A stretch of 64,000 bases of DNA. Origin: Octopus vulgaris (lineage: Eukaryota). The notes below the pieces were generated by a model. It searched no databases. It worked only from the letters and a program-made list of their open reading frames with translations, and was not told where the DNA came from. The DNA lies in contig OX597814.1 in assembly GCA_951406725.2 (NCBI GenBank), positions 51,770,001 through 51,834,000 on the forward strand, written 5' to 3'. Both the position numbers and the translations under genes were made by a program. Shown in pieces: positions 1-64,000 of the stretch (position 1 is the first letter of the stretch; each line of letters opens with the position of its first letter).

Positions 1-68
1 AACCAAGACGATTTTATTACTATTACAAACGGAATGACTTTTATAGATTTTATAAAAAATTTTAAACG

Positions 69-314
69 ATGGTGCGACATAAAACATTGAAAAGGTTTAC
101 CCCTAAAGCCAACAGTTCTAAGGCAGTCCACTCTGAACAATCTAATCGCCGGAAAATCCATATGGATTCATTAGAATGTAAGAGTAAATTCTGCCAGTGT
201 TGGAAAGATGATAAAGATAGCAAACTACCAAATGCTGAAACAATCACCGCAAAATTACAAGTTAACAAAATGAAAAAAGAAGTGGTCCCAAAATTCAATA
301 ATGCCACACAGAAT
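69..314 (+). CDS. Tentative first coding exon (MVRHKTL...KFNNATQN), possibly of the ankyrin-pseudokinase gene
   Basis: ATG at 69 opens 82 codons that end exactly at a strong donor (AAT|gtaagt, 315) in phase 0. An acceptor-like ttttatag lies at 39-46. Joining to 24962 gives NATQN|DGATAL, which fits an ankyrin start. This needs a 24.6-kb intron, so the link is inferred. Confidence 0.4.
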
Positions 315-839
315 GTAAGTTTTTTTAATCTTTAATGTAAAACTAGTTTTAGGATTTGTATTTCATTTGGTGGGCCGATAAAATACTAGTCAAATCTGAG
401 GTGTATTAAATCTACTTCGTCTCTTCAACAAAATGTATTCTGTTTAAAATCGTTTTTTAAACTTAGACCAATTATTCCAGAAAGAAACGCAACAATTATA
501 ACGATGAAGGGAAATTAACTATATAAGGAAATACTTAGCCTGTATATATTCAATTAGTTGTTAAATTCATGGATTTTGGAAATATTTATTACCTATTCTA
601 ATTAAATTATTTAATTGAATCTACACAATGATTCCTAAACACAGGTATCATGGCCGTGAATTTTTAGGGAAAGGGAACAGATGATTATACAATATAAACT
701 TCACTTCTTTATAAGTGCTCTATTTAATAACTTACAGGGCATAATTTAAAAAGAAAAATGTTCCAGAATTTTATCTTGCGTCATACTAACGTAATACCAG
801 GACTTGTGTTATTGACAAGCGATAGCTCAAGAAAGAGCC

Positions 840-2006
840 TGTTATAGCTTTTGTTAAGCTATACAGAAAAAACTCAATGGAGAACCTGACTGTATTGGTG
901 AAAGATTTATTTAGTTACATTTAGTTAAACACATGAGAACGTGAGCCATCGATCAACTCGTGCTTCGTAGATGTCCCGCCTAATCGGAAGTTCACTTCAG
1001 TACAGACCAGCTCCTTAATTAGCCCACAGCGAAGTTCCTGTCTACATTTCGTCCGTCATAAATCCTTAGACAGTGCCCTACACTGTCGGCAATTGAGCGG
1101 TGTTTGGATCTTTTCCTTTTGAACGGCACTTTGTAACATAATTTCTAGGTAACTAAAAAGTTTTAAACTTCGTATACTGGTAGAACGTGTTTATAAAACA
1201 TCATTTTCTCTTGGCTTTATTGAAAAAATTCTATAGGTTGTAAGATATTTCGTCTAAAATTTCTAGCATTTCGGCAATTTTAACCAATCGCTGACGTCCA
1301 TTTAGGTAAACAACATTCTGTGCATAATGAATATGTCCCTCCTTTAAGAAACAGATTGGGTTTATTTACATTTATGAAGAAAAAAGATACCCTTCCCCCA
1401 CCCTAACCCTAAATCTAAAATAGATTGAAATGCAATAGATCGATACTAGGGTTATAATTATGGGTAACAATTTCATACGACACCGCAACGGAAAATGGGA
1501 TTTTTTTCTAGCGGTGTCAAAGGAAAATGTCACCCATAATTATGGCCCTAGTATCGATCTATTGCATTTCAATCTATTTTAGATTTAGGGTTAATTAGGG
1601 TTAGGGGTTGGGGAAGGGTATCTTTTTTTCTTCACAAATGTAAATAAACCCAATCTGTTTCTTAAAGGAGGGACATATTCATTATGCACAGAATGTTGTT
1701 TACCTAAATAGACGTCAGCGATTGGTTAAAATTGCGAAATGCTAGAAATTTTAGACAAAATATCTTACAACCTATAGAATTTTCTCAATAAAGCCAAGAG
1801 AAAATGATGTTTTATAAACACGTTCTACCAGTATATGAAGTTTAAAACTTTTAGTTACCTAGAAATTATGTTACAAAGTGCCGTTCAAAAGGAAAAGATC
1901 CCAGTGTTTTATAAGCTCGTACGCCTAAATAAAACATCAAATACAATAACTTGTGATTGATCCCAAAACTCAAGCCAAGATAATTTTAAGTCTGAACTAG
2001 CATACA
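840..2006 (-). mobile_element. Possible solo LTR interrupted by the fold-back MITE
   Basis: The minus strand reads TGT...ACA, with a TATAAAA-like box near 1908-1915 and AATAAA near 906-911. The TSD is not clean (agcc vs agtt). Confidence 0.25.
1106..1901. mobile_element. Fold-back (near-fully palindromic) MITE, Merlin-like, copy 1
   Basis: Inverted arms of about 380 bp run GGATCTTTTCCTTTTGAAC...GTTCAAAAGGAAAAGATCC. The 8-bp TSD is cggtgttt/cagtgttt. Confidence 0.9.
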
Positions 2007-2329
2007 AGTTAAGCAAGTTGAAACAATAAACACAATCGTTAATAGAACTGCCTAACACCAATTTAGGCTAAATTTTTCAATACTTTTTTTCTTCTCCTGA
2101 TTTCAAAAATATACTTAATTTTGCCTGCTATGAATACTTTAAGAGATAATCATAGTTTTATATTGGAAGAAAAGATAATTTGTTGCAGTAATGCTTTATT
2201 GACTTTATTTACATGTGCGACAATATCAATCAAGTAATATTTTTCTAATCATTTTTTGCATCTCACTTTAAACTAAACAGAAAATGCAAGTAGGTATATG
2301 ATGAGCTTACCCTAGAAATGCATTAAAGA

Positions 2330-3300
2330 TTGTATTTTCCTACTGTGAGCATCTTTATCTTAACGGGCCATATATAGTTTCCCATCATGGCAGTGTCTCA
2401 TCTTCCTCGGTATCTCTTCTCCATTGCAACAATGTCCTAGTGGAATCTCTTACCATGCTTCTCACTGATTTGACTGAGTTTTCAGGAAAGAAGTCCAAAT
2501 TTGAATGCAAAAAGTATACCTCTAAGGACATTCAATAGCCTAAGTTCTTAAAACTCTCATTAAACTTTACCAATAGATGCTTGTTGTTGAGATTTTTGTT
2601 GTTACGTGGGAAATCATGAACTGTGCACATCATGCCTCTCTTTCAACATTACTCATTGCCTTTTCAAGCATTGTCCTTCTTTGCGGTCTTGTCCAGTAAA
2701 AATGCAATCCTTAACCTTTGCCCCAGGTAGCTTTGGAAAGAGTAGACGAATTTCTTGAAAGCTTTCTCCACCATGATCTAAGGCCTTCACAAACTGTTTG
2801 ACAAAATCCAGTTTTATGTGAAGTGGAGGTAACAAAACCTTGGCAGGCTCTACAAGACATCTTATAATATTTTGCTTTCTGGCTGCATGTTATTCTGTGA
2901 GAGCCACTCACCATTCCGGTAATGTTCACGATCAGCTCTGTTGTGCAATAGGCAAAGAAAGCACGAATATTTTGTGTATCCACTCAGTAGTCCAAGCAAG
3001 AAGGCAAGCATCTTAAGTCACCACAAACATCCCACTTATAGCCTGCATATTTTACTTCCTGTAGAAACTTTTTAATATTTCCATATTCTTTCTTCATCTG
3101 TACAGAGTATGCTATAGGTAAAGATGAATACTGACTTCCATTGTACAGTAAAACTGCTTTGAGGCTTGTTGCTGAGCTGTCTATGAAAAGTTGCCATTCT
3201 TTTCAGTCATGATCAATTCTAATAGCTGAAAACAAGCCACTTATATCTTTGCAGAAACAGAGATCTTCACAAATATCATAGTATACATCCTTTTCTTGCA
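2330..3300 (-). pseudogene. Degenerate DNA transposase, CMC/Chapaev3-like
   Basis: Motifs LPPLHIKLDFVKQFVKALD...FPKL...KVK, FLHSNLDFFPEN and HGKRFH*DIVAMEKRYRG, broken by stops and frameshifts. Confidence 0.7.
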
Positions 3301-4137
3301 AGTACAAAACTACATCCTCCTGTGGTGCATGATTTAAGGCCTATTTGATTGCTATTTTTAGTACATATGACAACCACCTCAATGACTGAAACATATTAGT
3401 CAACATGTGCTTTCTTGCAGACAAGAGCCCTCATGTTTGGCTTGTTACTATGGAAACAGGTATGAATGTGTCTGTGGCTTATGATTGGCTAAATTTACCT
3501 AAAATTTTCAAAATTTTAATAGCTAATAACTCTTTATTTATTGATTTATGGTGAAAATGATTTTCATGGTATTGATTAGCATATAAAAGTATATCATTAC
3601 ACTGAATATGAAATCAGTTTGAACAGGAATTGAAGATATTAAACATTGGCAACTAAACAGAAAAGATCCGAAAACTGAGTTAAATGTTTTTAACCTTTAA
3701 AGTTTGATTATTTTATCTAGAATATGAAATTTAAATTTGATTTAAACATTGCAATGGGATTTTTTTACACTTTCTGGTGGTTGTCACACCAGTAACTTGT
3801 CATCATGGGGCAAAAGAGGCAGGTATGCTGGAATACTGAAGTGCTTGTCTTCCTTTAACTTTTTTGTACTTTTTATGTCAATCATGCAAAAATAGTAATC
3901 ATCGTGATGGCTTTTTGGCTCTTGCCATACACTTGGAATAGCAAAAGGTACGGCTCAAACAGTATAGAATTTTCCAAGCCTTAATATTTTTTTTAACCCA
4001 CACTGCCCCTAGTTGTTCTTGTGATGCATCAGTGTTTTCGGCGTACCTTTTGAAAACTGCTGCTTTAAGCATTAAGTCATTTAACTAGGTGACGTAGTCT
4101 CAATTCTCACCTGCTGCTCTCTTCCATCTATAGTGTT

Positions 4138-4492
4138 ATTACCTCCACCTTAGTGAAGGCAGAGATATTGTTTTCAGTTGTGTTTGTTTGTTTGTGGACA
4201 AGATATCTCAAGAACTGCTGGATGGATTCAGATGAAACTTTCTGGGATGTTTGGCCTCATGACTGGCACAAACTGATTAGATTTTGGGAGCAATCCAGTA
4301 ACGGACAAGGATTCTGGATTATTTTTCGTATTTTTTAACTTAGAGGAGTCAGGTTCATTTTTAGTATTCTCATTTGTGAGAGCAGTCAAGTTTATTTTAG
4401 ATATTCTCATTTTAAAAATCATCTTTGGCTAATTGCTGAGATGATGTTGGTGTAATTTTGGCAGAGGTTTGCGCTATCTGAGTGCTCTTGTT
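4138..4492 (+). mobile_element. Non-autonomous Helentron/HINE-like element
   Basis: Starts attacctccacc with a nearby inverted aggcagagat. Ends with a sub-terminal ggcagaggt followed by a short hairpin (gcgctatctgagtgc). Confidence 0.5.
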
Positions 4493-6592
4493 CGTATTTA
4501 TATTTTGTGTGTGTTACCATCCATACAATGTGAACTAGACTTTTAAACTCTTATTTGCATTAGTTTTGTTTCACATCTAAACAGTTTTGTTTGGTCGACT
4601 GTAACAAAGACCAGTTAAATGAGACTGATTAATAACCATGATTGGTTTTGAAGTCAACATTTCACGATCTCAAATAAAGATTAATTATTCGTTTTCTGAA
4701 ACATTTATGACATACAAGAATAAATTACTTAAATAATGACCTCAAATATCTTTATTTTCATTTACAAAAATACATGACACTAAAATGTAGGAAACAATCA
4801 ATAATTTTTATAGGTTTTGTTTTAATGACAAATGAAAGCAGTCATCCTCAAACTGACAAAGACTAGACCTTCTACCAAATAAATAAATAACAATAATAAT
4901 GACATTTCCCCTTCCCCTTATTAATGAGAAGACAATAAAGTTTGCTTCCACATTATTCTTCTTTCTTTTGTCGTAGTATTGGATAGATTTCAGATGTTTA
5001 AAATTATTTTAATTCTATAAAATATGGAAATTTGTCCACTCCATTTTCAGTCCTCATAGCTTCCTCTTCCCTTACTTATAAGAAATACTAGTTTAAATTT
5101 ATTATGGGATGATGATTTTCAGGAATTATAAAGTAAAAAGAGCAAAAATAAACTTACCAGCAATAAATTTAACTTGATCACTAAATGGAAAATTGCAGCC
5201 ACAGGCATTTAAAATTTGCTAAACAACTATGTAAAATTTCTGAATTGAAATGGTTTAGTATCCAAGTTATATGTAACGACAAATGTTTTCAACAACAACA
5301 GTAACATCTAAGATATAGAGTTCAATGTCAAGGCTTTTGGAATTATTTTAAAAAATTGATCAAGAGATACCAATCAGACATAAATGCCAAATTATGTAAA
5401 CTATGTTGTGTCTTAAATACCACAAGTATTCAACAAGAGCCTGCCACCTAGTTTGGGAAGATGTGTGCAGTACTTCCCAGACTAAACATGCACATCTTAT
5501 AATGATTCTGCTTATTTGTACGTTACTTAGCCCATCCATAATTCTTTCATGTGATTAGCTGAAGGAAAAGGCGAAGAGTGAGAGAAAAAGTGGGAGACAG
5601 AAAAAAGGTAGAGGGAAAAAGATGGAAAGAGAAGCTTCCATGAAGTGAGGTAGAGGGAACAGAATTGTAATGCTTTAACGTGATTAGTTGAAAGGAAAGA
5701 GGAAGTAAGAAAAAGGAGAGAGAAAAAGAGGATATATAATATAATTTTAGCAGAGGAGTGATGTTCTGATGGGAGGTTATAGAAAGGCAGAGAGTGAGGA
5801 TGTAATATTTATTATGTGGTTAAAAAAGTTAGTTGAAGGCAGTGATATAGAGGAGGAGAGTTAGGAATATAATTTTAGCAGAGGGGTGATGTTCTGATTG
5901 GGAGGTTATAGAAAGGCAGAGAGTGAGAGAGAAATGATGATGACAGTGGTAGTGGTGAATGGAAAGGTGTTCACAGATTGAAATGTGTATTGGCTTATAT
6001 GTTACCAATGATGTGATTTTCAGATCATGCCATGTTGCATTTTTACCCCCGTGAAATTGTGACTCCTATATTTTACATCTAAAATAATTTTTTTTTTTAC
6101 TATAAAATAGTGGCCATATACATTTTAGAATGTAATTTTTTTTTTTTTTTTTTTTGTTAATGGGGAAAAATGGAAAATAAGAGTGAATATTTATTCATTG
6201 AGTGCTGTGTATTAAGTCTATAAAATTGTGTATAAAGTATATAAAGTGCATTACGTAATCATCATATTCCAATTTCCTTCACTTTTCAATGGGTAGCAGA
6301 TGAGTGACTATCTTTTGATACAGACACAACACAGGCTACACTTCAGGTTTTTTTGGATAAAGTTTTCAGAAATAATCCAATAAGTTTACCATTAATTCCA
6401 CGAAATAATCATGGATCCTGCTAGAATTAATAAACCTAAAAAGTAAATAATTCCTAATTGATTATAATAATTATAAAAATGGTAATTTAATACATTAAAT
6501 TCACTGTATAATTCAGTAAATGACTAATGTGATATTTTTGTGTGAGGCAAGCACAATTTCCCCATGCTTTTCAACGAGTACGTAACTATAAT

Positions 6593-6762
6593 TCTCAGTA
6601 TCTATGTTCCCCAGTACCTATGTGTATTGAACCCAATATTCCTGGTACTTATGTTCACCAGTGCCTATGCTCCCTGGTACCTATATTTTCTGGTATCGAT
6701 GTACCCCAGCATCTATGTTTCCCTGCCCACTTTTATGTTATCAAGTACCTATGTTTCCTCAT
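6593..6762. repeat. Degenerate ~17-bp minisatellite (cctatgttccccagta-like)
   Basis: About 10 diverged units of (ta)cctatgtt(c)ccc(a/t)g. Confidence 0.65.
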
Positions 6763-7210
6763 ACTTATATTATACTGTCCTTATAGAAACATTTAAATAA
6801 AATTAACATTACATAACTATATGTTATTCATCTTTTCTCCCAGCTGGTGATCATGTGTTTCAAAAGATTAGTTAGTAAACATTACGAAGAGTGCTTACTC
6901 TTCTGCATACGATTACATCTAACAAGGGACTGATGAATAGCTCTTGAAATCCAAATTCTGGACGACCCCCATGCCTAAAGAATGAAGTGACATTGCTGTC
7001 TCAATAAGTGTTTGCCTAGCTTTCTGTATACCATTGTCTAGATTCTTTGTCTAGTTCTTTAAACGCTATTGTCTAGAATTAATTATGTTTGAATTTATTG
7101 TCTAGAATTGGTTATTGTTTGAATTGGTTATGTGCAGATGGTTGCATGTTGGCGTCACAAATTGTGTAATGGTTGTGGTTTAAAGATGTCCGCAGAATAA
7201 ATGATGATGA

Positions 7211-7941
7211 TCATCATCGTTTAACGTCCGCTTTCCATGCTAGCATGGGTTGGATGGTTTGACTGAAGTGTGGCGAACCAGATAGCTACGCCAGGCTCCA
7301 ATCTGATCTGGCAGAGTTTCTACAGCTGGATGCCCTTCCTAATGCCAACCACTCCGAGAATGTTGTGGGTGCTTTTACGTGCCAGTCAGATAGTACTGGC
7401 AACAGCCACGCTCAAATGGTGCTTTTTATGTGCCATCTGCACAGGAGCCAGTCCAGCGGCACTGGCAACGACCCTAATCGAATGTTTTTTCATGTGCCTC
7501 CAGTATAAGTGCCAGTAAGGTGATGCACGTAATGATCACGCTCGAATGGTGCTATTACATGCCACTGGCAAGGAAGCCAGTTTGTTGCTCTGGCAACAAT
7601 CACGCTCGGATGGTACTCTTAGCACTCTTCTAGCACGGATGCCAGTCATTGAATTTGATTTCGATTTCAATTTCCCTTGCCTCAACAGGTCTTTGCAAGC
7701 AGAGTTTAGTGTCCAATGAAGGAAAGGTATGCATTATATAAGTGGGCTGGTTACACCCCTGGCATTGGCCACGAGGTTATGGTCTCACTTGGCTTGCCGA
7801 GTCTTCTCAAGCACAGCATATTTCCAAAGGTCCTGGTCACTAGTCATTGCCTTGGTGAGGCCCAATGTTCGAAGGTCATGCTTCAGCACCTCATCCCAGG
7901 TCTTCCTGGGTCTACCTCTTCCACAGGTTCCATCAACTGCT
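7211..7941 (-). mobile_element. 5'-truncated RTE LINE, 3' end
   Basis: (CAT)n tail followed by gtttaacgtccgctttccatgctagcatggg, shared with the RTE at 62009. The ORF tail encodes GRGRPRKTWDEVLKHDL. Confidence 0.85.
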
Positions 7942-8095
7942 AAAAATAGTAGATGGCCTTTATTTTACCGTTATGATATAAAATACTTCTGCTTCAAGTT
8001 ACATAAAGATTAGTTGAAGTTTGGTTGTTCATCTGTGTGCTAGATAAACAGAAGGGAGAAGGAGAGAGAAAGTGTAATAGAATTTACCTCTCCAT

Positions 8096-8284
8096 TTGTT
8101 AGCATGCCAGGTAAAATTTTTAGCATTTCGCCCGTTGCTACCGTCTGAGTTCAAATTCCGCTAAGGTCGATTTGCCTTTCATCCTTTCGGGGTCTATTAA
8201 CTACGTACCAGGTCGTACTGGAGTTGATCTAATCGACTGGCCCCCACTCCCCAAAAGTTTCAGGCCTTGTTCCTAGAGTATAAA
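8096..8284 (+). mobile_element. tRNA-derived SINE (Meta-domain-like), 5' decayed
   Basis: B-box gagttcaaattcc and central gcctttcatcctttcgggg. TSD agaatttacct(c/t)tccat. Confidence 0.8.
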
Positions 8285-10339
8285 AGAATTTACCTTTCCA
8301 TGTTGACAAGTAGAGAGTGAAAGTTGTATAGGCCCTCTTTTACATGCAAGAGGTGCTCCCTTTACCATGCGAAAGACCAAGATTAACTTTAGACAAGGCA
8401 CCGAGCGAAAGAGGAAGAACTGAATTTATATTTTCTTAACTAAATTAGGTTAGTCCAAACAAAAAAATTTCCGTCAGTCATCTTGTTTGAACTGTATTTA
8501 ACCTCAGGATTTTCAGGAAACAATAGGATTTATCTAAATATTATTGTTGATTTCGGTAAATTTCTTAGTGCCAATACCGAGAACAATAAGAAGGAACTCA
8601 TATAAAAATCTAGATTAGGTTTCGAATCATGGCTGAGAATCCAGGAAGTGCTTCGCTTCAGGATATTTACGATAGCTCCGTAAATGCTATTACCACGGAA
8701 GGATGTTTACCAAACTCTTTACACTGTAGGAGATATATAAGAGAGTTGTAACCAAGAATCGAAACTTCGGTCTTCACATTTGTTTCAATTGTTCTCAGAA
8801 TTTGTTCACCTGTCAAATAAGCCCATTCGATTCGTACATACTGCAGTACAGTTCACCGCAAGGCGAATCATTAGTGAGGCAACCTGAACGGCACATATCA
8901 GTTCGGAAGGAACTCATTAAACGCATCTCCATTTCATAGAAGAAATGACTCGACCAACTCTTAATAACAGAACTTGGTGATAAACTATAAAAAAAAAGGA
9001 AGAAAAAAGGTCGCAGCTCTTGCTAAGGCAAGAACTACATCTGTTTTCTTTTTCTGTTAAAAACATTTTAGGACGAAGTATTTAAACAATTATTCCTGAA
9101 GCAACTGCCTTCCACTATGCCAGACATCCTCGCATCCATCATCTCTGTTCAGTCTGTATCTTTTCCGAAGTTGGCTCAGTTAACACCAATTATACCTTCT
9201 ATAAACCCTTTCTCTCTCTACTTCTTTGTATTCCTTCTTTCCATATGCATACGTATCTATGCGTGAGCGTATGTATACAATTAAATATCTTTGTAAAAAT
9301 ATTTTTATATGTGATAAAGCCTGTTGTTGACACTTTATTAATACATTCTACCCTTCCCTTTAAAGGTGTACCTGATAATTAAATTTGTTGAAGAGAAATG
9401 TTCGTTTCATCTTCACATTTCTCTTGCAGTTTTAACACCACAAAATCATTCGAAACTATATATATATTTATTCTAACTTGAAATTAATTCATTTGGCTGT
9501 AAGGTGAATAATGTAATTATAATTGCATCGATAATTTCAAACCTAAACAATCGGTTAATTAATGCTGAATTTAGATTGTATGCAAAATGTCAAGATAATG
9601 AGACCCAACTACGTCAAATAGCGTCTATATGTTTGTTCAGCCCACCCATTCTATTTAGAGTTTTCACTCTAAAAATATTTTACAGCAAGACTATGGCTGT
9701 GTGGTTAAGTTCAGTTCGCAGTCAAGTGATTTGGGGTTCAGTCCTAGTGCGCAGCAGTTTCCATCTCATGCATTCAGTTACAAGCCATTGAAAGACGAAA
9801 ACTGCACGGAAAATATGTTTAAAAAGCCCCCCAAAAAAACTAGCTTCCAGGAATGTGTTTAATATGTAAATTGGTATATCCAATGACGTTGCACCGCTGT
9901 ATGTGGTGACTATTTGGGCAATGATTTCGTGGATGATTGATAGGTAGGATGGATGCTGATGAAGGAGCAAAAACTCTCGAAGTGTGGAATATGCGCCCAT
10001 TACACATTTTTTCATCTTCGATCTCATTGTTTGTTTACATCTTACGTATCGGATACGAAACGTTATAACAAAGTCAGTACTGGAGTTGATTTCATCGGCC
10101 AGAACCTTCAAGGCCGTGCCCCTGGAGAACTGCAGCCCAATAACTGGAATAAGTGAAAAAATGTATTCTAATGCATAGAACATGATACACAGGATTTGGG
10201 AAAAATTTAAAGATTGACTGAAATCGTTCAGAAAGACGTGTAAAAAAAAAAATTGAAAGGATTTGTTTATCATTGAATGAAGTGTGTAAAATAAAAGTGA
10301 TAGCAGGGTGATGGTTGAACTTATTACCTGTAATCCAAG

Positions 10340-10835
10340 AGTATTTGAGTCTCTAGTGACCTATGACGAAAACCGGATCTTCTGTTATGATCCAGAGACC
10401 AAGGGACAGTGTAATGGAAGCATCCCAGATCAAAGAAAGCCGTGAAAATCAAATTCACCGGAAAGTTGATAATGACCCTCGCTCTTTCTTTGACAGTAAG
10501 GGCATCACCTCCATCCACAGATGGCCAACAAAATTTCTGGAGGATTTAAACGAGTTCAAGAAGAGATTTCGTCGCAAACAGCCAGAGCTCTTCCACTCGG
10601 GTCTGTGACACATGCATTAGGACAATGCACCAGTCCTGGTAACAAAATACTTAACAGAGATAGGTATCAAGACTGTCCCTCACATTTCCCACAATATAGA
10701 CCATTGCTCCCTGTGACCTTTGGCTATTCCCCAAACTGAAGGACAACCTCAGAGGCAGTCGTTTTGAAAATATTGAGAAGGGCACCTTCGGGCTTCCATG
10801 TGGCTTTCACGAAGTGGCTGGAGCGCTACAAGTAC
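10340..10835 (+). pseudogene. Mariner transposase remnant
   Basis: LVTYDENRIFCYDPETK, FFDSKG, RRKQPEL, H*DNAP and CDLWLFPKLK-like motifs, with frameshifts. Confidence 0.75.
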
Positions 10836-11389
10836 ATACATAAACATACTTCTGTTATTTAGCATTACACCTTTCGGCAAGAAATCTTTGCAAAAAGTGA
10901 TTCTTAATAGAAACTAAATATTGACTTGGTTTTATATGGGTGAAATAACACGCAGCATGAACAAATATCCATCACCCACCTAATCGAGCTGCAAAATCAT
11001 CATCATAATCCTCCTCGTTGTTATCAATTCTGAGAAATGTTTGTCAAGATGTAATTTGAAAATATTTTGAGACTGCTTGAGTTTGTTTGTTTTGTAACTG
11101 ATTGCTTTTCAACGTCGTTATTGTTTTTTTAAAAAGGTAAAGAGAACAAATCTTGAGATAACAAGTAACTGCGTGGGAGGAAAAACCACTACAAAAATCC
11201 CAGATACCCGCTGTCTACTCATATTTATCTCAACGGTATTTGTATATGGTGTCAATGATTTCATATAGTGCACCTTTCAGGGTACCATAATTTTTGAGTT
11301 CTGATCTCCCCCAAGATTAACATTTACGTTTCATCTTTTCAACCATTAGTATACTGGATCACTTTCATTAATTATCCATTCTATTAAAG

Positions 11390-11575
11390 ATACATGCAGT
11401 GAAATTTTGGTGGAGGGGTTAGTCGATTACATTGATTCCAGTTGCTGAACTGGTCCCTCATTTCATAGATCCCGAAAGGATAAAAGACAAAATTCAACCG
11501 CGGTGAAATTTGAACTCCGAACGTAAAGACGAACGAAATGCCGCTAAGCACCTTGTCTGACGTGCAAGCAGTTCT
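11390..11575 (-). mobile_element. Older copy of the tRNA SINE
   Basis: Reverse complement matches the SINE (cccgaaaggataaaag...gaaatttgaactc...gaaatgccgctaagc). Confidence 0.7.
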
Positions 11576-11607
11576 GTTCGTTACATATCAATTACATTAA
11601 TTAATTT

Positions 11608-12360
11608 CCTATTCGCAACGTAGCTTGTCTTCTGTGACATTAATACGAGGCTATTTTCCTTTCGAAGAAACTTTTTCATCGATATTCTGATCAAAAGCAT
11701 TTTAAAAGTTTCTTTTTTATTTAAAAAATAAATGTATTCACTTCAAGCACTAGCGAAGAAATATTTTTAAAACAATGATTTTAGAAGCAGCTCTATTTAA
11801 TCAGATAGCGATGTTTCATGTACAAAGACAGTTAAAATTCTTTGACAATTTTTTCATTGGAAAGTGAAAATGATATTGCTGAAATACAGGATGGAAATTG
11901 AACTTCTAAAAAAATCACATTAAAACTAGGGGTCGTCTTATATACCCCTTTTAAAATCTGAACATTGTAAACCACTCGCATAGCCTATTCGCAACGTAGT
12001 TTGTCTTCTGTGACATTAATACGAGGCTATTTTCCTTTCGAAGAAACTTTTTCATCGATATTCTGATTAAAAGCATTTTAAAAGTTTCTTTTTTTATTTA
12101 AAAAATAAATGTATTCAGTTCGAGCACTTGTGAAGAAATATTTTTAAAACAATGATTTTAGAAGCAGCTCTATTTAATCAGATAGCGATGTTTCATGTAC
12201 AAAGACAGTTAAAATTCTTTGACAATTTTTTCAGTGGAAAGTGAAAATGATATTGCTGAAATACAGGATGGAAATTGAACTTCTAAAAAAATCACATTAA
12301 AACTAGGGGTCGTCTTATATACCCCTTTTAAAATCTGAACATTGTAAACCACTCGTATAG
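11608..12360. repeat. Near-perfect tandem duplication, 376/377-bp units (11608-11983, 11984-12360)
   Basis: Both units start cctattcgcaacgtag and end taaaccactcg(c/t)atag, with few substitutions. Confidence 0.95.
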
Positions 12361-14345
12361 ATCCTATGGTTCCACAGCGCAGTATTTTCAACTGATACTT
12401 GCACACATCGGCGGGGAACATCGTAAAACACTCACATAGATCCTATGATATTTTCTACTGATACTTACTGGATTAATAGTAAGATTATATTAAAATAACA
12501 GCACAGCAAATTTAGCGGACAGACACCAGTGCCATTCGCAACAGCTGACGGACAGAAAATGTAAACAATCAGCCCATTGAGCCGGGTCCGTTCTGTTTAC
12601 ACTGCCTCATTAGAGTGCTCTCTCATACAGCGTTCAGCAAGCTTAGGGCTTTTGGTAACTAACCTACCTGTTACGGCATATTAGTAGCATGTATCGAGGT
12701 CAAACTAAAGGGTTTGACCCCAGCAAAAAAAGAAAAAAATTTAGTGTAATAGGTGTAAAACAACTTGCTGTAAACGAATATGAAAAAAAATGCGCGCTCG
12801 CGAACGGGGTGAGGTGGGGGAGAGGACTTGGAAAATTCACATCGTCAGACCATGACCTTTAAACTCTAGTGTTTGACCCGATCACATTCGTTTACTACAT
12901 GTTGTTTTACACCTATTAGACTATTTTGATTTTGTTTTTGCTCGGGTCAAACACTGGAGTTTAAAGGTCAAGGTCTGACGATGTGAATTTTCCGAGTCCT
13001 CTCCTCCACCCCCTCGTTCGCCAGCGCACATTTTTTTTTATATTCGTTTACTACATATTGTTTTACACCTATTAGACTATTTTTTTTGTTTTTACTCTGG
13101 TCAAACACTAGAGTTTAAAGGTCAAGGTCTGACGATGTGAATTTTCCGAGGAACATTCACGATGTGAACTTTCCGAGTCGTCTCCCACCCTGAGCGCGCA
13201 TTTTTTTTTTCATATTCGTTTAAAGCAAGTTGTTTTACACCTATTACACTACTTTTGTTTTTTTTTTTTGTTTTTTTTTTTTTGCTCGGGTCAAACCCTT
13301 TAGTTTGACCTGTACCGATACCTTCTGGAACTGGTCAGTTCATGTCAGTCAGACTAATCGCAATAAACCTTACTTTCAAACATTTACAGACAGGGTTTCT
13401 TGGAAAGGATCACGTTGTCATTCTTTCATAAGCAGTAGTACTCTCACTGAGTGGACATTAATTTCCAGCAACTGTAAAAACCCCTCATGGCTCAAAGTGA
13501 TAAACGAAGGCAATATGAACCTGTTTTAAGCTGAAAGTGGTAGCATACACCAAGTCCACAGCAACTGAGCTGCTGCGAGAGAATAGAGTGTAACCGGGAA
13601 GATGGTAAGAATTTGGAGATTAAATGAAGACTTATGAAGGAGTATAACCAGGACTGAATGTGCAATGAGAGGAGGCACTGTACACTGGTCGATTCCAGAG
13701 AAGCATGTAACAGACCAGGTCTGTGAGCAGCGTCAAAATGGATAGGTTATTTCAAGACCAATAGTCTCGTGAAACACAACAAAATTGACAAATTAAAGAA
13801 AATACTTGCAGTGTACTTTACAACAATATTTCTATTATATTACAATATAATGTTATACATACCGTAAGTAAATCCATTTCAAGTGAAAGGTGTTACGGTA
13901 TACTTGACACCGTGTTAGTTCCTGTAAAATAACCGACGTCTTAATGACGTCACTGCGGTAGTGTTTACACCAGTCAGGTACGTTTGATGTGAATTATAGT
14001 AGGTAATTTACAATATTTGTCCACTTTTTGAAAAGAACTGAATAAATTATAAACAACCAGCACTGCAGAATTGTTGCATACAAAGTTTACTGATTGAAAC
14101 ATAGTTAAAATGTTATTGAAACAAGAAAAGCAGAGGCTGCTATTGTAACACAAGAAAAGCAGGGGCCGCTGGGGAAACTATAGCTCACCCGACCCTCTTT
14201 AGCTATGAACCTCGCACCCGAGCTATTTTCTACGATAACTTGGGTAAGTCTTATATAGCAGGTATAACTCAAAACCCACTTTTTAAATGGAAATCTTGGC
14301 AATCGTCCTGCACACTCAGTCATGTTATAGAGTTCAATGGAAAAC
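12261..14345 (-). mobile_element. Non-autonomous DNA transposon (Tigger/pogo-like), inverted relative to 25797-26957
   Basis: Long blocks are the reverse complement of 25797-26957. Terminal gtcgtcttata motif. Confidence 0.65.
12698..13310. mobile_element. Second GG-ended MITE with long TIRs, nested in the Tigger-like element
   Basis: TIRs GGTCAAACTAAAGGGTTTGACCC...GGGTCAAACCCTTTAGTTTGACC and an 8-bp TSD tgtatcga/tgtaccga. The empty site is seen near 26436-26443. Internal direct repeats are present. Confidence 0.9.
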
Positions 14346-15294
14346 ATTTGCAGATCTAAAATCGAAGGAAAAATGTTAGTTTGGATAATATATATTTTGT
14401 AGCATCTGCTTCTTCTTTCTTTTTTGTCATGTTTCTTTCCTTTATTAGAAGAAAACTTAACACAACTTCCTACACATGGAAGATACTGTCAAAGTCGGTC
14501 CAGGAAACATTAGATTTGTTTTCTCCAACAGAAAGTCAGCATGCGAACTTATCCAAATTATAAATTAATAGAAATAGTAATCGTTATCGTTAACAAGAAT
14601 TCAACGCTAACAATAAGAATGTGAACTTTGCTGAAAATTTTGAATAATTCTGTCACCTTGATGAGACTATACCTCACTTTTTGTTTGGCGGGTTATCTCC
14701 AGGTCACCTTTGCTCAAACAAACCTAGGTGCTAGTGCGAACTGGACTTGCGCCCATACCTATTATCAAAAAGTATTCCAACTTTGAAAAATATATTCGTT
14801 TAGACTACATTTTCTAATTTTTCTAAGACAACAAGGTGCGAGTAGAGGAAGGTTTGGTCGTTATTCCCAGCTGTCGAGCGCGTGCAAGGAATCCCTAATT
14901 TGCTTAACCTTTCATTGGGATGATAAATATTGTCGATGTTTCACTATCTCGTCATTTTCTAATTAATAATTTTTTAAACTTTTTAACAATGGTTTTTTTC
15001 TTTGATGCTTGTTAAATTTAGACTGCTTTTCAACTGAACATCATAAATATAATCATCTCCACAGACGCAAATAAGCGTACAGTTATATAAAGATGCATAT
15101 AGACACAAACTAACTTCTTGTCATTTTTCTGTAACACTTTCTAGGTGGTAGCCTTACTTTCAAGTAATAACCCCAGTGAGGTATTAAGAGAATTGTTAAC
15201 TTCCGGCTGGGACATAAATGAGAAGAGTGTAATTGTAAGTAACTCAATTTTATGAATTAATCTGTGCACTAGAAAGTATGTTAAAATCATTTCG

Positions 15295-17070
15295 GAATCT
15301 TTTACTCAAGCTTTGTCGCCCAAATGATTTGGTGTGGTCTGAGTTACGTAAATGCTCCTCTGTGTCTGTCCTGCTTTCTTTTGTTCATACTAGTTCTTCT
15401 CTGAGAGCAATATTCTCCCCATTTCAACGTGGAGTACTTCCAAGAGAGAGGTGGATGAAGTTCTACAAATACTGAGGGGCTTGGATTGTTAGTCTTAGAG
15501 CAAGATGGATCAATACAGGAAGTTTGGGACAATTTCCTGTCAAAACACCTTTTTTTTTTACTGTTATTTTTTTAAAAACCAATTTGATCAATTTTGAAAG
15601 TGTACCTTACTTTCTGTGAATGCTAAAGTTTTTGGAGATTGAATAGATGTATTGCCTGTTACGAACATCGGCTTACTTAGCTCGGATGAGCTCCACATCT
15701 CCAGCACTGATAGAGTCGGAGCTGATGTATGTGGGGGGGAATGAGGTGTTGTTCTGCTAATATACTCGATTCCGGACATTTTTATGGATTAACAATTTCA
15801 CTGAGCGTGGGTTACTTAGCTCAACACAACGAGTTAAATTTGTCAAACGAACCCTAGTCAGATTATATGATCCTTAGGTCCTGGAGCTAAATTTGTCCCG
15901 GTGGAGAAACGAAAAGAGATCCAATGAGATTACTTTTAGAAGCAGGTGCCTCATATAGGACGCCGGTATAAGCGACTCTTTCGCTCGATCACACATCCTT
16001 AATGTTACAGCGGATGTGGGGGTTACTGCACCCTTAGCTAAATCAAATGAGATACTGAAGTATTTTAATTTGACTTCAGTTCCAGTCTTGCTGAATCGGT
16101 CGCAAACCCGGAGAGAAAAATTATTGGATCTTTTCCTTTTGAACTGCACATGTCAACACAATTTCTAGTTAACTAAACACTTTTAAACTTCTTATACTGG
16201 TAGAATGTGTTTATAAAACATCATTTTTTCTTGACTTTATTGAGAAAATTCTATATGTTGTAACATATATCCACTTGCATTTCGGCAATTTTAACCAATC
16301 GCTGACCTCCATTCAGGTAAACAACATTCCGTGCTGTATGAATATGTCTCTCGTTTAAGAAACAGATAGGGTTTATTTACATTTGCGAAGAAAAAAGATA
16401 CCCTTCCGCCACCCCTGACTCTAACCCTAAATCTAAAATAGATTGAAATGCAATAGATCGATACTATGGTTATAATTATTGGTGGCATTTTCGTCGTATG
16501 AAATTGTCACCCATAATTATAACCTTAGTATCGATCTAGTTAGGGTTAGGGGTGGGGGAAGGGTATCTTTTTTCTTCGCAAATGTAAATAAACCCAATCT
16601 GTTTCTTAAACGAGGGACATATTCATACAGCACGGAATGTTGTTTACTTAAATGGAGGTCAGCGATTGGTTAAAATTGCCGAAATGCTTGAAATTGAAGT
16701 GGAAATATGTTACAACATATAGAATTTTCTCAATAAAGCCAAGAAAAAATAATGTCTTTTTAAATACATTCTACCAGTATACGGAGTTTAAAAGTGTTTA
16801 GTTAACTAGAAATTGTGTTGACATGTGCCATTCAAAAGGAAAAGATCTAAATAATTAAATATTATCCGCCACTATCAATTTTATGCTGGTCGCCGTCGAG
16901 ACCTCAGGTATTCTTGGACACCGTGCTACCAATTTCCTCTGCAAAATCGGGATAACTGCAGCCAGTCTTAGAAATGGGCCCAACAAGTTTGGGTGGCTGC
17001 TGCAGCGTTTGTCGCTGACCATCTCTGTTGTAACACCATCACTGTCATGCTCGCTGGGCACAACTGAATA
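15295..17070 (+). pseudogene. Degenerate CRE-clade non-LTR retrotransposon 3' portion (post-RT region plus restriction-like endonuclease), split by a MITE
   Basis: Collinear motifs: QEVWD, GD*IDVLPVTNIGLL...RVGADVC, QHNELN, VLELNLSR..EKRSNEIT, CLI*DA.ISDSFARSH, KY, VAVETSGILG...FLCKIG...WLLQRLSLTI. Confidence 0.7.
16126..16848. mobile_element. Fold-back MITE, Merlin-like, copy 2
   Basis: Same family as 1106-1901, with ends GGATCTTTTCC...GGAAAAGATC(t). The 8-bp TSD is aaattatt/aaataatt. Confidence 0.9.
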
Positions 17071-17821
17071 CGCTGTTCTGGGGTGCACAACCCGTTACCC
17101 TCCACTTATTTTTTGCTGCTTAATACTCAGGAAAGACGCGATGCCAATGATGGTAAAACTTTGTTGGCTGCAATCCAGCTCCTTGAATGCTTCAAATGTC
17201 ACAAGCTGAAAAATGTAATTCACTTATAAATGAATTTTTATTTACATAAAGGTTGGATTCACAATTTAATTACAAGGAAAAAAGGAAAACATTTCCAGCA
17301 CGCTCTAGTCTTACAATCATCTTCACAATGCCTTGAGTTTAGGATTCCCTCAAAATTTGTTATAAGTGCAGTATGTAATTGAGAGTGTGTATGCCTTATT
17401 TTTTAATTTAGTTATTTCTTTTTTTTTTCCCGCTAATTTTTATTGTCTAATTTTGTAACCTGTTCTTTAGTAGTTTTACAATTAATTAATGTTAAAAATG
17501 AATTTATATTACTTTTGTAAATTGTGCTTTTTAGCAGTTTTGTAATTAATTACAGCTACAGAAATTATTTGAAAATTCTGTTTCGTTGATAATTATATAA
17601 TTGAAGAAATTGTTGTCTCACTGCCAACCTGTTACAGTGTTCATTTGCTTCGGAATAAAGAAATAGTACCTTCTTTACAAGGATGGCAAATCTTTCAATA
17701 CTTATCCTCGACAGTAATGTAGAATTTAAGATTAGGCCTATAATATAGAGATAGCCATAATTTACGCTCGCACGAGATGCATAACAAAAGTCCCAAAATG
17801 AGTTAATATAATTTAATTGGT

Positions 17822-18030
17822 ATCATCAACATTTCCATGCCTGTGTGGGTCAGACAGACTTTATTGGGGAAGATTTTCTATGGTCGGATGCCCTTCCTGT
17901 TACCAACCCTCACCTGTTAGCTAACAAGGCAATATTTTTCCATGGTCAGACATGTTCTTGCAGAATATTGGAAATTAATGATACTCCTTGTATAACAGTG
18001 ACACTCTTTTACATACAGAAATTTCTTTAC
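17822..18030 (-). mobile_element. Short RTE-related 3' fragment or SINE
   Basis: catcatcaacatttccatgc and ggatgcccttcct motifs shared with the RTE 3' UTR. Confidence 0.55.
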
Positions 18031-18099
18031 CGCATCGTAACAACCCCGACAAACAAGCAACACCCTGAGCCAAACTAGAGCTACATCTATGCCTGACAA

Positions 18100-18335
18100 T
18101 GATCTGCGTTTGATGGGATTAGGAAGGGTAAATCCACTGTGAAATGCTTGAAAAAGACCACATATTCAATGCAGAACTTTACGTGGAGTGCTTTTTCAAC
18201 AAGACAACGCTCGCTCCTGTGTTGCTAATTTGACCAAAAATACTATTCAAGAGCTCGATTGGAAAGTCTTGCCGCATCCATCATATTCTCTTGATATAGC
18301 TCCTTCAGATTATATTCACCTCTTTCGGTTGCTCT
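18100..18335 (+). pseudogene. Mariner transposase remnant (DD34D region)
   Basis: QQDNARSCVANLTKNTIQELDWKVLPHPSYSLDIAPSDY. Confidence 0.8.
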
Positions 18336-19329
18336 GGTAGGAGCTCTATTTCCCTTTGGCGGAACACTTATCCATCTAAATGTGATTTGGTTGGTGGAGC
18401 CAACCACTATGCCTCGTGCATAGATACACATTACCGCCTATCACAAAGTAGCAGGAAAATTCTAGTAAGTTCTAACCAGGCCTCCAAGAGAAGTAGGTGT
18501 ACTGTTATGTCGCTGTCTGAGCATAACACTATCATGTAGACAACATCTAATGGAGAAACACTCTAGAACTAAATAACTATTTATGGACTGTTCGAAAATT
18601 TATCATGTTCATATTTTACAATATGTAGTAACAGTAAGTGTTACATAAATAATATGCTGCATACATCTTTTTCTGGATTTGTGACCCTATAACGAACTTC
18701 TCTTCTGTTCACTTAGGACACTGTTAAACCATATCTTTGAATGCTATACCCTGTACGCTGGCAAGCAAACCTTGACTGAATGCTATCATCACCTCCTCTT
18801 ATAATAAATCATTATTGTTCTGTTAAACCTTCTGAATGTTGTCTATTATTTCATTACAAGGTATTATACTACCGTTGTTAAAAAAATAATATGATGTTAT
18901 TTTAGTGCCTCTTCACTAAACTCGGGTCAAGTTGTAAACATTAACCAAAAATTGTACGGTTTCTGTCTAACCTTTCTTTCTCTCTCTGTTGATTGTTTTC
19001 AACCATCACCAAGTACCACCACCATCGCCACCACAGGTGTCGTACACACGCCATTCAGACTTCTGTCGCCACCACCATCAATACCTTTGTCTTCACCGCC
19101 TTCCCCTCTACCATCACCACTGTCTTTCACATCGCTTACTCCACCACTCCACCTTTATCACAATTACAGCTCATACTATTACTATCACCCCATTGGCGGA
19201 AAGCGGGGTGCGATCCACATTCTTTACGTCTGCCCACCCCATTACCATCACAACCATCAATCTACTACCGACTTTATGCCTACTATTACTTTCACCCCAT
19301 CACAAAGAATTGTGGAAGAGTAAATTTCT

Positions 19330-22280
19330 TTATTTTGGGAAACCGGATTCCCCCTCCCCCACATATTCTGGAAATCCTTTTTTTCCCCCGTTGAATGAAT
19401 TCTGGTGACCTGCTAATATGCTACAAAACCCTTTTGGGATCTAGGAAACCGTCTGGGGTGAAGTGGAATGGAACCCTTGGAAATTTTACCCATTCCCAAC
19501 ATTTTAGAGAAATACATTTTCCAGAGTGTGAATTACATGGTACGTTATTAAATTTATAAAGAATGTGACATTTATATTGTGTATATTTTACACTGTATGT
19601 ATTTTTTCCTGAAGTAGTGTGTGTGTATGTATGTGTATATATATATATATATATATAATAGCGTGTATGTATATGTAGACAGGTAAAAATTTACCAACAA
19701 AGTACTACTTACCTCTTTGTTGTCAAATAAATGGATTCTCAACAAAATACACTTTTTGGTTAATGTTCACATTATTACCCAGAAACGAAATCAGAAAAAA
19801 AAAATAGTGCAACGGGTGTAAAACAAAAAAAGGTGTCGGAAACGAATATGAAAACAAAAATGCGCGGAAAGCAACAGGGTGGGGAACTTTGAAAAATTCA
19901 CAAGTACCGAGTTTTTCCCTCAAAACTTTTAGGAAAATGGGTTTTTTTTTATATGAAATTTTATATAAATATTTTTCAAATGGCATACATTACTATTATA
20001 ATGAAATTTGTGGATAAAATCTTTTCGGAAGGGGTGGGGAGAGGACTAGGGAAAATTCACAAGATTTTGATTTTTTCCCTCGTAACTTTAAGGAAAATGA
20101 ATATCTTTTAATGAAATTGTACATAAATACCTTTCAAACGACATGCATTATGGATGCCTAATCTCATGATTCCTCCCACTCCCCGGAATCAATGGAAATT
20201 TTTTTTTTTTTTGTTGAATGAATTCCGGTGACCTCTTAATATGCTACAAAACCCTTTTTGGGGTCCAGAAACTCAGAAACTTCACCCCAGCCCCATTTTA
20301 ATATCTTGCAGAAATACGTTTTCAAGAGAGTGTGGATTACATTAGATTGATAATTCAAAGAAGTTTGAAATGAATAAGTGAAAATGCAGAGGTTATAGAA
20401 GTTAGTGGTAACAAAGTGTTAAGAAATAATGAACGATAAATTCATCTAAAAAAACACATTAGAGTTTTCGTATGTATGTGTGAAACGGCGTAAAAGTATA
20501 ATATTAAAACAAAATATCTTTTTCCTACCTCTTAAAATCACTGGATATAATATATTTAATAATCCCAGATTGTAGAATAGATTTGAAAAACTAAAGTATT
20601 TTCCCATTGCAATTTTTGGTGCCAAAATGAGTTTCATTTTTGAGGAGAGAGAGAGAGAGATACTGGCATGGTTGAACTGTTTGACTGAGAACTGGCAAGC
20701 CAGGAGGCTGCAATCAGGCTCCAGCCTGTTCTGGCAAGGTTTCTACAGCTGGATGCTCTTCCTAATACCAACCACTCCAAGAGTGTAGTGGGTGCTTTTC
20801 AAGTTCCACTGGTACAGGGGCCAATCAGATGGCACTAGCATCAATCACGCTCAAATGGTACTTTTTACGTGCCACCAGCACTGGCACAGCTGATGCCAAT
20901 ACCAGCAGCACATAAAAAGTACCATTTGAACGTGATTGATGCCAGTGTCATCTGACTACCAGTGGAACTTGAAAAGCACCCACTACACTCTTGGAGTGGT
21001 TGGTATTAGGAAGGGCTGTAGAAACCTTGCCAGAACAGACTGGAGCCTGATTTCAGCCTCCTAGCTTGCCAGTCCTCAGTCAAACAGTCCAACCCATGCC
21101 AGCATGTAAAGCAGACGTTAAATGATGATTGTTACACCATTCAAAGTTTAGGTAAACTTTGTCACTCACTCACTTTCTCTTTCTCTCACTCTCTCCCACC
21201 CTGTCACAAAAATGAAACTCATTTCAGCACCAAAAATTGCAAAGGGAAAATGCTTTAATTTTTCAAATCTTTTCTGCAATCTGGGATTATTATATATACT
21301 AGCAAACCTACCCATCTATAATGGGAAATGAAAGGAGGGTGGAAAATAACAACTTTAAGTGTGAATGTATTTATACTGAAATATGGCATGGAAAATGTAG
21401 CAAAATATAAATAATGGTTGGTTTTTATTATATTTATGTGCAGCTCTACACAGTACATATTCATGATATTATTACATTTACAAAACTTCTTTGTAAATGA
21501 TATTTTGTGTTTGATCTCAACTAATTTTCAAATGCTCAGCTCATAATGACGTGTGTAAACATCGGAGTGGGCAGAAACACACAAACACAATCTAAAGTCT
21601 GGTCCTGAGACTTGTTGGCTGTGAATGAGAAGGCTAGTTTGATGGGAAATGCATTTGATGGGAAACTGGTTGTCGGAAGATACCAGTGGTATCTGAGGTG
21701 TGAATAAGCGCTTACCACTGTGAGAGCCAATCGCTATCACTGCCTCGATGACGTGAGAATTGAGTTGCGTGATAATGTATCTTGTTCCATTGCAATGTCC
21801 TTTGGCAGGGTCAAAATTTTACCCATTCCCAACATTTTACAGAAATACATTTTCCAGAGTGTGAATTACATGGTTCGTTATTAAATATATAGAGAATGTG
21901 ACATTTATATTGTGTATATTTTACACTGAACATATCTTCTGAAGTCATAGTATATATAAATGTGCGTGTGTATATATATATATATATACAACATGTGAGG
22001 TATTGGTATCTATAAAACCCAAAGAGTGACAGGTAAGTAGTAAGCGCTATGGACAGACCGTAGTTAAACTCTTGGTTTGATAGTGATATGTGTGAGATGT
22101 CTAATGTGGGTAGCATGTATATATATATATTAGACAAAATGAGATAAAAAAAAGCCAAGGCTTTGTTATCTCATTTTGTCTAATATATATAATAGCATGT
22201 ATGTGTATGTAGACAGGTAAAAATTCACCAACAAAGTACTACTTATCTCTTTACTGTCAAATAAATGGATTAATTCTCAA
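19330..22280. repeat. Cluster of interspersed repeat modules (possibly Helitron/HINE-like) with local duplicates
   Basis: 19480-19760 recurs at 21810-22280. 19390-19445 recurs at 20213-20270. An actagc start is at about 21298. Confidence 0.55.
20558..21292. repeat. Inverted duplication (palindrome) containing an RTE 3' UTR fragment plus flank
   Basis: Arms mirror around ~20890 (tggcacagctgatgcca). Outer ends are aataatcccagattg and caatctgggattatt. Confidence 0.85.
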
Positions 22281-23749
22281 CAAAATTTTACAACTTTATA
22301 CCAGCATTTTAGGAAGAAAAAAACAAAAATATTTCGCACCCAAACTAATTTTTGTGTGTTGGGGAAGAGCAAAAATAAAAGTTGTCTCTCTACAAAGAAG
22401 CAGTTTAAAATAAATATATCTTAATTGTTTTGTGAGAAAGTATATATATTCTGATGATAAAATATAGTATCTTTTAAAACATCCTAAATTTTCGACTATA
22501 TCTTGTGTGTTTAAGAAAAGAAAAACGTTTTTTCTCTTATACTACTGTGTGTGTGTGTGTGAGAGAGAGAAAGCGGTATTTGCTGAGCTGTCTCTAAGTA
22601 TAACGATGTCCTGTTCCACCTGAACTTGTGCAATGTTACACCTCTGAATTTCTTTTTGATTGTGATAATTAATTTAGGGGTTTAGTCGTTACTGCCAAAA
22701 TTAATTTCTCTTACATTTTCTCTTTCACTATCTAATTAAAAGAGAGAATATATTGTTACCAACAATGTTAAAACTTTAGTAACTTGATTGCTCTGTTATT
22801 GAACCAGGATTTTAATTTCATTTGGTACACACCTTGCTATCGTTTATATGGAGAATTGCAATCGTGGCATATAAATTTTATGAGTACATTTCCGTAAGTG
22901 ATTTTCTTGCACACCAACACCTCCCCACCCACATATATGCATGCGGATACACATGGATGAAGTCCCATTTTGGAAGTATGTTAAAGTTTTTATTATTTTG
23001 GAATGAAGAACACAAACATAGGTGCTGAGCCAGTGACTAAACTTGTAGTATTTTGTTGGGATTAATCCAATGAATTGACAACAAGATAATTGCTTCTATC
23101 AGAATCATTTACCTTTAAAGCGAAAAAGCAAAACAACAGGTATGTAAAATATATTTTGTGTACTTCTTTCTCTGTTTATTCGGATAAGCTGTAGAAGTTG
23201 TGCATGTGCGCACACACAAGCACAAAAATTCTCCAGACTGTTATTTTTAGCATATCAAGTTTTGTGGTGAGGGCTTTACCATGCCATGGTCCTTTTACTT
23301 TTAGACAGCAGGATGGGGTGTGGATCAGTTTTGAAATTTTTCATAAAAAATTTGAAATTAAATTTTTTTTTCACATATTTTTAATCTCTATTTTCCCACA
23401 TAGATTGGAAAAAAACCCTCAAAAAATTAAAAATTGGTGGGTGGGGGAGGCGAGTAGAATTAAAAATTTGTAAAACGTGGTTTTTTGCATATTCAGAATC
23501 TCCGTCATTGAAGACATAGGAATCCAGTGAAAAAAAAAAATTCTGAAAGGTCAGTTTAGAAGGGGTGGGGGGACTGTGCTCCAGGTCAGCCAAAAGGTAT
23601 GACCATTTTTCTGAATAATAAATAAATTTCCACATAATTATCCTTGGCATTTTCAAGAAAGTATCTCAACAAAATTTCATTTAAAAATATACATTAAGAA
23701 ACTATTTATGAGGAAACAGTCAGTGGGGCATCCAACTATAGTTTAACTC

Positions 23750-24802
23750 CCATTTGTCATCTCCCGTCAAGTTTATATTTAATTAATACCAGCTTACAAT
23801 GCCCAGCGAATATGGTGGGTGAGGCATCATTTCCCATTCAAACTGCTCCAACCTTTCAAATGTCATCCTAGCTGTATGTGGCTGAACCTTATCCTGATAG
23901 AATACCTTTTGTCTTGAAACCAAAGATGGTCATTTTTCTTCTAGCACTGACTGAAGCTGCTTGAACTGCTCACAGTAGGCCTCCTTTGTTATCGTTTGGT
24001 TTGGGTTTAAAAGTTCAAAGTGGACTAAACCTTTCATATCCTACAAAACAAATAATAACACCATATAGGTGAAGACCTTCTTAAGCCTGGGGTACTGGTG
24101 TTTCCCCTTTCCCTACCCACTGTCTTCGGTGCTTGACTTTTTTATACCGAACCCATTTCTCGTCACCAGTCACTATTCAATCCCCAAAAAGGTTCATTTG
24201 TGAGATGTGACAGCAAAGAAGATCACACATTCACTCTCTGCATGCAACTTGACTCGGAAAATTTGTAAGGAACCCATGGACCCAATTTACTGACTTTTCC
24301 GATTGCATACAGGCATCGATGAATGGTTGACTGACCAAATCCAAGCTTCTCTGCTAGCTCCTCAACAATTATTATGGGATTTTGTTCTACCAGGCTTTGC
24401 AGGACGTCCTCATCGAGATGTACAGATCTTCCAGGAGAAGGCTCATCTTCTAGGCTGTAGTTTCTGGCTCAGAATTTCTGGAACCGCCATTGACACTAGC
24501 TTACGCTTATTGTCCAATCCCCATATACTGCATTAATAGTCCTCGCACTTTCTGTTACGCTGTTCCCTTTATTGAACTCGTGAAGCAAAATATGTTGAAT
24601 ATGCTCCTTTGTCACTTCCACTATAGCTTTGAAAAAAATAACTTAAAATTGAACTGCACTCTTCAAAACTTGCACTAAGAATAAGGACAAGGTAAAATTA
24701 CTACCTGCTTTTATAGCAAGTTAATGCAGGTAGTTTATCCCACCTCTTGCCTTTTAGTTCATGCAATTGAAAAAGCCGTATTATTTATGGGATGACCCAA
24801 TA
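23750..24802 (-). mobile_element. Degenerate mariner element
   Basis: TIR tattgggtcatcccataaataa at the right end. IVTGDEKWV-like catalytic region near 24150-24180. Confidence 0.75.
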
Positions 24803-24961
24803 TTTATACTATTTATACATATAGAATTTTTTCAGCCATTTATTTACATCTGCTATACTTTAATAACTATGGTGAAATTGTTTTGACTTAATGTCTATAT
24901 AAATAAAATAAATCAATAAACATTATATTAATTATACGTTATGATTTATTTTTTTAAACAG

Positions 24962-25060
24962 GATGGTGCAACAGCTCTGGCGGAAGCCATTGCACACAAA
25001 CGTTTTGATGTGGTCAAATGTTTGATCACTAATGGGGCCGATATTTCTATCAGAGATGAT
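24962..25060 (+). CDS. Ankyrin-pseudokinase gene exon: ankyrin repeat 1 (DGATALAEAIAHKRFDVVKCLITNGADISIRDD)
   Basis: tttaaacag| acceptor and |gtaaga donor; 99 nt, phase 0-0, matches the ankyrin consensus. Confidence 0.93.
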
Positions 25061-25299
25061 GTAAGAATGACATTTTGTTAAATAATTATTCAGGATTTTC
25101 TAAGCACAAAGACTTCTTTATTTACAAACACATGCACACACATAATAACGTTTTTTATATAAATCACATTAAGGCTATATTTTTGTTAGAATGTTGAATA
25201 ATCAGACAATTGATCTCCTTTATAATAAATACACAGTTGTTGCTTAGATTTCGACAGTCAAGTGATGATTTTCATGGATATCAGCATGCACTATCATAT

Positions 25300-25680
25300 T
25301 GTCATATATTGATGTGAAACTTTGTTCAGATTTGGCATCAGCCTTGGCGGATCTTCTTCCCAATTTGTTAGCACAAGACATTGCACATGGCTGAAACTAT
25401 TCCTACCATATTCCTGAAGCAGCACTAAAGTTTCCATAAAGGTTTTTCCCAATTTGTGACAAAATTTCACACAGTCACACTGCTCTTCCATATCCTTTGC
25501 TCAATTTGCAGCAAATCGCCAAATGCACTTGATATGTTCACTGTAGTACCTATTAATTGATGACTAATTTGGCATGATATGGTAATTATTTGACTGAAAG
25601 TCAAGGTTACTCATACACAAAACTGAGATTAAGAGCTTTTATTGACTGCTACACTATTTCAGTTCGGCCAGTTTCTCGTT
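25300..25680 (-). pseudogene. Mariner 5' fragment (HTH N-terminus)
   Basis: MEEQCDCVKFCHKLGKTFMETLVLLQEYG resembles mariner N-termini. Confidence 0.65.
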
Positions 25681-25796
25681 AGACACAATATATTTATATT
25701 CATTGAAAGTAAAAACATGTAAATCAAATTCAAAGTAATACCTTAATTCTATAGTCACCATAGATACTTTTTTGGTTTGTGTGATGTAAAAATACC

Positions 25797-26957
25797 ATAT
25801 ATGCTGGCGTTGTAATACAACTTGGTGTACAAGGCAAATGCCAGGATTTCCATTTAGAAAGTAGGAATTGAGCTATACCTGCTATATAAGATTGACCCAA
25901 GTTATCGTGGAAAATAGTTTGGGTGCCAAAGGCATGAGGTTCATAGCTAAAAGGGTTTGTTTTTTTGTTTTACGAGACTATTGGTCTTGAAACAACATAT
26001 CCATTTTGACGCTGCTCACAGACCTGGTCTGTTACATGCTTCTCTGGAATCATGCCAGTGTGCAGTGCCTCCTCTCATTGCACATTCTGTCCTGGTTATA
26101 CTCCTTCATAAGTCTTCATTTAATCTCCAAATTCTTACCATCTTCCCGGTTACACTCTATTCTCTCGCAGCAGCTCAGTTGCTGTGGACTTGGTGTATGC
26201 TACCACTTTCAGCTTAAAACAGGTTCATATTGCCTTCGTTTATCACTTTGAGCCATGAGGGGGTTTTACAGTTGTTGGAAATTAATGTTCACTCAGTGAG
26301 AGTACTATGCTTATGAAAGAATGCCAACTTGATCCTTTCCAAGAAACCCTGTCTGTAAATGTTTGAAAGTAACCAGTAACTGTAAGGTTTATTGTGATTG
26401 GTCTGACTGACATGAACCAGCCAGTTACAGAAGGTATCAGTACATGCTGCTAATATAACAAGCAGGTTAGTTACTGTAAACTACACTTGTACTGAAAGCC
26501 CTAATCTGGCTGAATGCTGTATAAGAGAGCGCTCAAATGAGGCAGTGTAAACAGAACAGACCAAGGGACCAGGCTGAATAGGCTGATTGTTTACATTTTC
26601 TATTCGTCAGCTGTTGCAAGTGGCAACTGGTGTCTGTCTGCTAAGTTTGCTGTGCTGTTATTTTGATATAATTAACCTAATTTCTCAAACATACATGTAA
26701 GTATTAGTAGAACCACATGATCTATGCAAGTGGTTTACGGAGTTCTCCATCAATACATGCAAGTATTTGTTGAAAATACTGCGCTGTAGAACCATAGGAT
26801 CTATGCGAGTGGTTTACACTGTTCTCCATTGATATTGGTGTTACTCTAAGCCACAGGAAGTTAAGGTTTAGAATTTATACGGGGTATATAAGACAACCCT
26901 TAGTTTTGGGGTGATTGTTTTTTTGAAGATCAAATTCCATCCTGTACCCCGGTATAT
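25797..26957 (+). mobile_element. Internally deleted copy of the Tigger/pogo-like element
   Basis: Reverse-complement match to 12261-14345. It lacks the nested MITE and ends cctgtaccccggtata. Confidence 0.7.
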
Positions 26958-27291
26958 AGTAATTTAATTCAAGGATCAAAAAAGATCTGGATCACATTTT
27001 TCAATTCTTTTAATTTTGTTCCAAGTGCTTTCAGATTTGGTGAATTGAAAGCCATAGACATATTGGTGCTTGTTTCCATAGTAACAAGCCAAAGTATAGT
27101 CTACTTGTCACTGCACAACTGTTGATTAAAACACTGATATGTCAAATTTGAAAATTTTCACTTAATTTTGAAATTTCAATAAGTGTGAGCAAAACAGAAA
27201 AAAACCTAATTGTTATTAATTGAAAAGCAGAGTTAAATTTTAAGACTTTTACAAATTTTGAATTTGAACACTACTATTTTTCCCTTCGCAG

Positions 27292-27399
27292 TATGGAAAA
27301 ACAGCCCTTATGAAAGCTATAATGGTTAAAGACTCGAATATTTTTCATATCATCTGGCAACATAGAAATGACAGCATAAGTTTACTTGAAACAGACCTT
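27292..27399 (+). CDS. Exon: ankyrin repeat 2 (YGKTALMKAIMVKDSNIFHIIWQHRNDSISLLETDL)
   Basis: tcccttcgcag| ... |gtgaga; 108 nt, phase 0-0. Confidence 0.9.
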
Positions 27400-27782
27400 G
27401 TGAGATGAACACTTTTATTCTGCTATTTTAGCTATATTTTTCATTGAGATTGTCCTTAACATTAACTTTGTTGCTAGGATTCTGTACTTGCTCTCCCCTC
27501 TGTTCCTTCACAAACAACAATAATCATCTCATACTATCTTCATTGTCATTGTTGTTGTAGGTGTTGTTATCACCATTATAATCCTCATTTGTTTAATAAC
27601 AATTTCTTCTAACTTAGCATGTGTTTGATGTATTTGTGTAACCATGTACCTCTGTTATAAGTGTTTCTTTCCTGCAATCTTTAATTGTTGACCTGCTGCT
27701 TATTGTGTCAATATCTATGATTTTTTTAATAAAGCTGTTTCACTTTCCTTTGATTCTTTTGTGTCTGAATATGATCTTTCAG

Positions 27783-27881
27783 CAAGGCAAAACACTTCTT
27801 CATTTAGCAGTTGAAGTACAGTGGGAGAAATGTGTCTTGTTATTGATCAATAATGGTGCTTCAGTGAACTCATGTGACAAT
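27783..27881 (+). CDS. Exon: ankyrin repeat 3 (QGKTLLHLAVEVQWEKCVLLLINNGASVNSCDN)
   Basis: ctttcag| ... |gtaagt; 99 nt, phase 0-0. Confidence 0.95.
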
Positions 27882-28564
27882 GTAAGTTATTACTAATGGT
27901 TCTGGAATAACAGACTCGAGAAATTTAAATGAAAATATTAACAGTGTGCAAAGTAAATTTAAGTCATCAGTTCCCCCTATATTTTCCACTTGTTAAGGCT
28001 TTTTACACATAAGAACTATAAGGAAAATTATCTTTTTTCTTATCAATTCTGTTACTTGAGAGTCTCAATCACATTAACAGAAATTAAACTTTGCCATCAT
28101 GTCTAAAACTTAAAGCAACTAAGAAACATTTTACTTTGTTTATAACATGTTTTACTATAAATATCTTAATGTCTGCAGAACCATGTTATAGGCTCTAAAA
28201 GCAATGCATTGGGACCACTTACACAACCACAGTATACATAGATTACCATTGGATTTCTAAATTCAGTGTACTTCTGTCTTAAGATGGAACTAGTTTCTGA
28301 GATGAATTGTTGCTAACAGGATCGTAATTTTCCCAACTATCTGCCTAATCTTTACGGATGAAACTTATTTCAATATATTTCATTATTTATGTCAATATAT
28401 AAGTTCCTCATTCTCTCATTCATATGATGGCTTCTTTGTTTCCATCTGCTATATTCACTGATAAAGCATTGATGTGTCCAGAGTATCATGAAAGATGTGT
28501 TGCACAGCAGGTTTAAACTTTAAATCATGTGGTTGGGAAGCAGATTTCTCAACCACAGCCATTC

Positions 28565-28567
<3 letters not shown>

Positions 28568-28599
<32 letters not shown>

Positions 28600-28650
28600 T
28601 GTGTGCGTGCTCGCGTGCGTGCGTGTGTGCTCGCATGCGTGCGTGCGTGA
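28568..28650. repeat. (GT)n/(GCGT)n microsatellite
   Basis: Directly visible. Confidence 0.95.
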
Positions 28651-28759
28651 TCATCTGAGTTTTTTTCCAGAAGCATACTGTAACTTTTTTCTCCAAAACT
28701 GTCTCATTTGATTATTGCTAAATCATTATTTATTGAAAGCATTTTTGTCTTTGTTGAAG

Positions 28760-28858
28760 GAAGGAAAGATACCTCTAATGTTGGCTGCTTCACAAGGACA
28801 TAACAGAATTGTTGAACAACTTATTCTTGCTGGAAGTAATATATTGACTGCAGATAAG
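28760..28858 (+). CDS. Exon: ankyrin repeat 4 (EGKIPLMLAASQGHNRIVEQLILAGSNILTADK)
   Basis: ttgttgaag| ... |gtatga; 99 nt, phase 0-0. Confidence 0.95.
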
Positions 28859-29131
28859 GTATGATTATTCTTCAGATCAAATCTTATACTGATAGGGTTT
28901 ACAAAAATTGCATTTAAATTGTGGAAGTATTCGAAGTGACTGACTACTGAGTAATATAATACACACAATGAGAATAACGGAGTGGAAGTAGGAAAGGAAA
29001 CGAATACTATGAATTTAAAGTTTTCATAAGTGAATAATACTTTAAATTAGAAGTACTTGGAATGTTTAACATTAAGTTGTAAGTTGGAGCTAAAAAATGT
29101 ATGTTTTAATATAACTAAATTTCTAACATTC

Positions 29132-29346
29132 TTAAGGCGGCGAGCTGGCAGAAATGTTAGCATGCTGGGCGAAATGCATAGCGGTATTTCGTCTCTTTAC
29201 GTTCTGAGTTCAAATTCTGCCGAGGTTGACTTTGCCTTTCATCCTTTCAGGTGCAATAAATTAAGTACCAGTTGCATACTGGGGTCGATTTAATTGACTA
29301 GCCACCCCTCCCCAAAATTTCGGGCCTTGTGCCTAGATTAGAAAAG
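29132..29346 (+). mobile_element. tRNA-derived SINE (Meta-domain-like), full length
   Basis: A-box-like gagctggcagaa and B-box gagttcaaattc. 13-bp TSD atttctaacattc. Confidence 0.9.
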
Positions 29347-29598
29347 ATTTCTAACATTCATAGATTTAGTAGATATTTAGATACCTTGAACAAGGGGTGG
29401 GGTGGGGGTGGAACTGCGTTGTTCATACCTTTTGTGAAAGGTGTTAGTTATTATCATCCCTTTTACTTCTCCCTTCTCTTTTAGCCTCCTTTTTCTTTTA
29501 TCTTTCCATCTCTTTTTCTCCTTTTCTTTCTCCATGTAATTTGTTTTTGTTCCTGCTGTCATCAACACTGCCATGAAACTGAATGTTTCTACTTTCAG

Positions 29599-29703
29599 TA
29601 TGAAGAGACATCCATCTGTCATGCCTACCAGTCATTAATGTGGTGTACAGCTCAGCAAATGCTTAATAGACTCACAGCTAATGAGTGTAGACAGTATGTG
29701 AAG
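29599..29703 (+). CDS. Exon: degenerate ankyrin repeat 5 or cap (YEETSICHAYQSLMWCTAQQMLNRLTANECRQYVK)
   Basis: ctactttcag| ... AAG|gtaact; 105 nt, open, phase 0-0. Confidence 0.8.
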
Positions 29704-29851
29704 GTAACTTGAATTTGAATAATTTTGTATATTTTAGTGTCTATTTTTTATTTATTTATTATTTCTTTTGTAAAAAGTGAATAAATACCCTATTAAGCAG
29801 AATTCAGATATCTTGAGTAGATAAATACGAGATAACCAACCAAGATATTTG

Positions 29852-30883
29852 TGTAGAACGACTGTATGAAAGGAGATGGTGACAAAGAATGTCTCCTTTT
29901 AAATGCCGCACAGTCGCCTTACACTAAAGGCCAAGATAAGTGCCAAAAGGAATAAGAAAGATGACACAACCAATAATGTAAGAGAAAGGTTTTATTCAGA
30001 TGTTGACACGTGGGTAGCAGAGTGTTTGTGTATGAGTGCGACATAAGTGTGTGTCTGTGTGTGCGTGTCATAAGTGTGTACAAACAAGGTGTATGCAAGT
30101 GAGGTAAAATACAGAGCATAGAAAGAGTCTATAACAGGACACTAGAAGTTCAGACACAATGAAGTGTGAGATAAAATACAGAGCACAGAAAGTGTTTACA
30201 TCAGGATGCTAGAAGAAGATCACACAAGATGTAGATAAATACCAGTTCGTAGTAATGAACACAATAGTTAGTTCTGTAACAATGAGGTTGAGGCAAAAAG
30301 TGGAGAGCCGGTTACTACACGTGTAGAGGTTGAGGCTGCTATCCTGTGCTGGGTTACTTGGTACAGAAAGTTCTTGCAGGTAGACTGAGCTGTTAACCTT
30401 GGTGAGTAGTCACAAACAGCGTGAAGTTTAAACCTGGGCGTTGTTGCTGTGTGTGTATTGATGAAGACGATGGTGGTGAAGGTGACGGTGGAGAAAGGTC
30501 CTGAACTGCTGCTGTGGTGTTGGTATCACTGTTGCTGGAACATGACTGAGTCACTGGAACTGACTGTCTGTTGCTGGATGCTCTGTGGTCAATGGTCTAG
30601 GACCAAATACCAGTAATAGTTTGTTGTGACTAGCTTTTAAAGAGTTTAGTGGGCTCCAGAGAAAACCTAGAAAACTGTGTCACGGGACCTTATCAGAAGG
30701 TTGCGATTGGTTTGTTTACACATTGGCGTGAAATAAAGCAAGAGACAAAACTGCACCAAAACCAACCAATCAGAGCAGTGGACACAACTGGGCCTAAGCA
30801 GCCGAAGGCCGGCTGTTATATGCAATGTCTGCATTTGTATTATATCTCTCAAAGAGAGATGATGTATTTCACTAAGCGCTACA
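29852..30883 (-). mobile_element. Probable solo LTR (~1.03 kb)
   Basis: TGTAG...CTACA termini. CCAAT boxes and AATAAA are in LTR order on the minus strand. Imperfect 4-bp TSD tttg/gttg. Confidence 0.45.
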
Positions 30884-31250
30884 GTTGCATTACAGATCCT
30901 AGCATTGTATTGTGCTTGAAGTTAAGACACTCAGTTACTAAATGACCTAGTGTATTTTGCTGCATATGAGTACTGCAGGATAATAACTACAAACTCATTT
31001 CTGTGATCAGCAGTAGCACCATAGAATTGTATGCCTTACTGTAACAATTTTAATATCTCCTTCCACTTCCAGATCCCATCTGGCACAACTGTTAAAAAAT
31101 GCAGACTTTGTTTGAGAATACTTTTCTTGAACTGCCTTCTCTATAACATTAATGTTCTCAAATTCATGATCTATTCTTGTGATCTCTTAAAAGTATTTGG
31201 CACCTAAATATATTGCAAATCTCCTTCTCTTTGCCACACACACCACAAGC

Positions 31251-31364
<114 letters not shown>

Positions 31365-31945
31365 TATGTTACATCTGTATGGCAGTTGAGCCATTGATTT
31401 TAGCATGGCACTTCAAATTTAAAATTTACTATATTGTTACAGAACGAAAACAAAGAATAATTATAATACTTTGCATAGTTGGTTTTCATTCACTTGTTGA
31501 CTCTCTCAACTTACTGTTTATTTTAGTGAAATCAGCATTGTCAGTTTTTGTAGGATTTTTCCTTGGGTATCTTTTTTGTCAAGCCATTTATGTCAGGACT
31601 AATTATATTTCTTACAGAGGAAACGTTTACTACAGGCTACTCGTTTGTATTATTTACTCTCTCAAATCTCAATTACAGTTTAGTTCTTCAGTTTCTTTAA
31701 CACTGCTGAGTTTTGATCAATATTTATTTTAATTAGAAAAAGTTTCTTTAATATCAATTTATCTGAAGACTAAACTATTTTCTCTCTTAAAATAATAAAC
31801 AGTATTTTACATACATTTCATTAATTTAATTTCATTAATTTCTTACAATGAACTGACTTGTCAAAACAATATACTTCTGACCAATGCTGAATTATTTTTA
31901 AATACTAAAACCAAAATATCAAAATACTGATTTTTTTTTTTTCAG

Positions 31946-32275
31946 AGTCTGCTGGAGAAAATTCGTTCTCCAAAGGAGTGCACTGAAGCTGAAAAAATTG
32001 AATATTATGGTTGGATTCTTCTGTGTTTGATGGCAACTGCTCAACTAGTTGAGAAAGATGCATACATTATGAAAGTTTATTACAAACTAAAAGTGATAGC
32101 TAATGTGCTCAGCAGCCTGCAAATGTTCATCAATAAATGTGAAACAGTGACTTTTATCAGCCTCTTATGTGTCAACTGTTGTCTTACCTTTAATTTTGTG
32201 TCTTGTCAACTAGAAATTACCTACCGTTTTGTTCTGCAATTTCTCCATGCTGGTGGGCCAGAATTCTTTCTTAAG
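31946..32275 (+). CDS. Exon: Cys-rich helical region, part 1 (SLLEKIRSPK...FLHAGGPEFFLK)
   Basis: poly-T cag| ... AAG|gtaata; 330 nt, open, phase 0-0. Confidence 0.88.
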
Positions 32276-32559
32276 GTAATATCTCTAATTCTCTTCTATC
32301 TAGGTCTTTTTTTTTTTCAATCCTCATTATTTATTTATGACTTATATTTTCCTCAATTTACAAAAGTACTGAGACTTTACATAAACATCTGGATCATTCA
32401 TTTCTTCATTAATGGTTTAAGATTTTGAGAGTTGTAATATGAATTTAAGCTATAAACTAAGTACAAGGAAGGGCTTACTTAAATGAAGTAATACACTATA
32501 ATCGCTGGTTGGTAGACATACAAACATATACACACGCATTCATATATATATACATATAT

Positions 32560-32718
32560 ACGACGGGCTTCTTTCAGTTTCCATCTACCAAATCCACTCA
32601 CAAGGCTTTGGTCAGCCTGAGGCTATAGTAGAAGACACTTGCCCAAGGTGCCACATGGTGGGAATGAACCTGGAACCATGTGGTTGGTAAGCAAGCTACA
32701 TACTACACAGCCACTCCT
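32560..32718 (-). mobile_element. tRNA-derived CORE-type SINE
   Basis: The minus strand reads gtggctgtgtagta...ggttcattcc, then ggcaccttgggcaagtgtcttctactatagcc. Confidence 0.8.
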
Positions 32719-32744
32719 AAAGACTTCAATCATCATTCACCATC

Positions 32745-33300
32745 GTCATCATCATCATCATTTAATGTTCATTTTCCATGCTGGCATGGGTTGGATAATT
32801 TGACCAGAGCTGGCAAGCTAGAGAGCTGCACCAGGGTTCCAGTCTGATTTGGCATGGTTTCTATGGCTGGATGCCCTTCCTAATGCCAACCACTTTACAG
32901 TGTGTTCTGGGTGCTTTTAACATAGGACCAGCACTAATGCCTTCTGTGTGGTACCAGCACAAGACTCTTGCAGGTTGATCCTCTTCACCAGGAGGAGTGA
33001 CCTTAACACTTCTGTTGTAGAGTGCAGGTTTTCTTGAGCACAGTAAGGTGCCAGGTATCTTGATCCTTTCTCATCTCATCTGAAAGGTTCAGTGTCGTGT
33101 GGTCATCCTTCAGTACTTCGTCGTCTTCCTGGGTTTCCCTCTTCCACGTGTTCCATCTACTTTGAAAGTTTGGCACTTCTTTATGGAGCTGTCAGCATCC
33201 ATCTGCATCACATCTGCCAAACCAGTGCAGTCTTCTCTCTTGCACACTGCGTCTAATTCCTCTTATGCCTAATTTCTCTCTCAATACACTAGCATTCTGT
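32745..33300 (-). mobile_element. RTE LINE 3' fragment
   Basis: LREKLGIRGIRRSVQERRLHWFG plus 3' UTR and (CAT)n tail. Confidence 0.8.
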
Positions 33301-34413
33301 TGAACAAAAAAGTTGTGACAAATACAATATGAAATAAACCAGGTAGAAATATTTCTATTTGAAAGAGCACATGTGAGTGTGTTTGAACTTGATACCATGA
33401 GTTCATATAGCTAACTTAACCTTAAGTCAATTAAAGTCTTGTGAGTTAAATTAAGTTGATGAAAGCTGGATGAAAAATTATCAGAATGACCTTTCCTGTT
33501 TTTAAACAATAGATTTAAACTGTTGCCCAGATAGCACACCACTTAGGCTTTGGGTGCCTTTAGTAGTGTGTTAATTCTATTAGCAAGTATTCAGACTAGG
33601 TCCACTCTGAAGATGAAATATTACTACTAAATTTAATCCCCTTACACAATGGAAATAATTTAAGGTTTTTGAAAATAGAGCTTGAAGCTGATAACTTTAA
33701 AAATTACAAAAAAACTTATTTATAAGTGAACATTACATAATGCTAGACTATATTCTGGTTGTATGATAAAGTTGAATCTTATGAACTTGGAATTACATTC
33801 CCTCCAAATTTCAGATAAGGTTCTCTGCAATTTCCTCTATAAATTTATTTTAATATTATGTAAGAATATGAGAAAAAAATCAGAAAAGGTCAAGTGGGTC
33901 AAACTTTTTAAATAATTTTTGTTTAAAGTAATGGAAATAATCATAATACTATTTAGTTTGAAAATGTAGTTAGAACTTTGAAGATGAAAACTGTAACCAA
34001 CAGTTGATGGTATCAATCTAGATTCACAAAATGATAGATCAGTTTGATTGACTTAGTCTGAGGTTTCGATTTTATTATGCCACTCAAAGGAGAAAGAGAA
34101 AATCTGAGGAAAAGAATTTAAAAATTCCATTTTTGTCAACTGAAAAATGCTGATTAAATAGGTAGGACCAATTGAATAAAATGTTTATGATGGGAAAAAT
34201 TAGCTAAAACAAAGAAAACAGGTGTGCTGGAATTGATAATGGTGGTGATTATGATAAAAATTATATTCTATATATGCAGGAAGCCTGATTTATGAAAGAA
34301 GAGAAAGTGTGAAGTTATGCCATTCATGACTTTGCTGTGAATGAAATACTATAAAGAAAACAGTTGAAACATTGATATGTATTGTTTTTAATATTATAAT
34401 TTTCTTTTATCAG

Positions 34414-34644
34414 GCAGCTACTTTTCACCAAAAAGATGGAAATAAAAATTACTTTTGTTCAACAGCATGTCTCCTTCCAATATTATTTTTGTCTGAAGTA
34501 AATTCAGGAAAGGAGTGGCTTAGAAATAATGTCATGAGATTGCTTCCATTAGTGCAAAGTTTCCAAGATTGTTGTCTGGAAAACTGCTTTTTGATGTTCA
34601 CTATAAAATTGTCTGGTAAAGGATCTCAGTCAATCCATAAAAAG
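34414..34644 (+). CDS. Exon: helical region, part 2 (AATFHQK...SQSIHKK), with a predicted GC donor
   Basis: cttttatcag| ... AAG|gcaagt; 231 nt. The phase-0 GC donor keeps frame with exon 38643. Confidence 0.8.
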
Positions 34645-35305
34645 GCAAGTATTTATTCATCAGAAAGGATTTTATTGTCGAGAATTGAATTTTAAATACC
34701 AAAATGCAAGATCATTGATTATATCCTGTTATCCATTTTTAAGCAGCAATGATTAATCAGTCAAGTGTTCGCCTGTAGTTTCCTTGTAAATTCATTTCCT
34801 GGACAGAACATTTGTCTATTAAAAATTGATTTCCCTATGTAACAAGGCAGTATAAAAAAGCAGAAGCAAAATGACTGATTGGTTATAGTATTGACTACAG
34901 GCTCATAAGTTTGAAGTTTAAATCCTTTGCAGTCATCGTGTCATGTGTTTTCATGCAGAGCTATCTTGTTAAGAAGTTTGCTTTATGAACTTATGGTATC
35001 AAGTTCAAGTACCTTCTTCTACTGCCTTTGGTCAATTAAAGAGTTGTGAGTGAAATACAGTTGATGGAAGCTGGATGAAAAATCATCAGAGTGACCTTTC
35101 CAGTTTTTGAGGGATAGATTTAAACTGTTGTCTAGATAGCATCACCTACTTGGTCTTAGGGCGTCTTTAGTAGTGGTGTTAAATTCAGGCCAGCTCCACT
35201 CTCTCACCACTATAAGAGATTCTGAAAAAGGTCATAGATGTTGCGCTTCCTCTTGAAGTCATGTAAAAATATTACTAAATGTATTAATTTCTATTCATAT
35301 AACTA

Positions 35306-36331
35306 CAGGGTCTTGCAGATAAATTGAGACAATTTTTATGATGCATACAACTAGTTATAAATACTAAAATAATGGTAGTAGACAAATATAATTCTGATAT
35401 AACATTTATTACAACTAAAACGCTTATCACTCAATATGGCCACCCTTTTGGGCAATTACTGCCTCCACATGAGAAAGAAATGTTTTGCAGCTGCTGCAAC
35501 CTCTGCCTTTTTCATTTTGTATGTTGCACATATGATGCAGGTCTTCAAACACTCGAGTGTGGTGTAGCATTGGTCCTTGCTTGAATTATATCCCATAAAA
35601 AGTAATTGAGATGGTTGAAATCTTGGCTATTACTGGGCCCTCACAAAAAATGGCATCTTCTCAGCAAGGAAGGCTTGTGTTCCTTTTGACCTCAGGTATG
35701 GTGCAGAATCCTAGATAAGCACCACATTTTCAGGCCCAAACTTCTGCTCCATCCAAGGTATCAGAGAGTTCTTCAGGATGTCCAGAATGAAGTGTGAATC
35801 CATGACACTTCCATCACTCGCCACGGCTCCAAATACCATCACAGAAGCAGGATTCTTAGTCTCAAACACAGTGGAGACATCAGAAGGGTATGCAATCACT
35901 CGAGAATTTCTGTGATTCATCTCAGCATCCAGAGTGAACTTCTCGTCCACAAACACGAGAGTTTTTCCTGCACCATGATGCTTGATGAATGATAGAAGCT
36001 TTGGGCATCTCTCAGCTCTGATTGCTTTGACCTTGGCTGTTAAGAGGCAATGGCGTTGTTGAATGTTTATACAGACAATAAATTGTTGTTTTTGGAAGTT
36101 TCATCAACTTAGCAATTTTATTGGCAGTGTGCCTGGTGTGCACTAAAACAATAAGGGCGGAATGATTCTGTTGTTCCATGACTTTCTGTTGTCGAATCAG
36201 TTCACTATTTACCTGAAAAAACAAAGAGGAGGATTAGATTTTTAAGCAAGCAAGGATTTATCAAAAAATAAAATGTTAAACCCACTAAGTCAACTGCTTA
36301 AAATTGGTCTCAATTTATCTGCAAGATCTTG
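35306..36331 (-). mobile_element. Tc1/mariner-superfamily element, maT (DD37D)-like, degenerate
   Basis: TIRs cagggtcttgcagataaattgagac and gtctcaatttatctgcaagatcttg, with TA on the left. Motifs FVDEKFTL..N.RNSR, SVMVFGAVASDG, *DSAP and PSNSQDFNHLNY. Confidence 0.8.
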
Positions 36332-38183
36332 TTCAAGGAATGAAAAGTAGTTAAGTTTTGAATAACAAAGTTTATGCTGGTAGTTACATGTCAGTGTACT
36401 CATTTGTAGGTTAGTACATTTGATTACAGATTAAGGCTATGTGTTGAGTATTGAAAACTTCAGGTTTGGAATGAAGTTCAAACCTCAACAAATAACACAT
36501 TTATGTTTTGAAATTTTTCAGAAACAAATTATGGCAATAAAGAAAACTATAATCATGATTTAAATTCTAGCCTCTATTTTAATCCTATAGTTAGCCCTAA
36601 TTTGAATTAATTTGGATTTTAAATCTAATATCTATCTTAGCTTTAGAGCAGCTGTAATCATAGCCAGGATAACAATCAGGATATGATTGACAGTATTTAT
36701 ATGGATTTCATGCTTATTGCATTATTTTATAGACATTATACTGTCACATACTGATATTTATTCATGATATTTATTGTAGATTATCATATTCAATTGCATT
36801 TATTATAATGTTTAGTGTATCCTGTTTCAATAACTAGAGAAAGCCTCTGGCAATGTTGGGTGAGAGTCTTATCCCAAAAGATTAACAAGTAATGGATACT
36901 ATGAAATATTAATTTTGTTCTTACATTCAAAGACCTTTGAATCAGAGAGAAAAGATAAAAACAATTGTTTTAACTCCATATTAAAAAAAAATATCTGTTC
37001 TATAACTCTGAAAGAGTTAGACATCTTCTCTGGTTTAGAATTCTTAAATACCAGTATTTATCAATGAGGTAGTAAACCTATTTCACTTGCAGAAAGAGGA
37101 AATGAGAGCTGTGACATTTATGCCATTACAAAATAGCTAATGTTATATATATGGTTGGATGAATTTGGGACAAAGGAAACTGTATAGAAGCCTGTTGGAT
37201 AAACTGTGCCTAATCTTGAGAGAAAAACAAAGGCCAAGTTGGGTGTTATCCAGTTCAGTACTCCACTTGGCTATATGTGCTTTTGCTAAGTTTATTTTTT
37301 TACAAACATTCAGAGCAGGTCTGTGGAAAACATTACAAGTTATAGTTTCTTCTTCTCTCTGACCCCACCTCCAACCCATGAAAAAAAATGGTTATCAATG
37401 TTTTGACCATTTGTACTTCTATGTCTGACTATCGTGCACTGCATCAAGATGCCTTACTTAGTACTGCATCTCATGTTCCTTGTCCTCCTCTGCTCTTGTG
37501 CAAATTGAGGGTTTGCAGTGCAATGGCAGAAAACCTTATCAAAGACTTTCATTGTTTCACTTAGCATGTTGCTGGAGCAGGCCATACTTCACTTTTGTAC
37601 TTGTCAACTAGTCTTTCAACAAATTATAGCATTTTCTATGGTCTTTACCATATTGTCATTATTGCTAAAATAAGTACCACTAATACATTAGTTTGATTCA
37701 TTTGTATAACTTTGTCACTTTTAAGAATGAATCATATCTATTGTCATTATTCAGTCTCTAAAGAATTAATAAGAATGGTATAATAATAAACTGTTTAATG
37801 GCATTGATATTCATCTGTCTATATTGTGTCTATATTCACCTTGCCAGGGTCAATACAATATCTCAAACATTGTAGTCAATGAAATGGATTATATGTTCCC
37901 CTTAGAAATTTATGGAGTTTTATTTACATAATGATCCATTTTTTAATTTATAATGATTAATAGGCTGGCAGAAATGGTAGTGCCAGTATTTAGTTATGGC
38001 CCTTACCATTTTAAGTTAAAATCTTAATGTTGTTAACTTTGCCTTTCATTCTTCTGAGGTCAAGGACTATTAATTATTAAACCATCAATACTTTTTCCAA
38101 TAATTGTACTGCCTTTTTGGCAAGGCTAAATTTGTCTTGTCATAGGATCCAAGTTCAAATTCCATTAGAATTTACTTTGTTTT

Positions 38184-38387
38184 AAGGTGGTGAGTTGGCA
38201 GAAATGTTAGCACGCCGGGCGACATGCTTAGCGGTATTTCGTCTGTCTTTACATTCTGAGTTCAAATTCTGCTGAGGTCAACTTTGCCTTTCAGGGTCGA
38301 TAAATTAAGTACCAGTTGCATACTGAGGTCAATCTAATCGACTAGCCCCCTCCCACAAAATTTCGGGCCTTGTGCCTAGAGTAGAAA
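38184..38387 (+). mobile_element. tRNA-derived SINE (Meta-domain-like)
   Basis: Same family as 29132. 17-bp TSD agaatttactttgtttt. Confidence 0.9.
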
Positions 38388-38642
38388 AGAATTTACTTTG
38401 TTTTTTTATATTTGTTTGGTCAGTGAAGTAAGCACCAGCAATATATTGATTTGATAACATTGTATATCTGTTTTCCTTCCTGCAAAAGTTTGTTTTGTGC
38501 TTTTATCAAAACAAGCTATTATAAAAATGACCGTTATCTAGAAATTAGATGCTTTTTAAGTCTTTCTACATTGGTATATTTCCTTTCACACTTTATAGAT
38601 AAAATCCAATTGATTTTGAAATTCTTGTGAATTTTTTCTTAG

Positions 38643-39605
38643 ATCTGGACACATTTTATAGAATACTTCAATACAATAGCATATGAAAAACAACAAGAGA
38701 CTATTGCACAGCTGTTGGGTGATGAAATACGGTTGAACAAAAAGAAAGAAAAGAAATTGGTGAAGAAACAATTAAAGAGAAAACATCACCCACAACAATC
38801 TCAACAGGCATATGAAAATCCTCTCTCTGAGGCCAATAATGATGCTGTAACAAATAATACAAATAAAGGTTCTTCAGATTCTATTTTTAAAGCTGTAGAG
38901 CAAGAAGTGCATGACTCGAATTTAGGAAAGCTCAGAGTTGATAATACATCTGACCAGTCACTTTTGTCACCAACTGAATTGAGCAGAAAAGCATGCAAAA
39001 AAATGTTACTTATGAACTCAGTGTCTAAAAACTCACATGATGTATTTCCATCTCCAAATGGAAATAGTTTGGACACTATTTGTGAAAAATCAGTTGAAAG
39101 TAAAAAAACTGTCTCTGAAGATTTGCTTTCTAAATCTTACAATGAAGTGGAACACAATACAAATGTAAATAGAGATTGCTATTCAATAGATGAAGATTTA
39201 GGTGCACAGTGGACAACAGTGGTTGCCAAGAAATCTACTTGTAAATATGAAAATCGAACCAAACATGGAATGAAAACAGAAGTAAAAATTCCTGAAAAAA
39301 TAGATAATAATTCCAGAAAATCTTCAAGTTATCCAATTACAAAACATTATGTAAATGAAGGGGCAGTTAAAGTAGACAGTACTTTAGGGTCCAATTTTAG
39401 GACTCAGAATAATAAAACTGCTTTAAATGCTACTTCAGAAAATCGCAACATACCTGTGGAAAGTGATAAAATTACTCCAAGAAAAAATTTTCTTTGTCCT
39501 ACTTATTCTACAAATATACCCCAAGATTTAAATAAACAAAAAATTCAGGCAACACAAGTCCCTTCTTCTTCAGAATCTCCTGAAAAGTACAAAGCAAAAC
39601 CTGTG
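38643..39605 (+). CDS. Exon: coiled/basic segment and low-complexity linker (IWTHFIEYF...KYKAKPV)
   Basis: ttttcttag| ... GTG|gtatgt; 963 nt, open, phase 0-0. Confidence 0.88.
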
Positions 39606-40444
39606 GTATGTATAACATTTTGTGAATTATTTCCAAACATAGGATATGTTTTTAGTTATGACTTTATTGCTAACCTTTATGTTCTCTACAAAATGTCTTT
39701 TATGCGGTGTCCATTTTATTTATCTATTTATAAAATAAATTTAAGGAGAGGGAAGTACTGTCCATAACCTTTGCAGGCCCTCCTAACCACAAAAGCATAA
39801 TTAAAGAAAGGGTGTATGACAGAGGACAAAGAGCTGTGCCTATGACTGTTTGACCGTCTGCATGACTGATTAGAAAAAAAAGAAGAAAACATGACTTTGT
39901 GGATTCAGACTGGGAACTGTAACAAAAATGCTTGCAACAGCATGTATTGTGCTAATGGCACTTAGGAGTCAGGTGGTGTTAAACCAAGTGATGGATTTAG
40001 TCCACACCCATGAACAGATATAGTATCTGTTTTCTCAATTTCACTCACAAGATTTAAGGCTTGAGATGAACTGTGTAATTGCAAAGCAGATGTTTTAACC
40101 AGACAGCCTTGATTATGAATACAAGAAAAGTCATAAAAATATCTGCCATTTTTATCTGTGCTTTCATGTTATATTAAGAGGGAGAGCTAATGCTATTTCA
40201 CTTATATCATGAACTAAGACAGTGAGTAACAAATAGCCTAAACCTATTTAGTTAGGGAATGTTATACATAAACAAAATGCAAGAAAAGTCATGTCATAAT
40301 TAATTAATGTTTCTTAATAGCTTTATTATAAGCAGCTTCTAAACATTAATAAGGATGGCATTATATCAGAGAATAGATTAACTAAACTTCTTGCTAATTA
40401 ACAAAGTAAAAGAATCAGAGATATCTATTTCCATTTATTAATCA

Positions 40445-40775
40445 GGTGCATCGTTCAGTGGTTAGAGCATCAGGCTCACAGTCTTGCAGTAGTGAGTTCA
40501 ATTCCCAGATCAGGTTGTGTGTTGTGTTTTTGAGCAAGACACTTTATCTCACATTGCTCCAATTCACTCAGCTGTTGAAATGAGTTGTGATAGCATTAAT
40601 GCCAAGCTGTATTGGCCTTTGCCTTTCCCTTGCATATATATTGATGGAATGGAGAGGAGAGGCTGGTATACATGGGCACTGCTGGTCTTCCATAAACAAC
40701 CTTACTCAGACTTGTGCCTTGAAGGTTAACTTTCTAGGTGCATCCCTTGGTCATTCATGACTGAAGAGGGTCTTA
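40445..40775 (+). mobile_element. tRNA-derived SINE (distinct family)
   Basis: A-box agtggttagagc and B-box gagttcaattcc, followed by ttgagcaagacacttta. Confidence 0.7.
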
Positions 40776-41589
40776 GGTGCAGTTGAAGGTAGAAAATGAT
40801 TTGCATTCTTAGGTATTTTTCGCTTGAGATTTGGTCTGAAATCATGTGTTGAAATAGATTGTGTTGCATCTAGGTGAAAGTAATTTTGTTATATTTTTTA
40901 ATAAATGCTCACACTGACATTAGTCACTTCAAAAGTTATTTTAGTTATATAGTGTAAAGTAAATGGCTTAGCCAGAGGTTATCAGTAGTACCCAATAACT
41001 GAAAGGCAGAGAGAAAAGACTATATGACTGGGTTAGACGTTAAATCAATCTGAGTTGAACTTTGCTGTCATTTTTTTGTTTTTGATTAGTGAAATATAGC
41101 TCCAGCAAAGCACTGGGGTTGGTTTAATCCACTATTTTCTCCATCCAAATATGTGCCTATGTTAGAAATTGCTGAAAAAACAACACAAAAAAACATGCTT
41201 CTATCAAAAACCAATAATATAGATAAAATTTTCTCAAATTCTTAATATATGAAGTTCCACTGTACTAAAATAATTTTGCCTATATATTCCAAAGCTCAAC
41301 CCACGTAATTCATTCATCACTACTTTTCTGTATTTTAACTGAGGCAAGCTCTGTAGAATCTAAGATGAATCCTACTAATGTAAGTCACTTTCAGATCTTA
41401 GTTGCTGCTGGTCTCATTACTTATATTGCTAAAGCTCTTCTGGGTTAATGTCAGAAATCTTATAACTCCCATTTCCTACTTTCCAAAGTCACTAGTGTTA
41501 ATCACACATTGAAAAATTCTATGTATGATTATTAAACTTTAATCAGTTGACCCCTATAGGATAAATCACACTTTTCTGAGATAAATATT

Positions 41590-41955
41590 TTCCATTCATC
41601 CTTTACTTGTTTCATTCATTAGACTGCAGCCATACTGAGGCACTGTCTGGAAGAATTTTTAGCTGGATGAATCAACCCCAGTACTTTATTCTTTAAAGTC
41701 TGGTACTTATTTTTTCAGTCTCTTTCTCCAAACTGCTAAGTTACAGGGATGTTAATGCACCAATACTAGTTGTCAAGCAGTGGTGGGGGACAAACACATA
41801 CACACACATATATATGATGGGCTTTCAGTTTCTGTCTATCAAATCCATTCACATGGCTTTGGTTAGCCTGAGACTATAGTGGAACACACCTGCCCAAGGT
41901 GCCACACAGTGAGACTGAACCTGGAACCAAATGGTTTGGAAAGTCAAGTTGCAGT
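41590..41955 (-). mobile_element. CORE-type SINE, decayed
   Basis: Homologous to 60945-61315 and 61405-61806. Confidence 0.75.
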
Positions 41956-42101
41956 TAAATTTCATTAGCTTTCATCATTACCTTTTGTCTTACAATGAAA
42001 ATATTTCCTGTTTTTATACAAAGGGGGATCTTTATGGCAAAAATAAGCTTATTTACATTATTTACATTCAACGGATATTTGTCCTCATCTTGTTTGTTGT
42101 T

Positions 42102-42147
42102 AACACAACGTTTTGGCTGATATACCCTCCAGCCTTCTTCAGGTGTC
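42102..42147 (-). ncRNA. Minimal type I hammerhead ribozyme motif (GAAA core mutated to AAAA)
   Basis: The minus strand reads gacac-CTGAAGA-aggctg(gagggtatat)cagcc-AAAAcgtt-gtgtt. Confidence 0.55.
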
Positions 42148-42333
42148 TTGGAGAAATTTCGAACCAGAGTTCTTATTCCTAAGGTATTTTTCGTCGTTGT
42201 CATCACCATGGGCATATTGCATAGATTCCAAGTTCAATTCCAAGCAGTGTCCTGAACAATAATAATAATACTAATAATAATAACATCGAAAAATATTTTA
42301 GGAATGAGAACCCAGATTCGAAATTTCCCCCAA

Positions 42334-42379
42334 GACACCTGAAGAAGGCTGGAGGGTATATCAGCTGAAATGTTGTGTT
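42334..42379 (+). ncRNA. Minimal type I hammerhead ribozyme motif
   Basis: gacac-CTGAAGA-aggctg(gagggtatat)cagct-GAAA-tgtt-gtgtt. Stem I is gacac/gtgtt and stem II is ggctg/cagct. Confidence 0.6.
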
Positions 42380-42692
42380 AACAACAAACAAGATGAGGAC
42401 AAATATCCGTCAAATGTAAATAACATACATAATTCCTCATCTCTTAAATATAGAACTGAACAATAAGCTTGTTTATATACACAAAAGAAATTATTTCATA
42501 TTCTTTCCTTTATAATGTATAATAAACTTAGAGTTAGATTCTATCTCACCTAACATTCTGTCAGTATAGTAGCTCCAAATGTAAATGTATAAGGGAATCT
42601 TGGTGTGGAAGATTAAGACTGAATTTTTAACATATCTTTTATTTCCATATTTATTGGTATTTTTTAAAATTAAAATATTTATTCTTTTATAG

Positions 42693-44593
42693 AGTGGAAG
42701 GAGAAATTCTATAAATTCTACGCCATCCCCTTATCCATACTTTTCTAAGAAAAACAAATCAAATTTGGTTACAAAACAGAACGTTAACTGTACATATAGC
42801 TCAGTTTTCGATTCTCAACATAAAACAGGAAAAATAAGCCTTGAAGAATTACTGATAGCTAAGATTGAATCGTATTGCAAAAGTGAGGATAATTTGGTCG
42901 ACAACAACTATGCATCACTTGAAACAAAACCAGAAACCTCAGTGGAAAATACTCATATTACTAATCCAAGTAAAGAATCTAATGTAGGTTTGCCATTTTT
43001 CATGCCTTCCATACATTTTGAATCAGAGAAAGACTGGAAACCAGCTAGAATTAATAAGAAATCTTTACAGACTGATGTCCAAAAAGATAGGCCAGAAGTA
43101 ATGAAAGTTGTAACTCCTAGACAAGTTTTACCAAATAAAACATTAAAAAAATCAGATGCTCTAGAAACACAAGTCTTTCTGGATAAAAAACATGCACAAG
43201 TCATTCATAATGCACCAGCTGTAGATAACAAGCCAGATGTAAATAGAACAGATGTAAATTTTAAACCAGATGTAAATACAACACCAGATGTAAATTTTGA
43301 ACCAAATGTAAATGTTACACCAGATATTATAACAACACTTGTAGATGTCAGACCAGTTGCTATAACAACACTTGTAGATGTTACACCAGTTGCTATAACA
43401 ACACTTGTAGATGTTACACCAGTTGCTATAACAACACATGTAGATGTTACACTAGATGCAGATACTAAACCAGATGTAGGTATTACACCAAATGTAGATG
43501 TACCAGATGATGATGATACAGCTGTTATAGATACTATATCAGATTTAGATGTGACAGAAGACTTAGATGATGCACCAGATTTAGATGTTACACAAGAGTT
43601 AGATAGTGCAGCAGAATTAGATGTTACGCCAGATGTTGAATCTATTTCAAATTACACAACCACACAAAATATACAAAGTATTCACATTTCAAGAAACCAT
43701 GAATTTGTAAATTCAGCAACAAAATCTCAAGATATCTCAACAAATAAAGAAAATTATTTACAAATGGAAGATGATGACCTTGATAACAAAGAATATTTTA
43801 AAATTAGACAGAAAAAAGAGGATTTTACAAACAATTCTCTTTCAAAAGAGTTGAAACTTGCAGAGAGGGCACAGTCAGTAAATTCACATTTCTTCCAAGA
43901 CCTTTTACTTCCAGTTCAACAAAAAGGTGATGAAAAGTATGAGCAAAAGAATGACAAAGTATCTAAAAGTATTGAAAAAAGTATGGAAAGGGCTTTTTCT
44001 TTTAAAACTCCTAAACAATACACAGAAAGTGATAAAGAAATTTGCCTGAAGAAAACAGAGACCAAACGATATCATATGGCTAGATTTAGTAAAGATCCAG
44101 TTTGCCTTAACCTCTCATCTGTTAGAAGCAGCCCAGCCTTCCGAGATATACAATTAACATGGATGCGTCAGTATCTACAACAGCTTTGTCAAAACTCTAT
44201 TACTAGAGACTTGGTCTATAATCACAATGCCTTTTACTACATGACATATTTCAGTCAGAAAGAAAAAGACAGCCTCATGTCTGATTTCCCGGAAATATTC
44301 TCTTCAAATGTATCCACAGGATATCACATCAGTTACCACTTAACAAAGACATCCATGAAAGAGGACAATAAAGATAACACTTTGAAGCAAAAATTAAACA
44401 TTCCAATGTTTTTAAAGCAACCAACAATATTCAGTGACATTAAGAAGTCTTTTATTCCATTTGAAAAGCACCAGAAGTCTGTACGTTGGCAAAAGCATCT
44501 GAACCATCTACTTCAGCTCTCCCCTAGAAACCTGTGTTATGTTGAAGATGTTATTTTACCACTGTATATCAGAAACTATAACATCAATGTAAG
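42693..44593 (+). CDS. Large exon: disordered linker with tandem repeats, then the pre-kinase segment (KSVRWQKHLNHLL...YNINV)
   Basis: attcttttatag| ... AG|gtaacc; 1901 nt, open, phase 0-2. Confidence 0.92.
43329..43452 (+). repeat. Coding 33-bp minisatellite (ITTLVDVTPVA, about 3.7 copies)
   Basis: Unit ataacaacacttgtagatgttacaccagttgct, set within wider PDVN/DLDVT repeats at 43220-43640. Confidence 0.95.
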
Positions 44594-45834
44594 GTAACCA
44601 ATGGACAATATTTTTGTGATACTTAAGTAATTTATTTAGGAGTCTACTATCTGTATGGCTGCATGTTTTTCTTAAACTATACAACTCTACTTGCCTCAAT
44701 CAACTCTACTGAAAATAGTTACCATTCCTGCTTCAAGATAATTATTAATGTGCCATTTCAGCATAGATTATAAACAAATGAATAAATGTATCGCAACGTC
44801 TCCATGTGCATTTATTCTTAGTGTCATTCTTGCCATGCTAATTTCATAGCAAGACTACATAGATATGGATAGATAACTAGCAGAAATATAATTTTGATGT
44901 ATAGTTCTTTGTACAAATTTTATTTTGTCCAATTAAGAGGGGCAGGACCCATAACTTTTGCGTAACATGCACAAGAAGGCTGTTGGAATTTATAAATGAC
45001 ATATCAATGTTAACTAGTTGAGTGATACATCATATATAAAAGATATATTATGAGAAATACTGAATTTATAGTCATTGAGATAGCACATTAACTATGTCTA
45101 AAACTAAAATATTATGTATCAGTCAGAAGCAATTTTAAGATAAAAGGCAAGTCATTAACTTTTTACTACAATGTTTCCTGATCTTTTATAGAAGTATTTA
45201 ACATGCAAACTATGCATATTATATGAAAGAAATTTCTGTGTTAAGTTTGTAAGTGTATATAAAGTTATAAATATGAGGCGTTTAATTAGATGGCATTTTA
45301 AAATTAATTTAGTCTGTGAAGGTGTGGTATTTATGACTTTTGCAGACTTTAATTAAACTAGTGAAGTCAGTGCAGTTGATGTTCTATTTGAACTTGAGAT
45401 TTGAAAAGAAATGGTAGGAAAGGAGAGGATTGCAGTTCTGAGGAGGAAAGATTAGATGAAGTAATTAGTGCTGAGATTTTGTGGACTAGACATAGGAGTG
45501 GTGGGTGCATCACAAATTGTAAAATTTGTGATGGTCTTCTTTATGTGCTATTTATGTGTAAGAAGATAGTCTTACTTCATGCATTTAGTTACTATATCTT
45601 AGGGTTGGCTTTTAATGCCTCCTAGTGTGCAGGGTTAGATATTTGAGTTTAATGCTACCCATGTCTGTATTCAAACTAAAAAGAAAAGATTCTGCTTTTC
45701 AAATAGGAAAGAATTATTAGTGAAAAAAAATTGTATTTAATGCTATTGAAAGTACCTAGTTCAGATGATTCACTTGAAAGTCTGAATTTTCAGATTTCCT
45801 CTGCTCATGCTAGCTTGTTAAAATGGAGGTCATC

Positions 45835-46020
45835 ATTGTCTTCATCACCATTTAACATCCGTTGTCCATGCTAGCATGGGTTCGATGGTGTGACCAGAGC
45901 TGGCAAGCTGGGGGATGCACCAGACTCCAGTCTGATTTGGCATGGTTTCTATGGTTGGATGCCCTTCCTAATGCCAACCACTTTACAGAATGTGCTGGAT
46001 GTTTTTACATGACATTGCAC
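45835..46020 (-). mobile_element. RTE 3' UTR fragment
   Basis: ccatgctagcatggg...ggatgcccttcctaatgccaaccac. Confidence 0.75.
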
Positions 46021-46290
46021 AAATGCTTACATATATATATATACATACACAGATATATTATTAAATCTATTTTTATTGTCAGTTTTTATTCTTAATTCTT
46101 GTTTTGTTATATTTTGTTTTTAGAGCTTTTGTTGTAATTAGTTGTTTGTTTACTGAGCAAATGATTTGCTAGAGTTATATATTTTTTCTTTTTGTTTTTG
46201 TCCAGTTTTCCCAATCTGATTCAAGTTGAACAGCATACATTTATATAGTATAATTTAATTAATTACTTTTTCATTTCTATATTACTTCAG

Positions 46291-46441
46291 GGGAAATCAT
46301 TTTGTTGTCGTGGGACTTCTCTCTGATGGAACTGAGCTAGCTGTCAAGCTTTATCGAGCAAATGAATGCCCTGTAGTGTGTGGTGCCCTCAGGAAACTTT
46401 CACAAGTAAGCCTGGATTCCAGGTTTGTGGTGAATTATAAA
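46291..46441 (+). CDS. Exon: kinase subdomains I-IV (GNHFVVVGLLSDGTELAVKLY...RFVVNYK)
   Basis: ttacttcag| ... |gtaaga; 151 nt, phase 2-0. Contains the AVK lysine motif. Confidence 0.92.
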
Positions 46442-47108
46442 GTAAGATTTTATTTCTAATAAGCTATTTTCCCTTCATTTTTCAGTTTATTTCACTGATC
46501 AAAGCAGCTTGTATTGTTACATAATTTGCAGAAAAACAGATGATCAGAAGCCTTCTTTTTTTGAACTTCAATCCTTAGAATTCTGTAACTCATTGGCAAG
46601 TCTAGGGTGACAATAATATGAAGTTAGTATGGTTCAAATTACATTGACAATCCACAGTCAATCTGCAGTCAGGTTAACCCTTACTTCTATTGAAATACAC
46701 TGTCTTTGTTTCTGTTAATTTTTAAAAAATGAAGAATTTAGTAAATTAATTTTGTCATTATTAAGCTAGTGTTAAGAACATAAATTAACATAAAATTTTG
46801 ATGGAAGATTTTAATTTAGGTCATTTCGAACCAGGATATTTGTATCGTAGAATAAGGGACAATGTCAGGTGGGTTGGTATCAAAAGTGTTAATCAACATC
46901 ATCATTGAACATCATCTTTCCATGCTGGCATAGGTTAGATGGTTTGATTGGAACTGGTAAGTTGGAGGGCTGCACTAGGTTCCAGTCTGATTTAGCAAGT
47001 GGACACCCTTCCTAATGCCAACCACTCTGAGAGTGTAATGGGTGCTTTTTATGTGCCATTTACATGACACTGGCAACAGCCGTTAGCAAATAATATTTCT
47101 AACATAGG

Positions 47109-47322
47109 AAGGTGGCAAGCTAGCAGAAACGTTAGCACACCGGGCGAAATGCTTAGCTGTGTTTCATCCGTCTTTACGTTCCAAGTTCAAATTACGCCGA
47201 GGTCGACTTTGCCTTTCATCCTTTTGGGGTCAATAAATTAAGTACCAGTTGCATACTGGGGTCAATCTAATCGACTGGCCCCCTCCCCAAAAATCTCGGG
47301 CCTCATGCCTAGAGTAGAAAAG
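47109..47322 (+). mobile_element. tRNA-derived SINE inserted at the end of an older antisense SINE
   Basis: TSD aat(a/g)tttctaacatagg. The downstream gcacaaggcctgaaatttt is the reverse complement of the SINE tail. Confidence 0.85.
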
Positions 47323-47988
47323 AATGTTTCTAACATAGGCACAAGGCCTGAAATTTTAGGAGGAGTTTACTTAGTACCCTTGACTTCAGTACTTAACTGG
47401 TACCTTATTTTATTGATCCTGTAAGAATGATAGTTAACTTCAGAGGAATTTTAACTCCCAAGTGCAGAGAAGTTGCAAGAAATAGTGCAAAACACTGAAT
47501 CTGATACTTTTACAACTCTGCCAATTGCAACCTGATTCCCCAAAACTCTATCACTCAAAGAAATAGGAAAGAACAAAAACAAAGGTATGAAACATTTTTT
47601 TAAAAAATCATACCAATTATTTGCAATCACAAATTCTTGTTTCTCTGCTGTCAGCTGATTTGAAGAAACATTTTTGGAGGACATTAGTGAATGATATAGA
47701 TAATAGGATGGTGGCTTATAGAATTGATAGTGCAGTAAACAAAATACTTGTGGTGTTTGGTCATGTTGCTTTATTTCAGAGTTCAGACCCCCATCCTAGT
47801 CTATTTTGCCTTTCAACCTTCTGATGTCAATAAAATCAGAAACAGCTTGCAACTACTGTGGTTGATATAACTGACTAAGACCTTGGAAGCAGTGATTCAG
47901 CATGGTTGTAGTAAAAAGTAAAAGATTATATGACAATGCCTTCTACTTTGACATATTTATAATTCATTGATGTTTATTCTAATTTCAG

Positions 47989-48177
47989 TCTGTGATGGTT
48001 GGCCAGAAATTCTTCCTGGCGACTATGAACCTGTGTGAATGCAACCTGAAAGAATACATTGATTGGAAAAAATTCTCCAATAGGTTTGATCTCAACACGG
48101 CCTCTTACCTCTTCTGGCACATGGTCAGCAGTCTGAAATATTTGCATGACAATAATATTGTACATGGTCGACTTGAG
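47989..48177 (+). CDS. Exon: kinase subdomains V-VIb (MNLCECNLKEYI...LKYLHDNNIVHGRLE)
   Basis: aatttcag| ... GAG|gtaatc; 189 nt, phase 0-0. Confidence 0.95.
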
Positions 48178-49767
48178 GTAATCACTATTGCAGAATTTTG
48201 GTCAAGTTCCCCCCCTCCTCTCCTCCTTTCTCCTCTTCCTCCTCATCATCATTGTTATTGCCATTATCAACAGCAGCATATCCAGCATCATCATTGTCAT
48301 CATCATCACAATCATCATCAATGAAGATGTTCAAAGTTTAAACAAGCTGATTTAGTATTCTGTGCACTGTTGTTCCTGATGTTAAACTTTGTTGGAGTAT
48401 GTTCAGTATAAAGTTTGTGACAATCTGTAATGTATCTGATTTATTTATGGAAAACCTAGAATCCTTCTTTAGTCAGTCAACATTTTCATTGACACTGTCC
48501 CCATCCTCTATTGATAATAATACTTTCAAATATATGATGAATGACTGTAATCATCCTTTCAATATTTCCAACAATACCTTAATAATCAGTTAGTGTGATA
48601 GTTAACTATTTCATCTTTGTTATGAGATATATTCATCAAATGGAGACCAATCATATCAGCTTTCAAATGTGAAGAAACAACATTTATAGTATTATCACCA
48701 GCTGATAATAGCAGGCTTCAGTAGACTTTACTATGCTGATGATGTCTAATATACCAAAGAATTTTCATAATTGTCTCTTGCTTGCAAAGACAGATCATAC
48801 CTTTATTCCTAAACATTAAAATTAACTTTGAGAAATCAATTTTTTTTTGTGCACGTATCTCCCCTTCTCTTTGGGAGTTGCTAACAATTACATCAGAGTT
48901 CTTTGTCTACCAGGGAAATTTCAATAAAGAATTTCTTCTTACATACAGTGTTCAGTAGATGACTTCTTATTTATAAGTAAGTGCCTGGTCTCTTTTGAGA
49001 GAATAGGGGAAATAACTAAATCTGAGATTTGACTTAAACCCAAAGATTTGAATTTTTTTGTCAAGAACCTTTTACCTAAATAAAATTATGAATGACTTTT
49101 ACTGTCATTATTCTGAAACTACTATTATCATCAATATTCTGGTTCAGGTTGCAGAAAGTAAAATCAGTCAGGTAAGTACCAGTCACATAATTGAAAGGTT
49201 GGTGGTTCATGTCCTATCGCTAATGCTACATTGTATCCATGCTAGAGATATTTAATTTTCAAATTATCCTAAATTATTTAACTGTAAAAGGATAAGACAA
49301 AACTCACTGCTGTAGGCAACAGTATGATAAACATTGACAAGTAATTTATTTACTTCCAATACTGAGTTGGATATAGTGACAGTGAAGTATGGTCTTTGAT
49401 AAATGGATTTGGACAATGTACTCTATATGTTATAATATCATCACAACCAGACTTAAAGACTTGGGATGGGGACTGGTAGAAATTAAGACACTAACTTGTA
49501 ACAGTATGAAGTGAAACTTGTAGGTAATATTTGAGTTGGAAGGATGTGTCAAAGGGGTTTAGTTCTGGGGAAATGGTTTTGAACATATTTTCAGGTTTGG
49601 AAAATGTATCAATAAAGTGTGAGGTGGGAGACAATGAATGACACAAGGAGGAGAAGTGTTTTTTTTTTCTTTTTCAGTTGATTTAAGTGAAACTAATGGA
49701 TAAGAATGTATGAAAATTGAATAGTTAAAATAAGTACCTTGCTTGAGACACTAGAACCCTCTATTTA

Positions 49768-51046
49768 TTAGGCTGTTCTGAAAATAATGGCTGATTTCAG
49801 AAGCATAATCTTATTCTAGAAAAATTAACTATAGAAATGTTTTGATTAGTCAAAGTATGAGCCGTGAACATCTATGCATCTCTGCCATCAATCAACGAGA
49901 TTATTTATGCATTGTTGATAAAAACTTACTGGCTTTGAAGCTAAGAAATTTTTGAAAGATTATTCCACCTCTGGTTTGGACCTGAAAGTTTTATCACTTA
50001 AAAATGTGTTTAAATGCTTTAAAAAACGGTAGTCAGTTGGTGAAAGATCAGGAGAATATGGAGGATGTGGTAAAGTCTCATATCCCAAGTCTGTGAGTTT
50101 CTGCAGTGTCATTCTTGCAACATGGGGCTTTGCTTTATCATGGAACAGAATTGGGCAACACAGATTCATCAATGCAGGTCTCATTTTTTGCAAGTGAGCA
50201 TGCATTTCAGTGAGTTGATTGCAGTAAACCTCTACTGTATTGCTCTAATTGGCTTCCAGAAAGCTGTAATGGACAACACCAATTGCAGACCATCAGACAG
50301 TCACCATAATCTTTTGCTGATGCAACTTTGGCTTCAGGAAATGTTTGTGAGGCTCATCATGATCAAGCCATTGATCTGACCATTTACGATTATCATAAAG
50401 GATCTACTTGTTGTCACAAGTGACTATTCAGTCAAGAAAAGGATCATTGTTGTTTCACAGAAAGAGCACCGAGAACACTTCAAAACGCTGAACTTTTTGA
50501 TTTTCCTTGAGCTCATGCATTACCCATTTATCATGCTTTTTCACCTTACCAATCTTCTGCAGATTGTGTGAGACCATTGCAATACTGGCACCAAGTGCCT
50601 GAAACATTTCTCTGACACTTTGATGTGGGTTTTGTTCAACAATTGCTTTCAATTGTTCATTGTCAAGACTGCATGACCATCCTCTACCTTCATCTTCAAG
50701 GCTTTCATCACCACTATGGAATTTCTGAAACCACCTTCATACTGTGATCAATTGTGGACCCCTCTCCCCATTCTTTGTTGATATTGGCAGCAGTTTGGGA
50801 GGCATTATGCCCAATCTTGAACTAATGCAAGAAAAGTAAGCAAAGGTCCTTTTTTGTCATGTTCATAATTAAGGACATCTATGCTTCGAGAATGTTTTCT
50901 GTTTGAAATAAGTAGAAAATTATTAAGGAGCATACATCAATTATTAAGTATGTCGAAATTCAACTAAAACATAATTAAAATACTATGATAAAATTGCGTT
51001 TGAAAACACAACACTTCAAGTGGCCATTATTTTTGGAACAACCTAA
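49768..51046 (-). mobile_element. Full-length (~1.28 kb) degenerate mariner (DD34D)
   Basis: TA-flanked TIRs ttaggctgttctgaaaataatgg and ccattatttttggaacaacctaa. Motifs KW.MHEL, HDKAKPH and HPPYSPDLSPTDY; ORF disrupted. Confidence 0.92.
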
Positions 51047-51300
51047 TAACAGGCATTTTAGTTCTAGTGGCATAAAAAAAAAAACAGAAATAGCTTGAAC
51101 TAGGTATGAAAGCTGCCAACCTTTTAGTTTGATATCAAGAACAGTATCCAACTCTAAAACACTGCATGTCTTACAACATGAAAGGGTAGTGTACTTACTT
51201 TTAAAAATTCAGGATACACAAACCTATCACTGTTGTTTTTCCCTCTTTAAAATTGTTTTTGAATAATAATGAGTTAAAACTGAACATTTTCATATTTCAG

Positions 51301-51412
51301 CCCAAAAATATTCTCATAACTGTATATGGGAAACTTCTTCTGAGCAATTATGGCTTTCATTCTTCATGGATTCATGGACCTGACTGTCAGAACTGTAATT
51401 TCTTCATGTCTG
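51301..51412 (+). CDS. Exon: kinase subdomains VIb-VII (PKNILITVYGKLLLSNYGFHSSW...)
   Basis: atttcag| ... G|gtatgt; 112 nt, phase 0-1. NYG sits at the DFG position. Confidence 0.92.
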
Positions 51413-51639
51413 GTATGTTTCATTAGAACTGTTTTTTGTGAAAGCACTTAGTAAATGTTAGTCACAGAACCATTTAACAATATCTAAATATCTGAAATGA
51501 GCTATGGCATAAATTAATGAGTTAAAATTTCTGTAGTATTTTGTATTAATGTTTTATACTAATTCTGTTTGTTTATTCTTCCATTATTTTTGTACAGACT
51601 ACCTCTTTGACAAATGACAGTAATCTCATGCTGGACAGC

Positions 51640-54600
51640 ACCTAGGTGGCTTCTATGGTGTGCATGGAGGCTATGGAGTTGGTTCCTGCAATGAGGAAGA
51701 AACTAGACCTCTGGAGTTCTGTGATGCAAATGACCTAATGATCTGCAACACTAACTTCCAGAAACCAGCCTAGAATCTAGACACCTATCAATTTGGTGGG
51801 AGTACAAGCTACATTCTCACTACAAAATGGGAAAGTTGGTTACTTATAAATGCAAAGACCTTCCTTGGTGAAGAGTGCACTCCTCAGTATAAGTTAGTTG
51901 TTAGTGACTTAAGACTGCAGGCTAGAAGGATTCCAAGAAGCAAATTGGTCTTGAAAAGTATTGTTAGGAAGCTTAAGGACCCTCTGAATAGTCAGAGATT
52001 TAGAAATGTTCTAATTGAAGCATTTGACGAGAAGGAGGAGGAAAGAGTGATATATAGCATAGGGTACAATTGAAGTTCCTACAAGAAAACTTAATGAGGG
52101 CCACTGACCAAATTTGTAGATGGTGCAAAGTTACAACCGGACCTAGGGTGACATAGTAGTGGAGGTAGTAGACATGGCTATTAGAGTGAAGAAACAGGCC
52201 TGGAAGGACTGAAAGAGTGGTAGCAGCAGAAAACTATATCAGATAGCTAGAAGGAAAAAGAGAAGAAGGTTTATTGAGCTAAGGAAGAAATTTGTCAATA
52301 TTCTGCAGCATGAGGACCAGAGGCTTGTGGTGTTTTGGATTGCAAGACAGTGTGTCAGAGAAAATCATGATATTGTAGGAGTGAAGTGTGTTCGCATAGA
52401 TGAGTGTACACGTGCAGTTTGTGATTCTGCAAAGAGATTTTGAAGTGCTGCTATGGAAGGTTGCTAAATATGGAGAATGTGGACCCAACAGAGGGACCAG
52501 CTATCCAAATTGACAGTAGCTTGGTAGATAACGTAACTAAAGGCATGAAGACAGGGAAAGACCCCAGCCCACCAGGAATTGCCTCTGAAATGCTTAAAAT
52601 ATCTGGCAGAGTGGGATATAATCTAGTCATCCATATAGTGAATCAGGTCAATGAGGGAGTCATACCCAATGATTGGTGTAGCGGTATTATTGTCAACAAT
52701 AAGGCGGTGAGCTGGCAGAAACGTTAGCACGCCGGGCGAAATGCTTCGCGGTATTTTGTCTGCCGTTACATTGTGAGTTCAAATTCCGCCGAGGTCAACT
52801 TTGCCTTTCATCCTTTCGGGGTCGATAAATTAAGTACCAGTTACACACTGGGGTCGATGTAATCGACTTAATACCTATGTCTGTCCTTGTTTGTCCCCTC
52901 TATGTTTAGCCCCTTGTGGGTAATAAAGAAATAGGTATTATTGTCAACAGCTACAAAGGTAAAGGTGATGCCTTAGACAGAAATGATTACATAGGCATCA
53001 AATTGTTGGAGTAGGTGATGAAAGTTACACGGGCTCATAACTCAACTAATTTGGAAGAGAGTTAACCTAGATGAGATGTAGTTTGGTTTTGTGCCAGGAG
53101 AAGCACTACTGATGCTATTTTAGTAAGGCATTTAGCAAAAAGGTAAATCTCTGTACTTGGATTTTGTAGACATGGAGAAAGCCATTGATGATCCCCTGCT
53201 TCCTAATGTGGTGATCAATGCAGAAGCTAGAGATAGATGAGTGGTTGGTGAAAGCCATCCAAACCATGTGCAAGGATGCTGTCAGTAAGGTGAATGTCAG
53301 CAATGAGTATAACAGCGAATTTAATGCACAGGTAGGAGTTTATCAAGGAACAGTTCTCAGCCCCCTCTTGTTTATCATAGTCCATAACTGGAATCTAAGA
53401 CTGGTTGCTCTTGGGAGCTCCTTGTTCTTGTAGCTGAATCCCTACAAAAATTAGAAAAGAAACTTCATGTGTGGAAGCAACATTTGGAATCAAAGGGTCT
53501 TAGAGTAAATTTAAAGTTCCAGTATGTGGGAAAGTAGACCAAAGTCCCAGTATGTAGGAATGTAATCAATTACTAATCCCTTCACTGAAATGGCTCAGCT
53601 CAGTATGTAGAAAAGGTGTAGGTAGAAATTCCATATGGTGTACCCAGGACAAGCTATGGACACATAAGAGGTGCAGGAAAGTTAACAGAGAAAGTAGTCT
53701 TTGTGTGTGGCAGGAATGTAAATGCAATAAACACTAAAAATGTGCAGGACAAAGACTTTGTCAAATGTGTGTGTAGATACTTAGAAGTAGTATGTAGCTT
53801 CTGTTACCTAAACAACAATGTTAGCAGTGGATGAGGATGCTCTGAACACATAATTGCTAGAATAAGAATAGGATGAGCGAAATTCAGAGATCTACTACCT
53901 TCATTAGTAACAAAGGGCCTCTCCCTCAGTGAAAGGAAGATTGTATGATACCTGTGTCTGGACAGCTATGCTACATGGCATTGAAACATGGGCTGTGACT
54001 GCAGAGGACATGCAAAAACTTGAAAGAAATGAAGCCAGCATGCTCTGCTGGATGTGCAATGTATGAGAGAGTGTTAGTGTTCTAAGAGGAAAATTGAGTG
54101 TATGAGGCATCAGATGTAGTATGCAAGAGAGAAGACTGTGCTGGTATAGCCATGTGATGCATATGGACATGGACAGTTGCATAAGGAAGTGCTGATCTCT
54201 AATTGTAGTGGGAACCTGTGGGTAAGGTAGCCCTAAGAAGATGTGGGGCAAAGTGGTGAGAAACAGTCTTTGGATGTTGAACTTTACAGAGGAGATGACA
54301 AGGGGCTGAAACTTCTGGCAATTCGCTGTGCTTTAGAAGATAAGGTCTTATGAAACATCCTCTCTGTGCCATATATACTCCCAACCATTGCTACCCAAGG
54401 GTAGCAATACCTCTCCAATACCATTTATTTCTCTCTTTCTCTCTCACCCTGACTGTCTAGCTTTCTCTCTAACTCTGTCTCTTCTGCCTCCTCTCTTTTC
54501 CTACTGGGGTAGCTAAGAATTTCCTCTACAGTAAGGAGCTCATCTCTATCTCTCTGTTGTAATCTAACCTGCCACTTAGCAGAAAGCTACTTTCTGCAGT

Positions 54601-54865
54601 TCCACTCCCTCTCCCAGTTGAGAGATCTTCTTGCAGGTCACTTGGCAACCCTAGTGGTGTCAGTGTTATGTAAAAAGCATCTGTGCTGGTCTCGTATAAA
54701 AAACATCCAGTACACTCTGTAAAGTGGTTAGCATTAGAGAGGGCATCAAGCTGTAGAAACCATGCCAAAGCAGAGAATAGAACCTGGTGCAGCTCTCTGG
54801 CTGACCAGCTCCTGTCAAACCATCCAAACCATGCCAGCACATAGAAGACCAACATTAAATGATGA
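51640..54865 (+). mobile_element. Old degenerate RTE LINE (APE C-terminus, RT, PHD, 3' UTR pieces)
   Basis: Motifs VHGGYGVG..NEE, IPNDW, GVYQGTVLSPLLF and MLHGIETWAVT. Many stops. Confidence 0.85.
52699..52933 (+). mobile_element. tRNA SINE with an alternative 3' tail, nested in the RTE
   Basis: 16-bp TSD ggtattattgtcaaca. Same head as 29132 but a different tail. Confidence 0.9.
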
Positions 54866-55182
54866 CAAGTTCAATGCTGACATCTTTCTGAATTGTAATT
54901 CAGAAAGATGTCACAGCAGACTGTGACAACTGAGGTTCTTTTGTGTAATTTGCTTCAAATATTAGACTGTTATACTGATCACTACACAGTGAGATAGCAC
55001 GTAATAACACATATAACTTGTCCCCTGATGACACTGAATAGCATTATCTGGTTTTGTAGAATTCTGGGTTATTCAGTTGACTGTAGGTTTACTCAAGTAG
55101 AATTGACGGAAGCTATTCAACAACGCTACAAAGAATAAGTTAACCACCACCAACAAAAGTAAAACTATGTTGGTGTTTGTAT

Positions 55183-55745
55183 TATCATTATTATTATTAT
55201 TGAGTGAGAGAGCAGTTCATGCCATCAAAGTGACACTGGGGTAAAATATACGAAGCCCAATATACCCATCATGACTACCCGTCTGATAAGGGTACACCAG
55301 GCACATGCATCACAACCATATGTGCGCGACATGGTGATCTCATATCAAGATAAACAGCACATGACCTTGCAGGTGGGGCCCAGTTAGAATTTTCTTCAGA
55401 TTGAGTAGCCCATCCCGCTCAAAAAGGTCCCTGAATAAGGGTTGTTTAAGGATGTTGAAAGAACCACCCATGTTTCCAGAGGTGAATTATTCAAACCCCA
55501 AAGAATCCCTCTCAACACATGGCTATGATGCTCCCCCACTACTTCTGCTCGTGATCAGAGATGCACATATCGTCAGCCACTAAGGGACATGCTCAAATGG
55601 TTAAGGTCAAACAACTGACAAGCAAATCTGTCGTATTGAGCAGAATATTTGCTGTAGCCCATCTTTTATACCAAGACAAAACAATGTACATGATAACACT
55701 TCCAATCAGTTAAGATCAGAAGCCATGAGTGCCACTGCCTGGTAC
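55183..55745. mobile_element. Unclassified interspersed repeat bounded by (TAT)n tracts
   Basis: A compositionally distinct block between microsatellite tracts, resembling a retroposon 3' end; family not determined. Confidence 0.4.
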
Positions 55746-55821
55746 TTATTATTATTATTATTATTATTCATCATTATTATTATTATTATTATTATCATTA
55801 TTATTATTATCGTTATTATTA

Positions 55822-55853
<32 letters not shown>

Positions 55854-55917
55854 CATTATTATTATTATCGTTATTATTATTATTATTATTATCATTATTA
55901 TTATTATCGTTATTATC

Positions 55918-56006
<89 letters not shown>

Positions 56007-56022
56007 CAGCAGCAGCAGCAGC
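55746..56022. repeat. Compound trinucleotide microsatellite (ATT)n(AGT)n(AGC)n
   Basis: Directly visible. Confidence 0.97.
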
Positions 56023-56487
56023 TGTGCAGTAATATTTTCCTATTGAGTAGATTTAGATTTTTAAATCTTTTTATGGTACATTTCTTTTTCATTTACTTAA
56101 GGTAATCTCATGCTTTTCTAATGTTGTTGTATCATAATAGTATTGACTGGCACTTACATCTATAATCCAACCCACCATCTGTTTACATGCTATAAAATAA
56201 ATCACTGACAGGATCTGTTCGATGTTACCATCTGTGCGTTCATGTATTTGCTCACCAATGCACCATCACTCACCTTTCTTTAGAGATGGCTTTATGCATG
56301 GTTGAAAGTTCAGTCAACCTTTTTCTCTTTGGTATTGAAAATGTATTGCAAATTCTTTTTATGCTAACCAAACTTGCTGCAAGAGAATATGAATGTCTCA
56401 ATATTAAATTGGTTGATGAGAAATTAATGTACATTAAGATGACTCTAATTTCACATCCTCTTGATATATAAAAAAGAAAAAATTTTA

Positions 56488-57563
56488 TATGCTCCGCTGG
56501 ATGTGTAATGTCAGTGTGCATACACGACAGAGTGTAAGTGCCCTGAGAGAAAAGTTGGATTTAAGGAGCATCAGATGTGGTGTGCAAGAGAGACGATTGC
56601 GCTGGTATGGTCATGTGTTGCGAATAAATGAGGACAGCTGTGTGGAAAAGTGTCACACCCTGGCAGTTGAAGGAACCTGTGGAGGAGGTAGATCCAGGAA
56701 AACCTGGGATGAGGTGGTGAAGCACGACCTTCAAACATTGGGCCTTACCTAGGCAATGACTAGTGACTGGGACCTTTGGAGATATGCTGTGCTTGAGAAG
56801 ACCGACAAGCCAAGTGAGACCATAGCCCGTGGCCTATGCTAGTGGATGTAACCTGCCCATTTATGAATACCCCTCATTCATTGGACAATAAACCTTGCTT
56901 GTGAAGACCTATTGAGGCAAGTGAAATCAAAATTGCTAATGTGGCCGACGACAGTACTGCCTGATTGGCACTCATGTCAGTTGAATGTTAAAAGCACATC
57001 TGAACATGGGGTGTAACTGGCCCTCTTATGAGTACTCCTCATTCACTGGACAATGAACTTTGCTTGCAAAGACCTATTGAGGCAAGTGTAAACAAACCAA
57101 AATCACTGATGTGGCCAATGACAGTTCCGCCTGATTGGTGCTTGTGCCAGTAGAACGTTAAAAGCACATCCGAGTGTGATCATTGGCAGGGCCATGGATT
57201 GGCTCCTGTGCCGGTGACATATGAAAAGCACCATTCGAGCATGATCATTGCCAATGGCACGTGAAAAACAACATTCGATCATGGTGGTTGCCAGTGCCGC
57301 CAGACTGGCTCCTGTGCAGGTAGCACATAAAAACAGCTTTAGAGTGTGGTCATTGCCAGAACCGCTTGACTGACCCTTGTGCCAGTGGAACATAAAAGCA
57401 CCCACTACACTCTCGGAGTGGTTGGCGTTAGGAAGGGCATCCAGCTGTAGAAACTTTGCCAGACCAGATTGTTTCTGGTGTAGCCTCTGGCTCACCAGTC
57501 CTCAGTCAAATCGTCTAACCCATGCCAGCATGGAAAGCGGACGTTAAACGATGATGATGATGA
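56488..57563 (+). mobile_element. 5'-truncated RTE LINE (~1.07 kb)
   Basis: MLRWMCNV...QERRLRWYGHV...RKTWDEVVKHDL, followed by 3' UTR and (GAT)n tail. Confidence 0.9.
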
Positions 57564-58938
57564 TATCAACAAGTATATTTCACAATTTCAACAGATAGAA
57601 CCTCCTAGAGCTGATAATTATATTACAATAGACAGTGTATAAGTTTGACTCTAGAAAGTAGCAAATCTAGAAAAAGTATAATCTTTTTCCCTCTGCATGT
57701 GGCAGTAGAAGAAAAAATCCTTTGCTTTTTTCTCTTAGCCACATTCTGTAGTTCTTCATTTAAAAATATTAGGATATAAGTCTTGTTTTATTGGTCAACT
57801 TGCTATTTTGTTTACTAAAAGTGTTCAACTCTATGGGAGCTTGTGTTATATTGTATTTGTAAGTTTGTACAGTGAATATATTTAGGAATACTTAATAAAC
57901 ACTTTTTAAGAGTTTAACCTAAAACTTACAGTATACCACCACCTATTTTAGAGTTAATTTTCTATACTTTCTCATAGAAAGCCATCAAGAATCTGATTGG
58001 TATTAACAAAAACTTTACCACTCTCCCGCATGCAAATATAATAAAAAACATGTTATCAATATAATTGGGTGACTATCTAGCATATTCACAACTGGGCTCA
58101 CTTTCAACAAAGCTGCCCACTATTACAATAATGAACCAGAAAAAAGTGGATTTAAAGAAAGATTTAATTGCATATTGAGGCAAAAGAAACAGTACAAAAA
58201 CTGTAGGAGTAGTATCATCTGGTTTAACCCATCTTTTTGCATGAATGTAGTAATTAATGTAGATAGAAACTTACTAGTGTTAATCAGAGAGCACTTCCCA
58301 GCTAACCACAAGTACCACATGCTGTTTAACAAGAACAATATCAAAGTTAGTTAAAGCTGTTCAAGGAACTCCATTAGTATTATAATGAACAATCTCTAAA
58401 AGACTAACTAAAATGGAACATCAGAAACTGGATCTCAGAGTTTCAGAGTTAGGCCATATTGCTCACTAAACAGCAACTGCTTAAACAAAACTTGTACATA
58501 AAGTGATGGTAATATCTTATAGATGGCATAAAACTGGAGAAATGTTATATTATGTGCAAAGGTAGCTTCAAGAGCTATTTCCTCAACCACATGTCTAGTG
58601 CACTACAGGGAACAGAGAAAAGGCATATCAAAGCTTTCTTAGAGCATGTTTGAAAACCGGTGGACTTGTGTGTGGAGCACTTTTGTATAAAATAGTCAAC
58701 ACATCATACCATACATAAACAGAGCAAAGAAATGTCAACTAACTTAGAAGCATTGAGAAATACTATATCTTAATTCAGCAATCTGCTTTAGTAAAGGAAT
58801 TAATTACTGAGTGCTTTGTGGGTATCATTCAAGATGTTTGATACCTCTCACTGAAAAGGTCTTCATTTTCTAATATGATGAAAATCGACCTGTTGGTTAT
58901 ATTACAATTTATAGCTTGCATTGTATTGTCTATTCAAG

Positions 58939-59018
58939 ATAGTCAGAAATGCTGGCAACCATCAGAATTTCTTCGATCATGTGATGGCCAAAAGTTTTCA
59001 ATAAAATCTGATATACAG
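58939..59018 (+). CDS. Exon: kinase subdomains VIII-IX (DSQKCWQPSEFL...KSDIQ)
   Basis: ctattcaag| ... CAG|gtgagt; 80 nt, phase 1-0. Confidence 0.9.
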
Positions 59019-60459
59019 GTGAGTAACAACCCAATATAATGGCTTTCATAGTAATTCTCTTTCCTTAGTAAACCATATTGCTTATGAAAATATATCACAA
59101 AGTTTTAATTAGATAAGGAAAATAAGTCTTTGGGAGTTATATTAATGATCATTGATTTTGATTAGGTATTAGAAATTTGACGAAGGGAAATAGGATATCC
59201 TGATGTTTATGGCTTTTACAGATTTCAATTATTATAAGATTTCATATTTTTCCTTGCTTAACATGAGTTATCAGCTAATTATCAATCAGGCAGAAATAAT
59301 TGGTGAATTTATGTTTCCATATTGATTTATTAACAAAGCATATGACATAATACTTTTCATATATCCTTTCATTGAACTCAGTAGATAACTGGTGATCCTC
59401 TACACAGTCACTTTATCTGTTAGAAACAGCAGATAAATTTCCTTCAAACCACACCTTACTGTCTTAGAAACAGGAGAAATTAGACAATGATACTTATACT
59501 GATACTTATAAAAAAAAGAGATCAGCTGGTCACAACTGGAATGCATTTGATTGTAGATTTGCTTAACCAAATCTAACTTGGAAATGAACAATAACAGCTA
59601 GACTTCTGTTTATCTTTGGTTTCTGTTGCTCACATTAAGTAGATGAGATAAATCTTCCAGTGTATAGATGTCAGCCTATTGCAAGCAACTTTTTCTTGAA
59701 CAATGCACTGGAATGACCAGCTCAAAAATGTTCCTGCTGTGACCATGACCATCTTACTTTTTTTTTTTTTTTTTTTTGCATATCTAGGACAACATTATTC
59801 CCTGTGTCTTTATCTTTTTGAGTGGAGTTAATCTATTATCTGGTTTAATGCCACTCCTTGGTGCCTTTAAAAGAGTTTAATCTGTTGCAATAATTTAAAC
59901 CAGATCTCTAGTTGGAGGCTAACTTCTTTCCTTCTTCTTATCAGTTTTAGAAGACCTGAAAACAAAAATGATCATGGCTGCTGCTTTTCCCTAAGTGGTA
60001 AAAAATAGTGAAGATTTGGCTTAAACTATTTATCCGTTCCTTTGTTGTCTTAAATTTTGTGTAAATCCCCTTGTTTGCTCAGATTGCATAGAGCCCTATC
60101 ATGTTTGAATATGCTTAATCCAATGAGTGTGTGTTTTAATCTTTTAAAAATGTGTACATCTTTAGAAACTCTGAGATAGTTTAGTGCAAAAATTCTGCAT
60201 AACTCCTTCAGAAAGAGCCAAGTATCCAGCTTCTGAAGCTATATCAATTATTTGTGAACTTACTAAATTAAAATGTTGACTTCCATCTTGTCTATTAGAC
60301 ATTAATATTACACTAAATAATTGATTAATGTATCTCAGACATGTACACAAGCATCCAATATATACACACAGATGCACTTATACAAAATCACACAGAAACA
60401 CAAACATGCACAAACAATAAAATTTATCCAAGAATTACAACTGTTATTTTGTTCTGTAG

Positions 60460-60653
60460 GTTGCTGGTATGGTTGCTTATTTCATACTGAGTGGAGGCCA
60501 TCACCCATTTGGTAAATCTTCTTCAGAAATACCACTCAATATCATTTTGCATGAAAAGCAGTTATGCAACCTAAGTTTGGAAGCAAGTGACATTATAACA
60601 ATGATGTTATCAGCAATTCCTGATGAAAGGCCAACTGCAAGTGAAGTATTAAA
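60460..60653 (+). CDS. Exon: kinase subdomains IX-XI (VAGMVAYFILSGGHHPFG...PDERPTASEVL); gene continues beyond
   Basis: ttctgtag| ... AA|gtgcgt; 194 nt, phase 0-2. Carries the IRE1/RNase L family GxHPFG signature. Confidence 0.93.
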
Positions 60654-60944
60654 GTGCGTCATGTTCATTTACACAGTTTATCATTGTTTTTACAGTTTTA
60701 CATTCATTTTCTTATGTTAGCAAAGATGTTTTTTTCTCGCTGCTAACCACTCTGTACTAAAATTGAAAGAAAACTTACTAATACTGATATGACATATTTG
60801 ACATATGTGTGTGTTATTGAAGGCAGTAGCAATAAAAATAGAATGGTAAAGATAAAAATTGACAAAGATATTAAAATGTTACCTTCAAAATATTTAATTA
60901 ACCTTGATATTTTAAGTTAAAAACTTCTTTTCAAAGCTTTATCT

Positions 60945-61315
60945 TTTATCCTTTACTTGATTCAGTCAATAGACTGCAACTATGCTGGGGCACTGCCTTG
61001 AAGAATTCTCAGTCAAATGAATTGACCCCAGTACTTTTTTGAAGCCTGGTACTTATTCTATCGATCTCTCTTGCGAAACTGCTAAGTTACAGGGAGATAA
61101 ACACCAACACCGGTTGTCAAGCAGTGGTGAGGGACAAACACAGACACACATATATATGTATATACGAGGGGCTTCTTTCAGTTTCAGTCTAGCAAATCCA
61201 CTCATAAGACTTTGGTCAGCCCAAGGCACTTGCCCAAGGTGCCATGCAGTAAGACTGAACCTGGAACCATGTGGTTGGGATGTAAGCTTCTTACCACACA
61301 ACCACACCTGCACCT
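60945..61315 (-). mobile_element. CORE-type SINE
   Basis: Reverse complement of the 61405-61806 family. Confidence 0.85.
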
Positions 61316-61404
61316 TCAAAGTACAAGCATGAAATAAAGTATATGAGTTTGGAAATAATAAAAAGTGATGCTTATAATTATTTAACCAAAGCTTCATGAT
61401 TTAT

Positions 61405-61806
61405 AGGCACAGGCACAGCTGTGTGGTAAGAAGCTTGTTTCCCAAGCACATAGTTCTGGTATCAATCTAACTATGTGGCACCTTGGGCAAGTGCCTACTA
61501 CTATAGCCTTGAGCCAACCAAAGCCTTTTGATTGGATTTGGTAGTCGGAAACTGAAAGAAGCCTGTCGTATATATATATACACACACATATACTTGTGTG
61601 TGTGTCTGTGTTTGTCCCCACCACCCATCGCTTGAAACCGATGTTGGGGTGTTTACATCCCCATAACTTAGTGGTTCGTCAAAAGAGACTGATAGAATAA
61701 GTACTGGGCTTACAAAGAATAAGTCCTGGGGTCAATTTGTTCAACTAAAGGTGGTGCTCTAGCATGGCTGCAGTCAAATGACTGAAACCAGTAAAAGAAT
61801 AAAAGA
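61405..61806 (+). mobile_element. CORE-type SINE
   Basis: gctgtgtggtaagaagc head, ggcaccttgggcaagtg core and (AAAAGAAT)n tail. Confidence 0.85.
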
Positions 61807-62008
61807 ATGTGCAATATATAGAGAATAGTACCACTAGGCATTGCATATATTATAATTAAAATACAAATTAATTTGATAAAAGCACTGCACATCCAAGGCA
61901 CATAGAGCTGTGCCTAGTTATGCGATGGAAACCTGCAATTACAATAAGAGTAAAAAAAATATAGCTTATCCATCTGAGGCGTGTGAGTATGATCTGATAT
62001 CTTATGGC

Positions 62009-63971
62009 ATCATCATCATCATCATCATCGTTTAACGTCCGCTTTCCATGCTAGCATGGGTTGGACGGTTCAACTGGGGTCTGGCAAGCCCGAAGGCTGC
62101 ACCAGGCCAGTCAGATCTGGCAGTGTTTCTACAGCTGGATGCCCTTCCTAACGCCAACCACTCCGAGAGTGTAGTGGGTGATTTTATGTGCCACCGACAC
62201 AGGTGCCAGACGAGGCTGGCTGACGGCCACGCTCGGATGGTGTTTTCTTATGTGTCACCGACACAGGTGCCAGACGAGGCTGGCGGACGGCCAAGCTCGG
62301 ATGGTGTTTGTTACGTGCCCTCAGCATGGAGGCCAGTCGTTGCGGTACTGGCTACGGTCACGTTCGGATGGTTTTCTTATGTGCCACTGGCACTGGTACC
62401 ACAAGGATACAAATTCCATTGATGTTCATCTATTTTGATTTGGTTCGATTTGATTTGATTCGATTCGATTCTCACTTGCCTCAACAGGTCTTCACAAGTG
62501 TCACAAGAAGGAAGGTATGCACAGGTGGACTGACTACGTCCCAGGTAGGGGCCACGGATTATGGCTTCACTAGTCTTGCCGGGTCTTCTCACGCACAGCA
62601 TACTTCCATAGGTCTCGGTCTCTAGTCATTTCCATGGTGAGACCTAACATCCGAAGGTCGTGCTTCACCACCTCGTCCCAGGTTTTCCTGGGTCTACCTC
62701 TTCCACGGGTTCCCTCAACTGCTAGGGATTGGCACTTTCTCACACACCTATCTTCATCCATTCTCGCCACATGACCATACCAGCGCAATCGTCTCTCTTG
62801 CACACCACAACTGATGCTTCTTAGGTACAACATTTCTCTCAAGGAACTAACGCTCTGTCGAGTAAGTACACTGACATTACACATCCATCGGAGCATACTG
62901 GCTTCGTTCCTCACGAGCTTACGCATGTCCTCAGCAGTTACGGCCCATGTTTCACTGCCATGTAGCATAGCTGTTCGTACACATGCATCATACAGTCTGC
63001 CTTTTACTCTGAGCGAGAGGCCTTTAGTCACCAGCAGAGGTAAGAGCTCCCTAAACTTTGCCCTGGCTATTCTTATTCTAGCAGTTACACTTTCAGCGCA
63101 CCCACCCCCACTACTGACTTGGTCACCTAGATAGCGGAAGCTATCAACTACTTCTAGTTTTTCCCCCGGAAAGTGACAGAAGTTGTTTTCTGCAGATTTT
63201 CGGAGGTCAATGCTCCAGAGCATCTGCCACATACAAAAACTATCTTCCCAGTTAGCCTACCTTTGACATTGCTGCACCTCTTATGTGTCCATAGCTTACA
63301 CTGGGTACATCTTATAGAGTTTCTACCTACACCTTTTCTACAGATCGAGCAGGGCCATCTTCCTGAGGATATTTGTGGATTGTCTACCTTTCTACTTATT
63401 AGTACTTTGGTTTTAGCTAGGTTGACTCTAAGGTCCCTCGATTCTAAACCCTCCTTCCACACCTGGAACTTCTCCAGTTCTGATAGTGACTCAGCAATTA
63501 GAGCGAGGTCGTCAGCATAGAGGAGCTCCCAGGGGCAACCTGTCTTGAATTCCTCCACAATTGCCTGGAGGACTATGATAAATAGGAGGGGGCTGAGTAC
63601 TGAACCCTGGTGGACCCCAACCTCTACTTTGAATTCTTCTGTGTACATGTTGCCAACTCTAACCTTACTTACGGCATCTCTGTACATGGCTTGCACAGCC
63701 CTCACCAGCCATTCATCTATCCCTAGTTTCCTCATTGACCACCAGATGAGGGATCGGGGGACCCTATCAAAGGCTTTCTCCATGTCAACGAAAGCCAGGT
63801 ACAGTGTCTTATCTTTGGCTAGGTATTTCTCCTGCAGCTGCCTTACCAGGAATATAGCATCAGTGGTGCTTTTCCCTGGGACAAACCCAAACTGCATCTC
63901 ATCTAAACTAACTCTCTCTCTAATTAGTTGGGCTATGACCCTCTCCGTAACCTTCATTACCTGATCCAACA
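62009..63971 (-). mobile_element. Young 5'-truncated RTE LINE: RT domain, PHD-type finger and C-terminus, with one frameshift near 63170
   Basis: QFGFVPGKST, FVDMEKAFD, GVHQGSVLSPLLF, LYADD and YLG motifs, then 3' UTR and (GAT)n tail. Confidence 0.95.
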
Positions 63972-64000
63972 TACTTTTGTTAATTGTTTTAGGCACTATG

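Follow-up and report, generated by a model that had tools for sequence, protein, structure and literature searches.

An octopus ankyrin, armadillo-like, pseudokinase and KEN protein as a candidate ribosome-tethered scaffold

Results

A gene that extends beyond a 64,000-nt stretch of Octopus vulgaris contig OX597814.1 (hereafter, the window) encodes a soluble chain of ankyrin repeats, an armadillo-like domain, an IRE1-family pseudokinase and a KEN domain. We propose, at roughly even odds, that this protein is a cytosolic, non-catalytic scaffold, likely anchored to the 40S subunit of the ribosome through a motif resembling the eS27 pin of ZAK. With catalytic residues lost from both the kinase and the RNase domains, the protein would have a scaffold role without catalysis, and the sequence gives moderate confidence that the putative pin would bind eS27 and 18S rRNA as in ZAK. 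More tentatively, the ankyrin and armadillo repeats might bind protein partners, and the pseudokinase-KEN unit might dimerise or bind RNA without cutting it.

Gene structure and transcript support

A first-pass annotation, made from the window alone, had proposed 14 exons with consistent phases between 24962 and 60653, encoding about 1550 aa. These exons are correct, encode about 1,553 aa and correspond to exons 3-16 of a 20-exon gene, with two further exons upstream of 24962 and four KEN exons past the window end. The joined frame encodes 1,803 aa without an internal stop, and 18 of its 19 introns are GT-AG, the other being GC-AG. All features lie on the plus strand, and exons 17 to 20 are given in extended coordinates:

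69..314, +, exon 1, aa 1-82, basic N-terminus; 98.8% by tblastn with the O. sinensis ortholog; GT donor
15145..15234, +, exon 2, aa 83-112, first ankyrin repeat, degenerate
24962..25060, +, exon 3, aa 113-145, ankyrin repeat
27292..27399, +, exon 4, aa 146-181, ankyrin repeat
27783..27881, +, exon 5, aa 182-214, ankyrin repeat
28760..28858, +, exon 6, aa 215-247, ankyrin repeat
29599..29703, +, exon 7, aa 248-282, ankyrin-like capping repeat, first part of helical domain
31946..32275, +, exon 8, aa 283-392, armadillo-like helical domain
34414..34644, +, exon 9, aa 393-469, armadillo-like domain; GC donor
38643..39605, +, exon 10, aa 470-790, last part of helical domain, a helix rich in Lys, first part of low-complexity linker
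39210..39233, +, eS27-pin-like motif and basic patch, W659-x-x-V-x-x-K665-K666, in exon 10
42693..44593, +, exon 11, aa 791-1423, linker with RW motif (aa 1388), first part of kinase
46291..46441, +, exon 12, kinase N-lobe; beta-3 Lys1443 retained, alphaC Glu gone
47989..48177, +, exon 13, catalytic loop with hinge; HGR in place of HRD (aa 1533-1535)
51301..51412, +, exon 14, DFG changed to NYG (Asn1553)
58939..59018, +, exon 15, kinase C-lobe
60460..60653, +, exon 16, kinase C-lobe, including GGHHPFG
60654..64000, +, intron 16, continuing past the window end
64922-65005, +, exon 17, KEN; HPYFW
65997-66072, +, exon 18, KEN
67284-67399, +, exon 19, KEN; I1737/Y1749/N1750/L1754
74582-74720, +, exon 20, KEN; stop codon

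The motifs quoted in the first-pass annotation are present, and its prediction of a downstream phase-2 exon followed by a KEN domain was borne out by an exon reading K-HPYFW and by a match of the O. bimaculoides ortholog to Pfam Ribonuc_2-5A (32.8 bits, cut-off 23.3). The deduced cephalopod origin was also correct. Near-identical orthologs exist in O. sinensis (XP_036357000, 99.5% identity) and O. bimaculoides (XP_014775694, 97.4%), and the reading frame is open in three Octopus species. Spliced contigs connect linker exons with kinase exons (exons 10-13), giving RNA support to this part of the splice model and, with the joined frame, to a single soluble chain carrying ankyrins, pseudokinase and KEN; run X1 gave no spliced contig among the matches listed. 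Separate ankyrin and kinase genes were rejected, since three Octopus annotations, like those of many other species, have both parts on a single chain. A second intact gene copy was also rejected, only a broken, partial copy being found in the genome.

The absence of a luminal-type region, noted in the first-pass annotation, was upheld. No signal peptide was seen in the exon 1 product (aa 1-82), and the maximum 19-residue hydropathy, 1.82, falls within the predicted helical solenoid, so that no transmembrane helix is indicated and a membrane protein was rejected. The O. vulgaris annotation contains this gene as CAI9715102.1 ('IRE2'), a model that skips several exons, two KEN exons among them. 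The name is misleading because the luminal domain and transmembrane helix are absent, and HRD, DFG, alphaC Glu and the RNase R/H/Y residues are lost.

Domain layout, family and constraint

The ankyrin region comprises four full repeats with degenerate ones flanking them, and lies approximately 1,100 residues from the kinase, a distance taken up by the armadillo-like domain and a low-complexity linker of about 890 residues. Within the latter, exon 11 carries 18-bp and 33-bp repeats and a small conserved block near aa 1270-1320. The armadillo-like domain is predicted by AlphaFold2 with a mean pLDDT of 90.1 and its structure matches armadillo repeats with Z about 13, although these matches are generic and Pfam Arm has no match in the octopus protein. 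ANKAR (ankyrin and armadillo repeat-containing protein), which has Pfam Arm repeats and ankyrins without a kinase, reached 0.89 as an Atlas lead against a mark of 0.9. The helical domain also occurs in three further proteins (P0041-P0043). Neither this domain nor the wider family, nor the ribosome-type motifs described below, had been noticed in the first-pass annotation.

By sequence comparison, the octopus gene belongs to a nameless ANK-ARM-pseudokinase-KEN family of molluscs and chelicerates (arachnids), across which the order of ankyrins, pseudokinase and KEN is maintained. Among the papers listed, our literature searches showed no earlier description of such a family, though Figure 2 or the supplement of PMC10400998 may include such proteins. 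A family profile scored IRE1 chains at 173-184 bits and RNase L chains at 114-119 bits, a measure of similarity and not of phylogeny. Searches of the octopus genome were uninformative: those for OAS1_C (PF10421) and for KEN were both blank, although KEN exons are known to be present, and a fungal IRE1-like query did not locate the octopus IRE1.

Could the gene be a relic that is losing its function in cephalopods? The octopus branch is long (1.42 changes per column) in a quick tree that left out Pomacea, Batillaria and Dermacentor, whose models are incomplete, and contained no RNase L or animal IRE1 rows; moreover, octopus has lost two residues of KEN and two motifs of the linker that other molluscs retain. 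Against this stand the intact 1,803-aa frame, the canonical splice sites, the spliced contigs and the lack of any amino acid change in the 230 residues of the helical domain between O. vulgaris and O. bimaculoides, compared with 35 of 789 in the linker (Fisher p 0.0002). The kinase and KEN together also change less than the linker (6/418; Fisher p 0.007), while for KEN alone (3/128, p 0.34) constraint is not significantly higher. These comparisons indicate that the gene is under constraint and not decaying, and make a relic highly improbable.

Catalytic residues of the kinase and KEN domains

The octopus kinase retains the beta-3 Lys and has lost the alphaC Glu, the HRD Asp and the DFG Asp. 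When aligned with IRE1 chains from yeast and human, octopus I1737/Y1749/N1750/L1754 fall at IRE1 Y892/R905/N906/H910. Octopus thus has other residues in place of the general acid/base Tyr and His of KEN and of the HEPN Arg, and it reads Y-N-T-C-I-L where active HEPN RNases have Rx4-6H. According to the published text, KEN Rx4-6H requires both R and H (PMC3710099), and a His-to-Asn change makes yeast Ire1 >300,000-fold slower (PMC9472280). By analogy with this mutagenesis, the losses would very probably abolish catalysis in the octopus protein.

Alternatively, the octopus KEN could cut RNA through a remodelled site comprising Tyr1749, Asn1750 and their neighbours. Each of the 21 mollusc rows that have letters at this column carries the Arg-to-Tyr change, the Asn and the R890-equivalent are retained, and KEN is the best-conserved part of the protein among molluscs. 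The 19 other molluscs with letters there all read Y-N-[CS]-C-[LQ]-H, and bivalves and gastropods (19 of 19) retain the Tyr/Asn/His of the KEN site. However, both octopus rows lack a His, the residue described as essential in Ire1 (PMC9472280), at the catalytic position and next to it, and we regard a remodelled octopus nuclease as very doubtful.

Linker motifs resembling 40S anchors

The pin of ZAK is described as W768-T-K-V771 plus R774/K775/K776, and FPxL as binding RACK1 (PMC12823453). The octopus motif has the spacing of ZAK W768/V771/R774/K775, which is a match of sequence only (PMC12823453). Of 21 mollusc linkers, 20 carry W-x-x-V-x-x-[KR]-[KR] with exact spacing, where shuffling predicts 0.11. 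The RACK1-type FPx[LF] is likewise found in 20 (2.85 predicted by shuffling), aromatic-A-[DEN]-x-hydrophobic in 16 (3.44 predicted), and the published RACK1-helix pattern, S-aromatic-A-x-hydrophobic, in five (1.68 predicted). Because the patterns were picked after the alignment had been inspected and the rows are related, these shuffle figures overstate significance. The aromatic-A motif precedes FPxL in all 15 rows that have both. Octopus is the sole row without FPx[LF], present in the other 20, and also lacks the RACK1-helix-like motif; its tether would therefore rest on a single 8-residue motif. None of nine chelicerate rows has the eS27-pin motif.

These losses, together with the two dead enzyme sites, would also suit a non-catalytic scaffold without a ribosome link. 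W659 is preceded by acidic residues, and W-x-x-V in such a context may also fit an autophagy LIR motif, so that it could bind another partner such as ATG8; or the dead kinase-KEN unit could pair with IRE1, in keeping with the score of IRE1 chains against the family profile. Conversely, the basic pair at W+6/W+7 is found in 20 of 21 molluscs and matches the ZAK rRNA patch as described in PMC12823453, and in other molluscs FPxL lies no more than 200 residues after the pin. A scaffold unrelated to ribosomes is thus a serious, if somewhat unlikely, alternative to the 40S-tethered scaffold that we favour.

Under the tethered-scaffold model, the protein of the mollusc ancestor would have combined a Tyr/Asn/His KEN site with a threefold anchorage to the 40S subunit, by the pin, a RACK1 helix and a RACK1-binding FPxL; of these anchors octopus has kept the pin alone. 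A bolder and rather unlikely extension is that molluscs possess a third effector type of the IRE1/RNase L family, a soluble pseudokinase-KEN RNase tied to the 40S subunit by the ZAK-like pin, RACK1 helix and FPxL, and activated (dimerised) by colliding or stalled ribosomes instead of 2-5A or ER stress; bivalve and gastropod members would be active via Tyr/Asn/His, and those of octopus and arachnids dead. Among the papers listed, our literature search showed no report of a ribosome-collision trigger for an IRE1/RNase L fold.

Discussion

Should the predicted ribosome anchors prove genuine, this family would tie the nuclease fold of IRE1 and RNase L directly to ribosome-collision surveillance, with oysters, mussels and scallops supplying testable proteins. 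The family also represents an ANK-kinase-KEN lineage of old standing in protostomes, which allows a test of the view that RNase L gained its ankyrins just before jawed vertebrates. For octopus, the 'IRE2' annotation is corrected, and what had looked like a clue to an OAS-RNase L pathway in invertebrates falls away.

Comparison with known systems

RNase L, the 2-5A-dependent RNase of vertebrates (PDB 4OAU/4O1O), is, like the octopus protein, a soluble chain of ankyrins, a dead kinase fold and then KEN, and the first-pass annotation had accordingly read the gene as a ligand-activated RNase L-type nuclease whose ankyrins sense 2-5A or a cyclic dinucleotide. The domain layout in a cephalopod stood, and its constancy across molluscs and chelicerates agrees with that reading; the nuclease function did not, since RNase L has an active KEN and the octopus KEN lacks the catalytic Tyr/Arg/His. 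Furthermore, the 2-5A pocket of RNase L is formed by ANK R2/R4, ANK R9 and the kinase N-lobe (PMC5927464), its nine repeats adjoining the kinase, whereas the octopus protein has four full repeats, separated from the kinase by the armadillo-like domain and the 890-residue linker, so that this composite pocket cannot be assumed. The lower profile scores of RNase L chains also speak against this reading, as does the text of Chu et al. 2023, which places RNase L in jawed vertebrates and reports that OASb failed to activate RNase L in yeast (PMC10400998). We give an RNase L-type nuclease almost no credence. The same paper states that several proteins outside RNase L carry ankyrins, likely as independent gains; the accessible part of its text names no mollusc or chelicerate family and contains nothing on catalytic loss or ribosome motifs (PMC10400998).

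IRE1 (PDB 3FBV, 5HGI and others) is the best solved full-length match of the kinase-KEN unit, with E 4e-30 for the octopus sequence and 3e-53 for the family profile. An IRE1-type kinase fold directly followed by KEN places the octopus protein within the IRE1/RNase L superfamily layout. Unlike IRE1, it has no signal peptide, luminal domain or transmembrane helix, and it lacks the active-kinase and RNase residues.

Teleost ANK-helical-kinase-KEN proteins (Acanthopagrus P0011; Atlas clusters such as LOC115376849) share ankyrins, a helical region, a Lys-rich stretch and the RW motif ahead of kinase-KEN, the RW motif being one of the fish likenesses named in the first-pass annotation. For the scallop ortholog, chordate ANK-kinase clusters rank first among the Atlas look-alikes (0.98). 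The teleost proteins differ in having intact HRD and DFG, RN..H intact in one of two copies, and none of the three linker motifs. No homology to the octopus helical domain was detected for the teleost helical region (HHalign probability <1%, with a single-sequence template) or for the N-terminal regions of the ENA proteins.

Finally, ZAK-alpha (the ribosome collision kinase), SERBP1, LARP4 and RNF10 are described as 40S binders via the eS27-pin, RIH and FPxL. The likeness to ZAK-alpha is one of short motifs and no homology is claimed: its FPxL is also found in bivalve and gastropod orthologs, together with the aromatic-Ala helix-like motif, whereas the octopus protein, with no visible SAM domain and a dead kinase, retains the pin alone, with W-x-x-V and the basic pair spaced as in ZAK-alpha.

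Gene structure and splicing

The window spans G000:C1:51770001-51834000 in a genome of 2.8 Gb. Mapping of ortholog models from O. bimaculoides (LOC106873009, six RefSeq isoforms) and O. sinensis (LOC118762493, three) onto the window and its flanks defined a 20-exon gene spanning 69-74720 in extended coordinates, with 18 GT-AG introns and one GC-AG intron. The joined frame encodes 1,803 aa with no internal stops, and the O. vulgaris protein CAI9715102.1 matched the window at 100% over the searched region. The 14 exons recognized in the first-pass annotation correspond to exons 3-16 (together ~1,553 aa). The phase-2 exon that it predicted past the window end is present, starting with K-HPYFW; it is the first of the last four exons (17-20), all past the end, which encode the KEN domain that it expected there.

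Exons 11, 12 and 13 are joined in succession at GT..AG in contigs from three of four sequencing runs (X15 and X16 from one study, X2 from another; region 38550-48200), none of which is recorded as an RNA run. A search of the octopus's own genome yielded no intronless DNA copy, which makes such a source unlikely. The X2 contig, which also links exon 10 to 11, is ~97% alike to the window and probably comes from a related octopus; its 470 letters beyond exon 13 equal the summed length of exons 14-17, an end point given by arithmetic and not by alignment. For exons 1-9 and 14-20, linkage is drawn from the RefSeq models and from orthologs of the same domain order. The O. sinensis isoform XP_036357003 stops just past exon 17 (L001:922-1005, in the flanking DNA), without most of the KEN, and one contig has a length compatible with termination at that point, which would suggest an isoform lacking KEN.

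Repeats and other elements in the window and genome (transposon labels are presumptive, from translations)
11608-12360, intron 1: 377-bp unit duplicated in tandem, 97% identical
21531-21818 (-), intron: Helitron-type helicase-like fragment
24226-24468, 35714-36100, 49963-50736 (-), introns: Tc1/mariner transposase-like fragments
52000-54200, 56465-56750, 62570-64000 (-), introns: LINE reverse transcriptase-like fragments
43225-43634, exon 11: coding 18-bp and 33-bp tandem repeats, units acidic Val/Thr/Pro; 18 extra bases at 43572 in three contigs and likewise in the other two Octopus proteins
~44100-44300, aa 1270-1320: small linker block conserved in molluscs (FP-x-FHD, helix, HDF-x-YYAS-x-x-G), degenerate in octopus and without an assigned family
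G000:C1 near 133.94 Mb (-), L020: incomplete, broken copy of exon 11 plus adjoining intron sequence, ~2.4 kb, 92-97% identical, interrupted by stops and a frameshift and lacking the repeat region

Domain organization

Pfam matches in the O. bimaculoides protein are to ankyrins, kinase and Ribonuc_2-5A (32.8 bits against a cut-off of 23.3), and no membrane helix was indicated in the 1,803-aa octopus protein. Four full ankyrin repeats are each encoded by an exon of their own, with degenerate repeats on either side. Residues ~266-500, without a Pfam match, are confidently predicted to form a helical solenoid (mean pLDDT 90.1, pTM 0.87, 42 rows). Armadillo-type repeats make up most of its best structural hits (top row 9cpc, Z 14.0, rmsd 4.3, 176 aligned; beta-catenin 9i8o, Z 13.2, rmsd 3.2, 162 aligned; Armc8 8a1i, Z 13.2, rmsd 3.5, 167 aligned), at Z scores that the structure-search tool rates as common for helical repeats. 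Next come a Lys-rich helix and ~890 aa of low-complexity linker.

Catalytic residues and constraint

Compared with yeast and human IRE1 chains, the octopus kinase keeps the beta-3 Lys, has lost the alphaC Glu, and reads HGR for HRD and NYG for DFG; its KEN carries Ile/Tyr/Asn/Leu at human IRE1 Y892/R905/N906/H910. In KEN chemistry, His is the general base and Tyr the general acid, and a His-to-Asn change makes yeast Ire1 >300,000-fold slower (passages of PMC9472280); the Arg and His of HEPN Rx4-6H are needed in KEN (PMC3710099, in part). From these losses and mutational requirements we infer that the octopus protein is neither kinase nor RNase. An active octopus RNase with a remodelled site is very improbable.

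Between O. vulgaris and O. bimaculoides, none of 230 positions changed in the helical domain and 6 of 418 in kinase plus KEN, whereas the linker had 35 changes in 789 positions (p 0.0002 and 0.007, respectively); the KEN by itself (3/128) did not differ significantly from the linker. By this comparison, the protein is still constrained. The lost catalytic residues could also mark a decaying relic, a reading that we consider very improbable.

A family in molluscs and chelicerates

A spider protein shares both the N-terminal module and the kinase with the octopus protein, and a helical-domain profile of the two retrieved 29 representatives at E <= 0.001. Pfam assigned kinase and KEN to 7 of 26 representatives (6 with ankyrins), ankyrins and kinase to 4, ankyrins only to 2, and no family to 13, many of them fragments. 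With a kinase-KEN profile built from seven members, 7,996 candidates were scored and 30 long proteins recovered, four of which are unnamed proteins outside the family with intact catalytic sites. Members occur in bivalves (Solemya, Pecten, Mizuhopecten, Argopecten, Ylistrum, Mytilus, Ostrea, Saccostrea, Sinanodonta), gastropods (Patella, Lottia, Haliotis, Gigantopelta, Littorina, Batillaria, Pomacea) and chelicerates (spiders, a scorpion, ticks), and nearly all named ones are annotated as uncharacterized or hypothetical. Among the papers listed by our literature searches, we saw no earlier description of the family or its linker motifs; a figure or supplement of Chu et al. 2023 may include the family. 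In a quick tree, which held no RNase L or animal IRE1 row and from which three incomplete rows were dropped, octopus, whose branch was long, grouped with other molluscs (SH-aLRT 99). In a weakly resolved tree, three unnamed proteins (P0041-P0043) were placed with none of the named groups, and the family may thus extend further.

The HRD Arg position is Gly in 28 of 29 aligned family rows and Glu in the other, and the catalytic Asp is kept in only one. Among molluscs, conservation is highest in the KEN. In the 19 of 20 non-cephalopod mollusc rows with KEN letters (the Pomacea model has none there), the equivalents of R890, Y892, N906 and H910 are always kept and that of R905 is always Tyr. Chelicerate KEN sites are degenerate and poorly aligned.

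Linker motifs and a possible ribosome link

The linker is unalignable except for three short motifs, kept in the same order among molluscs. Across 21 mollusc rows (20 named, plus an unnamed one grouping with them), W-x-x-V-x-x-[KR]-[KR], the putative pin, occurs in 20 (shuffles expect 0.11), FPx[LF] in 20, octopus alone lacking it (2.85), and aromatic-A-[DEN]-x-hydrophobic in 16 (3.44), figures that overstate significance because the patterns were fixed with the alignment already in view and because the rows are related. The last motif lies N-terminal of FPxL in all 15 rows having both; the strict RACK1-helix pattern occurs in only 5/21 (1.68 expected). Chelicerate rows have the pin in 0/9 and the loose helix motif in 8/9.

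In ZAK, as parts of PMC12823453 describe, W768-T-K-V771 binds eS27, R774/K775/K776 are predicted rRNA contacts required for polysome binding, and FPxL is RACK1-binding; the RACK1 helix is S-aromatic-A-x-hydrophobic in part of a preprint (10.64898/2026.08.26.747346). The octopus genome has three near-identical eS27 exon copies clustered on G000:C18 at 45.85-45.93 Mb (L023, L025, L026) and two apparent retrocopies (C3 115.07 Mb, L024; C6 14.6 Mb, L027).

Our main reading, with a probability of about 0.5, is that the octopus protein is a cytosolic non-catalytic scaffold, likely docked on the 40S subunit by the pin, with ankyrin and armadillo repeats that would bind partners; its mollusc ancestor would have possessed three 40S anchors, along with a Tyr/Asn/His KEN site. 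A scaffold without any ribosome link is a less probable alternative; W-x-x-V is compatible also with a LIR motif, whereas the conserved basic pair, like that of ZAK, speaks against this alternative. RNA cleavage by IRE1 and RNase L is carried out by dimers, and collided ribosomes bring about ZAK dimerisation, from which one could suppose that the bivalve and gastropod proteins are collision-activated RNases, an unlikely proposal in our view.

Comparison with RNase L and IRE1

The first-pass observation is confirmed and its interpretation in part supported: ankyrins and kinase were correctly placed in one frame of one gene, with a KEN expected downstream, but the proposed RNase L-type nuclease effector is not supported. 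RNase L has nine ankyrin repeats, and its 2-5A pocket combines ANK R2/R4 of one chain with ANK R9 and the kinase N-lobe of the other (PMC5927464, in part), whereas the octopus protein has four full repeats with degenerate flanks. It fails both this layout and the catalytic test, leaving a true 2-5A-type effector barely credible despite the shared domains. RNase L occurs in polysome fractions (PMC11672174, in part).

According to passages of Chu et al. 2023 (PMC10400998), RNase L belongs to jawed vertebrates but is missing in ray-finned fish, and there are ankyrin-bearing RNase homologs outside RNase L, with ankyrins likely independently gained; the absence of RNase L from Aplysia, oyster and limpet is reported in parts of PMC9334734 and PMC6307210. 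Teleosts, said to be without RNase L, have uncharacterized ANK-helical-kinase-KEN proteins, namely P0011 (Acanthopagrus; two kinase-KEN units, RN..H intact in the second) and Atlas clusters. P0012 and P0077-P0080 (ENA), ~1,300-aa ankyrin, kinase and KEN proteins with HRD, DFG and RN..H intact and ankyrins near the kinase, make, by sequence, stronger candidates for RNase L-like proteins than the octopus gene does.

Interest in the octopus gene, limited by a predicted-dead copy and putative binding, rests on an unnamed family, a variant KEN site and ribosome-type motifs. The family kinase-KEN profile scores IRE1 chains at 173-184 bits and RNase L chains at 114-119 bits, a measure of similarity and not of ancestry; the octopus protein is not RNase L by its defining features, nor is it IRE1.
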